Shown here piece by piece: positions 1-53,030 of a stretch of DNA of 53,030 nucleotides. Within the stretch, counting starts at the first letter, position 1. Each line of letters opens with the position of its first letter. This stretch comes from a virus: IMG/VR virus record IMGVR_UViG_3300012971_000007, positions 1 through 53,030 of that record; one strand, written 5' to 3'. The notes beneath the pieces are model-generated. The model searched no databases and was not told the DNA's origin. It was given only the letters and a program-made list of their open reading frames with translations. The translations under genes were made by a program, and so were the position numbers.

Positions 1-123
1 CCAAGAAGCGCACAACGCGATCGTGGCAGCCACCGCCAAGCAGGCCGTGCCACGCATCGGCGTGAAGAAGCCCCAGAAGCGCGAGGTGTCCCACAACGGG
101 CGGACCTGGATCGACTACGACCG
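1..123. repeat. Terminal direct repeat, copy 1 (identical to 52908-53030); signature of a circular or terminally redundant assembly
   Basis: Bases 1-123 (ccaagaagcgcacaacgcg...tcgactacgaccg) recur verbatim as the last 123 bases of the window. Confidence 0.9.
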
Positions 124-367
124 GATGGAAGACCCGGACGCCTTCGACGTGTACCCGCACAGGCGGGTGGATGGCGTCGAGGTGCCGATGATGGCAACGC
201 CGGCAGCGATGAGGGTGAAGGTCATCGGCAGCTATTACGGTGTGATGCGAGCGCACGAGGCATCGCCGTTCGCGAAGGATCCGAAGTCGGAATACATCCG
301 CCTGCCCAAGCCGCGCCCGTGGGCGCCGTCCTGCGACGACTTCGACCTGCTGCCGGACGTGGGCTAA
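2..367 (+). CDS. 3' part of the wrap-around ORF that begins at 52198; hypothetical protein
   Basis: It is in the same frame as the open ORF running off the window end, through the 123-bp overlap. Stop TAA at 365-367. Confidence 0.65.
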   Translation, partial: QEAHNAIVAATAKQAVPRIGVKKPQKREVSHNGRTWIDYDRMEDPDAFDVYPHRRVDGVEVPMMATPAAMRVKVIGSYYGVMRAHEASPFAKDPKSEYIRLPKPRPWAPSCDDFDLLPDVG

Positions 368-657
368 TGCCGACCCTAACCGACGTGGACCAGTGGGGCG
401 TGATGCTGCTGGACCGCAGCGCCGACGCCCAGCGCATGCGGCTGCTGAACATCGACGTGCGTTTGTCCGCAGGTGAGATCGACATCGGCGATGCGCTGGA
501 CGAAGCCAAGCTGGTGCTGGGGGAAGAAGTGGTCGACGGCATCCTGGCGATCCTGAAGTGGACCGGGAAACCGCAGGCGCAGCATCCGGCAGCGGGGCTG
601 CCGTCGGAGGTGCTGGAGGCGATCGAGAAGGCCAAGCAGCAGGTTTCGGAAGGCTAA
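367..657 (+). CDS. Hypothetical acidic protein (96 aa)
   Basis: The ATG overlaps the upstream stop (TAATG). It lies just upstream of terL, so a small-terminase role is possible, but no motif supports it. Confidence 0.55.
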   Translation: MPTLTDVDQWGVMLLDRSADAQRMRLLNIDVRLSAGEIDIGDALDEAKLVLGEEVVDGILAILKWTGKPQAQHPAAGLPSEVLEAIEKAKQQVSEG

Positions 658-750
658 TCAGCGGTGCGCGTGGGTAGGCGGCTAAGCCGTTGCCGGCCTG
701 AAAAAGACCCGACGAGGACCCGCGCGCACCGCGCCTTGGAGCGCCCGTGA

Positions 751-2379
751 ATGTCGTTCCTGCTCAAGCACTACTCGTCCGAGCTGCTGAAGCGGGAGGC
801 TGACCCTGAACGCGAGATCCGAAAGGTCTTTCGGGCCGAGGAATTCGCAGCCGGCCACGTCGAACAGCTTGCGTTTCTGAGCGACCGGTCGCCCTGGCAG
901 CACGTCATGTGCGCCAGGCAGTCGGGAAAGAGCTGGGGGTGCGACGGGAAGCTGTTCGAGAACGCACAGAACTACCCACGCTCCGTCGGGCTGCTTCTCG
1001 GCATCAAGGGCACGGGTGTCCGAGTAAACAACTGGATCCCGATCTGGCAGCAGGGCGTGTGTGAGCGGTATTCGCTATCCGCCGACTGCCACAACGAATC
1101 CCAGATGCTGACGACGTTCCCGAACGAGGCGCGCGTCATGTTCGCCGGCACGGACGACTTGACCAACGTCAAGAAGTACCTCGGCAACCGCCTGCACAAC
1201 TGCGTCGTCATCATCGACGAGTGCCAGGACCAGCCCGAGCACGTTCTCAAGTACATCCTGACCGTACTACTTCCGCCGATGTGCACGCCGACGACCCAGA
1301 TCATCATCGCGGGCGTCATTCCGGAGATGCCGGTCGGTTACTTCCTGGACCTGGCCGAGTACGACGCGGAATCGAAGACAGGCGGGAAGGGACCTGGCTA
1401 CGCCCACCATTCCTGGGCCCGCGCCGCCAACGTCCATACGCCAGAGGCGATGAAGCAGCTCCAGGACTACCTGAAGCGCCACAACATCTCGATCGAAGAC
1501 CTGACGATCCAGCGCGACTGGTTCAAGCGGCGCGTGTGGTCGCGAACCGCAGGCGCGTACAAGTACCGTCCCGAACTGAATGCCTACGCCCCGCCTGTCC
1601 CGGAATGGCTGGCCGAGGTGTACGCCCAATTCCAGGCCGAGGGGACCGGCAAGCACAAGCTCATGTTCGCGCATCCGATGCTGGAGGCCGATGACGGCGC
1701 CCGGTATGGCCTGATGGCAGCGGAGCCAGACCCTGGGATGCGCTACTTCGCATTCGCCCTCGACCCGGGGGCCAGCAGCGACAGGGCATCGGTGCAGGGC
1801 TGGGCCTGGGGCGAGCTATCGAAGAACGTCAAACACATCCTGGACTGGACGACGCCGCGGGGAGCGGGTCTGGCCACCAGCCAGATGTTCTCGGTCATGG
1901 GCTGGGCGCAGAAGATCTTCACGGGCTACGCCGGCCCCCGCGGCGGCATCGTCGACTGGCGGTATGACGCCGGCTCAAGTCAGAACACGATCGATAACCT
2001 CCAGAACGACTACGGCATCCCCGTGGTGCTGGCGGCAAAAAAGTCAGATCTGAAGGGCCAGGTAGACCGCAACAACGACCTGCTCGAACAGGGCCGGGCG
2101 CTGGTCATGATGGGATCGGCCCTCGAACAGGACTACCAGCGCGCCAGGTGGGATCCGGAGGCGCGCGCCCGCAAGCAGTTCCGGTGGGCAACCAACTGGC
2201 ACCCTGACCCGTCCGAGGCGGCCCGGTACGCGCTCCAAAAGTACCTGGACGTGCACGTCCCGCCGCCGCCGCCGCCGGCCAATGACCTGGAGCGGCACCG
2301 CGCAGAGGTGAAGGCCGCGCTAGACGAGGCGCGCAGGGCCGAGTCCCAGGCCGAAGAAGACGCCGCCGACTACGGCTAA
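751..2379 (+). CDS. terL: Terminase large subunit
   Basis: 542 aa with Walker A-like CARQSGKS, Walker B VVIIDECQD and an RNaseH-type nuclease motif FAFALDPGASSD. GGAG lies 9 nt before the ATG. Confidence 0.9.
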   Translation: MSFLLKHYSSELLKREADPEREIRKVFRAEEFAAGHVEQLAFLSDRSPWQHVMCARQSGKSWGCDGKLFENAQNYPRSVGLLLGIKGTGVRVNNWIPIWQQGVCERYSLSADCHNESQMLTTFPNEARVMFAGTDDLTNVKKYLGNRLHNCVVIIDECQDQPEHVLKYILTVLLPPMCTPTTQIIIAGVIPEMPVGYFLDLAEYDAESKTGGKGPGYAHHSWARAANVHTPEAMKQLQDYLKRHNISIEDLTIQRDWFKRRVWSRTAGAYKYRPELNAYAPPVPEWLAEVYAQFQAEGTGKHKLMFAHPMLEADDGARYGLMAAEPDPGMRYFAFALDPGASSDRASVQGWAWGELSKNVKHILDWTTPRGAGLATSQMFSVMGWAQKIFTGYAGPRGGIVDWRYDAGSSQNTIDNLQNDYGIPVVLAAKKSDLKGQVDRNNDLLEQGRALVMMGSALEQDYQRARWDPEARARKQFRWATNWHPDPSEAARYALQKYLDVHVPPPPPPANDLERHRAEVKAALDEARRAESQAEEDAADYG

Positions 2380-2381
2380 AC

Positions 2382-2410
2382 GTGCAGGGTAGGGCTGACG
2401 CATTGGCGTG
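2382..2410 (+). promoter_or_regulatory. Late intergenic cassette copy 1: GTGCAGGGTA-N8-GCATTGGCGTG
   Basis: It starts 3 nt after the terL stop. Its terminal GTG (2408) is the start codon of the next ORF. Confidence 0.6.
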
Positions 2411-2689
2411 CAGCTACCCAAGGCCGAAGACCTGCGGGCGATCTTCGCGGCGGCCCGTGAAAACGGCGTTGTACGCCTGAAGATCGGCAACATCGAGGTT
2501 GACCTGGCGCCGATGGGCCTGGTCGACGCGATCGATGAGGCACACCCGCTGCCGGAAGACCCGATCGCCATCGTGCGCGGCACCGTGCGCCCGAAGGGCA
2601 CCGCCGAGCTGCCCGACATCCTGGAGGCGATGTCCGAAGGGAAACGCATCGTCGACACGGTCACGCCCGACCCAACCGCCCCGCAGTGA
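2408..2689 (+). CDS. Hypothetical protein (93 aa)
   Basis: The ORF starts at the GTG of the cassette. Codon third positions are GC-rich like the neighbouring genes. Confidence 0.6.
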   Translation: MQLPKAEDLRAIFAAARENGVVRLKIGNIEVDLAPMGLVDAIDEAHPLPEDPIAIVRGTVRPKGTAELPDILEAMSEGKRIVDTVTPDPTAPQ

Positions 2690-2705
2690 CGAAGGAGCGA
2701 CGCGA

Positions 2706-3338
2706 ATGATCCAGGCAGTTGACGGTGTACTCGGGAATCGGTGGCCCCGCGTCTTCTGCCGTGCGTACCAGGAGACGTCGGCTATTGCGCCGGCCGCGAA
2801 CGCCAACCTGGCAGCGTTCCGCTGGACCGATCTCAGGGTTCTGTGCGTGCCGCTGCGCGTTTGGATCAACGTCAACGTTGCCACCGCGGTCACTGCGCAG
2901 CGTACGGACCCGCTGCGACTCTTCATCGCCCGAGCGTATACGGCGCGCGACGCCACGAACGCCACCGCCGTCACGATCAGTGCGGGAATGCAGAAGTTGC
3001 GCAGCGACGCACCCTTCGACTCGCTATTGGTTGGCAGCGCAAGCGGAAACTTCGACGTTGCCAACGCCGCCGCCGGTTTGACTGGCGGCACGAAGACGGT
3101 CGACAGCACCGCGATCGGTTCCAAGGCGTTCGGCGTCGAAGTTCTGGCCGGTCTCGGCACTGGCATGGAGGGGGATATCTGGGTGGGAGCGCCTCAGGGC
3201 TCGATGCCGCCGCAATTCAGGGCGCAGGCCATCGGCGGCGGCGAGGGTTTGCTGGTTCAATGGGGCGCGACGGCCCTGGCGACCGGTACGGTCACGGTAG
3301 GCGTCGGCATCGAGTGGGCAGAGCTGACGAACGCCTAG
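2706..3338 (+). CDS. Hypothetical structural-module protein (210 aa)
   Basis: ATG 2706 is preceded by gaaggag. It is in frame with track ORF 2499-3338. The protein is Ala/Gly/Thr-rich and looks beta-rich. Confidence 0.65.
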   Translation: MIQAVDGVLGNRWPRVFCRAYQETSAIAPAANANLAAFRWTDLRVLCVPLRVWINVNVATAVTAQRTDPLRLFIARAYTARDATNATAVTISAGMQKLRSDAPFDSLLVGSASGNFDVANAAAGLTGGTKTVDSTAIGSKAFGVEVLAGLGTGMEGDIWVGAPQGSMPPQFRAQAIGGGEGLLVQWGATALATGTVTVGVGIEWAELTNA

Positions 3339-3345
3339 GAGGCCG

Positions 3346-5289
3346 ATGGCGTTCGAGCTGCAAACCGGGCGCTGGTGGGACGCCAACGAGAACGACGTCG
3401 CATCAACGCTCGCCGGCTGGGCCACGCACCTGGAGTCGTTTGACTTCGAGCGGCGCTCCAAAAACCTGATCTACGCCCGCCTGGCCACTAATCGCGACCT
3501 GCCGAACATCTACGGGCTGGCGCTCACTCGGACCAACATGCGGGCGCTCGACTTCCGCGACTGGAAGGCCCCCGTCTTCAACGTCACGGGGAGCAGCATC
3601 GAGACACTGGTCAACAAGGTCGGGCGAAACAAGCCCTGGATCCTGTTCCTGACCGACGGTGGCGACTTCTCGGCGCGCATGGCCGGTAAGCGACGGAGCC
3701 GGTTCGTTGACGGCGTGTTCCATGAGACGCAGACCTACAAGCTCACGCGCCAGATGTTCCAGGACGCGCTCACATATGGTGACGGGTTCATCAAGGCGAC
3801 GAAGTCCATGGACGGAAAGAGCATCGTCCACGACGTTGTACTGGCCGACGAACTGTTGGTTGATCCGTGGGACTCGCTCTACTTCGGCAAGTGGCCACGC
3901 TCGTTGATCCATCGAACGTTCGTCAACCGAACCGAGCTGCTCTCGATCTACGGCGACGACGAAGAGATCCGCTTCGCGATCGAAACGGCGCCCGGATCGT
4001 TCCAGGGCCCGATGTGGGGCGGCATGTCGTCGAACGCGCAGTCGGCAATGGTGGCGGTGCTGGAGGGCTGGAAGCTGCCCGATCCGGACGGCACGCCAGG
4101 GCGACACGTCCTGTGCATCAGCGATCGCGGCGTCCTGGTGGACGAGCCGTACAAGCGGAAGAAGTACCCGTTTGTCAAAATGTCCTGTGTCTCTGCGGGG
4201 CGCGGGTTCTGGAACATCGGCGTGCCGGAAATCCTCGGCCCCTTCCAGGCCAACATCAACCGCACGCAGCAGGTCATCGACGAGTGCCAGCGTCGGATGT
4301 CGACCGGTCGCTGGCTGGTGCCGACCGGCAGCGGTGTGACCGACGACGCGCTGGCGTCGAAGGCCGCCGGCATCATTCGCCACGCACCCAATCAGCCGCC
4401 GCAGTTCATCACGCCGCAGGCTGTCCCGGCTGATCTGTACGCCCACCTCGACAAGACGATCGAGCGCGCCTACAAGCGGGTTGGGATCTCCGAGTTGGCC
4501 GCGCAGGCGATGAAGCCAGCGGGCCTGAACAGCGGCGAAGCGCTGCGCGCATTCGAGAGCGCCGAGAGCGAGCGCTATGTGACACTGGGGATGCAGCTTG
4601 AGGAAGCGGTGGTCGACCTGGCCGAGCTGGATCTGGAGTTGGCCGAAGAGATCAGGCCGACGGTGCGCGCCCCGCGGTCGGGCGGGATCGACGTCATTGA
4701 TTGGTCGGAGCTGGAGAAGCTGAAGGACAGCAGCGCCGTCATGAAGGCCTTCCCGATCTCGTCGCTGCCGACGAGCCCCGCCGGACGTCTCCAGCGGGCC
4801 GCCGAGATGTTCCAGATCGGTCAGATCACGAAGGAAGATTACCTGCGGATCATCGACTACCCCGACACGCAGGCGGTGATCGATCTCAACATCGCCTCGC
4901 GCGACTCGATCGATTGGATGCTGGACCGGATCGTTGAGAGCGGCGTGCCGGAGATGCCCGAACCGTACCAGCCGCTCGACGTGGCAATCACGGTCGCGCA
5001 GAACCGTTACCTGCGCGAACGGACGCTTGGCTGTCCCGAGGAACGGCTGGAGCTGCTGCGCCGGTTCATGGACACGGCCAAGACACTCCAGCAGAAGATC
5101 GCCAGCGGCCAGACCACACCGGGCGCGCCACAGACCCCGCCGGCCGCAAATCCCGCGTCAGGCATGCCCAGCCCGCCCGGCGGCCTGCCGCCGCCTGTGC
5201 CGCCCGTCATCGGACAGGGCGCGGCTGGCGGTGGTCCGCCGAACCTGGGTCCAGTTCCGTCACAGCAACCGCTGCCGCAAGCAGCCTGA
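3346..5289 (+). CDS. Portal protein (putative)
   Basis: 647 aa, the first large gene after terL, with aggagg before the ATG. The C-terminal tail is Pro/Gly-rich. The call rests on size and position. Confidence 0.7.
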   Translation: MAFELQTGRWWDANENDVASTLAGWATHLESFDFERRSKNLIYARLATNRDLPNIYGLALTRTNMRALDFRDWKAPVFNVTGSSIETLVNKVGRNKPWILFLTDGGDFSARMAGKRRSRFVDGVFHETQTYKLTRQMFQDALTYGDGFIKATKSMDGKSIVHDVVLADELLVDPWDSLYFGKWPRSLIHRTFVNRTELLSIYGDDEEIRFAIETAPGSFQGPMWGGMSSNAQSAMVAVLEGWKLPDPDGTPGRHVLCISDRGVLVDEPYKRKKYPFVKMSCVSAGRGFWNIGVPEILGPFQANINRTQQVIDECQRRMSTGRWLVPTGSGVTDDALASKAAGIIRHAPNQPPQFITPQAVPADLYAHLDKTIERAYKRVGISELAAQAMKPAGLNSGEALRAFESAESERYVTLGMQLEEAVVDLAELDLELAEEIRPTVRAPRSGGIDVIDWSELEKLKDSSAVMKAFPISSLPTSPAGRLQRAAEMFQIGQITKEDYLRIIDYPDTQAVIDLNIASRDSIDWMLDRIVESGVPEMPEPYQPLDVAITVAQNRYLRERTLGCPEERLELLRRFMDTAKTLQQKIASGQTTPGAPQTPPAANPASGMPSPPGGLPPPVPPVIGQGAAGGGPPNLGPVPSQQPLPQAA

Positions 5290-5305
5290 AACAAGGAGAA
5301 CGAAC

Positions 5306-5482
5306 ATGGCCGAGAAAGAAACGAAAGTCCCCAATGGAAACGCCGCAGGCGCGGCGCTGAACGCCAGCGTGGTCAAGTCGACCGAAGAGGCGACGACCCG
5401 CGCGTACGAGCGCGCGTTCAACGCCACCGACACATCGGCGCCCCCGCCCTCCGCTGCGCCGGAGCCCACGGGGACGAAGTAG
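5306..5482 (+). CDS. Small protein (58 aa), paralog of 5486-5797
   Basis: aaggag lies before the ATG. The C-terminus RAYERAFNATDTSAPPPSAAPEPTGT matches the next gene. Confidence 0.6.
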   Translation: MAEKETKVPNGNAAGAALNASVVKSTEEATTRAYERAFNATDTSAPPPSAAPEPTGTK

Positions 5483-5485
5483 GTC

Positions 5486-5797
5486 ATGGGAACGAGAAGC
5501 AATGCTCCGTCGGTCAGCAAGGAGGTATCCGCGACGAACGTCAGGGAGCCGAAGGGCGAAACGGAGCCAAACGGCAATAAGATCCTGACGGGACCGGACA
5601 AGGGCAACAAGGCAGCGGAGAAGTCGGCCTACAAGCGGGCCGACGTCAACGACCCGCAGTCGGGCCCAGAGGCGGTCCAAGCCGGATACGACGAAGCGGT
5701 ACGGCGGTCATACGCCCGAGCCTTCGGCGCAACCGACACCACGGCCAAGCCGCCGAGCGCCGTCCCGCCGACGACCGGCACCACGGGAAAGGGGTAA
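5486..5797 (+). CDS. Small protein (103 aa), paralog of 5306-5482
   Basis: The C-terminus is RSYARAFGATDTTAKPPSAVPPTTGT. Confidence 0.65.
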   Translation: MGTRSNAPSVSKEVSATNVREPKGETEPNGNKILTGPDKGNKAAEKSAYKRADVNDPQSGPEAVQAGYDEAVRRSYARAFGATDTTAKPPSAVPPTTGTTGKG

Positions 5798-5800
5798 GCG

Positions 5801-5971
5801 ATGGATCCGGAATTGGAAGCACGAATCGTCAGAGCGCTACGGCAGGCGGCGCGGGACGCCAGGTCATCCGACAGCCAGGCAGAAGCCGAAGCGCTGATCG
5901 AAATCCTGACCATCCCGGAACCGCCGCCGCCCCCGCCAGAAGCCCCGGTCGCACCGGAGCCAGCACCGTGA
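5801..5971 (+). CDS. Hypothetical small protein (56 aa, poly-Pro tail)
   Basis: ATG at 5801; the stop TGA overlaps the next GTG (GTGA). It is below the ORF-track size cutoff. Confidence 0.45.
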   Translation: MDPELEARIVRALRQAARDARSSDSQAEAEALIEILTIPEPPPPPPEAPVAPEPAP

Positions 5972-6147
5972 AACCGAAGCTGGGCAGCGGTGCCAGGTTC
6001 GCGTCCCTTGAGCACAAGTTCGAGGGACGCGGCGACATCAAGAACCCGGGCGCCCTGGCGGCGTCGATCGGGCGCAAGAAGTACGGCGCGAAGAAGTTCA
6101 GCGCGCTATCACACAAACGCCCACGTCTGAAAGAATACGTGCGCTAA
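5968..6147 (+). CDS. Small basic protein (59 aa), ends KRPRLKEYVR
   Basis: GTGA overlap upstream and TAATG overlap downstream. The motif GSGARFASLE...NPGALAASIGRKKYG resembles small proteins recalled from other phage head modules (memory only). Confidence 0.55.
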   Translation: MKPKLGSGARFASLEHKFEGRGDIKNPGALAASIGRKKYGAKKFSALSHKRPRLKEYVR

Positions 6148-6317
6148 TGCCCTACGCTAGCCGGGCACAGCAACGGTTCTTTCACGCCGCCGAGGCACGG
6201 GGCGAGATGCCAGCCAGCACGGTGAAGGAGTACGACAAGGCCACCGACTTCAAGGGCCTGCCGGCCCGCGTCGGCAAGAAAAAGCGTCGCCCCCGTCTGG
6301 CTGAATACGTCAAATAA
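6147..6317 (+). CDS. Small basic protein (56 aa), DUF3008-like, ends RRPRLAEYVK
   Basis: Contains SRAQQRFFHAAEARGEMP...KGLPARVGKKK. The C-terminal motif is shared with the previous gene. Confidence 0.55.
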   Translation: MPYASRAQQRFFHAAEARGEMPASTVKEYDKATDFKGLPARVGKKKRRPRLAEYVK

Positions 6318-6324
6318 CCTGGCC

Positions 6325-6353
6325 GTGCAGGGTACGCCTCTCGCATTGGCGTG
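6325..6353 (+). promoter_or_regulatory. Late intergenic cassette copy 2
   Basis: GTGCAGGGTA-cgcctctc-GCATTGGCGTG. The terminal GTG (6351) is the scaffold gene start. Confidence 0.6.
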
Positions 6354-7487
6354 GGAGACACCCAAGGAGACGCGCCAGCAGCCGCTACCACCGGCAGCGG
6401 CGAAGGGACACCCGATAGCGGCACGCCGCCGGCAGGCGACGCGCCCGACACGCAGGGAGGCGCGGCGCCAGGCGGGACTCATAATCCCGCAGACACGGGT
6501 TCGACTCCCGCCCCTGCTACCGAAGGCGGCGACAAGCCGCCGGAGACCAGCACCAAGGGCAAGGCGGGCAAGGCGAAGCCGGCCGAGCCGTCGGCCAGAT
6601 CTGGCCCAGATCTGACCCGCCGACTGGCGGACATGTCGAGAGACAACCGGGAACACCGGAAGGCGCTCGCGGATACGACCAGGGAGCTTGAATCCGCTCA
6701 TCAGCGGTTGGCGGACTTCGACGGTCTGATCAAACGCTCCCAGGCGGGCGACGGCGCGGCGATCGAGGAGATCTACAACCGGTTCGGCCTGTCGTTCGAG
6801 AAGATCGTCGACTACCACGCCGGCAAGCCGGATCCGACGCCCGAGCAGGCCCGCGATGCGGAAGTCGCCGCCCTGCGGGCCGAGCTGAAGGCTGACAAGG
6901 AAGCCCGCCAGCAGGAGCAGCAGCAAGCCCAGCAGGCGATGGCACAACAGCGCGAAGCCGCCGCCCGCGCGGAGTATGTAGGTATGTGCGGCCAACACAT
7001 CAAGGCCGCGGGGGACCAGGCCGAAATCTGCGGGCGTCTTGGCGACGAAGCCGCGGAGGCGGTCTTCGGCAAGGTGATCAAGGCGTGGGGTGATGCCGGC
7101 CGTCCCGAGCTGATGCCGGGCGAGCTGGAAGAGGCGATCGACAAGGCGATCGAGGTGCAGGAGCTGGAGTACGAGAAGCGCGGACAGCTTCTCGTGAAAA
7201 AGCTCAACGGCACGAATGGCACCAACGGTCACGCCAACGGCGCCGCGAAAACTTCTGATCTTCCAGCCGGCTTGACCGGCGGGAAATTGAGCGACACGGA
7301 CGAAACCATCCTGAACGGGCTCATAGACAAGTCGGCCCCCGGGGAGAAATCGCAACGCGCGAAGCCCCGGTCAATCAGCAGCCAGATGGGGGGCTCGGCG
7401 CCGCCGAAGACCGCCCCACGCGGAGGCATGGACGCCCGCGAGGCCCTACGGGCCACCCTCGCGGACTTCAACCTCACCCCGCGCTGA
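6351..7487 (+). CDS. Scaffolding protein (putative)
   Basis: 378 aa with a low-complexity N-terminus and charged, helical repeats of the QQEQQQAQQAMAQQREAAARAEY type. It lies immediately upstream of the capsid gene. Confidence 0.65.
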   Translation: MGDTQGDAPAAATTGSGEGTPDSGTPPAGDAPDTQGGAAPGGTHNPADTGSTPAPATEGGDKPPETSTKGKAGKAKPAEPSARSGPDLTRRLADMSRDNREHRKALADTTRELESAHQRLADFDGLIKRSQAGDGAAIEEIYNRFGLSFEKIVDYHAGKPDPTPEQARDAEVAALRAELKADKEARQQEQQQAQQAMAQQREAAARAEYVGMCGQHIKAAGDQAEICGRLGDEAAEAVFGKVIKAWGDAGRPELMPGELEEAIDKAIEVQELEYEKRGQLLVKKLNGTNGTNGHANGAAKTSDLPAGLTGGKLSDTDETILNGLIDKSAPGEKSQRAKPRSISSQMGGSAPPKTAPRGGMDAREALRATLADFNLTPR

Positions 7488-7527
7488 CGCTGATCATCTT
7501 CGAGCCGGCCCGTAAGGAAGGTCCGCA

Positions 7528-8763
7528 ATGATTGCGGATATCGTTGCAGCAGTCGAACCAATCTACAAGCAGTGGTACTCGTCCAGCTACGAGAACATGT
7601 TCTATCGCGACCGCCCCGCGATGGGCATGATCGCCAAGGAACGGGCAGGCGGCGAGCAGGTCAAGCAGCCGATCAAGATCGCGCAGGGTCCGGGGCAGTC
7701 GGCCACCTTCACCAATGCGCAGGGCAACGTCGGTCTGTCGACCCGTCGGCCCTTCCTGGGTGACTGGGGTCTCGACTATTCGCTGGCCCGCGTCTCCAAC
7801 ACGCTGATCGAGCTGTCGGAGAACAACAAGGGGGCGATCGTCAAAGCACTGGCGGACGAGACCGAATCGGCCGTCGATGCTCTGGCGCAGCGCTTCGAGC
7901 ACGACATGTTCCGGTCGGGATACGGAGACTGCGGTGTGCTGGCTTCCACGCCGGGCAGCACCACGGTCACGCTGACCCTCCGGGCGGACGCGCAGAACTT
8001 CTTCGTGGGCCAGGTGCTGGTCGCAGCCGCGACCGTCAACTCGTCCGTGCTGCGCAATGCGGGTGCTACGGCGCTCGTGTCGGGCGTCGACCGCGACGCT
8101 GGCACCGTCCTGAGCGCGTCCAACTGGACGGCCCAGATCGCGGCCCTCGTTGGCGGTGACGTTCTGTTCCAGCAGGGCGACCGTCAGAACAGCGCGACCC
8201 CCACGCCCCTCAAGGTCGTGGGATTCGCGGGATGGCTGCCGCTGTCGGCTCCGGTCGGCGGTGACAACTTCTTCGGCGTCGATCGCTCGATCGATCCGAC
8301 GTCGCTGGCGGGTGTCCGCAACTCGGGCATCGGCAAGCCGGTCAGCCAGGCGATCTACGACCTGGCGGTGCGCATCGGAGAGAACGGCGGCGCTCCTGAC
8401 GTCTGCTTCCTGTCGTTCGACACGTTCGGGAAGCTGGCCGTGGAGTTGGACAACCGGGCGATCTACGAAAACATCCAGGGCGCTGGGATCACGATCCTCT
8501 ACGAGGCGCTGACGGTGGCTGGGCCGAAGGGACGCATCAAGGTGTTCCCGTCGACCTACTGCCCGATGGATCGCCTCTTCGTGATCACGAAGCGCGACTG
8601 GACGATCTACTGCGGCGGGGGCGCGAACCCGATGTTCCCGTCGCTGAAGGGCGTCTCGCTGCTCGACGTGTCCAACGCCGATCAGGTCGAGGTGCGGCAC
8701 AAGACGCTGGCGCAGCTCATGTGCGCGGCACCGGGCCACTCCGGAGTGGCGCAGCTCCAGTAG
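7528..8763 (+). CDS. Major capsid protein (putative)
   Basis: 411 aa, following the scaffold gene, with aaggaagg before the ATG. A strong hairpin lies just downstream. Confidence 0.75.
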   Translation: MIADIVAAVEPIYKQWYSSSYENMFYRDRPAMGMIAKERAGGEQVKQPIKIAQGPGQSATFTNAQGNVGLSTRRPFLGDWGLDYSLARVSNTLIELSENNKGAIVKALADETESAVDALAQRFEHDMFRSGYGDCGVLASTPGSTTVTLTLRADAQNFFVGQVLVAAATVNSSVLRNAGATALVSGVDRDAGTVLSASNWTAQIAALVGGDVLFQQGDRQNSATPTPLKVVGFAGWLPLSAPVGGDNFFGVDRSIDPTSLAGVRNSGIGKPVSQAIYDLAVRIGENGGAPDVCFLSFDTFGKLAVELDNRAIYENIQGAGITILYEALTVAGPKGRIKVFPSTYCPMDRLFVITKRDWTIYCGGGANPMFPSLKGVSLLDVSNADQVEVRHKTLAQLMCAAPGHSGVAQLQ

Positions 8764-8776
8764 TCGGTGACGTGAC

Positions 8777-8807
8777 GCTCGGAGCGTAGCTGTACCGCGC
8801 TCCGGGC
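8777..8807 (+). terminator. GC-rich hairpin after the capsid gene (attenuator or terminator candidate, no U-tract)
   Basis: gctcggagcg (8777-8786) pairs with cgctccgggc (8798-8807); 10 bp including one T-G pair. Confidence 0.35.
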
Positions 8808-8850
8808 GTTGCGACCCCCCGGCACAACATACGGGAAGGAATCAACGACA

Positions 8851-9279
8851 ATGGCAAATCCAAGGCTGTTTTACCCGGATGGCGAGGGGCTGACCAAGAT
8901 GGCGGCGCTCTACGCTGTCATCCCGATTGGCGCCACGGGCGCGCCATCAACTCCCACGTTTCTGTCGTCCCCGTTCCAGAACAACGGCACGGGTTCAGGT
9001 CCGCTGACTCGTTCGAGCGCTGGTGTTTACACCTGCGCTCTGCGCGAGCTGTGGGCTGGCGGCATCGTCTGGTACTCGCTGCTGACCATCCAGTCCACGA
9101 TCGCCGCGACCGACGGTCTCTACGGCACGATCACGGTTGACAACACGAAGACGGGCGCCGCGCCCGGGTTCGGTTTCAGCATGATCAAGGGTGACGCTAC
9201 GGGTGCAGCGGGCGAGATCAGAAATGGTGCCGTCCTGCTGATCGCGGTGGGCATCAAGAACAACGCGCAGAACCCGTAG
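8851..9279 (+). CDS. Hypothetical virion-module protein (142 aa)
   Basis: ATG 8851 follows gggaagga. In frame with track ORF 8809-9279. Confidence 0.65.
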   Translation: MANPRLFYPDGEGLTKMAALYAVIPIGATGAPSTPTFLSSPFQNNGTGSGPLTRSSAGVYTCALRELWAGGIVWYSLLTIQSTIAATDGLYGTITVDNTKTGAAPGFGFSMIKGDATGAAGEIRNGAVLLIAVGIKNNAQNP

Positions 9280-9290
9280 GCGGTGACGTC

Positions 9291-9554
9291 ATGGTGAAGC
9301 CCCAAGGACGAAAGCCGCTGTCGGTGATGATCGGTCTCATGTCCCCGAAAGGGAGCAAGACCGACCACGCCGCCGACGGTGACGAAGAAGACGGCGAAGA
9401 CACAGCGACGGACTACGAGCCTGACGAGGGCGAGATGGCCGCCTGCCAGGACGTCATCGACGCCATGGCGAAGCGCGATCCGAAAGAGCTGTCCGCCGCC
9501 CTCCACCACTGGATGGAGCTGGCGGGGTACGGGCAGCACGAGGAAGAGGGCTAA
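9291..9554 (+). CDS. Acidic hypothetical protein (87 aa)
   Basis: Track ORF with an Asp/Glu-rich centre. Confidence 0.55.
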   Translation: MVKPQGRKPLSVMIGLMSPKGSKTDHAADGDEEDGEDTATDYEPDEGEMAACQDVIDAMAKRDPKELSAALHHWMELAGYGQHEEEG

Positions 9555-9565
9555 CGAAAAAGGTC

Positions 9566-9620
9566 CCGGGCGGTGCTGCTTCCCGATGGCGTCTCCCGTC
9601 GGCTAAGCGGCACCGCCCGG
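9566..9620 (+). other. Nested inverted-repeat structure in the intergenic gap
   Basis: CCGGGCGGTGC (9566-9576) is the exact reverse complement of GCACCGCCCGG (9610-9620). The inner stem is ccgatgg/ccgtcgg. Confidence 0.5.
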
Positions 9621-9636
9621 TAGTTACGGAGACGAC

Positions 9637-10305
9637 GTGGCCCAGACGCTTCTACAGCTCAGGACCGAAGCGCAGCAGCGCGCGAACCAGGAAAACAAAA
9701 CCCTGGTCTCCACGTCGGAATGGAATCGATACATCAATGAGGCGATCGGCGAGCTGTACGACCTGATCCTTTCGTCGTTCCCGCACTACTACCTGAACAG
9801 CTTCGCCTTCACCCTGTCGGGCAGCAATCAGCAGAGCATCGCCGCGCTGTCGCCACTATTCTACAAAATGGCGGGCCTCGACTTCCTGTTCAACGGGACG
9901 TCCCGACCGCAAACGGTCCATCCGATCAGCTTCCAGGAGCGCAACAAGTTCGGGAACCTGAACTTCGCCGGCCAATACACGCTTTGGTACCGGCCGCCGC
10001 CGGCCGTCCTGGTGGCTGACGGCGACACACTCGACTTCATCTTGGACAACTGGTCCAAGTACATCAGCGTCACGGCTGCAATCCAGGGCGCAACGAAAGA
10101 GGAGTCGCCTACGGACGCGATGGAACGCGAGCAGGCCAAGGTGGTCGCGCAGATAAATGCCGCCGCGCCGAACCGGGACTCGGAACCTGGCCAGGCCGCT
10201 GACTTGTCCGTCTACCCGTACGGCTACGGGGAATGCGGGCGAAGGTACATGCTCGAAGGCTCCAACCTGATCGTGCTCGGGTCGGACGCCTGGGACTGGG
10301 CCTGA
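9637..10305 (+). CDS. Head-tail adaptor / tail tubular A-like protein (putative)
   Basis: 222 aa with a GTG start after ggag. It precedes a 1001-aa tail gene with a TGATG overlap. The function is inferred from podovirus gene order. Confidence 0.55.
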   Translation: MAQTLLQLRTEAQQRANQENKTLVSTSEWNRYINEAIGELYDLILSSFPHYYLNSFAFTLSGSNQQSIAALSPLFYKMAGLDFLFNGTSRPQTVHPISFQERNKFGNLNFAGQYTLWYRPPPAVLVADGDTLDFILDNWSKYISVTAAIQGATKEESPTDAMEREQAKVVAQINAAAPNRDSEPGQAADLSVYPYGYGECGRRYMLEGSNLIVLGSDAWDWA

Positions 10306-13300
10306 TGGCGCCCGGCCTGCCCCGCCGGACGGTCCCGATCCTGCTGCGGGGCCTGGACCAAAAAGAGCCGAAGCAGACGGGCATCATGGGCGCCGTCGAG
10401 GTGCTCCAAAACATGGTGCTGATGAAGTCGGCCGAGGGCGGCTACGAGTTCGTGCCGCGCCCCGGCACCACCAATTTGTCAAAGACGGCAGATGTGGGTA
10501 GCATTACGTCCGGGATGCGGCTCGGGACGCTTGGCGCTGGCCTGGTATTGCTGACGGGGGCGTCCTGTTACCGGAAGGCCACCGACGAATGGCACCAGGT
10601 GTCGGCGACCGCGCCGACGGTCGGCGTAGACCAGCGAGCTATCACCCTCGGCTCAGCAACCGTCATCAGCTCGGACAGCGTCTATCTGAACGGGTACACG
10701 GTCTCGGCCTACATCACGGCTGACAATCTCAACGGGCAACAAGAGATCCGCTATTCGATCGTGGACGTCAACGGCGTGGCGGTGGTTGCCAACGCGCTGC
10801 TCGGTCAGACCCTGACCACACAGAGCTATCGTCGGGTGAAGATTCAAACTGCGGGTACCCGCTTCGTCATCAGCTACTTCTCGACGCTGTCCGTGATCAT
10901 CACGGCGCTGATCGGCGACACGGCCACGCCTACCGTTGTGCCTACCAACGTTACGGTGGCGAATAGCGCGATGGAGATCTACGACGCCCAGACGGTCGGC
11001 AGCAGCGGCAAGGTGGCATACGTCTGGCGGGACAGCGGTACCAATCAGCTAAAGCAGGTGCTGCTGACGCTGTCGTCCGGAACCCTGAGCGGCGTAACGA
11101 CCTATGCCGGGCTCACCAGCCTCGACGAGATCGGCTACCTGACCAACACGTACGCCGCGAACACGATCTATCTCGCGCACGTCGATATCACTAACGGCAT
11201 GCGCGTCTCGACGTTCGACGGGACATCGTTGGCGCTCGGATCTACGACTGTCTTTGATGCTGCCGTCACCAGCGTCTATAACATCGGCGGCTACCGGTCA
11301 GGAACGACGACCACGGTCCATTTCACGTTGGCAGGGGCCAACCCGTGGGATCGCGTGATCCGTGTGAACACGGGCGGTGCATCATCGGATGTCATTCGCT
11401 CTCTGACGCTCGCCTCGCGGGTGGTCTCATTCGGCGGCAACCTGTACGCACTGGCGCGCTGGGCAGGGCCGATTGGAACCGCCAGCAACTTCCTGCTCGA
11501 TCTCACCAACAACCTGACAGTCGGGCAGGCGACGCCCCTACAGGCGATCGATGCGCCCCTGGCTGGCTTTGCCGATCAGATGCCGAACCTGGCACCGGCC
11601 GCAGCGTCCAACGTCTTGCTGACGGCGGCCCAGAAGATCGTCGCGGTCCAATCGGGCGGCGGCTCGGCAGTCACCGACGTCGGCGCCGTCACGGTTTCAT
11701 TCACGATGCAGGATCCAACAGTCGGGAAATCCGTCGAGCTGAATGGGCTACTGCACATCCCAGGCTCTCAGCCGTACGTCTACGATGGCTCGGCGCTTGT
11801 CGAGCACGGATTTGTACAGACGCCGACATTCTTCGGAATGGCACTAGCAGGTGGCGGCGGCCTGACAGCCGGAGCGACGTACAGCTATCGGATCACGTAC
11901 GAATGGACCGACGCCGCCGGGAACGTTTGGCGGTCGGATCGGAGCGGCATTCAGACGACAACGCTCAGCGCGGCTCAAACGCAGGTTACGCTGACGCTGC
12001 CGACCCTGCGGGTTACAAGAAAGACCAACGTCTCGATTGGTGTGTACCGAACGCTCGCCAATGGCGACGGGTCGGTGTTCTTCAAGGTGTCGAGCGCGAC
12101 GCAGCCGATCCTGAACAAAACCACCATCGACGCTGTGACATTCGTCGATCAGGTATCTGACCAGGCAGCGGCCTCGGGCGAGCCGCTCTATTCTCCGAAC
12201 GACAACGCCGGATCGGTCCTGCCGAACATCGCGCCGCCGCCGTGCCGGGTGATGGCGGTCCATCGCGGACGGCTGCTGATCGGCGCCGTCGCAGGCGATG
12301 TTGATGCGGTCTGGTTCTCGAAGGACGTCTCGCCTGGTTTCGGTGTCGAATTCTCCGATGCACTGGTCTCGCGGATCACTAGCGTCGAGCCGATCACGGC
12401 TGTCGGGTCGATGGACTCCTATGCTGTGGCATGCACGGCGACGCAGAGCTGGGGCAGCATCAACGAATACCCAGACGACACTGGCGCTGGCGGCGTTCTC
12501 GTTTTTCAGCAGCAAAGCGACACGAACGGCTGCGCCACGATCGGGCTGCTCGGCAAGAATGATCTCGGTTTCATGACATGGGGCGGGAAGGCTACGAGTG
12601 GCGCGGCGACGACGCCGGCCAAGGGATTCTGGCGCAGCTCGCGCGGGCTATCTTGGGATTATGTTGGGAGCGGTGTCGAAGACGATGTGCTGCAATTCCA
12701 GTTCGATCCGGTAGCTGTCGTATCGGTGAAGGGCCAGAACCAGATGCGCTTCGTCGGCAATGGCAACATCCTCGGCCGGATGGTCTTCGTCTACGAAACC
12801 CTGTACGGGACGTGGGCGAATTGGTACTACAGCCAGGCCCCGGCTGCATTCGTCGATGCCGTGCTCTGGAATGGCACCATGGCGTATCTCTGCGCCGATG
12901 GAACGGTGCTGACGGAAGACGTGACGACCTATGACGACGTCAGCGTGCGCGTCCCGCATGTCTGCACGCTGTCCGGTCTGAACCTCTACGGCGTGGCCGG
13001 CTTCGGGCGTCTCTACATCACGCAGCTTACCGGCCGATGCGTCGGCGGCGGGAACGGGTTCATCCTGCGGGCCGACCAGTCATTCGACGGTGTGGCGATC
13101 GCGACCAAGTCAATGGTCTATGGCGGTTCAGAGACCGAGCTTGCTTTCGAAGTCGATCCGGGAACCATGGGGAAGTCATCCAGGTACGACCTGTCGATCT
13201 CCGACACGGCCAACGGTGCCAATTCGGCCTGGACCCTGACCGCGGTTACAGCCCTGATCGGCATGAAATCCGGCCTTTCCAAGCTGCCGCCGGCTCGCCG

Positions 13301-13310
13301 GGCTACCTGA
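10305..13310 (+). CDS. Large tail structural protein (nozzle / tubular B-like, putative)
   Basis: 1001 aa from ATG 10305 (track ORF starts at 10233). Ser/Thr/Gly/Val-rich, beta-type composition. Confidence 0.7.
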   Translation: MAPGLPRRTVPILLRGLDQKEPKQTGIMGAVEVLQNMVLMKSAEGGYEFVPRPGTTNLSKTADVGSITSGMRLGTLGAGLVLLTGASCYRKATDEWHQVSATAPTVGVDQRAITLGSATVISSDSVYLNGYTVSAYITADNLNGQQEIRYSIVDVNGVAVVANALLGQTLTTQSYRRVKIQTAGTRFVISYFSTLSVIITALIGDTATPTVVPTNVTVANSAMEIYDAQTVGSSGKVAYVWRDSGTNQLKQVLLTLSSGTLSGVTTYAGLTSLDEIGYLTNTYAANTIYLAHVDITNGMRVSTFDGTSLALGSTTVFDAAVTSVYNIGGYRSGTTTTVHFTLAGANPWDRVIRVNTGGASSDVIRSLTLASRVVSFGGNLYALARWAGPIGTASNFLLDLTNNLTVGQATPLQAIDAPLAGFADQMPNLAPAAASNVLLTAAQKIVAVQSGGGSAVTDVGAVTVSFTMQDPTVGKSVELNGLLHIPGSQPYVYDGSALVEHGFVQTPTFFGMALAGGGGLTAGATYSYRITYEWTDAAGNVWRSDRSGIQTTTLSAAQTQVTLTLPTLRVTRKTNVSIGVYRTLANGDGSVFFKVSSATQPILNKTTIDAVTFVDQVSDQAAASGEPLYSPNDNAGSVLPNIAPPPCRVMAVHRGRLLIGAVAGDVDAVWFSKDVSPGFGVEFSDALVSRITSVEPITAVGSMDSYAVACTATQSWGSINEYPDDTGAGGVLVFQQQSDTNGCATIGLLGKNDLGFMTWGGKATSGAATTPAKGFWRSSRGLSWDYVGSGVEDDVLQFQFDPVAVVSVKGQNQMRFVGNGNILGRMVFVYETLYGTWANWYYSQAPAAFVDAVLWNGTMAYLCADGTVLTEDVTTYDDVSVRVPHVCTLSGLNLYGVAGFGRLYITQLTGRCVGGGNGFILRADQSFDGVAIATKSMVYGGSETELAFEVDPGTMGKSSRYDLSISDTANGANSAWTLTAVTALIGMKSGLSKLPPARRAT

Positions 13311-13348
13311 CCAAACGTCCAGCGTTGTCGCGGTGCGCAGTGGTGTGC

Positions 13349-13732
13349 ATGCTCTTAGGCATGCGGCGCGTTGTGATGCTCCTTCTGCTGGCGTGTGGCT
13401 GCGCGACCACCGCGGCCCCCTACACCGGGACGACAAGATCGCAGGCACGCTGGGCGGCGCAGCTCGCCTGGTGCCACGACTATGAGGCAGCGCCAGGACC
13501 GCGCGATCGGCGCGTTCTCGATCATTGCCGCTACGATGCCGTCCAGGCCCAGGCCGAAGACGCCGCCGAGCGGGATAGCATCCAGGCGCAGCGCCAGCAG
13601 GATCTGGACAGCGAGAGCGCCATCCGCCGGCAGGCCGCCTGGAGCGCCCTCACCCGCGGCAACAGCAGCCAGACCATCCACTGCACCAGCAGCCCTGGCA
13701 TCGGCGGCACGGTAGACACCCGCTGTAACTAG
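13349..13732 (+). CDS. Predicted lipoprotein (alternative start 13361)
   Basis: The N-terminus MLLGMRRVVMLLLLACGC contains the lipobox LLAC. The mature part has 5 further Cys. Confidence 0.6.
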   Translation: MLLGMRRVVMLLLLACGCATTAAPYTGTTRSQARWAAQLAWCHDYEAAPGPRDRRVLDHCRYDAVQAQAEDAAERDSIQAQRQQDLDSESAIRRQAAWSALTRGNSSQTIHCTSSPGIGGTVDTRCN

Positions 13733-13738
13733 GCGTCT

Positions 13739-13767
13739 GTGCAGGGTACGCACGCCGCATTGGCGTG
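13739..13767 (+). promoter_or_regulatory. Late intergenic cassette copy 3
   Basis: GTGCAGGGTA-cgcacgcc-GCATTGGCGTG. The terminal GTG (13765) is the start of the next gene. Confidence 0.6.
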
Positions 13768-15462
13768 AGCACGCCTTCGCTGTCGGACATCCTTGGCAGT
13801 TGGGGCGCAGAGGCCCAGCAGGGCTATGATGCCCTCGGGAACTACGCCAGCCAGGCCTGGAACAACATCAAACCGCCAAGCACGGCGGGACTCGACCAGG
13901 CCGCCGCTGACTCGCGATCGCTGGAACAGATGTTTCTCCAGCAGATGCAGAACCAGCCATACGCGCCCGTTCCTGGGATCTCATACGCCGGATCAGCGCC
14001 GGTCGTGAACCCGGACGGAAGTGTGACGCCCGGCGCAGGTGCCCCGGGGGCGTACGGCGGCGGTCCTAGCACCGGCCCGGCCCCTGGCACCGCGCGGACC
14101 AGATCGACGCCGGGGGCGATCACGGGGACGCCAGCAACACAAGGTCGGACGCCCGGCCTCGGGACCGCGCAACCGGGACAGGCATGGACCGGAACGCCGC
14201 AGACCCCGCCGCCCGGCGGCGATCAGTACCTCCAAGGACCGCCTGCTGATCCGAATGCACCTGGATCAGCGCTTCCCGGCCCCGGCAATCCTCACGGGGG
14301 TGGTGCTGCATCACCGAGCCCCGGGGGTGGCGGCTTCTATGGCAGCATGATGAATACGGCGGTCGGTTCTCCCGGTCGTCCTCCGACGCCGGTTGGAACG
14401 ACTCCCGCGTCCGCCTCGGGGGGTTACGGAGGATTTGGTACTGGCGGTCAGACTGGTTCGCCTCCCCCGCAGGGATGGACCGCCGGGGGGCCCGGCGGTG
14501 CGAATACGACCTACGTCGCGCCTGGGCCACCTCCCGCGGCGCCTGGAATGATGGCGGCGTCCATGGGGAAGGGCGCGACGATCGACCAGTCGCAGGAGGC
14601 GCAATTCCGCGCCGGCCAGATGGGACTGGCGGCGAACCTCGCGGGCGTGCTGTCCGGTCAGGCTCCTTCTGTCGCGCAGCTACAGCAGCAGCAGGCATTC
14701 GGCCAGCAGGAGGCGCAGCAGCAGGGGCTGGCTGCGGCGATGGGACGCGGCGGGAATACCGCGCTGGCGTTGCGGACTGCTGCCGGAAACATGGGCCAGC
14801 TCGGCGCGCAACAGGCTGCTGCGTCTGCGATCCTGCGTGCCCAGGAACAGGCGACGGCCCGCGGACAGATGGGCGAGGTGCTCAACTCGGGGCGGGCCCA
14901 GGATATCGGTCTTGCCGGGCAACAGGCCGGGCTGCAACAGCAGGCGTCACAGACGAATGCGCAATTGCTCCAGCAGGCGAACGCCAACAATCAGGCGTCC
15001 CAAATCCAGACGCGCGGCCAGAACATCCAGAACACCGCCGAACAACAGCGGGCGATCCTCCAGGCCAATCAGAACCAAGCGCAGGCGTATGGGACCGCCT
15101 ACAACGCCCAGAGCAACCGCGCCCAACAGTACGGCAACCTGTACAGCCAGGGACTATCAGCCGCCGCCCTGCTCTCTGACAAGCGACAGAAGGAGAAGAT
15201 CTCGGCGACCGAGGCGCCCGAGTTCGACGAGTTCCTGTCGAAGATCGCGCCGAAGTCCTTCAGCTATAAAGGCGACCAGCAGCGCCACGTCGGCGTCATG
15301 GCCCAGGACGTGGAGAAGTCGAAGATCGGATCGACGATGGTGAAGAACACGCCCGTGGGGAAGATGATCGACGTTCCCCAGGCGACGGGTGGAATGATGG
15401 CGGCCCTCGCAGACATGCACAAGCGCGTCTCGAAGCTCGAAGGCCGAAAGAAGGCAGCGTGA
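13765..15462 (+). CDS. Low-complexity fibre-like protein with a C-terminal Peptidase_S74 intramolecular-chaperone domain
   Basis: The C-terminus LLSDKRQKEKI...SFSYKGDQQRHVGVMAQDVEKS...MMAALADMHKRVSKLE fits the S74 pattern (SDxRxK, GxxAQ, final helix). The N-terminal 460 aa are Pro/Gly-rich and then Gln/Ala-rich. Confidence 0.8.
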   Translation: MSTPSLSDILGSWGAEAQQGYDALGNYASQAWNNIKPPSTAGLDQAAADSRSLEQMFLQQMQNQPYAPVPGISYAGSAPVVNPDGSVTPGAGAPGAYGGGPSTGPAPGTARTRSTPGAITGTPATQGRTPGLGTAQPGQAWTGTPQTPPPGGDQYLQGPPADPNAPGSALPGPGNPHGGGAASPSPGGGGFYGSMMNTAVGSPGRPPTPVGTTPASASGGYGGFGTGGQTGSPPPQGWTAGGPGGANTTYVAPGPPPAAPGMMAASMGKGATIDQSQEAQFRAGQMGLAANLAGVLSGQAPSVAQLQQQQAFGQQEAQQQGLAAAMGRGGNTALALRTAAGNMGQLGAQQAAASAILRAQEQATARGQMGEVLNSGRAQDIGLAGQQAGLQQQASQTNAQLLQQANANNQASQIQTRGQNIQNTAEQQRAILQANQNQAQAYGTAYNAQSNRAQQYGNLYSQGLSAAALLSDKRQKEKISATEAPEFDEFLSKIAPKSFSYKGDQQRHVGVMAQDVEKSKIGSTMVKNTPVGKMIDVPQATGGMMAALADMHKRVSKLEGRKKAA

Positions 15463-17391
15463 GTGCCGAACCTCGCACGCAAAGTCGATGACGATCCGGA
15501 TGCGCTGATTCTTCCGGAAGAAGAGGAACGGCCCGAGGCAGAGACCCCCCCGCCGGAAGTCGACGCGGTCACGGGTGCCACGCCGCAAGACTCGACGCCG
15601 TACACGCCGCCGGCTGTTCCTGGAGGCGCGCTGACGCCCGAGCAGGAAGCGCGGGCGGCGACGACGCCGAACCCAAGTGACGATGCTGTCGACAAAGCCC
15701 TGACGGAAGCCGGCCAGCAGCCGCAGGCCATCCAGCAGCAGGAACAGAAGGGGATCGAAGAACAAGACAAACTGCTAGAACAGCAGATCGAGGCGAAAAA
15801 GCGAGCCGACGCCGCGCAGGCGAAGATCGATCAAGCCACCGCTGCGCAGGCCGAAGAACAGGCCCGCATCCAGCAAGCGCACGCGCAGCAACAGCAGCAG
15901 ATCTCGGATCAGGCCAACGCCCGCACGCAACAGTGGATGCAGCGACAGCAAGAAGAAATGGACAAGTACCAGTCCATGGGCCTGCACGACTTCATCGGCG
16001 AGATGCCGCTGCTCAACAAGGTCCTGGCAGGCCTATCCATGTTCACCGGGGCCGCTGGTGGCACGCCGCCCGATCGCAATCCTGGCGTCATCGCGATCCG
16101 GGACGCCGTCAACCGCGACTTCCAGCGGCAGCAGTTCGCGATCTCCAAGCAGAAGGAAATGGTCGGCATGGCCAAGGAGGGCGTCGAAACGTCGCTCTCC
16201 ATGAAGCAGCAAGACCTGGCCGACAACAATATGAAGAAGGCCGCCGCACTCGACGCCATCGCAGCGCAGGGCGTGGCGATGAAGCTGCGCAACGGTGTGC
16301 CGCTCAATGAGGCGAACAGCGATGCGGCGATCGTGGCGTTGCGCCAGGACGCCAATAAGACGCGCATGGAGACCCTGAAGCTGGTCCACGCGCAGAACGT
16401 TCAAGAAGCGATGTTCGCGCACAAGCTCGGATATGACGAGCAGATGCTGAAGCTGAACAAGCAGCGGGCAGACGCAGCAACGCTCTCGGCGCAGGCGCGA
16501 GTAAAACACCTAAAGGCTGGCGGCCAGGGCGGCGGCGGTGGAGGAGGCAAGGCCTGGGATGCGATGCAAGGAGCCGCGGAAGCTACTGGCGCGAATCTGG
16601 CGTCAGTCGTTCGCGCCGGTCTCGACAACGGCATGTCAAGGAAGGAGGCGGCCAAGCAGGGGAAGATCATCTGGGACGAATACCAAAAAGGCGGTGGAGC
16701 AAAGAAAAAGGCCGACGCCGCAGAGATCAAAGAGGTGGCCGGGGAATTCCAGAAGGACGAAGCGCGCCTGAATGGTTCTGGCCGTACCCAGGGCCTGGTC
16801 GCGCGCCAACAGGACATCCGTGGCCTGGGCGACATGATCCGCGCCGCCTCGGCGAGCGGCGACCCCAAGCAGCTTGTCGGCGCAGTTGTCGCTGCCCGAG
16901 AGAAGATCGCGCGGCTGAACACCGGGGCAGCTCCTAGCCACGAACAGATGCAACTGCTCAAGGACATGAGCGGCAATCCGGCGCAGTTCGAGGAGAAGAT
17001 CTCTCGCTTGTTCGGCAACCCGAAGACGGCGAAGCAATCGGCAGATGTCTTGCTGTCGCTCATCGATCAGTCAGACGAACACGCGATGAAGCAGATCGAT
17101 ACCGAACGTGAGCGCCTGAAGGTGAAATACGGCCCGAACGGCATCGGACGGACAGAAGCACAGCGACGCTACGCGAACGGTCGCATCGCCGGCTTGACAT
17201 CGGGGGTCAAGGTGCGAACGGATACCGGGGAGATCCCGCGTTACAACGAAGTCGCGCCGCCTCCACCGGAGGCCGGAAATGACAAAGCCGCCAAGGCACA
17301 GGCTATCGTTTCCGATCCAGCGAACAAAAAGAAGTACGGCTACAACGATCAGCAGTGGGCCAGGTTGCAGCAGATTGCGGACGGTAAATGA
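15463..17391 (+). CDS. Internal virion / ejection-type protein (putative), coiled-coil rich
   Basis: 642 aa with a GTG start abutting the upstream TGA. It has long Q/A/K/E heptad-like stretches and a GGGGGGG run. Confidence 0.7.
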   Translation: MPNLARKVDDDPDALILPEEEERPEAETPPPEVDAVTGATPQDSTPYTPPAVPGGALTPEQEARAATTPNPSDDAVDKALTEAGQQPQAIQQQEQKGIEEQDKLLEQQIEAKKRADAAQAKIDQATAAQAEEQARIQQAHAQQQQQISDQANARTQQWMQRQQEEMDKYQSMGLHDFIGEMPLLNKVLAGLSMFTGAAGGTPPDRNPGVIAIRDAVNRDFQRQQFAISKQKEMVGMAKEGVETSLSMKQQDLADNNMKKAAALDAIAAQGVAMKLRNGVPLNEANSDAAIVALRQDANKTRMETLKLVHAQNVQEAMFAHKLGYDEQMLKLNKQRADAATLSAQARVKHLKAGGQGGGGGGGKAWDAMQGAAEATGANLASVVRAGLDNGMSRKEAAKQGKIIWDEYQKGGGAKKKADAAEIKEVAGEFQKDEARLNGSGRTQGLVARQQDIRGLGDMIRAASASGDPKQLVGAVVAAREKIARLNTGAAPSHEQMQLLKDMSGNPAQFEEKISRLFGNPKTAKQSADVLLSLIDQSDEHAMKQIDTERERLKVKYGPNGIGRTEAQRRYANGRIAGLTSGVKVRTDTGEIPRYNEVAPPPPEAGNDKAAKAQAIVSDPANKKKYGYNDQQWARLQQIADGK

Positions 17392-19505
17392 CCGACGAAG
17401 AACTGTTGGCGAAGGGTGGCCAGGGACCTGATGCCGACGACGAAGAACTGCTGAACCGAAAACCGGGTTCGGACGCCCGTGGTCACGCCTACGATCCGCG
17501 CTTCGCTCCGACGCCCGAGGACGACCAAGAAGAACTGGCCCCTTCATCGAAGGCGGTGCTCTCGCGCGCCTTTACGCCGCAGAGTTACCAGGACGTTCAA
17601 GAAAGCCTGAAGCCGCCACAGCGACAGAAGCCGGCAGTCACCGAAGGTGGGCCAGCGCCGACCAGGGCGCAAGCATTCGTGCGGGGGCGTCTCCAGGGAA
17701 GCACGTTCGGCTTCGGCGATGAGCTGGCCGCCGCGATCGATGCGGGAGTCTCGCACGTCCCGGGTGTTAGATCCTTCGCTCAGATGTTCCAGGATTCCAG
17801 TCTACCGCCACTCACGAATTCCGATGTCAGCTACCAGGAGCGTCGCGATGCGTATCGCGCCAAGAACAAGGCCGCCGAGGAAGCGCACAAAGGATTCTAT
17901 ACGGCTGGCCAGATGGAAGGCGGCCTGGAGACCGCAAAGTTCATGCCGAGCATTGGGACCGGTATTCCTGGCGCAATCAAGACGGGCGGTCTTGCTGGCG
18001 CGCTGACCGGGCTCGGGGAATCTGAAGCCGAACTGTCGGGGACCAAGCCGTTGGGACCGGAATTGAAGCAAGCGGCATACGACACGGCGAAGTCCGGGAT
18101 CGCGGGCGGCATCGTCTCGGGCGTGCTGGCGAAGGGACTGGATGTCCTGTCGAAGCACGCCGTCAAGAACGCGCACGGCTGGGTCGCCAACGACGTGGCG
18201 GGGGATGTGCCGTCCGCCTCGACGCCCACGGCGCGCAAGCAGATGGCGGATGACGCGGTCAATGTTGCCAAGGTGGTGCGCAGCGACAAGCCACTGGATG
18301 ACGCGATCAACGCCGCCAGGGCCAACAACGCCGACGATATCAAGGCCGCGCAGGGCGTGGTCGCCGATCGCCTGAAATCTACCGGGGACAAACTGTCGCC
18401 TGGCTGGAAACAGGTCGACAAGTCTCTGCCGCAGCCGCTGACATCCGGGCGAGTAGTCGATCACCTGAACGAGCATGCCGGCGCCCTGGAAGCGACTGGC
18501 AACCGAACCGACAAGGTGGAAGCGGCGGCGGTGCGGCAGATCGCCGACGACGTCAAAACGGCGAAGGACTGGGGGGCGGCGAAGCAGACGTTCAATCCGA
18601 AACAGCCCGTCAGCAATGGAACATTCGCAGGGATGGAAACCGAGAAGGCGATCAAGGCCCTGGAGAAGATGAAGGACGTCGCGGAACAGACTGTCGATGC
18701 GCTGGAACCATGGAACGCCAAGGAAGGTGCACGGGGGCTGCCGGCAGAAGAACGCGCTGTGCGGCGCGCGGCTGCCGTTGCGCGAGTGGACGCGCTCGGC
18801 TCCGAGATCGACCGGCTGACGAAGGAAGCCACTAGCAGCGCATTCGACCCGGACCACGTTGTCTCAGTTGAACAACTGCAAAAGCTCTGGTCGGACCATG
18901 CCGGCATCGCCTATCAATCGCAGGGCGGGATCAATGGCACGGCGACGTTCAATCGACGGCTGGACGTGGCTTCTCACCTGCGCGATCTGCGCGATGAGAT
19001 CATGGGGGAAGCGGCGCAGACGAATCCGGCGGCGGTGGCACATATGCAGGTGAACCTGGCTAGGTACAGCGCGCTGAAGCGAATCGAACAGGTATTGGAT
19101 CAGCGAGCTAATGCAGCGAAGCGGGCCGGCAATCCAATGGTGCCGCAGTGGCTGTCTCATCTCGGACAGCACACCAGGGCGATTGGCGCGGGCGGCCTGA
19201 CCGCCTCGGCATATGCTGCCGCGCAGGGACACTACAAGACGGCGGCGCTACTCGCCGCACCGGCCGTCTATACCATGGGGCGCAGGGCAGTTGATCGTGG
19301 GATGGCCAATCTGATCGAGGCCGCGCCGGAATCAGCACAGGCGCGGGTGATTCTGCAACTGATCCAACAGGGCATCCCGAAGGCAGCGGCGATTCAGGCG
19401 GCGCGCAGCGTCGCGCCCGGCGGCATGCTGAGCCCAGTGATTGACCAGACCGTCGAGGGTGCGACGACCGCGGCAAAGTCTATCGTCGGCGGTGGCGAGC
19501 AGTGA
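17388..19505 (+). CDS. Internal virion / ejection-type protein (putative)
   Basis: 705 aa with an ATGA overlap. It carries Gly-zipper hydrophobic segments (GIPGAIKTGGLAGALTGLG, GIAGGIVSGVLAKG). Confidence 0.7.
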   Translation: MTDEELLAKGGQGPDADDEELLNRKPGSDARGHAYDPRFAPTPEDDQEELAPSSKAVLSRAFTPQSYQDVQESLKPPQRQKPAVTEGGPAPTRAQAFVRGRLQGSTFGFGDELAAAIDAGVSHVPGVRSFAQMFQDSSLPPLTNSDVSYQERRDAYRAKNKAAEEAHKGFYTAGQMEGGLETAKFMPSIGTGIPGAIKTGGLAGALTGLGESEAELSGTKPLGPELKQAAYDTAKSGIAGGIVSGVLAKGLDVLSKHAVKNAHGWVANDVAGDVPSASTPTARKQMADDAVNVAKVVRSDKPLDDAINAARANNADDIKAAQGVVADRLKSTGDKLSPGWKQVDKSLPQPLTSGRVVDHLNEHAGALEATGNRTDKVEAAAVRQIADDVKTAKDWGAAKQTFNPKQPVSNGTFAGMETEKAIKALEKMKDVAEQTVDALEPWNAKEGARGLPAEERAVRRAAAVARVDALGSEIDRLTKEATSSAFDPDHVVSVEQLQKLWSDHAGIAYQSQGGINGTATFNRRLDVASHLRDLRDEIMGEAAQTNPAAVAHMQVNLARYSALKRIEQVLDQRANAAKRAGNPMVPQWLSHLGQHTRAIGAGGLTASAYAAAQGHYKTAALLAAPAVYTMGRRAVDRGMANLIEAAPESAQARVILQLIQQGIPKAAAIQAARSVAPGGMLSPVIDQTVEGATTAAKSIVGGGEQ

Positions 19506-20344
19506 CGGGCGCGATCTCCCCCGAGGCGTTGCTAGGCGCGACCGGCATCGAAGGAATCCTTTCCGGCGATCCCGCCAAGATCACGGTCGGCGACAAGTCG
19601 AAGGCCGAAATGATGGCACGGGAGATTCGACGATCTCTCGTCCGCTTCATGACGGACCTGGACGATCTGAGGCCGATCCCAAAGATGAAGAAGTTCGATT
19701 ATGAAAAGGCGCTCAACCAAATCACCGATGCCGTGGTACCGGCAGACGGATCTGGGGCGCCGACCGTCAAGCCGGCCTTGATGGAGAAGATCGCCGGCTG
19801 CTTCCGTCCCGAAGATCACGATCTGGCCGCAGGCTACATGTCAAATGTCCAGCGTGTGCTACCGCACCTCCAGACCTTACTGCCCATCAACGTCGTGGTG
19901 ACGTCCGCGAAGCGAGTTAATTACGACCCGAGCGACTCGGAGATCTCTCACTTCCGGCGCGCCTATGACGTGGCGAATGATCCCATGGTCGTCTGCCGAG
20001 ACATGGAGCTGGGGATTCTCGTCGCGGATCAGTTGCTGCACCTCCAGGCGTGCTACCCACATGTCTACGAGAATCTCCAGCGCCAGCTCGGGGCGGCCGA
20101 AGTCGACGCTATCGCGCGCAAGAAGTCTTGGAAGCTTCCCTGGCGGCAGGAACGGATCGTCCAGATGGTCCTTGGGACCGACACCCTGAGCGAAGCGCTT
20201 GCCGTGGACCTGCAACGCAGCTTCATCGCCCAGGATCAGGCGAAGCCAGGACCGGCTCAGCCATCCGCCAGCGGTATCAGCAAGATCGCCACCATGGTAC
20301 AGCCCCAGACCCAGGCCGTCGCAGATGGCGATCTGCGCAAATAG
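19502..20344 (+). CDS. Hypothetical virion-module protein (280 aa)
   Basis: Track ORF with a GTGA overlap to the upstream gene. Confidence 0.7.
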   Translation: MTGAISPEALLGATGIEGILSGDPAKITVGDKSKAEMMAREIRRSLVRFMTDLDDLRPIPKMKKFDYEKALNQITDAVVPADGSGAPTVKPALMEKIAGCFRPEDHDLAAGYMSNVQRVLPHLQTLLPINVVVTSAKRVNYDPSDSEISHFRRAYDVANDPMVVCRDMELGILVADQLLHLQACYPHVYENLQRQLGAAEVDAIARKKSWKLPWRQERIVQMVLGTDTLSEALAVDLQRSFIAQDQAKPGPAQPSASGISKIATMVQPQTQAVADGDLRK

Positions 20345-20352
20345 GGTCAATT

Positions 20353-20381
20353 GTGCAGGGTACGGGCGGCGCATTGGCGTG
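20353..20381 (+). promoter_or_regulatory. Late intergenic cassette copy 4
   Basis: GTGCAGGGTA-cgggcggc-GCATTGGCGTG. Here the terminal GTG (20379) is out of frame with the tailspike ORF. Confidence 0.6.
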
Positions 20382-20386
20382 AGACC

Positions 20387-23300
20387 GTGCCGCGCCTGGA
20401 ACGCATCCAGCTAGACCGGCCAGGGGCGCCGACCACCGACGAGTTCAACCGCCTACAGACGGCGATTGAGCGGGCGCTGGGCGGTCTGGCCCGCCAGGCG
20501 GGCATCAACCCGTCGGCCGGGACCGGTGGCGGGGGTGGGGGTGGGGGCGGCGGCGGCTCTGGAGGCTTTCCGGGTCCGCCCGGTGCCGTGGTGTACGTTG
20601 GCCCGACTGGATTCGCGGCCTTCGATCAGCCGCACTTCTTCTGGGACGTCTCCACCCATCGCCTCGGGATCGGGACGACCACGCCCCGCGTGGCGCTGGA
20701 TCTTAATGGGACGATATACGAGAAGGGTCCGCGCGCCGACGTCCGGGCTTACGGGGCGAAGGGTGACGGCGTCACGGATGACACCGCAGCGTTCCAGTCG
20801 GCCCTGAACGCCTCGACCAACGTTTATATCCCGGCTGGCAACTACATCATCTCGAACCTGACGATCACGACAGACGGCACACGCATGTACGGGGACGGCG
20901 AGCTGTCGCTGATGACGATGCTGCCGGGCGCCACCGGCCCGATGATCGCGACGGGCGCTCAGAGGGCAACCCTCGAATCCTTTCGCCTCTTCGGCGGGAT
21001 CATTACCTCGATGAACGGCGTCAGCTCGCCGCCCGCTGATCGCAGCGGGATCTTCATGAACACCCAGTTCAACTCGCATTTTCTGAACCTGACGATCCAC
21101 GGGTTCGGAACGGACGCGATCGCGCAGACCGGCGGCGGTGGTGATCGGCAGTCGCACGCCATCCTGGAGAACTTGTCGCTCTATAACTGCTGGCTCGGAC
21201 TCGGGATGGATGCGGTGAACACGGAATACACCCGCGTCTCGAACGTCGATATCCACGACTGCTACTACGGGCTCTCGCTGCGAGCCGGCAATGTCACGAT
21301 CTCTAACTCCAAGATCAACGACAACCATTTTGGCTTCTATCTCTACGGCACTGGGAACATCAACAACGGGCACGGCAACATGCTCGGCTGCCTGCTGAAC
21401 CACAACGCGGAGGCCGTGCACGCCGAGGACATCACGATCGGCTTCAACATCATCGGCTGCAACGCCTTCGCTGGCGACATCGTCTTCAAGAATTCCCAAG
21501 GCGTTCACATCGAAGAGAGCATTGTCGACGTCGACAACTATTACTTCGACGGAGGCGGGAACAACTACATCCGGTTCAACTACATCCAGAACGGCAACGC
21601 GAACGTCATTCACCACAACTTCAACGGGCACGCCGACAGCACATTCATGATCGACAACTGGATCAACGGCGGCACGTTCCTGGACAGCAATCGGTACCTC
21701 TTTGCAGCCGCGACGATCCCGACTGGCAATGTGACATTCGGATCGGGCGGCGGCGCCGGGAATCAGCTCACCAGCTCCAACTCGTTCAACTGGAACAACG
21801 GCACTGGGACGCTGTCCATCACCAACCTTACGGTGACGGGACTGGGGGCGCCCGGCGGCGTTGTTCAGGCGACGGTTGGAACGGGCGCGCTGGCGTCGGT
21901 CAACATCGGCACAGACCTGGTGCCGTACGGAGCGGCCAGCGGGGGCGGCCTGACGACGCTGTCAACGTTCGGGTTCAATCACACAAATCAGACATTGGCG
22001 GTCGGGATCGCGTCGGCAAGCGCTGCATCCTATGCGCGCGTGCACGCCAACGGCACCAGCACCGCGGGAGTCGACATCGTCATCCAGAACACCAGCAACG
22101 GAACGCACGCCTTTAGCGAGCTGCAATTCATCAACGACGCGAACCGACTGGGATCGCTTTACTGGACGTCGTCGACCTACACCGGGATCGATGCCATCCC
22201 GAACGTGTTCGTGTGGTGGTGCGATGCCTCGTCCAATGGCGTTCTGTTCTCCCCGAAGGGGATCCAGACGCTCTATGCCGATGGCAGCGGGGACATCTTT
22301 CTGCCGAGGGCCGCCACGCAATCGATCACGAAGACCGGCAGCGGGGACATGCAGCTTTCGAATACCGCCGGTGGCCAGATCAAGGTCCCGTCGAACAACC
22401 TGCTGTTCACCTCGGGCGGATCGCAGCTCGTAGAGAAGCAAGGGGGCGGCTCCTTCTTCATCGGCACCCAGCCTGCATTGCTGCTCGGGCTCTACACGAA
22501 CAACACCGATCGCCTGGACTTCCTGAGCACGGGCGAGACGCGCTTCTACAACGTCCCTGCGATGACCTTCTCGACGGCGGGCGGCAGCGGATTGGCGGCG
22601 ACGGCGCCGACGATGGTCGAATGGTCGATGACGCCGGCCTCGATCGCCAGCGCTGCCAGCCTGAACGCCCTGCACGCCTGGGATGCTGTCACGCTGACGC
22701 TGACGGGCACGACCCATCACACGGGAACGAACCTCGCGCTGGCGAAGTTCTACGCGCCGACCGTAACGGATGCATCGGCGGTCACAGTGGACACCATGGC
22801 GACACTGGCGATCGGTGGAGCGCCCGTAGCGGCCGGTTCGGTCACGCTGACGAACCCTCTCGCCCTCGACATCCAGTCTGGTGCGTGGACGCACGATAAC
22901 GCCACGGGTGCCAACTTCGAATGGGTCCGCGCCTTCTGGTCTTCGAACATCTGGAACCTCAAAAGCGAGAAGGGCGGCACGGGAACAGTACGATCGATCG
23001 TCATCGACACCACCGCGGGAACGGCTGATATCACGGTCAAGGCCGGCAATAATATCAATCTCAATGGCGCCACGGCCGTCAATCTCTACACAGCGCTCGG
23101 AACCAATCCCGACATCCTGATGACGACGACCCAGACGCAGCATCGCGCCAGCATGACCGTTGCGAGTGCAGCCGGGGCGATCTGGGACGGGATCGGTTTC
23201 AACAACACGACGCTAACGCTCAGCGGGAGCGCGCACGTCACGAATACGTCGGGGATCAACATGGTCGCCATGACTGGCCCGACGATCAATGGCACGCTGA

Positions 23301-23566
23301 CGGTCGATTTCGCGTCGACCCTGGCGATCTATTCGGCGCCCGTGGCGGGGACGGCAACGCTCACCAATAGATACGGCCTTTGGGTCCAGGCGCTCTCGCG
23401 CTTTGATGGCGACGGGACAGCGGTGCTGACTGTGGCAACGACGGCAAATGGTGCTGTGGCCACAGCAATGACCAGCCTTGGACCGACCGGATCCCACACG
23501 ACGATTCAGGAATGGCTGGCCGTTCGCAACCAGGCCGGGACCGTCCGCTACATCCCGATGTTCTAG
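20387..23566 (+). CDS. Tailspike with a pectate-lyase-type right-handed beta-helix (alternative start TTG 20351)
   Basis: Contains DVRAYGAKGDGVTDDTAAFQSALNASTNVYIPAGNYIISNL and a repetitive N/G/I-rich body. The N-terminal poly-Gly linker is GTGGGGGGGGGGGSGG. Confidence 0.85.
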   Translation: MPRLERIQLDRPGAPTTDEFNRLQTAIERALGGLARQAGINPSAGTGGGGGGGGGGGSGGFPGPPGAVVYVGPTGFAAFDQPHFFWDVSTHRLGIGTTTPRVALDLNGTIYEKGPRADVRAYGAKGDGVTDDTAAFQSALNASTNVYIPAGNYIISNLTITTDGTRMYGDGELSLMTMLPGATGPMIATGAQRATLESFRLFGGIITSMNGVSSPPADRSGIFMNTQFNSHFLNLTIHGFGTDAIAQTGGGGDRQSHAILENLSLYNCWLGLGMDAVNTEYTRVSNVDIHDCYYGLSLRAGNVTISNSKINDNHFGFYLYGTGNINNGHGNMLGCLLNHNAEAVHAEDITIGFNIIGCNAFAGDIVFKNSQGVHIEESIVDVDNYYFDGGGNNYIRFNYIQNGNANVIHHNFNGHADSTFMIDNWINGGTFLDSNRYLFAAATIPTGNVTFGSGGGAGNQLTSSNSFNWNNGTGTLSITNLTVTGLGAPGGVVQATVGTGALASVNIGTDLVPYGAASGGGLTTLSTFGFNHTNQTLAVGIASASAASYARVHANGTSTAGVDIVIQNTSNGTHAFSELQFINDANRLGSLYWTSSTYTGIDAIPNVFVWWCDASSNGVLFSPKGIQTLYADGSGDIFLPRAATQSITKTGSGDMQLSNTAGGQIKVPSNNLLFTSGGSQLVEKQGGGSFFIGTQPALLLGLYTNNTDRLDFLSTGETRFYNVPAMTFSTAGGSGLAATAPTMVEWSMTPASIASAASLNALHAWDAVTLTLTGTTHHTGTNLALAKFYAPTVTDASAVTVDTMATLAIGGAPVAAGSVTLTNPLALDIQSGAWTHDNATGANFEWVRAFWSSNIWNLKSEKGGTGTVRSIVIDTTAGTADITVKAGNNINLNGATAVNLYTALGTNPDILMTTTQTQHRASMTVASAAGAIWDGIGFNNTTLTLSGSAHVTNTSGINMVAMTGPTINGTLTVDFASTLAIYSAPVAGTATLTNRYGLWVQALSRFDGDGTAVLTVATTANGAVATAMTSLGPTGSHTTIQEWLAVRNQAGTVRYIPMF

Positions 23567-23574
23567 GAGGAGAC

Positions 23575-23961
23575 ATGAAATTCGGCATCACGAAGTTCGA
23601 ACAGATGGCAGCAGTTGGGCATCTTGTTCAACTGCCATCTCCGAACCCAGAGTACGGACGAAAGCGACTGCGGGCCTGGGACGAGCTGGGGGTGGCTGAC
23701 CTGGCCGACGAGTGGGCCGCTGCGGCGAGTGGAACGGGCCCTGCCCCGCAGGCCGCGGGCTGGACGGATCGGAAGACTCTGCACCTGGTCGACCTGTCGC
23801 CTGACATCGTCGACCATCTGATCTCGCAGTTCGGCGTCCAGGTGGCGGGCATCTGGGCCGACACGCTGCTGCGGTTGCGGGAACGCCTCGAACAGCTCCG
23901 GGATAAGAAGTACAAGCTGCCAGATGAATTGCGGCAGGCGCCGCGGGCGGTGGCGGGATGA
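23575..23961 (+). CDS. Hypothetical protein (128 aa)
   Basis: ATG preceded by taggaggag. Confidence 0.7.
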   Translation: MKFGITKFEQMAAVGHLVQLPSPNPEYGRKRLRAWDELGVADLADEWAAAASGTGPAPQAAGWTDRKTLHLVDLSPDIVDHLISQFGVQVAGIWADTLLRLRERLEQLRDKKYKLPDELRQAPRAVAG

Positions 23962-24338
23962 CGATCAGTCTCACTTCGCCGCTCAATCAGGCAAACATCG
24001 TCGGCTGGCGGGTTCTGGCGTTCGATGTGAACACCGGGATCGTGGTCGTACGCTTCGGCGGCCCCGGTGGCAATCAGTCGATCGACATCTCGTGCATCTT
24101 GTCCGACACGGCCGGTGCTTCTTCTGGTCCGATCGTCAATCCGAGTCCGTTCCATTGGGACGATCGGGTCATCGTGCAGACGCCTTCTCGTGGCGCGGGC
24201 GGTGTCGGGGCCGCCAGCTCGCTGACGAACGCCCGCAATGCATACCGCGCTGCCGCCAGTCACGGCGCCGGCCTGAAGGCTATCGAACAGCAGGCGCTGG
24301 TCGATGGATGGGTGGATGCGGCCCTGACGGGGACTTGA
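23958..24338 (+). CDS. Hypothetical protein (126 aa)
   Basis: Track ORF with an ATGA overlap. Confidence 0.65.
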   Translation: MTISLTSPLNQANIVGWRVLAFDVNTGIVVVRFGGPGGNQSIDISCILSDTAGASSGPIVNPSPFHWDDRVIVQTPSRGAGGVGAASSLTNARNAYRAAASHGAGLKAIEQQALVDGWVDAALTGT

Positions 24339-24565
24339 TGACATGGCACCACGTCGCCGCCCTGCTGATTGCCGCTGCCATGGTGATCGCCTGCGGCATC
24401 TCCGAGCGGTGCCAGACCAGCTTCCCGGCTGTCGTGCAGCTCGCCACGGTGATCGTGGCAGGCGCCTTTGGTCACGCTGGCGCCGGCATGCGCGCCAGAC
24501 GGCAGGCCGACAACTATCACAGCTCTCAGCTCGATGGAGACAGTAACCCAGGAGTGAAACGATGA
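24338..24565 (+). CDS. Holin candidate (75 aa, two TM segments, charged C-terminus)
   Basis: Hydrophobic runs VAALLIAAAMVIACGI and FPAVVQLATVIVAGAFG are followed by RARRQAD. TGATG overlap. Confidence 0.5.
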   Translation: MTWHHVAALLIAAAMVIACGISERCQTSFPAVVQLATVIVAGAFGHAGAGMRARRQADNYHSSQLDGDSNPGVKR

Positions 24566-24807
24566 AGACGATGCCGAAATGGGCGACCAGAACACTGGCC
24601 GCCGTCATCCTGATCGCGACCTACTTCGACCAGCACATGCAGTTGATCCCGCCTGGCCTGCGGGTATTCCACGTCAGCGTCGCCGGGCTGGCGCATGCCG
24701 CCGCCGTAGCGTTCGCAGCGCTGGGCCTGAGCGGCCCGGCGCTTTGGCCTGGGCTGGCATCTCTGCTCGGGAACCCGCCTGCCGCCACGCCGAAAGCCAC
24801 GCAGTGA
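24562..24807 (+). CDS. Membrane protein (81 aa), second holin/antiholin candidate
   Basis: Hydrophobic runs TLAAVILIATYF and VSVAGLAHAAAVAFAALGL. ATGA overlap. Confidence 0.5.
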   Translation: MKTMPKWATRTLAAVILIATYFDQHMQLIPPGLRVFHVSVAGLAHAAAVAFAALGLSGPALWPGLASLLGNPPAATPKATQ

Positions 24808-25019
24808 CCAGGCTCGCCGACGCCGCCCTGGTGGCCGCCTTCGGCGCGCTCGTCTACGTGACGGCGCTGCTGTTCTCGGGCTGCTACCACGGCAACCCGC
24901 CCACCCCGAACGATCCGACGGCGCCGCCGCCGGCAGTCGATCTGCCGCGCGATCCGCTCGCGCCGCCCTTCACGCCCTTCTACCAACGCACCGATGGAGG
25001 AACCAATGACTCTCGCTAG
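24804..25019 (+). CDS. Proline-rich small lipoprotein, o-spanin-like
   Basis: GTGA overlap and lipobox LLFSGC. The mature part is Pro-rich (NPPTPNDPTAPPPAVDLPRDPLAPPFTPF). Confidence 0.5.
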   Translation: MTRLADAALVAAFGALVYVTALLFSGCYHGNPPTPNDPTAPPPAVDLPRDPLAPPFTPFYQRTDGGTNDSR

Positions 25020-25317
25020 AACCTTGGCCCTGCTCGCTGTCTTCCTGGCGCTCCCAACCTGCGCGCATGTCACACCCGTGGTCAAAGACTGCGGGGCCGA
25101 GACCGTTGCGGGCCTTCTAGGAGCCGTCAACAACGCCCTCGCCACCGGGGACTACGAGGCAGAGCTGGCCAAGCTGATCGGGCAATTCGGCGAATGCGCG
25201 ATCGTGGCGGCGGTCAAGCAGATCGCGGGCGATTCGGCGGTCAACGCTCAGGTCGACACGCTTGAAGCCCAGAAACAACAGCGCGCCAAGGCGTGGCTGG
25301 CGGCGCACGGTGGCTGA
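25006..25317 (+). CDS. Secreted or membrane-anchored protein (103 aa), spanin partner candidate
   Basis: ggagg lies 5 nt before ATG 25006. The signal-like N-terminus is MTLARTLALLAVFLALPTC. Confidence 0.55.
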   Translation: MTLARTLALLAVFLALPTCAHVTPVVKDCGAETVAGLLGAVNNALATGDYEAELAKLIGQFGECAIVAAVKQIAGDSAVNAQVDTLEAQKQQRAKAWLAAHGG

Positions 25318-25318
25318 C

Positions 25319-25825
25319 GTGAGTAGACCGATCCCGATTGAAGATCGCGTCTGGAAGTTCGTCGACAAGCGCCCCGGTGGCTGCTGGATCTGGACAGGCG
25401 CTCTGGTAAATGGTTATGGGCGTGTCAGCTATCGGCGCAAATCGATGCTGGCGACGCGGGTGGTCTGGTTGCTGACCAGGGGGACCATCCCGGATGGCAT
25501 GGAGCTTTGCCACAACTGTCCCGGTGGAGATAACCGGGCGTGCGTCAACCCGGACCATCTGTTCATCGGTGAGCATGCCGACAACATGCGCGATGCCAAG
25601 GACAAGGGGACCATGTCACGCGGACTCGCGCATTCGGCGATCATGTTGCCGCTTGTTCAGCATGGCGAGCAACGGCCGCTGGCAAAGCTTACGGACGCCC
25701 ACGTTCGCGAAATGCGCCATCGCGCTGGTCATGGCGAATCGTGCGCATCGTTGGCGCGCGAATTTGGCGTTCACCGAAACACCGCGCAGAAGGCCATCAC
25801 CGGGCGAACCTGGAGGCATCTATGA
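25319..25825 (+). CDS. HNH homing endonuclease
   Basis: Contains CWIWTGALVNGYGRVSY...ATRVVWLLTRGTIPDGMELCHNCPGGDNRACVNPDHLFIGEHADN, the classic phage HNH_3 pattern. Confidence 0.85.
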   Translation: MSRPIPIEDRVWKFVDKRPGGCWIWTGALVNGYGRVSYRRKSMLATRVVWLLTRGTIPDGMELCHNCPGGDNRACVNPDHLFIGEHADNMRDAKDKGTMSRGLAHSAIMLPLVQHGEQRPLAKLTDAHVREMRHRAGHGESCASLAREFGVHRNTAQKAITGRTWRHL

Positions 25826-26520
25826 CGCAGATTTGCATCGTAAATCGGTCGGGACTTGGAAAACCCGACTGCGCCTTCATCGCCAACGCCTGCAACCAGC
25901 AGATGACGGAAGCGGCGCAGGCGTGGGGCGTGGAACCGACGCCCGTGGTCTTCTACGACACGGCCGACGGGCTGCCGCCGATCGAGTGCCGGATCATGGT
26001 GATCGTGGATTCGCTCGACGAACCGGGCGCCCTCGGATACCACACCGACGAGCTGGGCGACATCTTCGCGCGCGTCTTGAACCAGGGACCGGTCGACACC
26101 TGCACGACCGTGTCCCACGAATGCCTGGAGATGCTGGTGGACCCGGAATGTACGGCCTGGCGACCGGCGGGGATGTCGGGGCGGGAAGTGGCGCTGGAGG
26201 TGTGTGATCCCGTCCAGGCCGACAGCTACCCGATCGGGGCGACGATCGCGGGCGAGACGCGCCAGATGATGGTGTCGAACTACGTCCTGCCGCGCTGGTT
26301 CGACCCGGCTGGAGTAGGCGCTTTCGACGCCATGCTGAAGCTGGATGCCCCACTGTCGATGTCGGCGGGCGGCTACGAGATCGTCCGCGACTCGGACGGG
26401 AACCGGTTCGACATCTTCGCCCGGACCAGGTTGGGCGACAACGACGCCAAGGTGAACGTGGCGATGAAGATCGCCCGCAAGGGTTCGCGCACCCTGCGCC
26501 GGCTGCGAGGTGGCAAGTGA
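25822..26520 (+). CDS. Hypothetical protein (232 aa)
   Basis: ATGA overlap. Conserved-looking GALGYHTD and SHECLEMLVDPE are present, but no family is recognised. Confidence 0.65.
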   Translation: MTQICIVNRSGLGKPDCAFIANACNQQMTEAAQAWGVEPTPVVFYDTADGLPPIECRIMVIVDSLDEPGALGYHTDELGDIFARVLNQGPVDTCTTVSHECLEMLVDPECTAWRPAGMSGREVALEVCDPVQADSYPIGATIAGETRQMMVSNYVLPRWFDPAGVGAFDAMLKLDAPLSMSAGGYEIVRDSDGNRFDIFARTRLGDNDAKVNVAMKIARKGSRTLRRLRGGK

Positions 26521-27074
26521 GTGACTTCACCGACCGGCTGATGTTCGAGGCCCGGAAGATGCTCGGGGTGCGTGAAGAGGGCGGCGCGAACCGGGGCACG
26601 ATGATCGACATCTGGAACCGGGAAGCCGGGGCCCCGGTCGGCTCGCCCTGGTGCGCCTCCTTTGTCCACGCCATGCACAAGGCGGCATCGGACTACCTCG
26701 GGATCTTCAATCCCTGCCCCCGGACTGCTTCGACGCACGCCCTATGGACAATGGCAGATCCGGCTAGCAAGTCATCGCTCCCTGCGCCTGGTGACGTGTT
26801 CGTGGTCGACCATGGCCTGGACGCCGAAGGCAATCGGATCGGCCACTGCGGGATTGTCATCGCCGTGACGCCGGATGGTCAGACGATCGTGTCGATCGAA
26901 GGCAACACGAACGCCGCCGGCAGCCGAGAAGGGGATAGCGTCGCCCAGCACACCTGGCGCCCCCGTGACGGGAAGCGCGGCACGCTGCTGGGATACATCG
27001 CCTTCGATCCTGGCCAGGCGCCCGCCGATCCGGAAGCGAAAGACGATGCCCAAGCCCACGGGGAAACAACCTGA
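26517..27074 (+). CDS. Endolysin, CHAP / NlpC-P60-type peptidoglycan hydrolase
   Basis: Contains GGANRGTMIDIWN...GSPWCASFV...GHCGIVIAV...IEGNTN, with the catalytic Cys and His in their usual contexts. Confidence 0.75.
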   Translation: MSDFTDRLMFEARKMLGVREEGGANRGTMIDIWNREAGAPVGSPWCASFVHAMHKAASDYLGIFNPCPRTASTHALWTMADPASKSSLPAPGDVFVVDHGLDAEGNRIGHCGIVIAVTPDGQTIVSIEGNTNAAGSREGDSVAQHTWRPRDGKRGTLLGYIAFDPGQAPADPEAKDDAQAHGETT

Positions 27075-27291
27075 CGATCCATTTGGGCCGGAAGAAGCGA
27101 CCGTCGTAGAGCTACGCCCGGACGACTACGACACCCCGCCATCCGTCCCCCGCTGCACCGAATGCGGCGCGATCGTTTTCGTGGACGACTACGAGACGAT
27201 AGAGTTTCCCAACGACCGCTGCTTGCGCTCGCGCACCGAAACCTGGCATTGGTGCTGCAAGCTGCGCAAGTCGGTAACGTTCGTCCGGTAG
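27046..27291 (+). CDS. Small Cys-containing protein (81 aa), uncertain
   Basis: ATG 27046 is in frame with track ORF 26875-27291. It has CTECG...WHWCC and overlaps the endolysin end by 29 nt. Confidence 0.4.
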   Translation: MPKPTGKQPDDPFGPEEATVVELRPDDYDTPPSVPRCTECGAIVFVDDYETIEFPNDRCLRSRTETWHWCCKLRKSVTFVR

Positions 27292-27292
27292 G

Positions 27293-27376
27293 AGGAGGGT
27301 GGAGGAAATCGAATCCCGGTCTGTCGACCCCATGCCGGGTTTCGGGTCCGGCTGCGCCACCAGGCGCGGCACCCTC
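27293..27376 (-). tRNA. Non-canonical class-II tRNA-like gene (8-bp acceptor, D-stem with tetraloop, long variable arm; anticodon position CGA)
   Basis: Manual fold of the minus strand. Acceptor: GGAGGGUG/CACCCUCC. D arm: GCGCC-UGGU-GGCGC. Anticodon arm: GCCGG(A)-CCCGAAA-(C)CCGGC. Variable arm: GGUC-GACA-GACC. T arm: GGGA-UUCGAUU-UCCU. Confidence 0.4.
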
Positions 27377-27416
27377 CAGGTGCCTAGCGCCGGGATGACG
27401 ACGAAAAGATGTGCCC

Positions 27417-27444
27417 GAACAAAAGGCGCGCTGCGGTTTTCGCG
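27417..27444 (-). terminator. Weak intrinsic-terminator-like hairpin plus T-tract; competes with the permuted-tRNA trailer helix
   Basis: The minus strand reads GCGCG-AAAACCGCAG-CGCGC-C-TTTTGTT. Confidence 0.25.
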
Positions 27445-27518
27445 CTCTGCCACTGAGCTACGGCCGCCCCAACGGGGCGTCCGGCCGGGATCGAACCGGC
27501 GACCTCGACCATGCAAGG
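27439..27518 (-). ncRNA. Circularly permuted tRNA-like unit: 3' half (27518-27475), 8-nt linker, 5' half (27466-27439)
   Basis: The 3' piece is CC-CUUGCAU-GGUCG-AGGUC-GCCGG-UUCGAUC-CCGGC-CGGACGC-C. The 5' piece is GCGGCCG-UA-GCUC-AGUGGCA-GAGC-G-CGA. The acceptor strands pair 6/7. Confidence 0.4.
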
Positions 27519-27555
27519 GTAACGCAACACAAGCGGCTCAGGCACGGACAGCAGT

Positions 27556-27816
27556 CTAATCGTCGATCCGGTGCGCGGCCAGGAATTCGTCGATCTCGAT
27601 CTTGCAGGTGCCAGGTTCCAGCCAGCGAGTGGCCGCCCGTAGCAACTTCAGGGCATGCCGGAAGCTGGCCCGTTCCTTATCGACCGTGAGCGGCATGCCG
27701 CATTCTTCACAGTAGACGTCGCCCGCCTTCGGCGGGCAGCCGTTGACGCACTCACCGGTCGGCAGCACAAGACTGCCGCACAGATCGCACTGGAGAAGAT
27801 CGCCACGGATGATCAT
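27556..27816 (-). CDS. Zinc-ribbon-like small protein (86 aa)
   Basis: Begins MIIRGDLLQCDLCGS...CVNGC...YCEECG. The start at 27816 was chosen because 27820-27886 folds as a tRNA-like element (track start 27858). Confidence 0.55.
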   Translation of the reverse strand: MIIRGDLLQCDLCGSLVLPTGECVNGCPPKAGDVYCEECGMPLTVDKERASFRHALKLLRAATRWLEPGTCKIEIDEFLAAHRIDD

Positions 27817-27819
27817 CGA

Positions 27820-27886
27820 GCCCGCCCCCGGAGTCGAACCGAGCGCCTCAGGACACAAACCCCAGGCGGCAGCCAGCGCGGCGGGC
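27820..27886 (-). tRNA. 67-nt tRNA-like gene with a reduced D arm (anticodon position UGU, Thr-type)
   Basis: Perfect 7-bp acceptor GCCCGCC/GGCGGGC and canonical T arm CUCGG-UUCGACU-CCGGG. The anticodon loop is UUUGUGU. Only 13 nt are available for the D region. Confidence 0.4.
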
Positions 27887-28138
27887 CTACTTCTTCGCCG
27901 GCCTGTCGACGTGCTTACGGGAGTCGTGCTTCGTCGATCCGCACTTGCTGCAATGGCGCCGGCCCTGCTTCCTGGGCGCTGGTGTCGCGTCGGTCAGTTG
28001 CGCAACGTTCGCCGCGAGACGATCGAGCATTTCCCGCGCGCTCGTCTTTGCCTGCTCCCGCAGCACTGCCTTGACCGCATCGGCAGCGGCCCGGAAGATC
28101 CTGTCGATCGCCTCGTCGATCTTCATGCTGGCAGTCAT
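27887..28138 (-). CDS. Hypothetical protein (83 aa) with a basic CxxC tail
   Basis: Track ORF with an ATGA overlap to the upstream mini-ORF. Confidence 0.6.
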   Translation of the reverse strand: MTASMKIDEAIDRIFRAAADAVKAVLREQAKTSAREMLDRLAANVAQLTDATPAPRKQGRRHCSKCGSTKHDSRKHVDRPAKK

Positions 28139-28239
28139 GGCAGGAACCCGAACAGCCAGTCCAGCACCGGCCGGACAACGCCGCTGATCAGCATCCCGGC
28201 AGCCACCAGGGCGACAGTCAGTGAAACCCGCGTGATCAT
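28135..28239 (-). CDS. 34-aa single-TM peptide
   Basis: Sequence MITRVSLTVALVAAGMLISGVVRPVLDWLFGFLP. Its stop overlaps the next ATG (ATGA). Confidence 0.4.
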   Translation of the reverse strand: MITRVSLTVALVAAGMLISGVVRPVLDWLFGFLP

Positions 28240-28273
28240 CCTGCGCGCATTAATGCGCACTGTCTGCCCCGCG

Positions 28274-28492
28274 TCAACCATGGACCGGGCACCTCAGCAG
28301 GGCGACCAGGACACCAGCGCGGGCCAGTGAGTCGATGTGCAGGCAGGCACAGAGCTGGCGCGGCAGCGGGGCGTTGTCGTTCGCGCGGATGCCAGGAGAC
28401 AGGCGCATGACGCGCGGGCGCCGGTCGGTCGGCTCCGTCACGACCACGCCAGCGAAGTCGTCGATTACGATCTTGAATGCAGGTTGCGTCAT
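28274..28492 (-). CDS. Hypothetical protein (72 aa)
   Basis: ATG 28492 is preceded by gaaggtgaaacg. In frame with track ORF 28274-28561. Confidence 0.5.
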   Translation of the reverse strand: MTQPAFKIVIDDFAGVVVTEPTDRRPRVMRLSPGIRANDNAPLPRQLCACLHIDSLARAGVLVALLRCPVHG

Positions 28493-28695
28493 CGTTTCAC
28501 CTTCTTCGGGTCCGTGAACCCGTCTCTCTCCAGCTTCTCCAGGGCCGCCAGCAGCATCCATTTCCCCATGCTGAGCGGGAACGGCTTGACTGCGTTGGCG
28601 GCTGTCTCGATCAGCTTCTTCTGGTCGGCGTTCGGCTTGACCTTGATCTCCAGGAATTCGGCCACGGGTTCAGGATGGGGCAAGACATTACCCAT
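28489..28695 (-). CDS. Small possible DNA-binding protein (68 aa)
   Basis: Begins MGNVLPHPEPVAEFLEIKVK...MGKWMLLAALEKLERD. The ribbon-helix-helix resemblance is weak. Confidence 0.5.
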   Translation of the reverse strand: MGNVLPHPEPVAEFLEIKVKPNADQKKLIETAANAVKPFPLSMGKWMLLAALEKLERDGFTDPKKVKR

Positions 28696-28696
28696 G

Positions 28697-29011
28697 TCAA
28701 GTACGCGCCAGGGCCAGGGCCTTGTCGTGCCCAGCCAGAGCGTCTTCGCGCGAACTGTAGCGGTCCTGGTAGCCGTCATGCGGGCCCCCGAAGATCATCG
28801 TCTCCCAGAGCACGGGCGGCCCCTTGTCGTCGAAGTTGTGATCGAGGCCGAGGAAGACCGTCGAGACATGAACCTTCGCGGGGCCTTCGCCGACGTAGGT
28901 GCTACGGAGCTGCCGGTTGTGCCTGCCGCCGAACCAGCGGGCCCAAACCAACACGTCGTCGCAGGGGATCGGCTGGCCGGCAGCGTCCAGGGTGTAGTGG
29001 GTATGGCGCAT
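28697..29011 (-). CDS. Conserved phage hypothetical protein (104 aa)
   Basis: VSTVFLGLDHNF...PVLWETMIFGG...RYSSREDALAGH is a pattern recalled from many phage genomes (memory only). Function unknown. Confidence 0.7.
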   Translation of the reverse strand: MRHTHYTLDAAGQPIPCDDVLVWARWFGGRHNRQLRSTYVGEGPAKVHVSTVFLGLDHNFDDKGPPVLWETMIFGGPHDGYQDRYSSREDALAGHDKALALART

Positions 29012-29424
29012 CAGATCTTCTCCGGGCGCGGCACGCTGATGAATTCCCAGGTCGGCTCAGGCTTGGGGTGGTCGGGCGGCAGTTTGGCCCAGCGCCTCTC
29101 CACGAAGGCGCGCACCGCCTCTGCCTCGTCGTCCGTGAACGGCAGGCTGTCGCCCTCGGGATTGCGGGCGCACAGGACCATCTTGCCCACCACGATCGTG
29201 TTCTCGCCGATCTGGCGGTTGGGGACCGAACCGTCATTCAGCAGCCCGTTGTCGTCGAACCAGACGTCGCAGATCCTGCCGCTGACCGGCATCGGTCCCA
29301 GGCTGCGCGCGTCAACGCAGTCGCAGTCCGTGTAGCGGTGTAGGTCGGCGAGCTGCACCAAATCGCCCTGGTGTTCGACGACCTGCGCCGGCTGTCCTGG
29401 TTCGATGGTGATGACTTTGCCCAT
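29011..29424 (-). CDS. DUF3846-like protein (137 aa)
   Basis: Contains DVWFDDNGLLNDGSVPN...IVVGKMVLCA. ggagg lies before the ATG and there is an ATGA overlap downstream. Confidence 0.65.
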   Translation of the reverse strand: MGKVITIEPGQPAQVVEHQGDLVQLADLHRYTDCDCVDARSLGPMPVSGRICDVWFDDNGLLNDGSVPNRQIGENTIVVGKMVLCARNPEGDSLPFTDDEAEAVRAFVERRWAKLPPDHPKPEPTWEFISVPRPEKI

Positions 29425-29427
29425 GGT

Positions 29428-29670
29428 TCAGTCCTCCCGAAAACCGAAGTACAGACGCGGGCGGTGGGTGAATTCCAGGCTGCCCCTCTGGCCGTCCGCC
29501 TTGCGCTCCACTACCACGAACGGGGCCGCGAAGCCGATCACGGTGTAGGCCGCCTGCATCTCGGCCGTGGTCAGGATCTCCGTGTGTCCCTGGGCCGCCA
29601 GCTCGATCCGCGCCTTCGCTTCGTCGGGATCGACCTGCTGGCCGTAGTCTTTGATCTGGATGTCGTTCAT
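29428..29670 (-). CDS. Hypothetical protein (80 aa)
   Basis: ATG 29670 is preceded by ggagggcaac. Contains FAAPFVVVERKADGQRGSLEFTHRPRLYF. Confidence 0.65.
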   Translation of the reverse strand: MNDIQIKDYGQQVDPDEAKARIELAAQGHTEILTTAEMQAAYTVIGFAAPFVVVERKADGQRGSLEFTHRPRLYFGFRED

Positions 29671-29768
29671 GTTGCCCTCCAAACGCCGACCGAGGTGCGC
29701 CCCCACTCGTCCGCAGGTCCCCTGCTGCGGCGGCCTTGTTTGGCCGGGGCTTTGATTGATCGGCGGGT

Positions 29769-29798
29769 AATATGTATACCCGGACCTTACCCGGTCAA
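29769..29798 (-). promoter_or_regulatory. Sigma70-like internal promoter with tandem CsGGGTA heptamers
   Basis: The minus strand reads TTGAC-CGGGTAA-GGTC-CGGGTAT-ACATATT. The -35 overlaps the stop of the upstream gene. Confidence 0.4.
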
Positions 29799-30043
29799 GT
29801 GACCGGGGGCGGTTCTGGCTGCGGTGCGTCCTTCGGCGCCGACCGGCGCAGGGCCTTGCCGATCAGCTTGTGCAGGGCGACGAAGTCTTCCCTGGTGAAG
29901 TGGAACCCCTGCGAGCTATACCGGGCCCCGCTGCTGCCGTGCGGGTAGCTGGCGAAGCTGAGGGAGTGCGTGCCGTCGTCGTGGACATGGGCATCGGCCT
30001 GGATCGCCCCGAGGTGCGTGGTGACATGCTTGGAGATCGGCAT
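29795..30043 (-). CDS. Hypothetical protein (82 aa)
   Basis: Begins MPISKHVTTHLGAIQADAHVHDDGTH. The start overlaps the upstream stop (TGATG). Confidence 0.55.
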   Translation of the reverse strand: MPISKHVTTHLGAIQADAHVHDDGTHSLSFASYPHGSSGARYSSQGFHFTREDFVALHKLIGKALRRSAPKDAPQPEPPPVT

Positions 30044-30255
30044 CACGTCACCCCCAGGAAGACGAAGTCCTTGAACGTGAACTTCGGGCAGTTGCAGTGC
30101 GGTACGTCTTCCTGGCGGCAGCTTCCTTGCCCGAAGGCCAGGCTGTCCCAGTGGTGCGAGCGCCGGCACCCGCAGGTGCAGATCTCGTCGATGACCGTCC
30201 GCCCGTCGGGCAGCTTCTTCGGGAACGGTGATTCCGGATTGTGTGAACCCATCAT
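30043..30255 (-). CDS. Cys/His-rich small protein (70 aa), zinc-binding candidate
   Basis: aaaggagac lies before ATGATG. Contains CTCGCRRSHHW...CRQEDVPHCNCPKF. Confidence 0.55.
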   Translation of the reverse strand: MMGSHNPESPFPKKLPDGRTVIDEICTCGCRRSHHWDSLAFGQGSCRQEDVPHCNCPKFTFKDFVFLGVT

Positions 30256-30323
30256 GATCGTGTCTCCTTTCGTGGACCCCATGCGGGCCCCGGTTTCCCG
30301 GGGCCCGAGGTGCGATCCGCGAT

Positions 30324-31391
30324 TCAGCTTTCGGTCGGTTCGTCACCCCCCTTCTCTCCGTCGGGCAGGAAGGTGTCGACGGCGGCGTTGAGTGCACGCG
30401 CCCCCTCCGGCCCGAAGAAGCTGTTGTTCAGCCGGTTCTCGTCCGACTGCCCCCGCTCGTGCGTGAGGAAGTTGGTCATCGCGTTGTAGGCCCCCCACGC
30501 CGTTCCCTTGACGCCCTCGATCTGGGCCCCCGCGCCTTCCTCGAACAGCCGCTCGATCTTCGGGTAGATCAGCGACTTCGGCTCGTCCTTCGTCGGCGTG
30601 GTCTCTTCCGGCCCTCCGAACGCGCCGCCGTTCCCGCCCCCGTTGCCGTTGTCGGGCATGATGGGCTTGGGGAAGGTGGCATCCACGAAGGCCCGGAGCT
30701 GCTTCGTGCTGACGTTCTTCACGCCAGCCAGCCGACGAAAGATCTCGTTCGACTTCTGGAAGGCCCCGTTCGCCCGCAGGATGACCTCCCGCGCCGCCTC
30801 CAGCGTCTCTTCCGCCTTCGCACTGTGCAGGATGCGGATCAGCGTGTTGCCGCTGATCGCAGCGTGCAGCGTGTTCTGGCAGACGACGCGCGTCCGGGTG
30901 AGGCCCGCCCTGATCGCCAGCAGCCCGTCGTGGCCGTGGGCAAGCAGGATGTAGTCCTCCACCGGATCACCCGGGACGATCTCTGTGGTGCCACCGACCA
31001 CCTTGGCCAGCACCCAGACCCGGCCACCCTTCTTCAGCGACCCCGCCGCCTCCAGCGTGGCCAGCTTGGCATCGACGATCGGCTGGAACCAGGCGAACGC
31101 CTTGTCGTTCTGAAGCGCCTGCCACGACTTTCCCACCGTTCCCAGCTCCGTGCCGTCCGACTCCCGGATGACCGCCCACCGATTGGCCGGGACGAAGGAC
31201 GTCACCGCCACTTCACCCTCGACCGTCGGGACGCTTGTGACCATGCGCCCGAGCTGTTCCTTTCGCACTGTCCAGTCCAGACCGGCCAGCTTCAGCGCCT
31301 CGTCGACTGACGGGGGCGCCTCCAGGACCGTGCCGAGCCCGTGCCAGGCCGGCTGCTTGACGAAAAACCCTGTCTCAAATTCGTGACTCAT
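30324..31391 (-). CDS. DUF932 / phage-plasmid TIGR03299-like protein
   Basis: 355 aa from ATG 31391 (gaggacacg precedes it). Contains PAWHGLGTVLE...EALKLAGLDWTV...GGRVWVL...RTRVVCQNTL. Confidence 0.8.
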   Translation of the reverse strand: MSHEFETGFFVKQPAWHGLGTVLEAPPSVDEALKLAGLDWTVRKEQLGRMVTSVPTVEGEVAVTSFVPANRWAVIRESDGTELGTVGKSWQALQNDKAFAWFQPIVDAKLATLEAAGSLKKGGRVWVLAKVVGGTTEIVPGDPVEDYILLAHGHDGLLAIRAGLTRTRVVCQNTLHAAISGNTLIRILHSAKAEETLEAAREVILRANGAFQKSNEIFRRLAGVKNVSTKQLRAFVDATFPKPIMPDNGNGGGNGGAFGGPEETTPTKDEPKSLIYPKIERLFEEGAGAQIEGVKGTAWGAYNAMTNFLTHERGQSDENRLNNSFFGPEGARALNAAVDTFLPDGEKGGDEPTES

Positions 31392-31419
31392 CGTGTCCTC
31401 GCTTTCTTGTTGCGAGCCA

Positions 31420-31447
31420 GTTATATACCCCGATCTTACCCGGACAA
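31420..31447 (-). promoter_or_regulatory. Leftward early promoter candidate
   Basis: The minus strand reads TTGTC-CGGGTAA-GATC-GGGGTAT-ATAAC (-35 TTGTCC, 16-nt spacer, -10 TATAAC). Confidence 0.5.
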
Positions 31448-31462
31448 GGTAAAAAGAGTGCC

Positions 31463-31490
31463 TTGACGGGGTAATAACGGGGCCTATACC
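31463..31490 (+). promoter_or_regulatory. Rightward early promoter candidate, possibly giving a leaderless mRNA
   Basis: TTGAC-GGGGTAA-TAAC-GGGGCCT-ATACC. The -10 ends 7 nt before ATG 31498. Confidence 0.5.
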
Positions 31491-31497
31491 TGCAAAC

Positions 31498-31689
31498 ATG
31501 AAAAACAGCACAACGACACAGCGCCTTCTCGGCGGGACCTTCCGGGCCTGGGAGCGCTACAACCGACTGGGCCAGGGGATCCGGTCCTTCGACCGGGGGA
31601 AGTGGCTGGCACGCCGCGCCGTCAAGTGGTCCCAGGCGTGGGCCCGCCGAGTCAACGTCATCGGGGAGCGCAGCCGTGCAGCCGCGTAA
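31498..31689 (+). CDS. Small basic protein (63 aa), first gene of the rightward operon
   Basis: Track ORF, Arg/Trp-rich, with no SD-like sequence. Confidence 0.5.
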   Translation: MKNSTTTQRLLGGTFRAWERYNRLGQGIRSFDRGKWLARRAVKWSQAWARRVNVIGERSRAAA

Positions 31690-31936
31690 CCCCTACGAGG
31701 CAGCGGCCCGCAGCCGGAAGGTTCTGAAGATCCTGGCCGCCGTCCCGGCGGGGGAGACCGCCGAAGAGATCACCAGGATCGCGGACTGGCTGGCGTCACG
31801 CACTCAGGACGAGCGGAACGCGCTGGCGGCCTGGGCGGGCGTCAACGCCCCAAGCGAAACCACCTGGAACGAGGTGGTCCAAGTTCAACGGTGGCGGCGT
31901 CCGTCTACGCCGCAGGAAGCGATGAAAGGAGACTGA
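31676..31936 (+). CDS. Hypothetical protein (86 aa)
   Basis: Track ORF with a GTG start. Confidence 0.5.
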   Translation: MQPRNPYEAAARSRKVLKILAAVPAGETAEEITRIADWLASRTQDERNALAAWAGVNAPSETTWNEVVQVQRWRRPSTPQEAMKGD

Positions 31937-31939
31937 GAC

Positions 31940-32224
31940 ATGGCGAAACCACGAATGACACAGAGATACTACGACGCACGCGACAAGGCGCAGCGGGGGC
32001 TGGTGAACCTGGCCGAAGCAGCGAGCGAGACCAACCACCTGGGCGGCCTGTTGATGCATCAGGCATCACAGCAATTCGGCGGGCTGTTCGGGGCGATCGA
32101 ACGGGAGCTGTGGGAGGACTGCTCGCGCTGCCACTGGCCGCTGCCGCCGTCGGGCGACTGCGAAAACAAGAAGTGCGAACAGTTGCCCGCCCCGGAGAAA
32201 CCGTCCGTCCTGCTCGCCAACTGA
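31940..32224 (+). CDS. Hypothetical protein (94 aa) with CxxC...CxxxxxC
   Basis: gaaaggag lies before the ATG. Confidence 0.6.
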   Translation: MAKPRMTQRYYDARDKAQRGLVNLAEAASETNHLGGLLMHQASQQFGGLFGAIERELWEDCSRCHWPLPPSGDCENKKCEQLPAPEKPSVLLAN

Positions 32225-32287
32225 CGCACAGCAAATCTGTGCACGGACTGTGCAACCAAGATCATCAACCAAAGGATAAGGAAGTGC

Positions 32288-32539
32288 ATGATGCGTTTGC
32301 GGGGTAGCCGGTTTCGTGTGTGCGGGCGTCTGGACATGGCCAGCCGTCCGAGCTACGGGACGGTCGTCGTCGAGCGCGCAACGGCGGACGCGGACCTGTT
32401 CCATGTCCGACCGTTGCGGCGCCGCCGGGTCTACACGCTGCCGCTGTCGACGGTTGCGGAGATGGTCGTCAGGTCAATCGTCTTGGCCGAGGTGCGGGCC
32501 AAGAAAGCCGCGAAGGCGGCAAGGAGAAAGGCGTCATGA
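32288..32539 (+). CDS. Hypothetical basic protein (83 aa)
   Basis: aaggaag lies before ATGATG. Confidence 0.55.
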   Translation: MMRLRGSRFRVCGRLDMASRPSYGTVVVERATADADLFHVRPLRRRRVYTLPLSTVAEMVVRSIVLAEVRAKKAAKAARRKAS

Positions 32540-32859
32540 AGCGCGTCACGATCAACGTAACGGCCGATCACATTCGGCGCGGCGTCTGCGGCGACATGGG
32601 AAAGTGCCCGATCGCGCTGGCCTGTGTCGACGCCGGCCTGGAATACCCGGCTGTCGATGCCGACCGGATCGATTACGAAGTTGCGCCAGGGCTGCGGGGG
32701 CATTCAACGCCCCCCGTCGCGATCTGTCATTTCGTCGAGAACTTCGACGATGGAAAGCACGTCGATCCGTTCGCGTTCGAAATGGCTGTAGAGGAACTGA
32801 TTGACGTCGATGCGCGGCGTTCGGCAGAGCTGGCGGACGACGATCGGTGGCGGGACTGA
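32536..32859 (+). CDS. Hypothetical protein (107 aa)
   Basis: ATGA overlap. In frame with track ORF 32320-32859. Confidence 0.6.
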   Translation: MKRVTINVTADHIRRGVCGDMGKCPIALACVDAGLEYPAVDADRIDYEVAPGLRGHSTPPVAICHFVENFDDGKHVDPFAFEMAVEELIDVDARRSAELADDDRWRD

Positions 32860-33035
32860 TGCACCCGATCGTCTTTCTCGTCTGCTGCTTCGCGGCCACC
32901 TTCGGCGCCGGCTGGTACGTCAGCAAGATGTCGTACCTGCGCGGCTACAGGGACGGGGCGCTGGACGCTCGCCGCCGGCAGTACAGCAAGAGCGAGAGCT
33001 GGCCCAAGCCCGCCAACGATGTGAGGGCGAATTGA
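32859..33035 (+). CDS. Single-TM small protein (58 aa)
   Basis: TGATG overlap. Begins MHPIVFLVCCFAATFGAGWYV. Confidence 0.45.
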   Translation: MHPIVFLVCCFAATFGAGWYVSKMSYLRGYRDGALDARRRQYSKSESWPKPANDVRAN

Positions 33036-33292
33036 CCACGCATCAACGGTGGAGGCACGCGAATCGGCTGATGAACACGGCCGACGGTGAATTACTGCGC
33101 CCGAAGATGATGGCGAGGCTGCTGGATCCGGCATCGCGCTGGGCGTGGGGCGGCTGGCCTGACGGCGATGACATGTCGGAAGCGAACCTGGACACGTATG
33201 ACGACGCGCCCGCGTACGGCGACAGCGAAGATGCCCTGCGCGTGGGGGCATCTCTGGCGCTGGATGGAATGGCCTGCGAGGAATTGCCATGA
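33032..33292 (+). CDS. Acidic hypothetical protein (alternative start ATG 33071)
   Basis: A TTGA overlap matches the coupling style seen elsewhere. In frame with track ORF 32801-33292. Confidence 0.45.
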   Translation: MTTHQRWRHANRLMNTADGELLRPKMMARLLDPASRWAWGGWPDGDDMSEANLDTYDDAPAYGDSEDALRVGASLALDGMACEELP

Positions 33293-33558
33293 TCCCGATC
33301 GTCCTGACCGAAGTCATGGCGGGCGACTGGCGCCTGGTCGTGGAGAAGGACGGCGACTACTACGCCGCCAGCGTGATCCCGGTGTACGGCAGCACAGCCG
33401 ACTACGGGACGCGGCTGGCCAGAACACCCGACGAGGCGATCGACAGCGCAATCGCTTTCATCCAACAGCGCGGTGATCACACTGACGCCGCTGCATTGCG
33501 AGACCTGGCGAAAGCCGAGGTGCAGAAAAACATCAAACGACAAACGGAGACCACATGA
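33289..33558 (+). CDS. Hypothetical protein (89 aa)
   Basis: Track ORF with an ATGA overlap. Confidence 0.6.
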   Translation: MIPIVLTEVMAGDWRLVVEKDGDYYAASVIPVYGSTADYGTRLARTPDEAIDSAIAFIQQRGDHTDAAALRDLAKAEVQKNIKRQTETT

Positions 33559-33998
33559 AGAACGGAACGAACGGACACAACGGAAGCAGATCAATCAGTC
33601 AATTGGTGCAAGACCTGGAGACGGAACGAGACGCCATCAAGAACCTGTCGCAGTCGCTCAGCGAAGCGCAGCACCGGGTCGAAACTCTCAACCAGGATCT
33701 TGCGGTGGCGCTCGGGCTGACGCCGGCCGTCCAGCGCGCCGAAACGACGCCGGTCAAAGAAGACGCCGCGCCGCCGACGAACGGCGTTCCCAAGAAGGGC
33801 TATTTCCGCCGGCCAACAGGCGAGCGGGAACGGCGCATCCTGTCGGCGTTGGGGAAGCGTCGGATGACGCATGCCGAGCTGGCGCAGGCGATCGACTGTG
33901 CGCCGGGTTCGCTCAGCTACTACACCGGGGTCCTGCTCGCGAAGGGGAAGATCAAGCGCCCCAGTCGTGGCGTGTTTCAACTCAATCGGAGCCTGTAG
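33555..33998 (+). CDS. Winged-helix DNA-binding protein (putative)
   Basis: A coiled-coil N-terminus is followed by the C-terminus ERRILSALGKRRMTHAELAQAIDCAPGSLSYYTGVLLAKGKI, which looks MarR/ArsR-like. Confidence 0.6.
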   Translation: MKNGTNGHNGSRSISQLVQDLETERDAIKNLSQSLSEAQHRVETLNQDLAVALGLTPAVQRAETTPVKEDAAPPTNGVPKKGYFRRPTGERERRILSALGKRRMTHAELAQAIDCAPGSLSYYTGVLLAKGKIKRPSRGVFQLNRSL

Positions 33999-34000
33999 CC

Positions 34001-35059
34001 ATGGCCCTGCGAATCACGAAAGCCCACGAACCGATCCAGATGAAGACGATCAAGACGTGCCTCTATGCCCAGCCGGGCGTGGGGCGCACGTCGCTGGCGT
34101 TCACGGCGTACAAGCCGTTGCTGCTCGACTTCGACAACGCCGCCTACCGGGCCAAGAACCGGGGGGATGCCGTCCTGATCGAAAGCTGGTCCGAGATCGA
34201 GAAGATGGACCAGGGCGACTTCGCCGGCTACCAGACCGTCGTCATCGACACGGTGGGGCGGGCGCTCGACAAGCTGACGACGGTCGTGGCCAGCAACGAT
34301 CCGAAGAACCGGACGCGATCGGGCGGGCTGACGCTCCAGGGCTACGGTGCCCTCAAGACCGAATTCATCGCCTGGCTGAACAAGCTGCTCGGCTGGGGGC
34401 TGGACATCGTCCTGCTGGCGCACCTGGACGAACAGCGAAGCGGCGACGACGTGATCGAACGGCTCGACATCACGGGCGGCTCGAAGAACGAAGTCTACAA
34501 GGTGTGTGACCAGATGGGCCGGATCTACATGCAGAACGGGAAGCGCGTTCTCAACTTCAGCCCGACTGACGTCGCCTTCGGCAAGAACCCGGGGATGTTC
34601 GACCCGATCGAGCTGCCGAGCGATCCGTTCTACGTCAAGGAGCCCCACTTCCTGGGCGACATCATCGAGAAGGCCAAGGCGGCAATCAACGCCATGAACG
34701 CCGAGCAGACGGCGGTGGCGGGGCTTCTCGAAGCCTGGAAAGCGAAGGTCGATGCAGCGAAGACCGCCGAGGAATTCACGGCACTGATCGCCCAGGGCAA
34801 GGAGCTGGACGAACGGATCAGGGACAACGGCAAACGTCTGTTGCTGAAGGTGGCCAAGGATGCCGGGACAACCTTCGACGCGGCGAAGGGGGCGTTCGTC
34901 GGGCCTGCGCCAGCAAACGATGCACCGTCCGCTACGGCAGCGCCGGCCAACGACACGACGGAAGCGCCGGCAGCAAAGAAGACCCGGGGCAAGAAGGCCG
35001 AGACACAGTCGGAGCTGCTGCCGACGGGGACGGACATGGAACCAGGATCGAACGGCTGA
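34001..35059 (+). CDS. Sak4-like / AAA_24 RecA-fold protein
   Basis: Contains KTCLYAQPGVGRTSLAF (a P-loop with Arg where Lys is expected) and TVVIDTVG (Walker B). The upstream 176 codons of the track ORF were rejected. Confidence 0.7.
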   Translation: MALRITKAHEPIQMKTIKTCLYAQPGVGRTSLAFTAYKPLLLDFDNAAYRAKNRGDAVLIESWSEIEKMDQGDFAGYQTVVIDTVGRALDKLTTVVASNDPKNRTRSGGLTLQGYGALKTEFIAWLNKLLGWGLDIVLLAHLDEQRSGDDVIERLDITGGSKNEVYKVCDQMGRIYMQNGKRVLNFSPTDVAFGKNPGMFDPIELPSDPFYVKEPHFLGDIIEKAKAAINAMNAEQTAVAGLLEAWKAKVDAAKTAEEFTALIAQGKELDERIRDNGKRLLLKVAKDAGTTFDAAKGAFVGPAPANDAPSATAAPANDTTEAPAAKKTRGKKAETQSELLPTGTDMEPGSNG

Positions 35060-35083
35060 ATCACAACGAAGGGAGACGACACG

Positions 35084-35749
35084 ATGGCGAGGCTCACAAA
35101 GAAAGAGATCGAGAAGTTCATCGCGGATCGCACGAAGCGGAACGCGGCATTCGCGAAGATGTCGCTGACGCAGAAGCGGATCACGGTGGCCAGGGATGTC
35201 CTAGAGATGCTGGCGACGAAGCGGATCAAGGCCACCGCTGGCACTTACTTCGCCCCGACGCGCGGAGTGACGAGCAACGCAAAGGCGGGTGATGATTTCT
35301 CGGATCTGATCGCGAAGATCCCGAGCTGCGACGCCTGCGCGATCGGGTCTCTGTTCATGGCGGGCGTGTGCCGCGCCGATCAGATCAAGGTTCGGTTCGA
35401 TCGTCGTCTGGACATCTTCGGGGCGCCGCACCGCAGGTGGAACGACGTAGACGTGTCAAAAACCATGGACGGCAACGACGTCTTCCTGGCCAACGAACGT
35501 GAATACCTCGTCGAGTTGGGCCTGTTTTCCAAGGAACAGCTAGCCCTGATGGAAAACGCCTTCGAGAATTCCGGATACGACGTCGCCAACCTGACGCTGG
35601 GCCGGGTCCGGTACGACCGCGATCGGCTGCGGCTGATCATGCAGAACATCGTCCGCAATCGGGGCGTATTCAAGCCGCGAGACAGGAAGATGCTGCGCGC
35701 GGCGAAGCGCCGCCCCCAGACGTCTCCGGATCATCAGGTGGGATGGTGA
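35084..35749 (+). CDS. Hypothetical protein (221 aa)
   Basis: Track ORF with gggagacgac before the ATG. Confidence 0.65.
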   Translation: MARLTKKEIEKFIADRTKRNAAFAKMSLTQKRITVARDVLEMLATKRIKATAGTYFAPTRGVTSNAKAGDDFSDLIAKIPSCDACAIGSLFMAGVCRADQIKVRFDRRLDIFGAPHRRWNDVDVSKTMDGNDVFLANEREYLVELGLFSKEQLALMENAFENSGYDVANLTLGRVRYDRDRLRLIMQNIVRNRGVFKPRDRKMLRAAKRRPQTSPDHQVGW

Positions 35750-36381
35750 TCCGGATCAGCGCCAGCGACCTGGAGTCGTATCGCTACTGGAAGGACAGCG
35801 ACGCCCCGCTGTCCGACCTGATCGAACGGCTCATGCACACCGCGCCGCCCACCCGCCAGATGTCGGCGGGGCGGGCGTTCGCGAACCTGATGGAGTCAGC
35901 CGCCGACGGTGTGCTGTCGCTGCCGCGCAGCGAAGGCTGGCTGTTCGACTTCAGCGACATCGACTTCACCCTGGAGCGCGCCCCGCTGCGGGAGATCAAG
36001 GCCGAGAAGGTCTACGCCACCCCGTACGGTCCTGTCACGCTGGTGTGCAAGTGCGACGGGCTGGACGGGCGGACGGTGATCGATCAGAAGCTGACCGAGC
36101 GCTGGGACGCCGAGAACTACCTGGACAGCTTGCAGTGGCGGGCCTACCTCGACGTGTTCGGGGCACAGAAGTTCATCTACGACGTGTTCCTTGGGCGGTA
36201 CAGCCAGCGAAGCGACGATGTCCTGATCACCGACTACCACCGCATGGCGTTCTACAGCTACCCCGATCTCGGGAAAGATGTCGAACGCGCCGTCGTCGAG
36301 CTGGCGTCGGTGATTACTCAATACGCGCCGACGTTGATTACGCCCGACGCGCAATCAATCGAAAGGGAGACAACGACATGA
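35743..36381 (+). CDS. PD-(D/E)XK (Cas4/RecB-like) exonuclease
   Basis: Contains CDGLDGRTVIDQKLT (D...DxK) and SLQWRAYLDVFG (QxxxY). Confidence 0.65.
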   Translation: MVIRISASDLESYRYWKDSDAPLSDLIERLMHTAPPTRQMSAGRAFANLMESAADGVLSLPRSEGWLFDFSDIDFTLERAPLREIKAEKVYATPYGPVTLVCKCDGLDGRTVIDQKLTERWDAENYLDSLQWRAYLDVFGAQKFIYDVFLGRYSQRSDDVLITDYHRMAFYSYPDLGKDVERAVVELASVITQYAPTLITPDAQSIERETTT

Positions 36382-37139
36382 GCGAGATCGAGAGTATTAC
36401 GAAGAAGGGAAGCCCAAGCTGGGAGGCGCACGAACTAGTGCTGGATGGCCTTCCGGACGAACGACTCAACGACGACCTGACCGACGAAGGGATCCTGAAT
36501 CAAGCCACCCTGGGACAGCTCCAGCCCGTCCTGGTGCGCGCCAACGGCAAGGGCCTGGAGGTGGTCGACGGGCGCCAGCGGGTCAAGCGAGCCCTGGTGA
36601 TCAACCACCTGGCAGGACGACGGGCCTACGACGGAGAGCTGACGTCGGTCAAGAAGGCGATCGCAAGGCTGGAAGGAACCGATCTCGGCAAGCGGGTGAT
36701 CGCCGAGGCCGGGAAGGGCGTCAAGGTGCTGGTGACGGTCTTCCGAGGGGAAGAGAACGCCGCGCCCCGGGCCGAGATCGCAGCCAACGAGCTGCGCCAC
36801 GACGACAGCCTGGCGCGCAAGATCAAGAAGGCGAAGCGCCAGGCGAAGGCTGGGTTCTCGCCGGAGGAGATCGCCGAAGACTTCGGCGTCAGCGTGGCCA
36901 GCATCAAGCGCTGGCTGTCGGTCGACGCCGACAAGCCGAAGAAGGTCCGAGGCAAGGCGAGCCAGGCCCCCACCCGCGCGAAGCTGTCCGGGATCGCCGA
37001 GCGCATGCTGGCGCCCGACGCCGAAGACGGCATGTCGAGGTGGGCGCTGCTGTTCGGCTGGCTCGCCGGCAAACAGTCACGCGCTGACGTCGTCGGCGCG
37101 TTCCCCGAGCTGGAGAAGTACCTGGGAGGCAAGAAATGA
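36378..37139 (+). CDS. ParB-like nuclease-domain protein
   Basis: Contains LGQLQPVLVRANGKGLEVVDGRQRVKRAL, plus a C-terminal HTH-like segment FSPEEIAEDFGVSVASIKRWL. Confidence 0.75.
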   Translation: MSEIESITKKGSPSWEAHELVLDGLPDERLNDDLTDEGILNQATLGQLQPVLVRANGKGLEVVDGRQRVKRALVINHLAGRRAYDGELTSVKKAIARLEGTDLGKRVIAEAGKGVKVLVTVFRGEENAAPRAEIAANELRHDDSLARKIKKAKRQAKAGFSPEEIAEDFGVSVASIKRWLSVDADKPKKVRGKASQAPTRAKLSGIAERMLAPDAEDGMSRWALLFGWLAGKQSRADVVGAFPELEKYLGGKK

Positions 37140-38125
37140 TGTCGTCCAACGTGATCAAGCTGCCTGGAATCAAAGAAGCCCCGAAGAACACGCCGCGCAC
37201 CGACCGATCCATCATGGACACGGTCTTGCTGACCCCGGACGGGATCGACCGCTGGGAGTTGCCGCCGTTCCAGCGGGAGAAGCGGATCACCCCGAAGGTC
37301 TTGGCCCTGATCGAACAGCTCAAGGTCGACGGCGGGATCGTCCCCGGGATCATCACCCTGGGCAAACTCGGGGGCGCAACCTTCCTGGTGGACGGCCAGC
37401 ACCGGATCGAAGCCTTCCGACAGTCGGGCCTGGGCGAAGGGCTGGCCAACGTCCGGATCTGCCACTTCGACACCATGGCGGACATGGCGGATGAATTCGT
37501 CACCCTCAACAGCTCCCTGGTCCGGATGCGGCCCGACGACTTCATGCGCGGGCTGGAGCCGACCAACGAGTGGCTGGCGTACATCCGCAAAGCCTGCCCC
37601 TTCGTCGGCTACAGCAACGTCCGCCAGAACGCCAACAGCAAGGTCGTCGTGGCCATGTCGACGTCGCTTCGGGCCTGGTTCGGCAGCGCGGGGGAAGTTC
37701 CCGACCCTGGTCCGACCGGGATCGACGCTGCCAAGACGCTGACCGAGGACGAGGCCCGCCGCTTCTGCCACGTCATGAAGGTGTGTCACGAAGCGTGGGG
37801 CAACGCCCCGGAGAACTACCGCCTGTGGTCGGCACTCAACCTCGGGCTGGTGTTCTGGATGTGGCGCAAGCTCGTCTTGCGGGAGAACGTCGAGCGGAAG
37901 CGCGGCGGGTTGGCAATCGCGACGCTGACCCCCGATCAATTCCGCCAGTGCTTGCTGGCGCTGTCGGCCAACGGGCGCTACGTGGAGTGGCTGATCGGGC
38001 GGCGCTTTGCCGAGCGGGACAGGTCGGCGGCGTACGGGCACGTCAAAAGCATCTTCGCCGGCCGGATCGGCGGGATGGGCCTTGGACGTCCGACCCTGCC
38101 GGCCCCGGAATGGGGCGGGCGATGA
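37136..38125 (+). CDS. DGQHR-domain (DndB/DpdB-type, ParB superfamily) protein
   Basis: Contains the literal FLVDGQHRIEAF and the upstream PPFQREKR. ATGA overlap with the ParB-like gene. Confidence 0.7.
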   Translation: MMSSNVIKLPGIKEAPKNTPRTDRSIMDTVLLTPDGIDRWELPPFQREKRITPKVLALIEQLKVDGGIVPGIITLGKLGGATFLVDGQHRIEAFRQSGLGEGLANVRICHFDTMADMADEFVTLNSSLVRMRPDDFMRGLEPTNEWLAYIRKACPFVGYSNVRQNANSKVVVAMSTSLRAWFGSAGEVPDPGPTGIDAAKTLTEDEARRFCHVMKVCHEAWGNAPENYRLWSALNLGLVFWMWRKLVLRENVERKRGGLAIATLTPDQFRQCLLALSANGRYVEWLIGRRFAERDRSAAYGHVKSIFAGRIGGMGLGRPTLPAPEWGGR

Positions 38126-38328
38126 CCGCGAGCACGAAGGAAAAACATCAAATGAAGAACGGAGTCACCAGGGAGGAGCTGGCCGCCATCGCGGCCAAGG
38201 CAAGCTGCGACCCCAGGACGGCGCTGGCATACCTGCACGGGCTGTCCGTGCGTCAGCTCGTACGGGAGCGCATCGAGGACGCCTTGGGGCGTCTCGGGAT
38301 GAAGGACCGGATCAGGAAGGCGGGGTGA
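38122..38328 (+). CDS. Hypothetical protein (68 aa)
   Basis: ATGA overlap. Confidence 0.5.
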   Translation: MTASTKEKHQMKNGVTREELAAIAAKASCDPRTALAYLHGLSVRQLVRERIEDALGRLGMKDRIRKAG

Positions 38329-38675
38329 TGCCGCCCGAAGAGAAGCTGAGGCTGGTAACGGACTGGGGCGAGCTGCGCACGGGGATGATCGTAGTCGTCA
38401 AGCCGTGCGCTCGCTGCGGCCAGCGGCACCGGCACGTCCTGTTGTCGGCCGGTACCGCCGGGGGCCTGACGGCGTGGCGGGCGTTCGAAGTCACCCCGGC
38501 CCCGTCGTGCTTCCGGGGCAGGACCCCGGGTCTGTGCGAAGACGCAATCCCACGTCGGAACGTGTTCATCGTCGTTGACGGTCTGGACATCCAGCGGGAC
38601 ACCCGTGAACTGGTCGAAGACATCCACGGCGCCCAGGTGCGCGACGTCAAGCGCAGGGCCGGGAAGGTTCGCTGA
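38328..38675 (+). CDS. Hypothetical protein (115 aa)
   Basis: TGATG overlap. Contains a CARCG motif. Confidence 0.55.
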   Translation: MPPEEKLRLVTDWGELRTGMIVVVKPCARCGQRHRHVLLSAGTAGGLTAWRAFEVTPAPSCFRGRTPGLCEDAIPRRNVFIVVDGLDIQRDTRELVEDIHGAQVRDVKRRAGKVR

Positions 38676-38899
38676 TGGCCATCGCCGGCTACGAATCGGT
38701 GCAGGTCTTCTCGGCGACGAAGTTCATGGACCGGGATGCCCTGGGCGAGAAGGTCTCGGCGTGGCTGTCGACGCACGGCAAGGAGCTGGAGGTGGTCGAC
38801 ACCGCCGTGTTGCAGTCGTCCGATAGCAGCTATCACTGCATCACGATAATCGTTTTTCTGCGCCGCAGGGCGCGGGCGGCAGCCGGAAAGGCGGCGTGA
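38675..38899 (+). CDS. Hypothetical protein (74 aa)
   Basis: Track ORF with a TGATG overlap. Confidence 0.5.
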   Translation: MAIAGYESVQVFSATKFMDRDALGEKVSAWLSTHGKELEVVDTAVLQSSDSSYHCITIIVFLRRRARAAAGKAA

Positions 38900-39141
38900 T
38901 GGACGAAGGAACCTGCAAGGGCTGCGGCGCCAAGATCAACTGGGTCAAGATGGCGAAGACCGGCAAGGCGATGCCGATCGATCCGGAGCCGAACATCGAC
39001 GGCAACATCATCCTGGTTGACTTCGGTGGGACGGTCGGGATCCAGGCGGCGATGGCTGAAGTTGGGTTCTCGACGCCGCAGTACATCTCCCACTTCGCGA
39101 CCTGCCCGAAGCACGCCGAATTCAGGAAGGCGAAGCGATGA
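38896..39141 (+). CDS. Zinc-finger small protein (81 aa)
   Basis: Contains CKGCGAKINW...GKAMPID...HFATCPKH. Confidence 0.6.
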   Translation: MMDEGTCKGCGAKINWVKMAKTGKAMPIDPEPNIDGNIILVDFGGTVGIQAAMAEVGFSTPQYISHFATCPKHAEFRKAKR

Positions 39142-39605
39142 CCTGGCTCGCCATCGATCCCGGTCCCGAACAGTCGGCCTGGGTGGTCTACGAGGCCGGC
39201 AAGGTCATCGCCAAGGCCAAGGCGTCCAACCAAGTCACCTGGACGATGCTGAACGAGATCAAGGTCGACGCCGTGGCGATCGAGATGGTGCAGTCCTTCG
39301 GGATGGCGGTCGGGGCCGAGGTGTTCGAGACGGTCTTCTGGATCGGCCGGTTCTACGAACGCGCCTTCTGGCGGGCGATCCCCGTGCATCGGATCTTCCG
39401 CAAGGACGTCAAGATGCACCTTTGTCAGTCGATGCGCGCCAAGGATCCGAACATCCGTCAGGCCCTGATCGATCGGCTAGGCGCACCTGGAACGAAGAAG
39501 AACCCAGGGGCCACGTTTGGCGTTTCTGGTGACTGCTGGAGCGCGCTAGCCGTGGCGGTCACGGCATCAGACCGGATCACACCAGAATCAGGAAGGGAGC
39601 GATGA
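39138..39605 (+). CDS. RuvC-like Holliday junction resolvase (putative)
   Basis: Contains WLAIDPGPEQSAW, VDAVAIEMV and GDCWSALAVA, placing acidic residues as in RuvC. Confidence 0.6.
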   Translation: MTWLAIDPGPEQSAWVVYEAGKVIAKAKASNQVTWTMLNEIKVDAVAIEMVQSFGMAVGAEVFETVFWIGRFYERAFWRAIPVHRIFRKDVKMHLCQSMRAKDPNIRQALIDRLGAPGTKKNPGATFGVSGDCWSALAVAVTASDRITPESGRER

Positions 39606-39694
39606 GCATGGAGAAGCCAGCGGAGCGCACCATGGGGGTGAGCGAGCCGATCAAGCAACGGACGGCGTACTTCACTAGGAGCGTGAAGCCGTGA
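39602..39694 (+). CDS. Possible 30-aa mini-ORF
   Basis: The only support is ATGA and GTGA overlaps on both sides. Confidence 0.3.
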   Translation: MSMEKPAERTMGVSEPIKQRTAYFTRSVKP

Positions 39695-39900
39695 GCAGCG
39701 ACTCGCCACCTCCGATCTGGTACGAACCACCGCCGGAACCGGCACCGACGTGTTCAGGCTATCCATGGACCTATCGCTGCCACGAAGACGCTTCGACGAC
39801 GCGGGACTTCGAAGACATCGACGACGTTCCGCTTTGCCAAGCCTGCGCGGCCCAACGTGACGCCGATGTCCGAGAGAACGTGGAAGGTAGGGAGCCGTGA
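39691..39900 (+). CDS. Hypothetical protein (69 aa)
   Basis: Track ORF with a GTGA overlap. Confidence 0.5.
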   Translation: MSSDSPPPIWYEPPPEPAPTCSGYPWTYRCHEDASTTRDFEDIDDVPLCQACAAQRDADVRENVEGREP

Positions 39901-40556
39901 GCGAACACAAAGAGATGCCGAGGTCCGATGGGAACGGCGGCGACAACTCGGGCAACGCTCAACGAAGGGACAAAATCCCAGCCCACAAAGAGAGCGGGGA
40001 AGCGGTGAGGGGGCTGGTGGAGGCGCTGGATAAAGCTGACCTACTACTGCGGGAGATGGCTGGCGTCGACCTATCTGCCATCACACCGGAAGGGCTGGCC
40101 GACTTCGTACGCCGCTGTCAACGCTTGACGCAGGGTGAACTATACGACGCTCGCCGCGCCTACCGCGAAGCTACCGCGACTCCCCCGGCGAGGTCTGCCG
40201 CAAATGAGCCCCGGGCTCTACCTGGGGCACGGTGGGTGGCCTGCGACCATTTGGGGTGCCCAGCGTCGTTCCCACGCTCGACAGCTCCGCATCGTGTCGA
40301 GTGTGATCGCCTAACCGCCGCCATCGAAGCTCGCGACGCCCAGCATGCCGCCGACCGCGCCGCTCTCACTGCCCGTATCGTGGAGGCCGAGAAGCTGCTG
40401 GATGCTCACACGCCCGGGAAGTCGTCGGGTAACTGCGCCGACGCTGGTAAGTTCCCGTCTCTTTGCCTCTGGCACAAAAGCTGGGGCCAATGCTGGGAGC
40501 ACCGTCGCCGCGCCTTCCTCGCCCCACCCCAAGTAGATCCGACGGGGGAGCCGTAG
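39897..40556 (+). CDS. Hypothetical protein (219 aa)
   Basis: Track ORF with a GTGA overlap. Confidence 0.6.
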   Translation: MSEHKEMPRSDGNGGDNSGNAQRRDKIPAHKESGEAVRGLVEALDKADLLLREMAGVDLSAITPEGLADFVRRCQRLTQGELYDARRAYREATATPPARSAANEPRALPGARWVACDHLGCPASFPRSTAPHRVECDRLTAAIEARDAQHAADRAALTARIVEAEKLLDAHTPGKSSGNCADAGKFPSLCLWHKSWGQCWEHRRRAFLAPPQVDPTGEP

Positions 40557-40557
40557 C

Positions 40558-40743
40558 ATGGGCCTCGGTAAGATGTTGCGCGACTGGTGGCACTGGAATG
40601 GCGTGTCTCGTTGCTGGACCTGTCGCCGCTTCTTCTGGACACACGCCTTTTGGAATCCATGGGGCCCGGGGCGCGGCCCTGGGCTTTGCTGTTCCGAGGA
40701 ATGCTGTAACCGAGTCAGGCCCAGAGAGGAGACGGTAGGGTGA
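40558..40743 (+). CDS. Trp/Cys-rich small protein (61 aa)
   Basis: Track ORF. Contains WWHWNGVSRCWTCRRFFW...CCSEECC. Confidence 0.45.
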   Translation: MGLGKMLRDWWHWNGVSRCWTCRRFFWTHAFWNPWGPGRGPGLCCSEECCNRVRPREETVG

Positions 40744-41612
40744 GCGACGAGGTACGGCTAGCTGGACGTCGGGTTGTCGCCAGCATTTCAGGCGGCAAGG
40801 ATTCGGCCGCTCTTTCGCTCTGGCTGACAGAGCAGGGCATCGAGCACGATCGGGTCTTTGCTGACACGGGCTGGGAGCATTCGGCGACCTATGAATATCT
40901 GCGCGGCCCGCTGACGGCAAAGCTTGGACCGATTGCCGAGGTGAAAGGCCGCGACGGCGGAATGGTGCCGCTGATCCAGCGCAAGAAATTGTTCCCCTCT
41001 CGGTTGATCCGGTTCTGCACCGAGGAACTCAAGGTGATGCCACTGGCCGAGTACGTGCGCCAGCGTCAGGATCAATACGGCGAAGTCGTCAACGCCGTCG
41101 GAATCCGTGCCGCCGAATCGGAGGCCCGCGCCAAGCTGACAGAGTGGGAATGGTCGGACGCCTTCGACTGCTATGTCTGGCGACCGCTGCTGGCCTGGAC
41201 CGAGCAGGATGTGATCGACATCCACCGCCGTCACGGGCTGGCGCCGAATCCGCTCTATCTTCGCGGCGCAACCCGTGTCGGCTGCTGGCCCTGTATCTTC
41301 GCTCGGAAGGCCGAGATCAAGCTTGTGGCCGAGCTATCGCCCGAACGCATCGACGCGATACGCGAACTCGAACTCTCATTGCCTCCCATGGCTCCGACGG
41401 ACGAGCATCCCGCGCCGCTGCCGCGTACCTACTTCCACGGCAAGACAACGCGCGAAGGGATGCCGCATCCCATCGACGAAGTTGTCGAATGGAGCCGCAC
41501 GGCCCGAGGCGGCAAGCAATTCCTGCTGCTGGACACTGAACCGCCCGGCTGCATCCGCTGGGGCCTTTGCGAATCCCATCCCACCCCCAAGAAAGCCGAG
41601 AGCCATGAGTGA
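40740..41612 (+). CDS. PP-loop ATP pyrophosphatase, PAPS-reductase / DndC-IbrA-like family
   Basis: Contains SGGKDS (PP-loop), FADTGWEHSATYEY, GIRAAESEARA and NPLYLRGATRVGCWPC. Confidence 0.85.
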   Translation: MSDEVRLAGRRVVASISGGKDSAALSLWLTEQGIEHDRVFADTGWEHSATYEYLRGPLTAKLGPIAEVKGRDGGMVPLIQRKKLFPSRLIRFCTEELKVMPLAEYVRQRQDQYGEVVNAVGIRAAESEARAKLTEWEWSDAFDCYVWRPLLAWTEQDVIDIHRRHGLAPNPLYLRGATRVGCWPCIFARKAEIKLVAELSPERIDAIRELELSLPPMAPTDEHPAPLPRTYFHGKTTREGMPHPIDEVVEWSRTARGGKQFLLLDTEPPGCIRWGLCESHPTPKKAESHE

Positions 41613-42180
41613 CGAGAGCGGTCACCCGACGAACGACCCGGAGCAACTGTGGGCAGCGATTCACGAGCTGCGCACGATGAACAAGATGCAATTCGAAGAA
41701 GTCACCGACCTTCGCCAGCAGCTCGCCGCAGCCACGGATCGCGCTCTACAGTCGGAACGGGAGCAGACGAGGCTCGCCGAGGGGAAGGTGGCGGCGACGA
41801 TGCGGGCCAATGAAGCGGAGGCGCGGCTGAAGGTTGCCATGAAGTTGATGGACAAGGCTCGCGGCCAACTTGGCCCCGGCGACGCCTACGAAATCCTCGA
41901 CCGCGCCCTCACCAGCCTCACCCTACCTTCCCCGGTTAGCCCGACGACCTGCACCGACGAGCGTTGCAAGCAAAGGCTCAACTACGCACCCCATCCTTGG
42001 CACGACATTCAAACCGAGCAAAACACAGCCCTCAGTGCCCCCAGCAGAGTGGGGGAGACGACGTGTGGGACGTGTGCCGGCACTGGCCGCTACGTTCGCC
42101 CGAGTCCATCGACGACATTCGGACCATCGGTCAACTGCCCCACCTGCGGCGGTACTGGTAAGACTAAAGGAGCGCCATGA
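41605..42180 (+). CDS. Coiled-coil protein with a DnaJ-type CxxCxGxG zinc finger
   Basis: Contains CGTCAGTG...CPTCGGTG at the C-terminus. ATG 41605 overlaps the upstream gene by 8 nt. Confidence 0.6.
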   Translation: MSDESGHPTNDPEQLWAAIHELRTMNKMQFEEVTDLRQQLAAATDRALQSEREQTRLAEGKVAATMRANEAEARLKVAMKLMDKARGQLGPGDAYEILDRALTSLTLPSPVSPTTCTDERCKQRLNYAPHPWHDIQTEQNTALSAPSRVGETTCGTCAGTGRYVRPSPSTTFGPSVNCPTCGGTGKTKGAP

Positions 42181-42374
42181 CAATCGTCCACGCCTGCACG
42201 ATCGCCAAGCCAGGCGACACGCTGCAACGGGAAGACAGCAAGCGGACGTTTATCGTCGGGAGCAGTAAGAAACCGCAACTCCTCGTCGATCACTATGGAC
42301 AGGCGGCGGCATTCTTCACCGACGATCTAACCGCCGACGATTGGGAAGTTATCAAGCGAGGATGGACGCCGTGA
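42177..42374 (+). CDS. Hypothetical protein (65 aa)
   Basis: Track ORF with an ATGA overlap. Confidence 0.5.
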   Translation: MTIVHACTIAKPGDTLQREDSKRTFIVGSSKKPQLLVDHYGQAAAFFTDDLTADDWEVIKRGWTP

Positions 42375-42625
42375 CGATGCGGGAGAGGCTCAGGAAAATA
42401 TCCGCCGAACAGCAACGAGCGGCCGAATATGGCGAGGTAATGGGGATGCCGCACGATGGCGTTCTAGAGAACGTGCATTGGCTAAATGAGCTGGCGCGGC
42501 GCCTCGACGAAGAAGAGAAGCGGGCGAGGGACACCGTCGCAACTTGTCAGTATGTCGAAGAAGCCAGGGAGGCGCGAGCCCAACTAGTCGTACTTCGCCG
42601 CCTCGACGCTGAGGTAGAGACGTGA
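42371..42625 (+). CDS. Hypothetical protein (84 aa), ends DAEVET
   Basis: GTGA overlap. In frame with track ORF 42341-42625. Confidence 0.5.
   Translation: MTMRERLRKISAEQQRAAEYGEVMGMPHDGVLENVHWLNELARRLDEEEKRARDTVATCQYVEEAREARAQLVVLRRLDAEVET
42605..42622 (+). repeat. 18-bp junction repeat gacgctgaggtagagacg, copy 1
   Basis: Exact copy also at 42772-42789. Each copy ends a gene and precedes a GTGA restart. Confidence 0.8.
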
Positions 42626-42795
42626 CGACCAGAATCCCCGCCAAAGAAGCATGCGAACAAGGCGTCTGCACTTGCGGCCACCCAGCTGGCCATCACGACG
42701 ACGAGCCTCACGGCTGCTGGGACTGCGATTGCGAGTCGTGGTCACAGAACGACTGGCCCGACGACGATGCCGACGCTGAGGTAGAGACGCCGTGA
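42622..42795 (+). CDS. Cys/His/Asp-rich mini-protein (57 aa), ends DAEVETP
   Basis: GTGA overlaps at both ends. Contains CEQGVCTCGHPAGHHDDEPHGCWDCDCESW. Confidence 0.4.
   Translation: MTTRIPAKEACEQGVCTCGHPAGHHDDEPHGCWDCDCESWSQNDWPDDDADAEVETP
42772..42789 (+). repeat. 18-bp junction repeat, copy 2
   Basis: Identical to 42605-42622. Confidence 0.8.
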
Positions 42796-42983
42796 AACCC
42801 GTCAGCGCTTCGATCGCCTACGACGGCAGACGGTCCATTCGTGGCAAGCGAACCGGCCCAGCCGTCTCGCACCTGATCGTCGTCACCGACACCGGCCAGA
42901 TCTTCGAACGCTTCTCCGACATGCCAGCCAACGAGTGGGGAGAGATTACGCCGCCGGCAAAACGCCAGCGCCGGAGGCGTTGA
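42792..42983 (+). CDS. Hypothetical protein (63 aa)
   Basis: Track ORF with a GTG start. Confidence 0.45.
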   Translation: MKPVSASIAYDGRRSIRGKRTGPAVSHLIVVTDTGQIFERFSDMPANEWGEITPPAKRQRRRR

Positions 42984-43137
42984 CCGCCAAGCAAGTTGTA
43001 GTTTCGAAACGATCGCGGCGTCAAAGTTCTGACGCACGCAAACCGCACCGCTAAACGGCAAGGGGGCCGTGGAGCATGGAGACGGTTTCGTTACAGCGGA
43101 TCCTTATAAGTTACGCTGAACAAACTGTCACCCCCGT

Positions 43138-44382
43138 TTGCCCCTTCCGGGGTCTTCGGACTTCCTAGTAGTTTCCCATGGGTCCGTGCCCCCCAGAGTC
43201 CGAAGGATCGCAGGTGCGCTTGTGCTGACGTCGCTGGCCAGCGTCACGGCTGCGTACGAATCCGCTGCGGCGCAGATCGTACAACTTCGCCAGTCGCTAG
43301 ATGAGTCGTACGACGAGAACAAAGAGCTGCGGCGAACGGTTGCCAGTCAGGGCCGGCTGCTGTCGAGGCTCGCGTCGGAGACGTCACCGACGGCGCCAAG
43401 CATCAACTGTGTCTACTGGCTGTATTCAGAAGCCCGCCGGCACGAGCGATCCTGGGATCACGTCTGGCAGCGGGTGACGCCGCTGCTGCGACGATACGGC
43501 GAGCTGCCCGCGCCTGAGTTGAACCCAGTGCGCTGGGAACAACACCGGGCGATCCGCCGGCTGGAACCAGATCGGCGCGGGGCGATGCCGCACGAGTACA
43601 CGCTGAACATCGAGCTGACCAGGGCCAAGGAGATGCTCAACTGGGCGGTTGCGAACGGGATGATCCTGTTCAATCCCCTGGCGCCGGCCAGGAACGTCAG
43701 GACGGTATGCGAACGAGAGACTCGGCTACGCTCGGATGACGTCGACCGGCTGCTGCGAGCCTGCGCGGCACTGAAGGACGAGCGGCGCGGGAAGGACGAC
43801 GGGAGACGGGCGGCGCTGCTGCGCGCCTTCGTGCTCTGCTGCTTCGACAGCATGCTCCGGTTCAATGAGGCCCGACACCTGCGGCGGGACCTGATTGGGA
43901 AGGACGGGATCTACACGCTGTCCTGGACCACGACGAAGAACCGGAAGGCGCGGACGGTGGTGCTGACGCCCAGGACGCTGGCGGCGATCGAAGCCGTTCA
44001 ACCGACCCCCGGGACAAATTACGTATTCGCCAGTAACGACACGGGAATCCTGATCGGGGAGACGTTCTTCCGCCGGTTCTTCCGTCGGGCCTGTAAGGCG
44101 TCCGGGATCGACGCGCGCTGTGCGCCAGGCGATCGGCGGATCGTCGTCCATCACCTGCGCCATGCCGGGGCGTCCGAAGCCGACGAAGCCGGAGCCCGGC
44201 CTGGCGCCATCAAAGACGCCCTCGGCCATTCCCGCCTGGCCACGACCGAGAAGTACCTACATCGGGAACGGACGGAGAGCGCCAGACATGTTGCCGAGCG
44301 GATGGTGGCCGCTGCCGGTCGCCGGCCACCCCAGCGAGCAAAACGGAAGGCTGGGCACAAGAAACTGGCGAAAGATTCTTGA
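43138..44382 (+). CDS. int: Tyrosine recombinase / integrase (start uncertain)
   Basis: Contains MLRFNEARHL (Arg), VVHHLRHAG (HxxR) and LGHSRLATTEKYLH (His...Tyr). The track start is a TTG. Confidence 0.85.
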   Translation: MPLPGSSDFLVVSHGSVPPRVRRIAGALVLTSLASVTAAYESAAAQIVQLRQSLDESYDENKELRRTVASQGRLLSRLASETSPTAPSINCVYWLYSEARRHERSWDHVWQRVTPLLRRYGELPAPELNPVRWEQHRAIRRLEPDRRGAMPHEYTLNIELTRAKEMLNWAVANGMILFNPLAPARNVRTVCERETRLRSDDVDRLLRACAALKDERRGKDDGRRAALLRAFVLCCFDSMLRFNEARHLRRDLIGKDGIYTLSWTTTKNRKARTVVLTPRTLAAIEAVQPTPGTNYVFASNDTGILIGETFFRRFFRRACKASGIDARCAPGDRRIVVHHLRHAGASEADEAGARPGAIKDALGHSRLATTEKYLHRERTESARHVAERMVAAAGRRPPQRAKRKAGHKKLAKDS

Positions 44383-44612
44383 CAGCTCAACCTGCGTCGG
44401 TGCACAACCATCCAGCCGGCACATGGAACGTCGAACCCCGAAGCGGCCCCCGCACCCAGCACGAACAGTGCCGGCAAAGTGCTTTTCGGCGGGTGCGTGG
44501 CCGGCTTCTAGGCCCGACGTCTGACACGGAGGTAGGCAGTGGAACTGGCTGGTACTGGATCCATCCCAACTGGATCGGTGAAACGCGCAGGGCGCGCGCA
44601 GCGGGGCGTTTC

Positions 44613-44987
44613 TTGACGCTGGCGTATCCGAAGCCCACGCGCGCCGAGAAGAAGCGGCAGCCGCTGCGGCGTAAAGCCCGGATGCGGCGCCGTGCGCCCC
44701 GCCGGCTGCTGAAGGCCGGGTCGGAGCCGCGCTACCTGGCCTGGGTTCGGACCCTGCCGTGCCTGATCGCGAACACCTGCTGGGGCGGGACACACGCCCA
44801 CCACGCGATTCATCTGTCGCAGGGCGGCACCGACGCAGACGCCATCCCGCTGTGCATGCGGCATCACGCCCACTGGCACAACCCCATCTCGGGCGTGTTC
44901 AAGGGCTGGTCGAAGATGGAGCGCTGGGCCTGGTCGCTCACCCAGATCGCCGGTATCCGGGCTCGCTACGCGGCGGTGGCGGCATGA
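44613..44987 (+). CDS. DUF968 / HNH-type nuclease-like protein (start uncertain; the track ORF begins at TTG 44379)
   Basis: Contains YLAWVRTLPCLI...THAHHAIH...DADAIPLCMRHHAHWH. The codons of 44379-44612 have visibly lower GC3 than neighbouring genes. Confidence 0.55.
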   Translation: MTLAYPKPTRAEKKRQPLRRKARMRRRAPRRLLKAGSEPRYLAWVRTLPCLIANTCWGGTHAHHAIHLSQGGTDADAIPLCMRHHAHWHNPISGVFKGWSKMERWAWSLTQIAGIRARYAAVAA

Positions 44988-45433
44988 AGGCCGACGCGCT
45001 CATGTCCGACGTCGAGCTGGTGCGGCTGTTCTCCGAGGCGCGGCGCACCATGGAACTGTCTAAGGCGCTGCGCCTGGTGATCGTCGAAGCCGACCGCCGA
45101 CGGAAAGACGGGCTGTCGCTGACTGCGTTGCCCATCGTCGATCTCGTCGCTGCCATGCACAACACGACGCGCGAGGCGCTGGTGGGCAGGCAGGGTGGCC
45201 CCGGGGCCTTCCAGCTCGGGCGCCCCCGGGCGATCTGCTGGTGGCTGCTTCACTACCGGTTCGGGATGTCCTATCCCGCCCTCGGGGAAGCCTTCGGCGG
45301 ACGTCACCACGCCACGGTGCTGCGCTTGACGGCGCGCTTCAACGAAGAGGTGAAGGCAGACGAAGACCTGCGCCAGCAGCTTGCCGAAATTGAAGCGGCG
45401 GCCTGGGGCCAGATTGGGAAGAAGGTGGCCTGA
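44984..45433 (+). CDS. DnaA C-terminal-domain-like DNA-binding protein
   Basis: RPRAICWWLLHYRFGMSYPALGEAFGGRHHATVLRLTARF matches the DnaA domain IV pattern. Confidence 0.65.
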   Translation: MKADALMSDVELVRLFSEARRTMELSKALRLVIVEADRRRKDGLSLTALPIVDLVAAMHNTTREALVGRQGGPGAFQLGRPRAICWWLLHYRFGMSYPALGEAFGGRHHATVLRLTARFNEEVKADEDLRQQLAEIEAAAWGQIGKKVA

Positions 45434-45435
45434 AG

Positions 45436-46353
45436 ATGGCGTTCGTGAAACTTCACCGCGCGATCTTGGATTCCACCGTCTGGATGGACCGTGACGTGCG
45501 CGACGTTTTCATCACGTCGCTGCTCATGGCCGATCCGCGCGAGCTGAAGGTACGGACGCCGACGATCAAGATCGCCAGCCTTCATCTGGACGAATTCATC
45601 GTCCCGCCTGGTTGGTACGGGTTCGTCCGGGCGGCATCGACGGGGATCATCCACCGCACCCAGATCGCCCGTAAGAAAGGGATGGCTGCCCTAGAAGTGC
45701 TGGCGTCGCCCGACTTCGAGAGCAAATCAAAGGAGCACGACGGTCGGCGGATGGTTCGGATCGATGGCGGTTTTATCATCCTGAATTACTTCAAATTCCG
45801 AGAACGGGACGAGACGGCGGCAGAGCGGATGCGCCGCTTTCGTTGCAAGCAACAGCCAGTTACGCCTGTTACGGCCAGTCACGCCGTAACAACGGCGAAC
45901 GTTACGCAGGCAGAAGCAGAAGCAGAAGCAGAAGCAGAGAGAGACAGATCTGAGGGGGCCAAGAGGAAGCTGACCGGGCACTTACTCTGCCAGGCGTTTT
46001 CGGCCATCAGGGCGAAGCAGGTCGGCGGGATCGAATGGCACAGCGTTCGGGTGGCCGGAGGTACTGCTGCCGACATGGCCGATTTGATTAACCGTACGGG
46101 CGCTCGGGCAGACGTCGAGCCGACGATTGCGCTGCTGTTTGAACGTGCAAAGGCGGGGAAGGCCGGAGACAAGTCGGCAGAGATTGTCAGGAGCGGGTCA
46201 TTCGCCTTCGGCGCCTGGTGTTCGCAATGGACTGAGCTGCGGGAAGAATTGCACCGGAAGACACCGGTCAGGCAGGTAGATGTCAGATCGGTCGAAGCGA
46301 CAGACGCGAAGATCAATGAACTGCGGGCGATCCAGAAGGCGATGTACGGATGA
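45436..46353 (+). CDS. Replication-organizer / initiator-like protein
   Basis: The N-terminus MAFVKLHRAILDSTVW resembles phage replisome organizers. Iterons and a hexamer repeat are embedded mid-gene. Confidence 0.6.
   Translation: MAFVKLHRAILDSTVWMDRDVRDVFITSLLMADPRELKVRTPTIKIASLHLDEFIVPPGWYGFVRAASTGIIHRTQIARKKGMAALEVLASPDFESKSKEHDGRRMVRIDGGFIILNYFKFRERDETAAERMRRFRCKQQPVTPVTASHAVTTANVTQAEAEAEAEAERDRSEGAKRKLTGHLLCQAFSAIRAKQVGGIEWHSVRVAGGTAADMADLINRTGARADVEPTIALLFERAKAGKAGDKSAEIVRSGSFAFGAWCSQWTELREELHRKTPVRQVDVRSVEATDAKINELRAIQKAMYG
45859..45907 (+). repeat. Iteron-like GTTACG(C/G) cluster (candidate origin)
   Basis: GTTACGCC, GTTACGGCC, GTCACGCC, an inverted GTAAC and GTTACGC all lie within 49 bp. 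Confidence 0.5.
45910..45939 (+). repeat. (GCAGAA)x4 plus one imperfect unit
   Basis: Read directly from the sequence. It encodes AEAEAEAEAE inside the replication gene. Confidence 0.85.
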
Positions 46354-46697
46354 TCAAACGCGGGACGAAGGAGAGCTGGCAAGCCGGACGCGAGATCGGG
46401 ATGATCTGTTGGCGCCTCGGCCAAGCACTCGGCTGCATGACGTGCGGCATCGGAGTGGCGATTGACGAGGTTGGGCGGCGGTACGGCGAGGAACCGTACA
46501 ACTGGCGGGATCTAGATGCCAGCGGTGGACACGACTGCGAGAACATTCGCAATGGTCTGACGGCGGAAAAACAGGCCGAAGTGGATCGGCTCGCGCGCCA
46601 TCTCGGCAACTCACAACAGAAGCTGCTTCCCGGTGTGGCGGATCGCGATCTCGGCGACGGCGACGAAGAGGACTTCGAATCGGAGAAGATCCATTGA
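46350..46697 (+). CDS. Hypothetical protein (115 aa)
   Basis: Track ORF with an ATGA overlap. Confidence 0.55.
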   Translation: MIKRGTKESWQAGREIGMICWRLGQALGCMTCGIGVAIDEVGRRYGEEPYNWRDLDASGGHDCENIRNGLTAEKQAEVDRLARHLGNSQQKLLPGVADRDLGDGDEEDFESEKIH

Positions 46698-47014
46698 GCC
46701 GCTGGCAAAAGCGGGAGCCGACCCTGCGCGCCGCCGGTATCTGTGTCCGGTGCATGAGCAGGCGTTCAGAGGGATTCGCGACCTGTCCGCGCTGCCGCCA
46801 CGGATTTGTCAAGCGAGACGCTGACAGGCGGGCCAGAAATCTCTGCACGACCTGTGGCGGGTCATTGCCAGATCTCGCCTACCGCAACTGTGGCGACTGC
46901 CGGGCGCGCGGCGCGAACCGGAGACGAATGCAACGCGGAAGCCTTACGGCAACGACGGCGCGGTGCGGCCGGTGTCAGCTACTCGAACCGCACGTTTGCA
47001 TGGGGGCATCATGA
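46694..47014 (+). CDS. Multi-CxxC zinc-finger protein (106 aa)
   Basis: TTGA overlap. Contains CVRC...CPRC...CTTCG...CGDC...CGRC. Confidence 0.5.
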   Translation: MSRWQKREPTLRAAGICVRCMSRRSEGFATCPRCRHGFVKRDADRRARNLCTTCGGSLPDLAYRNCGDCRARGANRRRMQRGSLTATTARCGRCQLLEPHVCMGAS

Positions 47015-47142
47015 ATCTGATTCAGATCCTGCGGCATGTTCAGGGCTACCGCTCTGACGGCCCGAGCTGGTTCGAGCGCCGCCTGGTGCTGCTAATCGTC
47101 CTGTCGACCGTGGGCGCCGTGATCGCGCTAGTGAATCCATGA
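47011..47142 (+). CDS. 43-aa single-TM peptide
   Basis: ATGA overlaps on both sides. Contains RRLVLLIVLSTVGAVIALV. Confidence 0.4.
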   Translation: MNLIQILRHVQGYRSDGPSWFERRLVLLIVLSTVGAVIALVNP

Positions 47143-47369
47143 TCAGGAGAATGTCAGCTAGGCAGATGGAGCGCGTTGCCGAGCAGTGGCGGCAGAAAGC
47201 GGTCGAAGTCGAACGCGAAGCGCAAGCCCGCCAGCGGCAATTATGGCGGGAATCAGCGCCGGCCGTTCGTGCCTGGTACGAGATCGAACAGGTCAAGGGT
47301 TGCATGTCGCTCAACGCGCGGCAGAACGTCGAGAAGCTGATCGCCGATCTGGAGGCGGGCGGACGATGA
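47139..47369 (+). CDS. Hypothetical coiled-coil protein (76 aa)
   Basis: Track ORF. Confidence 0.5.
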   Translation: MIRRMSARQMERVAEQWRQKAVEVEREAQARQRQLWRESAPAVRAWYEIEQVKGCMSLNARQNVEKLIADLEAGGR

Positions 47370-47851
47370 GCGTCGCGACGATGCCCGCACAGAAGCCGGG
47401 CCGATCGAAGCAGGACTACGCCACGCCGCGCCCGTTCCTGGATGCAGTGGAACGGCGGTTCGGGCCGATCCGTCTCGACCTGGCCGCGCACCAGGACAAC
47501 CATGTATGTCCCGACTGGCTGGGGCCCGGCAGCACGAAGCCGGACGCCTTCAAGGTGCGCTGGTCGAATTACCCGGGCGTGCTCTGGCTGAACCCGCCGT
47601 TTGAGGACATCGCGCCCTGGGCTGAGATGGCGGCAGCGGAAGGCAGCAACGGCGCCCGTGTTGTCATGCTGGTCCCGGCAGCAGTCGGTTCCAACTGGTT
47701 CGCCGACCACGTCCACCACAAGGCCCTGGTGCTGGCGATCCGCCCTCGTCTCAGCTTCGATGGCGTCAACCCGTACCCGAAAGATCTGATGCTGGCCTGC
47801 TACGGCCCGTGGGTCGCGCCTGGCTTCGACTGCTGGAGGTGGGACCGATGA
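47366..47851 (+). CDS. dam: DNA N6-adenine methyltransferase (phage Dam family)
   Basis: Contains DYATPRPFLDAVERRFGPIRLDLAA, VLWLNPPF (motif IV) and VMLVPAAVGSNWF. Confidence 0.8.
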   Translation: MSVATMPAQKPGRSKQDYATPRPFLDAVERRFGPIRLDLAAHQDNHVCPDWLGPGSTKPDAFKVRWSNYPGVLWLNPPFEDIAPWAEMAAAEGSNGARVVMLVPAAVGSNWFADHVHHKALVLAIRPRLSFDGVNPYPKDLMLACYGPWVAPGFDCWRWDR

Positions 47852-48033
47852 GCCGCAAGCGCCAACCCGGCCCGCCTCCCCGCTTCGACGATCCATCCCC
47901 CGAAGACAAAGAACGGATGTTCGCCCGGGTGGAGAAGCTGGCCGCAATCGAACGCAAGGCGAAGGCAGAACGGATCGCAGACGCCGAAGCGTGGATCGCC
48001 GAGGTGCGGGCGAGGAAGAAGATCGCGACGTGA
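47848..48033 (+). CDS. Hypothetical protein (61 aa)
   Basis: ATGA overlap. Confidence 0.45.
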   Translation: MSRKRQPGPPPRFDDPSPEDKERMFARVEKLAAIERKAKAERIADAEAWIAEVRARKKIAT

Positions 48034-48650
48034 TGGTGATGATCGCCAACGTAACGGGCCACGAAGTCGGCGCGCTGATGGTGATGTATCCCGGCAGCCT
48101 GGGCCACCTCTATTCACCCGGAAAAGGGCGCGCGAAGATTTACGACTGGCAGCCATACGCACTGGATAACAAGTGCTTCCCGAAGGGGGAAGACTTCGAC
48201 GTCGCGGAATGGCGCGAGATGTTGCGATGGGCGTGCCTGTCGGGCGTGGAACCGCTCTGGGTGTTGGTTCCCGATTGGCCGTACAGCGCGGAACGCACAC
48301 TGGATCGGTGGAAGGAATTCTACCCGGAGGTCGCGCGCTATGGATTCCGACCAGCGTTCGCCGCACAGGACGGCATGACCTTCGCTGACGTTCCCGCTGA
48401 GGCGCACACGGTTTTTCTAGGAGGCGGCGACGACTGGAAGGATGCGGCGATTAGACCGTGGTGCGCCGCCTTCCCAGGGCGCGTTCACGTCGGGCGCGTC
48501 AATGGATCGGAGCGGCTATTGGCAGCCCATCACGCTGGAGCTGTTTCGGTCGACGGGAGCGGCTGGTTCACGAAGCACAACAACAAGCAGGGTGGGCAGT
48601 GGGGCGTGTTGATGAAGTACGTTCGCGAGACAGGCAGGCGCGCATCGTGA
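48033..48650 (+). CDS. Possible DpdA-like (TGT-fold) DNA transglycosylase; the function is tentative
   Basis: 205 aa translationally coupled to queE (GTGA). The segments VFLGGGDDWK and VSVDGSGWF are reminiscent of TGT-like proteins. The call rests mainly on context. Confidence 0.45.
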   Translation: MVMIANVTGHEVGALMVMYPGSLGHLYSPGKGRAKIYDWQPYALDNKCFPKGEDFDVAEWREMLRWACLSGVEPLWVLVPDWPYSAERTLDRWKEFYPEVARYGFRPAFAAQDGMTFADVPAEAHTVFLGGGDDWKDAAIRPWCAAFPGRVHVGRVNGSERLLAAHHAGAVSVDGSGWFTKHNNKQGGQWGVLMKYVRETGRRAS

Positions 48651-49252
48651 AGTACCCGATCACCTCCATCTTCCGCAGCCTACAAGGTGAAGGGCATTTC
48701 GTCGGCTATCCCACAACGTTCGTCCGCTTCGCTGGCTGTTCGGTAATGGAGTGCGGGATCCGATCGGTCTGCGACGAAGCGCCCTGGAAGGCGACGCAGA
48801 CACTGACAGCGGCAGAGATTGTTCACTGCGTCCGAAAAGAATGCCCAGCCGGGATAGTCTGCCTGACCGGCGGCGAACCGAGCGATCACGATCTGATCCC
48901 GGTCATCGACGCGCTTACCGAAGCGAAGTTCCGCGTCCACATCGAAACGAGTGGCATTCGCGAACTGCCAGGAATCCCGATCGAGTGGATCACGGTGTCA
49001 CCGAAGACCGCCGTCTTCCACCAGCGCATCGGACACGCGCTGAAGATCGTCGTGACACCCGGAATGGACTGGGGACAGATCCAGGCGCGCGACGAGAACA
49101 CGGCGTTCTTTCACCGTTACCTGCAACCGATGATGATGCCGGACGGGCACACGAACATCGCTGACGTAATCGCGATGCTGCAATCCTGGGATAACTACCA
49201 GGGACGTTGGGCACTCTCGACACAGGCACACAAGACGTGGGGCGTGATGTGA
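48647..49252 (+). CDS. queE: 7-carboxy-7-deazaguanine synthase (radical SAM QueE)
   Basis: Contains YPITSIFRSLQGEGHFVGYPTTFVRFAGC, CLTGGEP, HIETSG, WITVSPK and LSTQAHKTWGV, which line up with the recalled E. coli QueE sequence. Confidence 0.85.
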   Translation: MKYPITSIFRSLQGEGHFVGYPTTFVRFAGCSVMECGIRSVCDEAPWKATQTLTAAEIVHCVRKECPAGIVCLTGGEPSDHDLIPVIDALTEAKFRVHIETSGIRELPGIPIEWITVSPKTAVFHQRIGHALKIVVTPGMDWGQIQARDENTAFFHRYLQPMMMPDGHTNIADVIAMLQSWDNYQGRWALSTQAHKTWGVM

Positions 49253-49449
49253 TGGGCGTCCGCCGTGAAGAACGGATGGCGCAGGCGACCGCCCAGCGAA
49301 GCCTCGATAACTGGTACGCCGAGCGCGGCAGCCGGGACATGTCCGCCCCGCCAGCCAACACCAACCACAACCCGTGCACCACATGCGGCAGGCCCAGCTT
49401 CTCCCGTGGTCGCTACTGCGCCGACTGCTTCCCCAAGGTGATCTCGTGA
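49252..49449 (+). CDS. Small zinc-ribbon protein (65 aa)
   Basis: TGATG overlap. Contains CTTCG...CADC. Confidence 0.5.
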   Translation: MGVRREERMAQATAQRSLDNWYAERGSRDMSAPPANTNHNPCTTCGRPSFSRGRYCADCFPKVIS

Positions 49450-49892
49450 CCCGCCCCGGTCCCGTCGCCTTGATCCTGCTCCGGCAAGCCTGGCGTCTAC
49501 GCCTCCAGCTTGCCGGATTCCAGGACATCGAGAACGAGGACGGATCCCTGCGGGGCCCGCACTTCCCCGGCACCCAGCTCTACGAACCCACCCCAGCCGA
49601 GATCACGAAGGGCGACTACTACCGACGCCTGGCGATCGAATCCTGGCGCGATCCCCCCCTACGCCATGGCCCTAACAGGCGCCGCCGCTACTACACCTCT
49701 TTCGGCCGGATCACCCCCATGAACCGGTCCAAGGCCAAGGACAGAAAGATCCTGTTCCTGCTCTCAAGCGGCACGCCGATCCGGAAGGTGATGGCCCAGC
49801 TCCATGTAGGCCAAGGCCGGGTCTACCGCCTTCTCGCCAAGATCCACCAACGCATCGCAAGGGAGACACGACATGGGAAAGAGACCGCCTGA
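49446..49892 (+). CDS. HTH regulator (LuxR / sigma70 region 4-like C-terminus)
   Basis: GTGA overlap. Contains DRKILFLLSSGTPIRKVMAQLHVGQGRVYRLLAKIHQRI. Confidence 0.55.
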   Translation: MTRPGPVALILLRQAWRLRLQLAGFQDIENEDGSLRGPHFPGTQLYEPTPAEITKGDYYRRLAIESWRDPPLRHGPNRRRRYYTSFGRITPMNRSKAKDRKILFLLSSGTPIRKVMAQLHVGQGRVYRLLAKIHQRIARETRHGKETA

Positions 49893-50148
49893 ACCAGCAC
49901 CCGCGGACGACGGGACGCGACCGGAACCGGCCGAATCGCCGCTGGGCAATTTCGTCGCGGCATTGACCGGAGCGCCGGCCCATCAGAATCCGCTGGCCGT
50001 TCCGGCGGTCCTGAACCCGACGGGGGCCGCCCGGGACTTCGCCCTGGCCGCCGCCGAGCTGCTGAAGTCTGGTCCCGGCATGCTGCACCAGTCCCGAACG
50101 CAGGCCATTCGCCTGCTCAACGCCGCGATCGCCCTGATCGCCACCTGA
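49873..50148 (+). CDS. Hypothetical protein (91 aa)
   Basis: Track ORF overlapping the upstream gene by 20 nt. Confidence 0.45.
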   Translation: MGKRPPEPAPADDGTRPEPAESPLGNFVAALTGAPAHQNPLAVPAVLNPTGAARDFALAAAELLKSGPGMLHQSRTQAIRLLNAAIALIAT

Positions 50149-50165
50149 AAGCCGAGGAAACACCA

Positions 50166-50588
50166 ATGGGAGACGAACCAAACGCACCGCCGGAACGGCC
50201 TAAGCCCCCGATTAACAAGGGGGGACGACCGCGGAATTTGCCACGCATCGCGGACACGACGATCCAGAGCATGGACGCCGAGACGATCATCAAGAAGCTG
50301 TTCGAGACGCTGGCCTACGAGGTGGTCCGCCTGCGCCGCCTAGCAGCCAGAAAGGGCAGCCTGACGCCCGACGAGTGCAAGCGGACGTCGCTGGTAGCCC
50401 GCGCTGTCGAGACCTGCGCCCAGGCCAAGCGCCACATCATCGAGGCGACGAAGGCCGAGGACCTGTCCGGCATCCCGACCGAGCAACTCACGCGCGTCGT
50501 GGTCAGCCAGATGCGCAAGCTGCCCGAGCTGCACGCCGCCGTCGTGGCCGAGATCAACCGGACGAAGGGCGAGGAGAAGCCGGCATGA
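50166..50588 (+). CDS. Hypothetical protein (140 aa); weak small-terminase candidate
   Basis: gaggaaacacca lies before the ATG. The N-terminus NKGGRPRNLP resembles some TerS HTH leaders. Confidence 0.55.
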   Translation: MGDEPNAPPERPKPPINKGGRPRNLPRIADTTIQSMDAETIIKKLFETLAYEVVRLRRLAARKGSLTPDECKRTSLVARAVETCAQAKRHIIEATKAEDLSGIPTEQLTRVVVSQMRKLPELHAAVVAEINRTKGEEKPA

Positions 50589-50872
50589 ATGAGCAACGGC
50601 TGACACGAGCGCTCGCCGCATTCGAGGTGTTATTCCAGCACGACTGGGACCGCAAACCGCACGCAACGGTGAACTGGAAGACGACCGTCAACGGCTGGGA
50701 GATGCAGCCTTCGCGCGCCAACTGGCAGCTCCAGGCGCCGACCATGGACGGCTGCGTCGACCTGTTCATTGCGAAGATCCTGGAGTGCGCGGCCAAGGGC
50801 GTCCGCGATGGGCGCGCCCACTACGAAGAACAACTGGTGAAGGCGCGGAAGGTAGAGACGGAGATCGGATGA
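50585..50872 (+). CDS. Hypothetical protein (95 aa)
   Basis: ATGA overlap. Confidence 0.55.
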   Translation: MNEQRLTRALAAFEVLFQHDWDRKPHATVNWKTTVNGWEMQPSRANWQLQAPTMDGCVDLFIAKILECAAKGVRDGRAHYEEQLVKARKVETEIG

Positions 50873-51219
50873 ACACTTGCGAACACGCAGTCAGCGTTAA
50901 GGAACCATGCCAGCAATGTGAGTTGTTCTATCTGCACCATACGGAAGGCAGGTCTGTCGACAATGTGATCGCGAACATCGAAGCGATCGGCCTGATCCGC
51001 GGATGGGATCTGCGGGAGCTATACCTGGTAGCGCCGTTCGGTTTCTGCAACGTCGCCTATCGTCACTGTAAGGATGCTCGGATGGAGAAGCACGGCGGGC
51101 GAAACGTCGTGATCGTCCCGGCTGTGAGCGGGGACATCACCATCCATCTTGGCACCTCTGGCAAGACGATCTTCGTCATGCGCCAGGGCGACGCTATCGA
51201 CCAACTGGAGTGGTATTGA
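50869..51219 (+). CDS. Hypothetical protein (116 aa)
   Basis: ATGA overlap. Confidence 0.55.
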   Translation: MNTCEHAVSVKEPCQQCELFYLHHTEGRSVDNVIANIEAIGLIRGWDLRELYLVAPFGFCNVAYRHCKDARMEKHGGRNVVIVPAVSGDITIHLGTSGKTIFVMRQGDAIDQLEWY

Positions 51220-51659
51220 ATCCAACCTTCGTTATCCGTCCGGCCCGCGCCTCGGACAGCGCGTTCCTGTTCTCTTCCTTCTTGGACAGCTACCGAGAGA
51301 GCGATGAGACGAACGGCATCCCGAACCGAATCTTCTACGAAGTGTTCAAGCTGGAGTTCGCCGCCATCCTGTCCAGCTTCGACGTCCTGGTGGCGCACCC
51401 AGAGGGGGATGACGACGAGATCGCTGGCTGGCTGGCGAAAAGCGGGCGCGTGGTCGGATGGATCTACGTCAAAAAGACGCCCTGGCGTCACTGCGGCGTA
51501 GCCAGGCAGCTCTGGAACGCCGCCAACATGGGGATCGAGGCGAGCGCCATCTACGGCGCGAGCTGGGCCCTCAAGCTGGCCAAGCTGAAGGGTTTGCGCA
51601 TCTCGATGCTGCCGCACGGGAAGGTCGTACGGATGCTGACGGAGGCGCGGCACGAATGA
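51210..51659 (+). CDS. GNAT-family acetyltransferase-like protein
   Basis: Contains IAGWLAKSGRVVGWIYVKKTPWRHCGVARQLW, which resembles GNAT motif A. Confidence 0.5.
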   Translation: MVLNPTFVIRPARASDSAFLFSSFLDSYRESDETNGIPNRIFYEVFKLEFAAILSSFDVLVAHPEGDDDEIAGWLAKSGRVVGWIYVKKTPWRHCGVARQLWNAANMGIEASAIYGASWALKLAKLKGLRISMLPHGKVVRMLTEARHE

Positions 51660-52078
51660 AGTCCTTATTGGTCGACGCCTCGGGCGTTCCGTTGCCGCCA
51701 TCCGACGCCCCGGAGGTGATCCACCCACAACGGGAGAAGGGCTACGAAGCAGGCGCCGCCAGCGCCCCGAACGAGAAGCTAATGGAAGACTTGATCGAAC
51801 TGACGATCGGCTACCTGCTGGACGAGACCCAGCCCGTCCGAGACCTAGAACGCAGCTACGAGAACCTCCTTGGCTTCCTGGCCGGCTACAACGACATGAT
51901 GGCGGTCAAGCCGCTGCTGTTCCTGACGCGCCAGCAGACAGCGAAGGTCGAACGGTTGCCGCGTCGGATCCGCCGGGCCTGGTTCAGCGAATACGAGCGG
52001 GGTGTGCGTGCATGGCGGAAACGGGGCGGTACATTGGTTGAGGGCAATCGGCCCGTGCTGCCGGAGATACCAGGGTGA
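51656..52078 (+). CDS. Hypothetical protein (140 aa)
   Basis: ATGA overlap. Confidence 0.55.
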   Translation: MKSLLVDASGVPLPPSDAPEVIHPQREKGYEAGAASAPNEKLMEDLIELTIGYLLDETQPVRDLERSYENLLGFLAGYNDMMAVKPLLFLTRQQTAKVERLPRRIRRAWFSEYERGVRAWRKRGGTLVEGNRPVLPEIPG

Positions 52079-52197
52079 ACATCGATTGGTCGTATTGCCT
52101 GGCCGACAACCAGTACATCGAGACGCTGCACGTGATTTACGTGTCACCGACGACTTACGCCAGGCTGGCACAGGAACTGACAACGAAGGAGACGACA

Positions 52198-53030
52198 ATG
52201 GGAGACGAAGCACAGCAGGAACCGACGAAGCCCGAGACCGGGCAGCGATGGCGCTGGACCAAGCCCGGGATCGGCCAGCAGTGCTTGGCCAAGTGGTGGC
52301 AGGTGGGCGACGTTGCCCTCAACGGGAACGTCAAGATCTCCAAATGCGCCGATGGTTGCACGACGCATTCATCGTTCGGGGAAGTAACGTTCAAAAGAGG
52401 GGAACAGGAATTTGTCGGGTGGGAGCCCGGCTATGGCCCGCAGCCCTCTGAGTCGCGGTGCCCGCACATCCGGCAGGAAATCTTCGGCAGCCAGATGCCG
52501 TGCGCGCACCCGACCTGCGAGGAAGGATTCAAAGGCGCGGTGCTGACGCTGATGTCACCGGGCGGCTACCGCCTGCAATTCGACCGTAGGGCGTCGGTAA
52601 CGATCGACAATTACCACTTCTATGCCTGTCCGCAGATCGAAGAAGCAGGAGCACCGGCCCAACTGCTGGCACACCTGCGCGCCTACGGGTTCGCCTCGGC
52701 GATCATCGAGAACAAGCCCCAGCCGAAGAAGGCGACAAAGCGGCCAGAGCGCGAGAAGGCGGACGCGCTGCGGTCCCAGTTCTACGGTGATCTGTCGGCA
52801 AGCGCGAATATCCAGGCGGCGATGCAGGCGCGACAATCAGGCAAGTCGCTGGCGATCGCGGGCCGGGCCAGCGCCCAGGCTATGCGCGCCCAGGAACAGC
52901 TCTGGGCCCAAGAAGCGCACAACGCGATCGTGGCAGCCACCGCCAAGCAGGCCGTGCCACGCATCGGCGTGAAGAAGCCCCAGAAGCGCGAGGTGTCCCA
53001 CAACGGGCGGACCTGGATCGACTACGACCG
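52198..53030 (+). CDS. 5' part of the wrap-around ORF (continues at 124-367 of the circle; about 358 aa); Cys/His-rich N-terminal half
   Basis: aaggag lies 6 nt before ATG 52198, and there is no stop before the window end. An in-frame GTG at 52075 (GTGA overlap) is an alternative start. Confidence 0.6.
   Translation, partial: MGDEAQQEPTKPETGQRWRWTKPGIGQQCLAKWWQVGDVALNGNVKISKCADGCTTHSSFGEVTFKRGEQEFVGWEPGYGPQPSESRCPHIRQEIFGSQMPCAHPTCEEGFKGAVLTLMSPGGYRLQFDRRASVTIDNYHFYACPQIEEAGAPAQLLAHLRAYGFASAIIENKPQPKKATKRPEREKADALRSQFYGDLSASANIQAAMQARQSGKSLAIAGRASAQAMRAQEQLWAQEAHNAIVAATAKQAVPRIGVKKPQKREVSHNGRTWIDYD
52908..53030. repeat. Terminal direct repeat, copy 2
   Basis: Identical to 1-123. Confidence 0.9.

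Follow-up and report, generated by a model that had tools for sequence, protein, structure and literature searches.

A bipartite cassette in the late gaps of an uncultured phage genome as a candidate transcription-start element

The window, a stretch of 53,030 nucleotides that is the complete circular genome of a phage from an uncultured clade, carries a 29-bp bipartite cassette in its late region. We tentatively read it as a phage-specific late transcription-start element, either an internal late promoter or a promoter core. This reading draws on the exclusivity and fixed geometry of the motif, on the start codons that it supplies and on elements at the same junctions of related phages.

Four copies of the cassette and their borders

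A search of both strands of the whole window for GTGCAGGGTA-N8-GCATTGGCGTG returned exactly four matches, all on the + strand and without a mismatch, and no further match on either strand at up to three mismatches. The preliminary description had given four positions with identical arms and an 8-nt spacer and had proposed an exhaustive two-strand search, which confirmed them. Zero matches are expected by chance, and none was obtained in 100 shuffles. The left arm alone has no match elsewhere in the window at up to one mismatch, and the right arm alone has only chance-level matches with one or two mismatches.

All four copies lie in late intergenic gaps of 28–42 nt, which they fill. On the + strand, J1 (2382..2410; GTGCAGGGTAGGGCTGACGCATTGGCGTG) separates terL from a gene for a 93-aa protein, J2 (6325..6353) a small basic protein gene from a scaffold-position gene, J3 (13739..13767) a lipoprotein gene from an S74 fibre gene, and J4 (20353..20381) the gene for a 280-aa protein from a tailspike gene. 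The distances from the upstream stop codons, stated earlier as 3–9 nt, measured 3, 8, 7 and 9 nt for J1–J4. Restriction to late regions, also claimed before, holds in the window, in the L004 phage and in the examined part of the L001-phage contig, which has no copy upstream of terL. The first late genes, terS/terL, have no cassette in front of them, and the cassette therefore cannot be the sole late promoter.

In an alignment of the four copies that included 40 nt of sequence to either side, conservation was limited to the 29-bp block. Because it ends sharply at these borders, no conserved -35/-10 exists upstream. Two spacer positions proved invariant, giving the refined motif GTGCAGGGTA-N-G-N5-C-GCATTGGCGTG. 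Invariant arms around a variable spacer of fixed length suggest that a protein reads the arms in a sequence-specific manner. RNA folding of J1–J4 gave z = -2.4, -0.3, -1.2 and -0.6, and the four window copies fold differently, with no common or significantly stable structure among them. No T tract follows the window cassettes, and a terminator scan gave no match there.

Start codons and genes at the cassettes

In J1–J3, the terminal GTG is the earliest possible start of the downstream open reading frame, and N-termini in relatives are conserved up to this codon, with ATG or GTG at the equivalent place. This conservation shows that all three genes truly start at the terminal GTG, as the preliminary description had proposed for three in-frame copies. 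The 93-aa gene (2408..2689, + strand; J1) has homologues in five relatives (L001, L002, L003, L021 and L022), with a conserved N-terminus, M-x-L-P-(K/S)-(A/V)-(E/D)-(D/E)-L, in which the conserved stretch begins one codon past the GTG/ATG. J2 serves a 378-aa gene (6351..7487, + strand); the major capsid gene behind it (7528-8763) does have a Shine-Dalgarno (SD) sequence. The MGD... N-terminus of the 378-aa protein is common to L001 and L003, other relatives have an ATG at the equivalent place, and a gene caller also started this gene at the J2 GTG on the identical contig L013. The gene served by J3 (13765..15462, + strand) encodes a 565-aa fibre protein with a C-terminal S74 chaperone domain. 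The tailspike gene behind J4 (20387..23566, + strand) encodes a pectate-lyase-like domain and probably starts at GTG 20387, 6 nt past the cassette, with TTG 20351 as an in-frame alternative. These identities are roughly as first described: TerL (matching phrog_2), S74 and tailspike domains were found, and the label 'scaffold' for 6351-7487 comes from position only. The portal is distantly SU10/phiEco32-like.

All four cassette genes lack an SD sequence, and most other window genes have GGAG-type SDs. The earlier statement that the cassette supplies the start codon and leaves no room for an SD holds for J1–J3 and fails for J4, whose terminal GTG (20379) lies in another frame than the tailspike ORF. 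Across the window and the relatives, start codons at cassette sites are all purine-first, either ATG or GTG.

This arrangement would also suit an RNA-level translation operator, a minority possibility that we take seriously, in which the cassette takes the place of the SD in a polycistronic late mRNA and brings in or places the ribosome by means of a phage protein, an RNA or non-SD rRNA pairing; in a variant, it controls whether four dosage-critical genes are translated. Three of the four window copies, and most copies of relatives, abut the start codon and stand where the SD is missing; the core shared with relatives, RGGU(G/A) as RNA, is like the 3' part of an extended SD (AGGUGA), albeit ~20 nt upstream rather than 5–9; and some relatives have a hairpin between core and start codon. 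The SAS/ESAS elements of Cluster K mycobacteriophages, whose sequence is likewise subcluster-specific, offer a precedent (PMC3203893, PMC12699233). Yet J4 would set the ribosome on an out-of-frame GTG, and no RNA fold is common to the window copies.

Equivalent elements in relatives and the readings they favour

The preliminary description had named absence of the cassette from orthologous junctions of related phages as grounds for rejection, and the comparison gave a mixed outcome. The position of the cassette is conserved there, with a repeated element at the same junctions in nine relatives, and its sequence is not: each phage has its own, and the exact cassette is unique to the window phage among the relatives compared. 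The only common core is RGGT(A/G)CG, ~20 nt upstream of the start codon, with its GG 19–24 nt before the ATG/GTG. In the closest relative, the left arm is kept and the right arm carries three changes, one of which (the third) is present in two of three copies. As this change is concerted and the spacers are not homogenised, selection through a specific reader explains it better than gene conversion does.

The element is linked to the downstream gene even where the upstream gene is inverted, as in four relatives. In L021, L022 and L023, the J3-orthologous copy before the fibre gene sits after minus-strand genes with coding-type GC3, the entire divergent gap measuring only 69–77 nt in L021 and L023; the fourth copy of the L004 phage likewise follows a minus-strand gene. 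A + strand transcript must therefore begin in those gaps, and a strict scan found no sigma70 promoter in the divergent gaps of L021 and L023. Of the three roles offered in the preliminary description, promotion of transcription is favoured by this comparison, and termination-reinitiation is argued against, because a minus-strand upstream gene hands on no ribosome. A translation operator would require a separate upstream promoter within the same 69–77 nt, and none is recognisable.

Most copies in relatives abut the start codon, and these have no SD. Copies farther from it are followed by a normal AAGG-type SD: in the post-capsid copies of L021–L023 the start lies ~10–12 nt past the predicted transcription start, with an SD present, and the J4 copy of the L004 phage is 57 nt upstream of a gene that has its own SD. 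Both cases speak against the translation operator. They are among the features that favour the promoter reading, together with the linkage to the downstream gene, the lack of a shared stable fold and the confinement of conservation to 29 bp.

Hairpins in relatives raise another explanation, which we consider improbable: the cassette could be a point of cutting, stabilisation or partial termination in late polycistronic RNA, setting segmental mRNA levels after the model of T7 RNase III sites or REP-type stabilisers. Inverted repeats or real hairpins occur in the elements of L001, L007 and L021 J1, and stems of 5–8 bp are possible in these and in the L004-phage copies, a length too short for RNase III. 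L021–L023, L005 and L009 have a core copy as a hairpin after the capsid gene, most of these hairpins being followed by a short T run in the manner of a weak terminator, and the cassettes start merely 3–9 nt past stop codons. Against this, L021 J2 has the sequence motif with no hairpin, the window copies are neither significantly structured nor alike in fold, T tracts and terminator matches are missing at the cassettes, and inversion of the upstream gene leaves the element beside the downstream start. The inverted repeats and hairpins of relatives would equally suit RNA structure or a dimeric operator.

We think it quite improbable that the cassette is such an operator, that is, a site for a phage DNA-binding regulator that acts as a repressor or roadblock on passage or initiation of RNA polymerase and is not itself a promoter. 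The bipartite site has dyad symmetry in the closest relative (CAGGGT-N9-ACCCTG), but the dyad is degenerate in the window, at three of six positions, and half-site centres 15 bp apart lie on opposite helix faces. The absence of an SD would also be left unexplained. Of the two helix-turn-helix (HTH) proteins proposed earlier, the candidate reader of the cassette, by its distribution among these phages, is the 148-aa protein encoded at 49446..49892 (+ strand), ~3.8 kb upstream of terL on the circular genome. Its C-terminal HTH is weakly similar to LuxR/NarL/GerE-type domains (NarL at E=0.04 in a profile search), and the core GGGTA/TACCC presumably resembles NarL/GerE-type half-sites. The gene is syntenic, just before the late region, with a homologue (59% identity, HTH invariant) in the L001 phage, which shares the left arm. 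The HTH family is found essentially only in the window phage, the left-arm-sharing relative and two short contigs that lack a recovered late region; it had four members, own cluster included, in ~5.8 billion non-redundant proteins and 24 members among 1.84 billion representatives. The link between protein and site is a co-occurrence in two phages only, in a search of limited sensitivity. An AlphaFold2 model (pLDDT 80) gave no significant fold match and no sigma-like fold.

A host sigma54 (RpoN) promoter is very unlikely. It would take GG at cassette positions 7-8 and GC at 19-20 as -24/-12, as in the structural region of Pseudomonas phage YuA, where three -24/-12 promoters were trapped experimentally in the virion-gene region (PMC10914365). 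All four copies contain GG-N10-GC, and J2 agrees with TGGCACG-N4-TTGCW at 9/12 positions; however, the copies score 7–9 of 12, which is background, as 33 other window sites reach at least 9/12. The closest relative has AC in place of GC in all copies, the spacing is absent in L022 and L007, and the phage encodes no Sigma54_activat-type protein. With C20 at -12, the transcript would start ~3 nt past the GTG, so the proven start codons of three genes would be lost; the sigma54 reading is largely refuted by geometry. The earlier view that the motif lies outside sigma70 and sigma54 spacing is thus right for sigma70, and for sigma54 it needs the qualification that GG-N10-GC is formally present at a background-level score.

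We give equally little credence to a DNA site unrelated to expression, either a single-strand nick site (phiKMV-/T5-like) or a linker for recombination of virion blocks. Four one-strand copies with a bipartite consensus would fit, and the copies flank fibre and tailspike modules that are exchangeable, with strong differences among relatives in the genes that lie downstream of J3/J4. But neither a clade-wide fixed or near-fixed spacing to the start codon nor a correlation of SD presence or absence with that spacing would be expected, and linkers should be conserved between phages, whereas these elements are conserved within and divergent between them.

In the promoter reading, a sequence-specific factor would read the two invariant arms on double-stranded DNA across the fixed-length spacer, and this factor may be either phage-encoded or a phage-modified host RNA polymerase. 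Transcription would begin at, or a few bases from, the purine that opens the start codon, yielding leaderless mRNAs for the 93-aa gene, the scaffold-capsid block and the fibre block, which would therefore need no SD, and a tailspike mRNA with a leader of ~8 nt. With its four copies, the late region, which is long and one-directional, would be divided into units that are each boosted separately. Their placement before the scaffold-capsid, fibre and tailspike genes resembles that of internal late promoters in other phages. Among the counterpoints, with the start codon as +1, the conserved blocks at -26..-17 and -9..+3 fit neither sigma70-family nor sigma54 geometry, and leaderless GUG starts are translated poorly in E. 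coli, the host here probably being Gram-negative. Gene scans likewise weigh against it: they agree with the earlier statement that there is no phage RNA polymerase gene, and detected no gene for an RNA polymerase, sigma factor or sigma54 activator in the window, in which several proteins are without any annotation. Low-copy, well-conserved intergenic repeats are the usual mark of phage-specific promoters (PMC4331800).

Comparison with known systems

The ESAS/SAS elements of Cluster K mycobacteriophages are, like the cassette, repeated in one orientation, specific to a phage group and placed just upstream of start codons; in subcluster K4 the right repeat can end on the first base of the start codon. 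Their function is unproven, and ESAS is now thought to contain promoters (PMC3203893, PMC11373665, PMC12699233). ESAS also shares the design of two conserved arms with a variable spacer and a subcluster-specific consensus. By contrast, SAS has a canonical AGGAG SD, ESAS has SigA -35/-10 hexamers 17–18 bp apart where the cassette fits no sigma70-type hexamers, and both occur in a non-structural early arm, in 7–19 copies and gaps usually >50 bp, compared with four late copies in gaps of 28–42 nt. Sequence similarity is absent, and the host type differs.

The class III promoters of T7-type phages are of the same low-copy, virion-block kind. The TAATGTATA promoters of phiEco32/7-11 likewise comprise few near-identical one-strand intergenic copies before virion-gene blocks, and the sequences of promoters read by phage sigma factors or RNA polymerases are phage-specific and change between relatives (PMC4331800), as does the cassette. 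A sigma factor or RNA polymerase is recognisable among the genes of phiEco32-/T7-type phages, unlike in the window phage, and their promoters are contiguous (9–23 bp) and followed by an SD leader, whereas the cassette consists of two arms around an 8-nt free spacer and has the start codon at its end.

YuA (GenBank AM749441) resembles the window phage in its 64% G+C and its lack of an own RNA polymerase, with no sequence or protein similarity between the two. It has internal promoters within the structural region, as proposed for the cassette. Nine mapped transcription starts in YuA share a conserved motif of non-bacterial type, which needs phage factors to be active (PMC10914365). The YuA repeat copy examined (CTTTACTTCTTCGGGTCCCGCCACTATA) differs in ending in a -10-like ACTATA followed by a 21-nt leader, and the YuA structural-region promoters are of the sigma54 type, which is unsupported for the cassette.

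Ogr of the temperate phage P2 and the C protein of the temperate phage Mu are small DNA-binding proteins, encoded by the phage, that read a common site ahead of about four late units. The likeness lies in a temperate phage with its late genes arranged in about four units, each after the same phage-specific site that such a protein would read. In P2 and Mu this site is found near -55 or from about -30 to -55, with a sigma70 -10 downstream of it, and the mRNA leaders carry an SD, a geometry that is impossible here because the cassette ends at the start codon.

Leaderless phage mRNAs include lambda cI from PRM and many actinobacteriophage and Thermus phage transcripts. Known cases have an ordinary -10 hexamer ~7 nt upstream of the start codon, where the cassette has its variable spacer; they share with the mRNAs proposed for the cassette a start codon at the 5' end that makes an SD unnecessary, and phage transcripts are often leaderless (PMC5312081).

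Four exact copies in the virion-gene region

A pattern search of the 53,030-nt window returned exactly four matches to the bipartite cassette GTGCAGGGTA-N8-GCATTGGCGTG, all on the + strand and free of mismatches, at 2382, 6325, 13739 and 20353, which bears out the preliminary description of a 29-bp element repeated in four intergenic gaps. No further site with up to three mismatches was found on either strand, 100 dinucleotide-preserving shuffles produced none, and single arms did not occur above chance elsewhere in the window. When the four copies were aligned with 40-nt flanks, conservation ended abruptly at the borders of the 29-bp block; the arms were the same in every copy and the spacers differed, except at two positions that were also invariant and refine the motif to GTGCAGGGTA-N-G-N5-C-GCATTGGCGTG. 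The cassettes begin 3–9 nt past the upstream stop codons and, with the start codon counted in, occupy gaps of 28, 33, 32 and 42 nt. All four lie in the virion-gene region, between terL and a 93-aa gene (J1), a small basic protein gene and the scaffold-position gene (J2), a lipoprotein gene and the S74 fibre gene (J3), and the genes for a 280-aa protein and the tailspike (J4).

The window has a G+C content of 64%, and its first 123 nt are identical to its last (nt 52908–53030); given this repeat, the assembly is circular and 52,907 bp long. Across the junction runs a 453-aa gene (about 52075 to 367), which is also called at 1479–2840 in L013, a contig identical to the window; a 99.99% identical contig is present in an ENA metagenome. 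The + strand carries nearly all genes. Annotated features include terL (751–2379), an SU10-like portal (3346–5289), the capsid-position gene (7528–8763), the S74 fibre (13765–15462) and a pectate-lyase-like tailspike (20387–23566), as well as an integrase, Dam methylase, PAPS reductase, ParB-like protein, AAA_24 protein, CHAP lysin and HNH nuclease. Among 50,697 phage records, DNA and protein matching gave no cultured relative, bar one weak portal match to Pseudomonas phage BroderSalsa, and two scans of 185,579 species genomes gave no prophage. Proline-rich lipoprotein ORFs near the lysis genes, judged by eye, suggest a Gram-negative host.

Several features elsewhere in these genomes are recorded here in their own right. 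Between the portal and the scaffold-position gene (5801–6317) lie two or three tandem genes for small basic proteins of 56–59 aa, the last two of which end in KRPRL(K/A)EYV, a C-terminal motif that also stands ahead of the J2 element in the related contigs L001, L003, L022, L023 and L024. The 9-mer CCGAGGTGC occurs six times, always on the + strand (29690, 30009, 30305, 32487, 33515 and 47999), with 1.3 occurrences expected and no shuffle yielding six; half of the six lie in + strand genes and encode A-E-V, and the other three are antisense to minus-strand genes at 29.4–31.5 kb. In the divergent early control region (31455–31500), TTGACG-16 nt-TATACC-7 nt-ATG can be made out by eye, with a −10 that lacks the final T and fails the scan criteria; the site would give the 63-aa gene at 31498 a leaderless start. 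The minus strand at 27294–27508 and 27818–27886 holds a tRNA-Thr, a weak match to the Y RNA-like YrlA (27.6 bits) and a tRNA-like sequence that scores 40.6 bits with the tRNA-Sec model, short of its threshold. Ro60/TROVE proteins are encoded by L022 and L023, and the L022 gene adjoins sequences with tRNA T-arm motifs at which ARAGORN makes no call (loci L022 16309–17916 and 17917–18354; L023 8649–10229). These phages may share a Ro60/Y-RNA module of which the RNA part alone is left in the window. The terminase gene of L024 (1728–4232; 834 aa) contains an intein (Intein_splicing, PT-HINT).

The element in related phages and its relation to start codons

With the capsid and scaffold proteins as queries, nine uncultured phages related to this one were retrieved (contigs L001, L002, L003/L004, L005, L007, L021, L022, L023 and L024). 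Every relative that covers the junctions has a repeated element at the same places (terL/93-aa gene, ahead of the scaffold gene and ahead of the fibre gene), always on the coding strand, and its sequence differs from phage to phage. In L001, which shares 81% DNA identity with the window, it reads GTGCAGGGTA-N5-GCC-ACC(C/T)TGGCGTG; in the L004 phage, (G)TTCTGAGGG-N4-CGGGGCG-N-GGTTGTG; in L007, ACCGGGCACAAATCCCGG(T/C); in L021–L023, GGGTGCGC-N3/4-GCAC or GCGCA..., followed by ATG; and in L002 and L024, (C/T)(G/A)GGT(A/G)CG.... Common to all of them are a core RGGT(A/G)CG, with its GG 19–24 nt ahead of the start codon, and the absence of a Shine-Dalgarno (SD) sequence. The exact window cassette was not found in IMG/VR, and a relaxed pattern with both outer blocks returned the L001 contig only. 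Compared with the window, the L001 element has the same left arm and final seven bases and is changed at three positions of the right arm, the third in two of three copies. In the complete genome of the L004 phage, the canonical element is confined to three late junctions, with one degenerate fourth copy. The L001-phage contig sequence examined upstream of terL has no cassette.

In three of the window copies the terminal GTG is the first possible start of the downstream ORF. Relatives conserve the 93-aa protein (N terminus M-x-L-P-(K/S)-(A/V)-(E/D)-(D/E)-L) and the scaffold-position protein (MGD...) from the codon after this GTG, and have GTG or ATG exactly at the corresponding position. For these three copies, then, the terminal GTG is the true start codon. 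The J4 GTG (20379) does not share the reading frame of the tailspike ORF, which likely starts at GTG 20387. This J4 GTG opens an 11-codon ORF (20379–20414) that overlaps the probable tailspike start and might serve as a short upstream ORF, should transcripts begin at 20379.

No SD-like tetramer is present at −16 to −4 in any of the four window copies; SDs of the GGAG, GGAA or GAGG type, normally spaced, stand before most of the phage's other genes. In the window and in the relatives alike, a start codon that abuts the element lacks an SD. Copies located after the capsid gene in L021–L023 have their start about 10–12 nt beyond the predicted transcription start, and an AAGG-type SD precedes the ATG; the fourth copy of the L004 phage has its start 57 nt downstream, again with an AAGG-type SD before the ATG. 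The presence of an SD tracks the distance from element to start codon, as would be expected if transcription begins about 21–22 nt beyond the core's first G, a position that the start codon occupies in the abutting copies.

One or two strong hairpins follow the capsid gene (window 8764–8850; L005 2483–2550; L021 8198–8267; L022 11059–11130; L023 3230–3304), in several relatives with a CCGCGC-TTCG-GCGCGG tetraloop stem. Behind them, relatives have an GGGTGCGCGGGC(A/G)C hairpin with the same core as the junction elements, a short T run and an SD.

In practice, the cassette flags the true SD-less starts, which gene callers miss. The caller used for L013 made the fibre protein 299 aa instead of 565 (16205–17036), losing its first 266 codons, and the JGI call for the L001 phage (protein P0002) made the scaffold protein 282 aa instead of about 378. 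A separate call, an ARAGORN tRNA-Met at 6451–6521 (+) inside the scaffold-position gene and 100 nt after J2, is probably spurious (Rfam 26.2 bits against a threshold of 29).

RNA-level and promoter readings

The preliminary description had offered three roles for the cassette, namely an activator site, an RNA processing or re-initiation signal, and a promoter for leaderless-type late mRNAs; the last fares best. In L021, L022 and L023 a minus-strand gene block (with Ro60/TROVE in L022 and L023) is inserted upstream of the fibre gene, and the element still stands directly before the fibre ATG, in a divergent gap of 69–77 nt in L021 and L023. The L004 phage has the 280-aa gene in inverted orientation, with an element copy behind it, again in a divergent gap. 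These minus-strand ORFs have coding-type GC3 values of 0.75–0.90. Judged by these arrangements, the element belongs to the downstream gene. Since it follows minus-strand genes in short gaps, a + strand transcript must start there; a strict scan found no sigma70 promoter in the divergent gaps of L021 and L023. The same placement leaves no upstream cistron from which ribosomes could be handed over, which disfavours termination–reinitiation and translational coupling; equally, the element cannot sensibly be the 3′ end of the message from the upstream gene. A scan also detected no intrinsic terminator at the cassettes: no copy is followed by a T run, and the folds are not significant.

Real hairpins or dyads do exist in some relatives (L001, CAGGGT/ACCCTG; L007; J1 of L021). 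Of the L001 stem (CAGGGU/ACCCUG), the window retains no more than C-G, A-U, G.U, GxA, G-C and U.G, and the minimum-energy folds of the four copies differ (z-scores −2.4, −0.3, −1.2 and −0.6). The Rfam 15 covariance models gave no match over any copy at E-values up to 5. At J2 of L021 the sequence motif is kept and the hairpin is gone, and the stems of the L004 phage fall in a different register in each copy, so their apparent covariation was discounted. Structure is therefore not the conserved feature. Identical arms with varied spacers, together with the concerted right-arm change in the sister phage, point to sequence-specific recognition by a reader that varies among phages, rather than to gene conversion.

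A sigma54 promoter initially seemed attractive, because GG-N10-GC is present in all four copies (G7G8 and G19C20) and phage YuA offers a precedent; the earlier statement that the spacing does not fit was incorrect, but its exclusion of sigma54 holds on other grounds. Matches to TGGCACG-N4-TTGCW reach 7, 9, 8 and 8 of 12 positions, a background-level score given that 33 other window sites score at least 9 of 12, and the predicted +1, about 12 nt beyond the −12 GC, would fall about 3 nt past the GTG, whose role as the true start is established by the relatives. The GG/GC pair is not kept in relatives: L001 has AC, not GC, at the −12 position in three of three copies, and the spacing is absent in L022 and L007. 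No enhancer-binding AAA+ activator of the PF00158 type was found among the phage-encoded proteins, though the host might supply one.

For sigma70 or ECF factors we considered −35 and −10 elements 16–18 nt apart, with a +1 that lies 5–9 nt downstream of the −10 and does not pass the start codon. The cassette arms are 8 nt apart, and taking the start codon as +1 puts positions −12 to −7 in the variable spacer; no choice of −10 fits while keeping the start codon in the transcript. A consensus scan for sigma70 at the cassettes was empty, and nothing upstream of the 29-bp block is conserved. With the start codon as +1, the conserved blocks span −26 to −17 and −9 to +3, which fits neither the sigma70 family nor sigma54.

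The cassette does share the pattern of promoters read by phage polymerases or sigma factors, with few near-identical, single-strand, intergenic copies that are phage-specific and stand ahead of late blocks. Pfam, PHROGs and PDB-sequence scans of the ORFs found no RNA polymerase, sigma factor or sigma54 activator; some proteins remain unmatched, and those of 1025 aa and 453 aa, which had no PDB-sequence match, might hide a cryptic polymerase. A candidate reader is the 148-aa helix–turn–helix (HTH) protein encoded at 49446–49892, which in the circular genome lies about 3.8 kb ahead of terL. Its family comprised four members, the query's own cluster included, in a search of about 5.8 billion non-redundant proteins, and 24 members in a profile search of 1.84 billion representatives. 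One homologue, 59% identical, syntenic and with an invariant C-terminal HTH, is encoded by the L001 phage, the only relative with the window's left arm. This co-occurrence in two phages is all that links the protein to the cassette, and the two are possibly connected. By eye the protein seemed to resemble sigma regions 2 and 4, but it has no Pfam sigma match, its C terminus weakly resembles LuxR/NarL/GerE-type HTH domains (E = 0.04), and its model (pLDDT 80) neither looks like a sigma factor nor matches any known fold significantly; we therefore do not regard it as a sigma factor.

Proposed function and known systems

Tentatively, and with somewhat less than even confidence, we read the cassette as a phage-specific late transcription-start element that would give leaderless mRNAs, near-leaderless in the case of the tailspike. 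This promoter reading is favoured by the linkage to the downstream gene, the dependence of SDs on distance, the lack of a common RNA fold, and arms that are fixed in one phage and changed in concert in its sister. Against it stand a block geometry foreign to both sigma70-family and sigma54 promoters, the lack of a recognizable polymerase or sigma gene, and the absence of a copy ahead of terS/terL in the window, which means that another promoter must open the late region. Leaderless GUG starts, moreover, work poorly in E. coli.

A bolder version, which we consider unlikely as it stands, is an undescribed promoter class in phages of Gram-negative hosts. Here a small phage DNA-binding factor, possibly of the orphan HTH family of 49446–49892, would bring host RNA polymerase to a bipartite site at −26 to −1 with neither sigma70 nor sigma54 geometry. 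Transcription would start exactly on the GTG or ATG, late virion mRNAs would be leaderless and SD-independent, and site and factor would co-evolve from phage to phage.

Should the cassette be a promoter, it defines the way in which a whole clade of uncultured, unannotated phages can time and dose its virion genes while encoding neither RNA polymerase nor sigma factor. It would do so through a compact 29-bp element whose specificity is switched by three base changes between sister phages, a natural system for promoter–reader co-evolution. Action at the RNA level would instead make it another case, independent of the first, of the unexplained start-associated sequences of mycobacteriophages, in a probably Gram-negative setting and at late genes.

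Phages P2 and Mu each have four activator-dependent late promoters, which follow a logic similar to that of the cassette but do not end in a start codon. The same holds for the low-copy promoters of phage-encoded sigma factors and polymerases (PMC4331800) and for the phage-specific motif of YuA, a phage that also has sigma54 promoters among its virion genes (PMC10914365). The closest described phenomenon is the SAS/ESAS of Cluster K mycobacteriophages, whose function is unproven and which are now believed to include promoters (PMC3203893, PMC11373665, PMC12699233). Like the cassette, these sequences are repeated in one orientation at or within a few nucleotides of start codons and are group-specific, in their case by subcluster, and ESAS has two arms and a variable spacer. 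Unlike the cassette, they contain an SD core AGGAG (SAS) or SigA-like −35/−10 hexamers (ESAS), have the consensus GGGATAGGAGCCC, lie in the non-structural early arm rather than the virion-gene region, and differ in copy number. We file the cassette with phage-specific late regulatory cassettes, as a member of none of the families compared. The pattern is clean, clade-wide and mechanistically unexplained, and analogous elements are already known.

Follow-up and report, generated by a model that had tools for sequence, protein, structure and literature searches.

An 84-nt element on the minus strand of this phage genome has the geometry of the tRNA-Sec-like 8/4 class, and judging from its sequence we see an even chance that it is a genuine phage-encoded tRNA with serine identity and the anticodon CGA, which would be charged and decode UCG. 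The 8/4 shape of tRNA-Ser and allo-tRNA is known from phages and Acidobacteria (Mukai et al. 2017, NAR 45:2776; PMC5389517). As this shape has already been described in phages, the element is a new member of the class and not a new kind of RNA.

The gene was located in the window (the whole stretch of DNA analysed, 53,030 nucleotides) at 27294-27377, reading the sequence on the minus strand. The original prediction had placed it at 27293-27376; every element listed there was found, with the position off by one base. All of the proposed stems, i.e., the 8-bp acceptor, the 5-bp D stem with its tetraloop, the anticodon arm, the variable arm and the 4-bp T stem, could be read in the sequence (Table 1). 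The acceptor stem GGAGGGUG/CACCCUCC consists of 8 Watson-Crick pairs, of which the first three are G1:C, G2:C and A3:U. The D stem has 5 bp (6 layers with the outer C.A included), and its loop UGGU contains both G18 and G19 as well as U at position Y20. The anticodon stem is formed by 5 Watson-Crick pairs and an A.C mismatch (A31.C39) at the sixth position that closes the loop CCCGAAA; in an alternative reading, a stem of 5 bp encloses a 9-nt loop. The anticodon stem is separated from the T stem by 16 nt, AUGG and the 12-nt variable arm, so that the long arm is present but short for the 8/4 class. The T stem is weak: it has 4 pairs, including a G.U, and next to it lies an unpaired C that can be regarded as a bulge or, if taken as a fifth T-stem layer, as a C.C mismatch. 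In total, the stems comprise 25 Watson-Crick pairs and one G.U without internal mismatches, and both halves of the elbow signature (GG of the D loop, UUCGAUU of the T loop) are intact. The discriminator is U instead of the G usual for tRNA-Ser. The base following the tail CC is U, and CCA is therefore incompletely encoded. The convergent plus-strand ORF 27046-27291 has a stop codon that overlaps with this tail. The unpaired C, the discriminator U and CC-U in place of CCA had not been noted previously.

Table 1 Positions of the tRNA-Sec-like element, its parts and other features in the window
Feature	Position	Strand	Basis
Whole tRNA-Sec-like / 8/4-type tRNA-Ser(CGA) gene (putative), 84 nt, G1 to last acceptor base	27294..27377	-	RF01852, fold, ARAGORN
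Acceptor stem, 5' strand GGAGGGUG	27370..27377	-	Sequence, fold, ARAGORN drawing
Acceptor stem, 3' strand CACCCUCC	27294-27301	-	Pairs with 27370..27377
CC linker before D arm	27368-27369	-	Sequence
D arm, 5-bp stem GCGCC/GGCGC and 4-nt loop UGGU	27354..27367	-	Sequence, Rfam match, fold
Anticodon arm GCCGG(A)-CCCGAAA-(C)CCGGC	27334..27352	-	Sequence, Rfam match, fold, ARAGORN
Anticodon CGA	27342-27344	-	Within anticodon arm
C33	27345	-	Within anticodon loop
AUGG before variable arm	27330-27333	-	Sequence
Variable (extra) arm GGUC-GACA-GACC	27318..27329	-	Sequence, fold
T arm, 4-bp stem GGGA/UCCU (one G.U) and canonical loop UUCGAUU	27303..27317	-	Sequence, Rfam match, ARAGORN
Single unpaired C between T stem and 3' acceptor strand	27302	-	Sequence
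3' tail U-C-C: discriminator U73 (27293), then CC	27291..27293	-	Sequence, ARAGORN
tRNA-derived region: T arm, closed acceptor-like hairpin and D arm within 10-bp and 9-bp long-range stems	27403..27546	-	Rfam, folds
Irregular tRNA-like element filling the gap between the 83-aa and 86-aa ORFs	27818..27886	-	ARAGORN tRNA-Thr(UGU)
Tyrosine integrase gene	43138-44382

The minimum-free-energy fold of the element was exactly the cloverleaf (-43.6 kcal/mol, z = -2.9), and only 2 of 200 shuffled sequences folded as well, showing that the fold exceeds chance expectation. Among the Rfam families, the best match was tRNA-Sec (RF01852), which aligned over the full length of the element (model positions 1-91) with E = 3.3e-6 for the local region and E = 9.8e-5 for the whole window on both strands. 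These E-values and the shuffles rule out a chance fold in GC-rich DNA. The score of 40.6 bits falls short of the Rfam gathering cut-off for this family (47 bits), and the covariance-model match to a tRNA class on which the original prediction had been made to depend is thus a full-length but sub-threshold one. Since overlapping matches within an Rfam clan were reduced to the single best one, the element is listed under tRNA-Sec and not under tRNA (RF00005). Another tool named for this purpose, ARAGORN, missed the element at default settings but called it as tRNA-Ser(CGA) with an 8-bp acceptor stem at a threshold of 90% (-ps90). A loop-and-spacing pattern derived from the element had a single match in the window, the element itself, and none in 100 shuffles. 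The element is not a piece of a protein gene either: no gene is called there, also in the other assemblies of the same phage, and the overlapping ORFs lack a third-position GC signal. No promoter or terminator was predicted near it. The low RF01852 score and the failure of default ARAGORN count against the tRNA reading, as do the anticodon loop with no U and an A.C closure, the weak T stem, the discriminator, the unencoded CCA, the failure to find a divergent orthologue or a promoter, the lack of the element in related phages and the degenerate appearance of the adjacent tRNA-like elements, which fits a decaying tRNA cluster.

The element had been proposed to possess a class-II geometry of the tRNA-Sec/allo-tRNA (8/4) type that is not that of an ordinary tRNA-Ser or tRNA-Leu, and this assignment is supported by the best Rfam family, by the 8-bp acceptor in ARAGORN and by the relatives found with a covariance model of the element. 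The nearest of these were acidobacterial allo-like tRNAs, genuine selC genes and phage 8/4 tRNA-Ser genes, the best match being a Bryobacterales allo-like tRNA (L211:4320-4402, 45.7 bits). The phage 8/4 tRNA-Ser relatives from IMG/VR (L115:5382-5464, L020:1421-1502 and L276:1811-1892) align with the element stem for stem, and L276 shares with it GGAGGGU at acceptor positions 1-7 and the CC linker. With RF01852, the allo-like and 8/4 tRNAs scored 33-55 bits, a range that includes the score of the element, compared to 65 bits for L210, a genuine tRNA-Sec-type gene whose anticodon ARAGORN reads as UAA. The acceptor branch of the element has 12 paired layers, 8 + 4 (one G.U), plus one unpaired junction C, whose alignment column is a gap in clean 8/4 relatives. 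Compensatory changes, which the original prediction had suggested looking for in homologous phages, were present at the family level: in a 13-sequence alignment fitted to the model and mixing 7/5 and 8/4 tRNAs, 94% of the cells pair (44-53% in slid controls) and 23 of the 26 pairs show changes on both sides. The copies within the element's own lineage are all identical. A canonical class-II tRNA-Ser (7/5) was rejected, given the 8/4 geometry, the compact D arm and the lack of a hit with default ARAGORN, and a tRNA-His-like reading with G-1:C73 is ruled out by the anticodon and the tail sequence.

The element shares with the published phage (8/4) tRNA-Ser (PMC5389517) the 8-bp acceptor and 4-bp T stem, the long D stem with tetraloop and Y20, the extra arm, a serine anticodon, a discriminator of the G73/U73 type (U in the element), the location in a phage and a sub-threshold tRNA-Sec match. 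It differs from them in the additional unpaired C on the 3' side (the published bulged variants have A51a, in the 5' strand of the T stem), in having C33 instead of U33 and A.C as the sixth anticodon-stem pair, and in its surroundings, which contain only degenerate tRNA-like neighbours and neither an 8/4 tRNA-His nor a tRNA array. The published genes were attributed to alpha-proteobacterial phages. With the acidobacterial allo-tRNAs (8/4 and 9/3), represented by L211, it has in common GGAGGG at acceptor positions 1-6, the D arm NNGCC-UGGU-GGCNN, A after the D stem and the short extra arm. L211, however, is chromosomal in a bacterial MAG and has a CUA (amber) anticodon with U33, a 9-bp acceptor, a T stem of 3-4 bp and no bulge, while the element is phage-borne and has a cognate serine anticodon.

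U33 is regarded as nearly invariant in tRNAs. The C reported at position 33 of the element is indeed present, but its interpretation as an anomaly was not borne out, since C33 recurs in tRNA-Ser of phages and mobile arrays. The identical loop CCCGAAA was found in unrelated tRNA-Ser(CGA) genes of three diverged arrays from Pyrinomonadaceae (Acidobacteria) and of two IMG/VR phages, and the tRNA-Ser genes with this loop in full tRNA arrays are otherwise normal and encode CCA. Other phage tRNAs, Ser(UGA/GGA), also have C33, and it was present in 54 of the 1390 unique phage tRNAs retrieved (~4%). The loop of the element contains no U at all and thus lacks the canonical U-turn base. Most plausibly, C33 and the A31.C39-closed loop represent a tolerated or selected variant. 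Changes in the anticodon loop of other phage tRNAs are predicted to protect them from anticodon nucleases (van den Berg et al. 2023, eLife; PMC10264068), and by analogy, host nucleases that cleave this loop could possibly act poorly on the phage copy; the targets of VapC include tRNA-Ser(NGA) (PMC10264068). The element resembles those tRNAs in being phage-encoded and in having an anticodon loop off the cellular consensus. In contrast to it, mycobacteriophages were reported to avoid encoding Ser(NGA) tRNAs, and a text search of that paper revealed no mention of position 33.

The codon matching the anticodon CGA is UCG, the commonest serine codon of the phage (215 of 555 serine codons, 38.7%, in 22 phage genes). 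A long variable arm together with G73 or U73 suggests SerRS identity (PMC5389517), and the discriminator U of the element fits this rule. For all steps from transcription and processing to charging and decoding, we propose by inference that the RNA would be transcribed at the 3' end of the minus-strand operon of small genes and excised by RNase P and 3' nucleases, with the CCA end completed by the host. The host seryl-tRNA synthetase would then add serine, reading the extra arm and G1:C72/G2:C71/A3:U70 and not the anticodon, and the charged tRNA would read UCG. A role in recoding, as originally suggested, is unnecessary, because a serine anticodon combined with serine identity results in ordinary decoding; furthermore, no SelA, SelB, SelD or other Sec-pathway families were detected in a non-exhaustive scan of ~35 ORFs.

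The element is identical in four assemblies (the window, L001, L002 and L220), which include at least three further samples from different projects; L220 (contig Ga0126383_10002333) has one difference from the window in 6252 aligned bases. The source samples are listed under ENA ERZ27264556, SRA SRR6181342 and JGI 3300010398. The phage is temperate, comes from soil, has a GC content of 65% and is almost without database relatives. Exact-protein look-ups returned only copies with 99.98-100% identity, and no divergent orthologue was found. No tRNA-like RNA was present in phages with a homologue of the flanking lysin (55-63% identity) or of the DUF932 gene (66-72% identity), blastn against phage GenBank records gave no matches, and a search of IMG/VR by the neighbouring proteins revealed no close relative. 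Pattern scans did not retrieve a homologue from any of three collections: IMG/VR returned tRNA-Leu, canonical tRNA-Ser and other irregular tRNAs, the JGI metagenomes 30 genuine selC genes and two chance matches, and the GTDB genomes tRNA-Sec(CUA) genes and a few allo-like tRNAs. The JGI scan also failed to return the element-bearing contig of L220, showing that this collection is incomplete; absence from it is therefore weak evidence.

Two further tRNA-like regions lie near the element. In the first, 27403-27546, RF02553 (YrlA) matched positions 27438-27508 with 27.6 bits (cut-off 69), aligning only with the tRNA-like core, and RF00005 matched positions 27476-27551 with 16.8 bits; the fold of the region has z = -1.5. 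By comparison, scores of 59-72 bits were obtained for the true YrlA genes of L176 and L193, the former of which adjoins a Ro60-like ORF. No Ro60/TROVE protein was found among the large ORFs of the window, and no exact copy of the motif GNCGAAN0-1G was seen by eye near the 5' end of the region. A bona fide YrlA next to the element is unsupported, as the score is far below the cut-off, no Rsr gene was found and tandem tRNAs are known to give false matches. The region represents either a Y-RNA (YrlA)-like module or the remains of tandem tRNAs, and it is uncertain whether it forms one functional unit with the tRNA-like gene. In the second element, 27818-27886, the acceptor/T minihelix is good and the D region degenerate (fold z = -1.3); it gave no Rfam tRNA match at E ≤ 10.

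These neighbours bear on an alternative that we consider unlikely but serious, namely that the element is a young pseudogene, either the best-kept remnant of a decaying phage tRNA cluster or a captured host allo/Sec-like tRNA, which still folds but has lost its function. It is surrounded by plainly degenerate relics (tRNA-like elements that score 16.8 bits or are called by ARAGORN alone, and an orphan 5' half); its defects, namely C33, A31.C39, the unpaired C and the non-G discriminator, are located at sites where early damage matters most, the related phages examined lack the element, and its score is below the curated thresholds. However, all 26 stem pairs are intact without an internal mismatch, the loops retain conserved tRNA signatures, and other tRNA-Ser(CGA) genes that are independent of it and seem functional have the same C33 loop. 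The identity of the element across samples from different projects also speaks against decay, weakly, since the whole region is ~100% identical.

It is also unlikely that the element is a non-decoding tRNA mimic acting, together with the adjacent elements, as a decoy for a tRNA-targeting nuclease, a titrator of a tRNA-binding factor or an RNase P/Z signal. A mimic would explain why the anticodon loop lacks U33 and is closed by A.C, yet the acceptor/T/D elbow is perfect, and why the element is clustered with a T-arm/closed-acceptor/D-arm module that resembles YrlA and with an irregular element exactly filling an intergenic gap. Pyrinomonadaceae contigs combine Sec-like tRNAs, tRNA arrays and bona fide YrlA beside a Ro60-like ORF, and some allo-tRNAs were reported to be translation-inactive and linked to toxin-antitoxin loci (PMC5389517). 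Against it, the anticodon is sensible and matches the top serine codon of the phage, and C33 alone is no sign of lost decoding, given that the same loop is found in normal CCA-encoding tRNA-Ser of full arrays. Moreover, the ORF scan revealed no gene for Ro60/TROVE, RNA repair or a nuclease, and the YrlA match lies far below its cut-off, where spurious matches are known to arise from remnants of tandem tRNAs. More doubtful is a combined scenario, in which the 84-nt RNA would belong to a phage tRNA-mimic cassette with the irregular tRNA-like element and a Ro-less Y-RNA-like module, and the loss of U33 would be adaptive, recurrent in phage tRNA-Ser(NGA) and blunting nucleases.

tRNA genes, selC among them, are common integration targets, and the phage encodes a tyrosine integrase. 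Nevertheless, it is very improbable that the element is a host tRNA gene copied as the attP site of this integrase: it is a complete tRNA and not only a 3' portion, the integrase gene is 16 kb away and has no T-loop-like motif (the sole tRNA signature searched) beside it, and none of the bacterial tRNAs that the genome and metagenome scans returned has the same 3' half. Most remote of all is a true selenocysteine tRNA or a missense- or nonsense-recoding allo-tRNA altering codon meaning during infection, despite the Sec-like geometry and best Rfam family, the 8-bp acceptor, the compact UGGU D arm, the UUCGAUU T loop, the G1-G2-A3 start and, if A.C is counted, the 6-bp anticodon stem shared with bacterial selC, and despite the existence of tRNA-Sec with anticodons other than UCA (e.g., CUA in Geodermatophilaceae, found in the genome scan). 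A true tRNA-Sec is ruled out by the anticodon (CGA, a serine anticodon read in standard decoding upon serine charging, vs UCA), the helix length (12 paired layers, with the unpaired C at best a mismatched thirteenth, vs a 13-bp acceptor/T helix of 8/5 or 9/4) and the extra arm (12 nt vs ~20 nt in the 30 genuine selC genes retrieved); the discriminator (U vs G), the sub-threshold score and the lack of detected Sec machinery point in the same direction.

To summarize, the element extends the Sec-shaped 8/4 serine tRNAs, previously known from a few metagenomic phages, to a temperate soil phage with 65% GC, and it exemplifies tRNAs that are missed by default annotation tools. Allo-type tRNAs serve as orthogonal scaffolds in genetic code expansion, and natural variants with a 3'-side bulge and C33 are therefore of some value for engineering. 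If tRNAs with C33 decode normally yet resist anticodon nucleases, the element would be a concrete case of the proposed tRNA-based counter-defence of phages. If the combined scenario of a mimic cassette with adaptive U33 loss were true, C33 tRNAs would mark a widespread, so far undescribed counter-defence, acting via resistant decoding or as decoys. If the element is a decoy or a pseudogene, it would show how phage tRNA clusters decay or are repurposed.

The minus strand of the window carries, from 27377 to 27294, an 84-nt element that reads GGAGGGUG-CC-GCGCC-UGGU-GGCGC-A-GCCGG-A-CCCGAAA-C-CCGGC-AUGG-GGUC-GACA-GACC-GGGA-UUCGAUU-UCCU-C-CACCCUCC. The original prediction of a class-II tRNA at this site listed stems and loops that were all found in this sequence; the element is present as described, with coordinates one base off (27294-27377, not 27293-27376). 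Three features are additional to the prediction: one C (27302) stays unpaired where the T stem gives way to the 3' acceptor strand, the discriminator is U (27293), and CCA is incompletely encoded, the sequence 3' of the discriminator being CC-U. The cloverleaf is the exact minimum-free-energy fold of the 84-mer (-43.6 kcal/mol, z = -2.9; 2 of 200 shuffles were as good). With default settings, ARAGORN missed the element, its two calls in the window lying elsewhere, and the Rfam curated thresholds gave no match across the whole window. With E-value reporting, the best match in the window was the element with the Rfam tRNA-Sec model RF01852, over the full length of the model (positions 1-91), with 40.6 bits (cut-off 47) and E = 3.3e-6 for the local region or 9.8e-5 when both strands of the full 53 kb are counted. 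When its threshold was lowered to 90%, ARAGORN drew a tRNA-Ser(cga) with an 8-bp acceptor stem. Based on these E-values and the ARAGORN call, we conclude that the tRNA shape of the element is real rather than a fold arising by chance.

Allo-like tRNAs and 8/4 tRNAs (8-bp acceptor stem, 4-bp T stem) scored 33-55 bits with RF01852, a range that includes the element, and the genuine tRNA-Sec-type gene L210 (anticodon UAA according to ARAGORN) scored 65 bits. R1, a covariance model made from the element alone, was searched against all 342 fetched loci, where its best match was a Bryobacterales allo-like tRNA(CUA) with 45.7 bits and genuine selC genes reached 39-43 bits. Among the phage tRNAs matched by R1, those of L115 (UGA), L020 (AGA) and L276 (UGA) are clean 8/4 tRNA-Ser by folding, and the last agrees with the element in the CC linker and throughout acceptor positions 1-7 (GGAGGGU). 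In a model-guided alignment of 13 sequences, 94.3% of the cells pair and 23 of 26 pairs have changes on both sides, compared with 44-53% pairing when partners were slid by 1-3 columns; since this alignment was fitted to the model and its members include 7/5 as well as 8/4 tRNAs, it speaks for the family level only. The column of the unpaired C is a gap in clean 8/4 members, so the element is an 8/4 tRNA with one 3'-side bulge. The proposed tRNA-Sec/allo-tRNA geometry is thus supported by the RF01852 range, the R1 matches and the folds of the 8/4 relatives.

Features of the phage and RNA-model matches of comparison loci
Feature	Position or locus	Strand	Match
QueE-like radical-SAM gene	48458-49252	+	
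PAPS-reductase-like gene	40740-41612	+	
tRNA-Thr(UGU)-like element	27818-27886	-	ARAGORN only
Weak tRNA(UGC)-like match	27476-27551	-	16.8 bits
T arm, closed acceptor hairpin and D arm module	27438-27508	-	YrlA (Y-RNA family), 27.6 bits (cut-off 69)
Bryobacterales	L211		RF01852, 55.5 bits
Bryobacterales	L187		RF01852, 49.1 bits
Pyrinomonadaceae	L193		RF01852, 49.8 bits
Pyrinomonadaceae	L176		RF01852, 45, 37 and 34 bits
IMG/VR phage tRNA	L016		RF01852, 33 bits; R1, 37.8 bits
IMG/VR phage tRNA	L115:5382-5464		R1, 39.7 bits
IMG/VR phage tRNA	L307		R1, 37.4 bits
IMG/VR phage tRNA	L020:1421-1502		R1, 34.9 bits
IMG/VR phage tRNA	L276:1811-1892		R1, 32 bits

Two related tRNA-like sequences from IMG/VR (L047 and L101) combine an 8-bp acceptor stem with a 4-bp T stem; between the latter and the acceptor 3' strand they have one bulged A, in the same position as the unpaired C of the element. 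CUA-anticodon allo-like tRNAs with 8/4- or 9/3-4-type acceptor branches were seen in Bryobacterales (L187:3533-3614, L211:4320-4402) and in an IMG/VR phage (L016:1643-1718); they are potential natural amber suppressors, one of them on a viral contig. CUA (amber) tRNA-Sec genes are conserved across Geodermatophilaceae (L169-L215, from Geodermatophilus, Blastococcus, Modestobacter and Trujillonella genomes), which fits the codon reassignment reportedly described by Mukai et al. in 2016. The 8/4 and 9/3 "allo-tRNAs" surfaced as false positives of a tRNA-Sec search by Mukai et al., who also described bacteriophage 8/4 tRNA-Ser and bulged 8/4 variants, regarded a long V-arm combined with G73 or U73 as probable SerRS identity, and found many allo-tRNAs to be active and some inactive in E. 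coli translation (PMC5389517). The 8/4 Sec-like class is therefore already described, and the window gene adds minor features only: the 3'-side bulge, C33 and an A.C closing pair.

The phage genome (65% GC) encodes a terminase, portal protein, tail spike, HNH endonuclease, CHAP lysin, Sak4-like annealing protein, tyrosine integrase and QueE-like enzyme, all with weak database similarity, and a DNA-level search of GenBank phages gave no match to the window. The QueE-like and PAPS-reductase-like genes may serve phage DNA modification, possibly of the 7-deazaguanine type, and appear unrelated to the tRNA. A small-gene operon on the minus strand (DUF932, DUF3846, an 83-aa ORF and an 86-aa zinc-ribbon ORF) and the plus-strand lysis genes converge at a non-coding gap of 265 nt, which contains the element. 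The last plus-strand ORF (27046-27291) has its stop codon two bases past the tRNA, and no promoter or terminator consensus was found near the element. Outside the window, parts of the region recur with 99.98-100% identity on five contigs, which come from ENA, Logan and JGI and represent at least four further samples. Three of them (L001, L002 and L220, other assemblies of the same phage) cover the whole element without a single difference from the window, hence there is no within-lineage variation across the element to exploit. Phages with a lysin 55-63% identical or a DUF932 protein 66-72% identical lacked any tRNA-like RNA at the equivalent position and in its vicinity, and scanning IMG/VR, JGI metagenomes and GTDB genomes with degenerate loop-and-spacing patterns returned no orthologue. 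The scan of JGI metagenome contigs skipped Ga0126383_10002333 (L220) despite its perfect match to the element; this collection is thus incomplete, absence from it is weak evidence, and its negatives are not exhaustive.

Three further tRNA-derived pieces lie upstream on the same strand. The 83-aa and 86-aa ORFs are separated by 70 nt, which the tRNA-Thr(UGU)-like element exactly occupies. This element combines a 7-bp acceptor stem, a good acceptor/T minihelix, a good T arm, a 9-layer anticodon helix and a degenerate D region with almost no D arm, and the Rfam tRNA model did not match it. The T arm/D arm module is enclosed by 10-bp and 9-bp long-range stems followed by a U-rich tract, which gives the whole (27403-27546, minus strand) a Y-RNA-like outline. 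Compared with YrlA Y RNA, the module does not qualify as a member; its fold beats shuffled sequences by a small margin only (z = -1.5), and the phage ORFs scanned include no Ro60/TROVE protein. False YrlA matches are documented to arise from tandem tRNAs, and the region could be either the relic of such a tandem or a divergent Y-like RNA without Ro. A precedent for combining Sec-like tRNAs with a Y RNA is provided by large tRNA arrays with several Sec-like members on Pyrinomonadaceae MAG contigs (L176:891-7023, 30 genes; L193:3268-7995, at least 18 genes), beside which true YrlA genes score 58.6 and 71.9 bits, respectively; in L176, a Ro60-like ORF of 518 aa separates the array from the YrlA gene. 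Elsewhere in the window, a 3-nt D loop and a 6-bp anticodon stem characterise a tRNA-Met(CAU)-like sequence (6451-6521, plus strand; RF00005, 26.2 bits, cut-off 29), which is located within ORF 6351-7487 or immediately upstream of it; its acceptor and T regions resemble a Sec-like tRNA(CAU) of these arrays (L176:4387-4467).

We favour, with middling confidence, a tRNA-Ser(CGA) that is predicted to function in the phage and belongs to the known 8/4 Sec-like class. Ordinary decoding is favoured by the serine anticodon and by UCG being the commonest Ser codon of the phage (215/555, 38.7%, in 22 genes). Given established SerRS recognition, the acceptor stem, whose first three pairs are G:C, G:C and A:U, also fits tRNA-Ser/Sec identity, as do the extra arm and the elbow nucleotides. 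Against a decoding role stand C33 in an anticodon loop entirely without U, the A31.C39 mismatch, the weak T stem, U73 and the CCA that is not encoded. A young pseudogene is rather improbable; the tRNA-derived neighbours can be read as a decaying tRNA cluster. The same neighbours can be read as a cassette of tRNA mimics, and a non-decoding mimic or decoy is likewise doubtful. A true tRNA-Sec or recoding tRNA, or an attP site, is unlikely; CGA is a serine anticodon, so charging with Ser entails no recoding.

U33 is normally near-invariant in tRNAs. The loop CCCGAAA recurs identically in tRNA-Ser(CGA) of three diverged Pyrinomonadaceae arrays (L176:1064-1152, L194:320-408, L207:6625-6714), where the genes are called by ARAGORN and encode CCA, and in two IMG/VR phages (L226, L271); other phage Ser tRNAs with C33 have the loops CCUGAAA (UGA) and CCGGAAA (GGA). 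Thus, C33 tRNA-Ser is recurrent in unrelated phage contigs and mobile tRNA arrays (further loci: L225/L275, L237/L246/L253, L327, L265, L330). Among unique ARAGORN predictions from the fetched IMG/VR loci, a non-random sample that may include pseudogenes, C33 occurs in 54 of 1390 tRNAs (3.9%), including 13 of 59 Val tRNAs. We conclude that C33 says little against the function of a phage tRNA. Anticodon-loop changes in phage tRNAs have been proposed to escape host anticodon nucleases, and tRNA-Ser(NGA) is among the known VapC targets (PMC10264068); by analogy, C33 would fit such an escape. The tRNA gene of this phage is overlooked by default annotation tools, and its recurrent C33 loop is a testable lead for phage tRNA counter-defence.

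Follow-up and report, generated by a model that had tools for sequence, protein, structure and literature searches.

A probable YrlA-type Y RNA in the tRNA-like gene cluster of a temperate phage

Y RNAs of the YrlA type resemble circularly permuted tRNAs (Chen et al. 2014, RNA 20:1715, PMC4201824; Wang et al. 2018, bioRxiv 10.1101/312249, structure 6CU1). In their native order a T arm is followed by a closed acceptor hairpin and a D arm (Chen et al. 2014; Wang et al. 2018), and the tRNA-shaped end is recognised by tRNA enzymes (Chen et al. 2014). Chen et al. labelled the hairpin upstream of the T arm 'V', for variable arm, described the motif YUAY and defined the Ro-binding motif as GNCGAAN0-1G. 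As their operational criterion, the RNA gene had to share the strand of Ro60 and lie no more than 4 kb from it, and their search was limited to TROVE-encoding genomes; Y RNAs of phages that lack Ro60 therefore fall outside that design. Complexes of Ro60, a Y RNA and PNPase have been reported from Deinococcus, Salmonella and Thermus phage phiLo (Chen et al. 2014; PMC12135203). Binding by Ro60/Rsr and the presence of pseudouridine 55 and dihydrouridine also count among the criteria for the YrlA type. In bacteria (Chen et al. 2014) and for Yrl1 and Yrl2 of phiLo, it has been described that the Y RNA tethers Ro60 to PNPase, and a capture of the host PNPase has been proposed (NAR 2025, PMC12135203). 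Genuinely permuted tRNA genes, as summarised by Wang et al. 2018 with reference to Soma 2007, Maruyama 2010 and Chan 2011, occur in Cyanidioschyzon merolae, in other algae and in one archaeon.

Here we describe a locus in viral DNA of 53,030 nucleotides (the window, meaning the whole stretch that was analysed) that a first-pass annotation had taken for a phage-borne permuted tRNA gene processed into tRNA-Ala. We propose instead, with a probability of roughly 0.85, that positions 27545-27411 of the minus strand encode a YrlA-type Y RNA of about 135 nt, which lies in a cluster of tRNA-like genes ending a leftward operon of a temperate phage. The RNA class, its phage members and its resemblance to permuted tRNAs are already known. 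What is unusual in the window is the absence of a gene for Ro60, the usual protein partner, together with an altered Ro-binding motif. Since the permuted-tRNA resemblance of YrlA has been published, the first-pass annotation rediscovered a known property of this RNA class, and what looked like the first permuted tRNA gene of a phage would become a member of a described family.

Organisation of the locus

Both pieces of the tRNA-like unit are present on the minus strand with the sequences originally quoted, although every coordinate had been given one base too low. The tRNA 3' half (27519-27476), reading CC-CUUGCAU-GGUCG/AGGUC/GCCGG-UUCGAUC-CCGGC/CGGACGC-C, lies 5' of its matching 5' half (27467-27440), reading GCGGCCG-UA-GCUC-AGUGGCA-GAGC-G-CGA, and the linker CCGUUGGG (27475-27468) separates them. 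The acceptor strands pair at 6/7 positions as claimed, the mismatch being G.A at 4:69. Joined in silico in rotated order, the pieces gave the expected 73-nt cloverleaf, called tRNA-Ala(UGC) by ARAGORN; in native order ARAGORN was blank at the locus, as had been predicted. The 8-nt linker was placed correctly apart from the one-base shift, but it is not single-stranded, as CCC and GGG are paired and the acceptor hairpin is closed. The complementarity of the flanks, initially interpreted as a processing helix, is substantial: the duplex reaches -29.6 kcal/mol with z = -4.3 against mononucleotide shuffles. The predicted parts of the RNA and its two neighbours, all in the same orientation, are as follows.

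27818-27886, minus strand: upstream neighbour, a tRNA-like gene called tRNA-Thr UGU by ARAGORN
27411-27545, minus strand: whole predicted YrlA-type Y RNA, about 135 nt, ends set by the outer stem
27539-27545, minus strand: outer stem, 5' strand GUGCCUG, pairing with CGGGCAC at 27411-27417 in the constrained fold
27531-27538, minus strand: segment AGCCGCUU of the internal loop, occupying the place of the Ro60-binding motif GNCGAAN0-1G
27523-27530, minus strand: inner stem, 5' strand GUGUUGCG, pairing with CGCAGCGC at 27428-27435
27519-27522, minus strand: conserved YUAY motif, here UUAC; most family members have UUAC or AUAC
27506-27520, minus strand: anticodon-arm-like hairpin (the 'V' stem-loop of Chen et al.), ACC, loop CUUGCAU, GGUCG
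27501-27505, minus strand: variable loop AGGUC, 5 nt, read from the sequence; NGGUC is conserved in the family
27484-27500, minus strand: T arm GCCGG-UUCGAUC-CCGGC, from the Rfam YrlA alignment, the R1 alignment and family covariation
27461-27483, minus strand: closed acceptor hairpin CGGACGCCCC-GUU-GGGGCGGCCG, 10 bp with one G.A mismatch, read from the sequence
27444-27460, minus strand: U8-A9 and D arm GCUC-AGUGGCA-GAGC, from the Rfam YrlA alignment, invariant in the family
27440-27443, minus strand: G26 and CGA, contributed by the 3' tail to the split anticodon-like stem (C27-G43, G28-C42)
27428-27435, minus strand: inner stem, 3' strand CGCAGCGC, from the constrained fold and the comparison with the sister contig L125
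27411-27427, minus strand: 3' internal loop GCCUUUUGUU with UUGUUC of the Y-RNA type, then the outer-stem 3' strand CGGGCAC
27294-27377, minus strand: downstream neighbour, a tRNA-Sec-like element (40.6 bits with the Rfam tRNA-Sec model, whose gathering score is 47)

The flank stem is of the Y-RNA type, with 8 bp and 7-10 bp on either side of an asymmetric internal loop; its outer part can be extended to 10 bp (27536-27545) and is identical in sequence in L125. The hairpin at 27506-27520 corresponds to the 'anticodon loop' of the first-pass annotation, and its local stem pairs covary in the family. Where the window has UUGUUC, Ro60-linked units carry CUUGUUC, CUGUUCC or UUGAUCUC, and the Rfam YrlA consensus is cUuGuc. 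An intrinsic terminator formed with the U-run after the 3' flank was considered and rejected, as this U-run belongs to the internal loop of the Y RNA, where it forms the conserved strand of the UUGUUC type. An ordinary divergent tRNA at 27476-27551 was likewise rejected, with only 16.8 bits and E = 3.3 for the Rfam tRNA model. Unconstrained folding of 27415-27550 as a single sequence gave a minimum free energy no better than shuffles in this GC-rich DNA (z = +0.43), and support for the structure therefore comes from relatives rather than from thermodynamics.

The unit stands at the end of a leftward operon with DUF932, DUF3846 and small ORFs. The tRNA-Thr-like gene is 80% conserved in L125 and borders immediately on the Y RNA there; in the window a 272-nt insert (27546-27817) without significant structure (z = -0.8) lies between the two. 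The tRNA-Sec-like element is conserved in L125 as well. No sigma-70-like promoter was found for the Y RNA, and because the unit is located between the tRNA-Thr-like and tRNA-Sec-like elements, it is probably excised from a multi-RNA precursor. The G+C content of the window (63-67%) is compatible with beta- or gamma-proteobacterial hosts, where the nearest Ro60-linked relatives occur. Megablast of 26500-28500 against GenBank phages and tblastn with the terminase revealed no close relative, and the CHAP lysin had no relative in IMG/VR. The capsid protein was found only in ENA metagenome assemblies.

A tRNA-like 3' portion placed before the 5' portion is also found in the two-piece permuted tmRNA genes of alpha-proteobacteria, some beta-proteobacteria and cyanobacteria. 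Unlike these, the window unit has no tag reading frame, G3:U70 or CCA; ARAGORN reported no tmRNA in the window, and Rfam scans of the window gave no tmRNA match either.

Homology to Ro60-linked YrlA RNAs

At gathering thresholds, Rfam returned no match in the whole 53-kb window. A permissive Rfam scan of 26800-28300 found a single structured match on the element, namely YrlA (RF02553) with 27.6 bits and E = 0.0022, well below the YrlA gathering score of 69 bits. This alignment spans model positions 23-87, i.e. only the core of T arm, closed acceptor and D arm. By sensitive blastn against GenBank phages, the rotated unit was detected in eight Xanthomonas/Xylella phages and about 180 Mycobacterium phages. 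In the two phages examined, Usme and Issimir, a TROVE/Ro60 gene follows the unit at a distance of 0-200 nt; Usme encodes a 439-aa TROVE plus Ro60-vWA protein, and the downstream gene of Issimir is annotated 'Ro-like RNA binding protein'. These Ro60-adjacent units of Xanthomonas and Mycobacterium phages are the phage Y RNAs of Chen et al. 2014.

A pattern scan of IMG/VR yielded more than 120 loci, in which ordinary tandem tRNAs were mixed with units containing a closed acceptor hairpin. Using a Ro60 profile built from 41 orthologues found among the scanned loci, we detected Ro60 within the fetched stretch in 39/62 closed-acceptor loci, and wherever found, the Ro60 ORF was on the same strand and no more than 1.5 kb from the unit. 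From 37 aligned Ro60-adjacent viral units, with the window excluded, we built a covariance model of 147 positions (R1). R1 matched the window at 27545-27403 over model positions 1-147/147, including the non-tRNA flanks, with 64.6 bits and E~1e-18. The only other match in the 53 kb was a weak partial one at a tRNA-like site (6473-6511, 17.9 bits); genuine tRNAs are also matched by R1 in part, through anticodon arm, variable loop and T arm. With a model that had not seen the window, the rotated arrangement is thus far beyond chance.

Scanning for the window signature GGUCGAGGUC...GAGCGCGAAA recovered three viral contigs and four contigs of bacterial MAGs (Uliginosibacterium, Burkholderiaceae and two Lysobacterales). 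Ro60 adjoins the unit in all four of the latter and in the viral contig L126. Two window-like copies scored above the Rfam gathering score of 69 bits (L127 with 73.1, L128 with 71.2) and others below it (L129 with 47.5, L130 with 45.3, the Ro60-adjacent L126 with 36.9 bits). As the copies of L126, L129 and L130 are Ro60-adjacent, the Rfam cutoff misses members of the accepted type.

The contig L125, which is syntenic with the window from 25.0 to 38.3 kb (13 kb, 70-85% nucleotide identity), has the same outer stem and tRNA core and keeps all helices with compensatory changes. Its inner stem GUGGUUCGG/CCGAACUGC shows C-G<->G-C and G-C<->C-G exchanges when the alignment is read with a 1-nt shift. 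Across the family, 6/7 acceptor pairs exhibit double changes. RNAalifold on a MAFFT alignment recovered only the T, acceptor and D helices; MAFFT misaligns the flank stems, and these were tested sequence by sequence.

Taken by its parts, the window unit agrees with YrlA (Chen et al. 2014; Wang et al. 2018) in several respects. The T stem-loop lies 5' of the D stem-loop, and both have loop sequences of the tRNA type in the Rfam and R1 alignments. Between them is a closed acceptor-like stem that leaves no CCA end free. Paired with each other, the two ends of the RNA form a long stem interrupted by an internal loop, as indicated by the flank duplex, the constrained fold and L125. Further shared features are the module order, the 'V' stem-loop 5' of T, YUAY, the UUGUUC-type 3' motif, the location among tRNA-like genes and the full-length match to the model of Ro60-linked phage units. 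It differs from YrlA in its Rfam score (27.6 against 69), in a local hairpin stem reduced to 3 bp, in the motif GCCGCUUG and in the absence of a Ro60 gene from the 53 kb.

Ro60 was searched for in the window with two phage Ro60 proteins (tblastn) and by Pfam on 20 ORFs, both negative; searched against every six-frame ORF of at least 80 aa, the HMM of 41 Ro60 orthologues reached no better E than 0.39. Hence no Ro60/TROVE gene was found within about 4 kb on the same strand, where it is expected next to a YrlA gene. At the Ro-binding position, relatives carry GCCGAAG or GCCGAAUG. The segment reads GAGCCGCUUGUG in the window compared with the canonical GAGCCGAAGUG (GCCGAAG) in L125 and GAGCCGAAUGUG in L087. 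Since the exact motif GNCGAAN0-1G is present in only 4/37 Ro60-adjacent viral units, it does not strictly define the phage members.

The window is probably not alone in lacking Ro60. Besides the window and L125, units scoring 75-107 bits were found on contigs whose fetched sequence of a few kb each contains no Ro60 (L087, L070, L089, L068, L102, L095 and L061), and some of these contigs carry the unit in several copies; the absence was searched over 53 kb for the window and over a few kb for the other contigs, which makes this claim provisional. As a candidate for an alternative partner gene near the Ro60-less units, we considered their only shared family, in which 2/5 ORFs gave weak HNH-endonuclease matches below the cutoff of Pfam; the family is absent from the window, and we rejected it.

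The element could also be a decaying Y RNA gene, i.e. a YrlA homologue that lost its function together with its Ro60 partner and binding motif. The missing Ro60 gene in the window, the exchange of AAG for CUU relative to L125, a 5-nt deletion that shortens the hairpin region in the R1 alignment and the lowest R1 score among the relatives tested (64.6 vs 70-107 bits) would all agree with this. However, the helices are all intact with compensatory changes against L125 and the tRNA core is fully conserved. Moreover, the rarity of the exact motif among Ro60-linked units means that deviation from it is no disqualifier, and the high-scoring units on other Ro60-less viral contigs, some of them multi-copy, argue in the same direction. 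Decay would be a special case of the Y RNA reading, and we consider it unlikely, yet still in play.

A split anticodon-like arm

The first-pass annotation had assembled the anticodon stem from CGA of the 5' piece and CC of the 3' piece. This split stem turned out to be a family-wide feature in which nt 27-28 covary with nt 42-43. Among the 37 Ro60-linked units, 97% of cells show pairing between nt 42-43 and the two nucleotides that follow N26, and 21 double changes were counted. In alignment A1, pair 65-142 is AU in 19 units, GC in 8, CG in 5, UA in 3 and GU in 1, and pair 66-141 is GC in 31, UA in 3 and CG in 2. If the hairpin were instead closed entirely by local pairs, 9 of about 35 cells would be unpaired at each position, with almost no double changes. 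The anticodon-like stem is therefore split: the 3' tail supplies nt 27-28 and the 5' segment nt 29-31, and the long stem emerges between 28 and 29. Rotated at this point, 67/69 closed-acceptor units are called tRNA by ARAGORN. The hairpin loop has 7 nt in the family; U33 occurs in 51/69 units, and 65/69 have a purine at 37. About 19 triplet identities are seen among 67 relatives. Rotated-order cloverleaf, split anticodon stem and flank helix, all three recognised in the original annotation, are thus properties of the family, as judged by covariation and by the rotated ARAGORN calls. The covariation in Ro60-linked units shows that the hairpin preceding the T arm and the two nucleotides after the D arm jointly make up a complete mimic of an anticodon arm; the same hairpin is the variable arm of Chen et al. 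2014, and according to Wang et al. 2018 an anticodon loop is missing from Salmonella YrlA.

The comparison with L125 bears on whether this arm decodes. The hairpin loop is CUUGCAU in the window and CUUCUAA in L125, so that the triplet changes from UGC to UCU, and the acceptor of L125 is unrelated in sequence, again closed, with a 9-bp stem and a GNRA-type GGAA loop. As both triplet and acceptor sequence differ, the loop is under no decoding constraint. A decoding tRNA would be expected to keep its anticodon and identity elements between such relatives, and to judge from the two sequences the RNA of window and L125 keeps only its shape.

These data also bear on the claim that the locus is a true circularly permuted tRNA gene. 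Its transcript would be cleaved at the flank helix and its ends joined, and RNase P together with a 3' nuclease would open the acceptor loop, so that the phage obtains a functional tRNA-Ala(UGC). The 3' half does lie upstream and the rotated sequence does form a canonical cloverleaf, called tRNA-Ala(UGC) by ARAGORN, and the split anticodon stem is backed by covariation. According to Chen et al. 2014, RNase P cleaves the YrlA of Mycobacterium smegmatis, whose acceptor stem has 7 bp, and CCA is added to it in vivo; further processing of some YrlA RNAs is allowed for by Wang et al. 2018. No bacterial counterpart of the splicing endonuclease that acts on bulge-helix-bulge structures is known, however (Wang et al. 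2018), and the flanks bear Y-RNA sequence motifs in place of a bulge-helix-bulge. Nor does the linker look ready for processing, being fully paired within a continuous 10-bp hairpin with a 3-nt loop (9 bp and GGAA in L125), and the free exchange of the triplet between sister phages and throughout the family speaks against decoding. The identity rules of tRNA-Ala call for G3:U70 and A73. The rotated 'tRNA-Ala' has G3-C70 and C73 and encodes no CCA.

The algal and archaeal permuted tRNAs, as far as they are described in the summary by Wang et al. 2018, likewise have the 3' half first, an acceptor closed by a loop and ends that pair beside the anticodon region. Unlike the window unit, they are described there as being cut at a bulge-helix-bulge by the splicing endonuclease, circularised and matured into decoding tRNAs, and as keeping their anticodon and identity elements, which window and L125 do not. 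Together with the homology to YrlA seen by Rfam, blastn, R1 and the comparison of relatives, this makes a tRNA gene at this locus highly improbable, and the claim of a phage permuted tRNA processed into tRNA-Ala is not upheld.

Least credible of all is debris with no function of its own, be it the captured junction between two tandem tRNA genes of a host or what is left of an attP/att site with a tRNA 3' half, as the unit is conserved in the syntenic L125 with compensatory changes in three helices. Phage att sites often bear tRNA 3' halves, and a tyrosine integrase is encoded in the window (43138-44382), but it lies 16 kb from the element rather than next to it, and both tRNA halves are present along with the Y-RNA flanks. 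At a junction, a historical origin of YrlA from dimeric tRNA transcripts, the model of Sim and Wolin in the form in which Wang et al. 2018 cite it, would lend this view some plausibility. Yet the flanks pair (z = -4.3), unlike those of true tandem-tRNA junctions (z about +0.5), the full-length R1 match extends into the non-tRNA flanks, and the one signature scan of the genome collection returned only Ro60-adjacent YrlA loci and zero tandem tRNA-Ala genes.

Possible function and implications

The 5' and 3' ends of the RNA pair into a two-part stem made of an outer stem, an internal loop at the Ro60-binding position and an inner stem. This stem carries the rotated tRNA-like module, which begins with the anticodon-arm-like hairpin and the 5-nt variable loop and continues through the T arm and the closed acceptor to the D arm; the 2-3 nt after the D arm pair back onto the 3' strand of the hairpin. 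For a YrlA-type Y RNA of this anatomy, the family suggests a mode of action. By analogy with other members, the long stem could be the docking site for the ring protein Ro60 (Rsr). Because the phage window contains no Ro60 gene, the partner would be a host Ro60. The tRNA-shaped end could engage a tRNA-binding effector or tether an exonuclease such as PNPase, and the RNA itself would be neither aminoacylated nor decoding.

Phage-encoded Y RNAs with a stem-bulge-stem architecture are common to the window, cluster C1-like mycobacteriophages, the Xanthomonas phage Usme group and phiLo, and all of those compared except phiLo have a tRNA-like domain. In the C1-like, Usme-group and phiLo phages, unlike in the window phage and L125, a Ro60 gene of the phage itself directly follows the Y RNA on the same strand. 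The RNAs of window and L125, and probably those of L087, L070, L089, L068, L102, L095 and L061, can be regarded as orphan YrlA RNAs in this sense. Rather tentatively, and against the odds in our own estimate, we suggest that such orphans exist as a group, that most phage YrlAs mimic the full anticodon arm and that the orphans act with no phage Ro60. The mimic would consist of a 5-bp stem split at 28/29 and a 7-nt loop, often CUNNUAA, in which position 33 is U, position 37 is a purine and the middle triplet changes freely between close relatives. An orphan RNA could plug into the host Ro60-PNPase machinery. A second possibility is that it would decoy or sense host enzymes recognising the anticodon loops of tRNAs, for instance anticodon nucleases, modification enzymes or the Rtc repair system.

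The locus also provides a recipe by which such RNAs can be told from permuted tRNA genes elsewhere, namely a T arm, a closed hairpin and a D arm inside a long stem with YUAY and UUGUUC. Y RNAs in phages that lack Ro60 go beyond the published YrlA surveys compared here, of which that of Chen et al. 2014 searched TROVE genomes. The anticodon-arm mimic seen by covariation in the 37 Ro60-linked units is a second modest addition to them. If it is true that phage Y RNAs engage tRNA-recognising proteins of the host by means of an anticodon-like arm, this would bear on counter-defence, although at present this is speculation.

Non-canonical tRNA-like RNAs flanking the predicted Y RNA

The predicted YrlA-type Y RNA of the window is accompanied by two further tRNA-like elements, both of which have counterparts in the syntenic viral sister contig L125.

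tRNA-like elements on either side of the Y RNA
27818-27886, minus strand: tRNA-Thr(UGU)-like gene, called by ARAGORN, upstream of the Y RNA (L125 homologue at 11151-11220)
27294-27377, minus strand: tRNA-Sec-like element, detected with the Rfam tRNA-Sec model, shortly downstream of the Y RNA (L125, 11404-11488)

The downstream element scored 40.6 bits with the tRNA-Sec model, for which the gathering score is 47, and ARAGORN did not report it. Its acceptor stem is 8 bp long and its D stem 5 bp with a 4-nt loop; the 'anticodon' loop of 9 nt (ACCCGAAAC) lacks UCA. The element is kept in L125, where the 9-nt loop reads CUUCGAAUA. On the upstream side, a local scan with the Rfam tRNA model gave nothing at 27818-27886 even at E<=10, and the L125 homologue, which is 80% identical and immediately adjoins the Y RNA, was not called by ARAGORN. 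The cluster is therefore made up of three non-canonical tRNA-like RNAs.

In the window, a segment of 272 nt (27546-27817) that is missing from L125 separates the Y RNA from the tRNA-Thr-like gene. This segment carries an ORF of 100 aa (27556-27858) for which Pfam returned no match, and its RNA structure was not significant (z = -0.8).

The tRNA-Met call and the phage background

ARAGORN also called a tRNA elsewhere in the window, and a putative large terminase was assigned by position and size.

Further features of the window
6451-6521, plus strand: tRNA-Met call
751-2379, plus strand: putative large terminase, ORF of 542 aa

The tRNA-Met call falls within an ORF of 378 aa (6351-7487) with coding-type GC3, for which the ENA contig L123 likewise has a gene call (824-1960). 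No tRNA match from Rfam attained the gathering score, and R1, our covariance model from 37 Ro60-adjacent phage units with the window excluded, scored 17.9 bits over the anticodon arm and T arm. Probably, then, ARAGORN has made a false-positive call or picked up a stretch of a gene that resembles a tRNA.

Overall, the layout is that of a temperate tailed phage with portal, tail genes, CHAP lysin, AAA_24, PAPS reductase and tyrosine integrase. The putative terminase had no match in Pfam, nor by tblastn at E<=1e-5 among 50,697 GenBank phage records, and megablast with the RNA region gave no match. The exact capsid protein was found only in the ENA metagenome assemblies ERZ27264556 and ERZ27264337.

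YrlA-like units and neighboring ORFs in other loci

Tandem arrays of two to five diverged copies are frequent for YrlA-like units, beside Ro60 in bacterial MAGs and also on viral contigs whose fetched sequence lacks Ro60.

YrlA-like tandem arrays
L127, 2631-3151
L129, 610-1214
L130, 2836-3381
L061, 389-833
L102, several

Most phage YrlA-like units (alignment A1 of the Ro60-adjacent units; loci L002-L130) have CUNNUAA (U36-A37-A38) as hairpin loop, the loop context of t6A37-carrying tRNAs for ANN codons. An odd unit in L047 (5158-5279), with an identical copy in L082, resembles neither tandem tRNAs nor typical YrlA. In it, a D-arm-like segment comes almost immediately before a T arm, after which stand a closed acceptor hairpin and another D arm; the unit has no anticodon arm, and there is no Ro60 in the locus.

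A single ORF family recurs close to Ro60-less YrlA-like units on tRNA-rich viral contigs; around the unit in the window, no member was found to a distance of about 4 kb.

Recurrent ORF family near Ro60-less units
L087, 5005-5595
L070, 3720-4169
L089, 2722-3207
L068, 1009-2488

Two of the family's five ORFs matched HNH endonucleases weakly, at 17.5 and 18.5 bits, which is below the Pfam cutoff of 21.4, and the others had no Pfam match. These ORFs may be homing endonucleases rather than functional partners.
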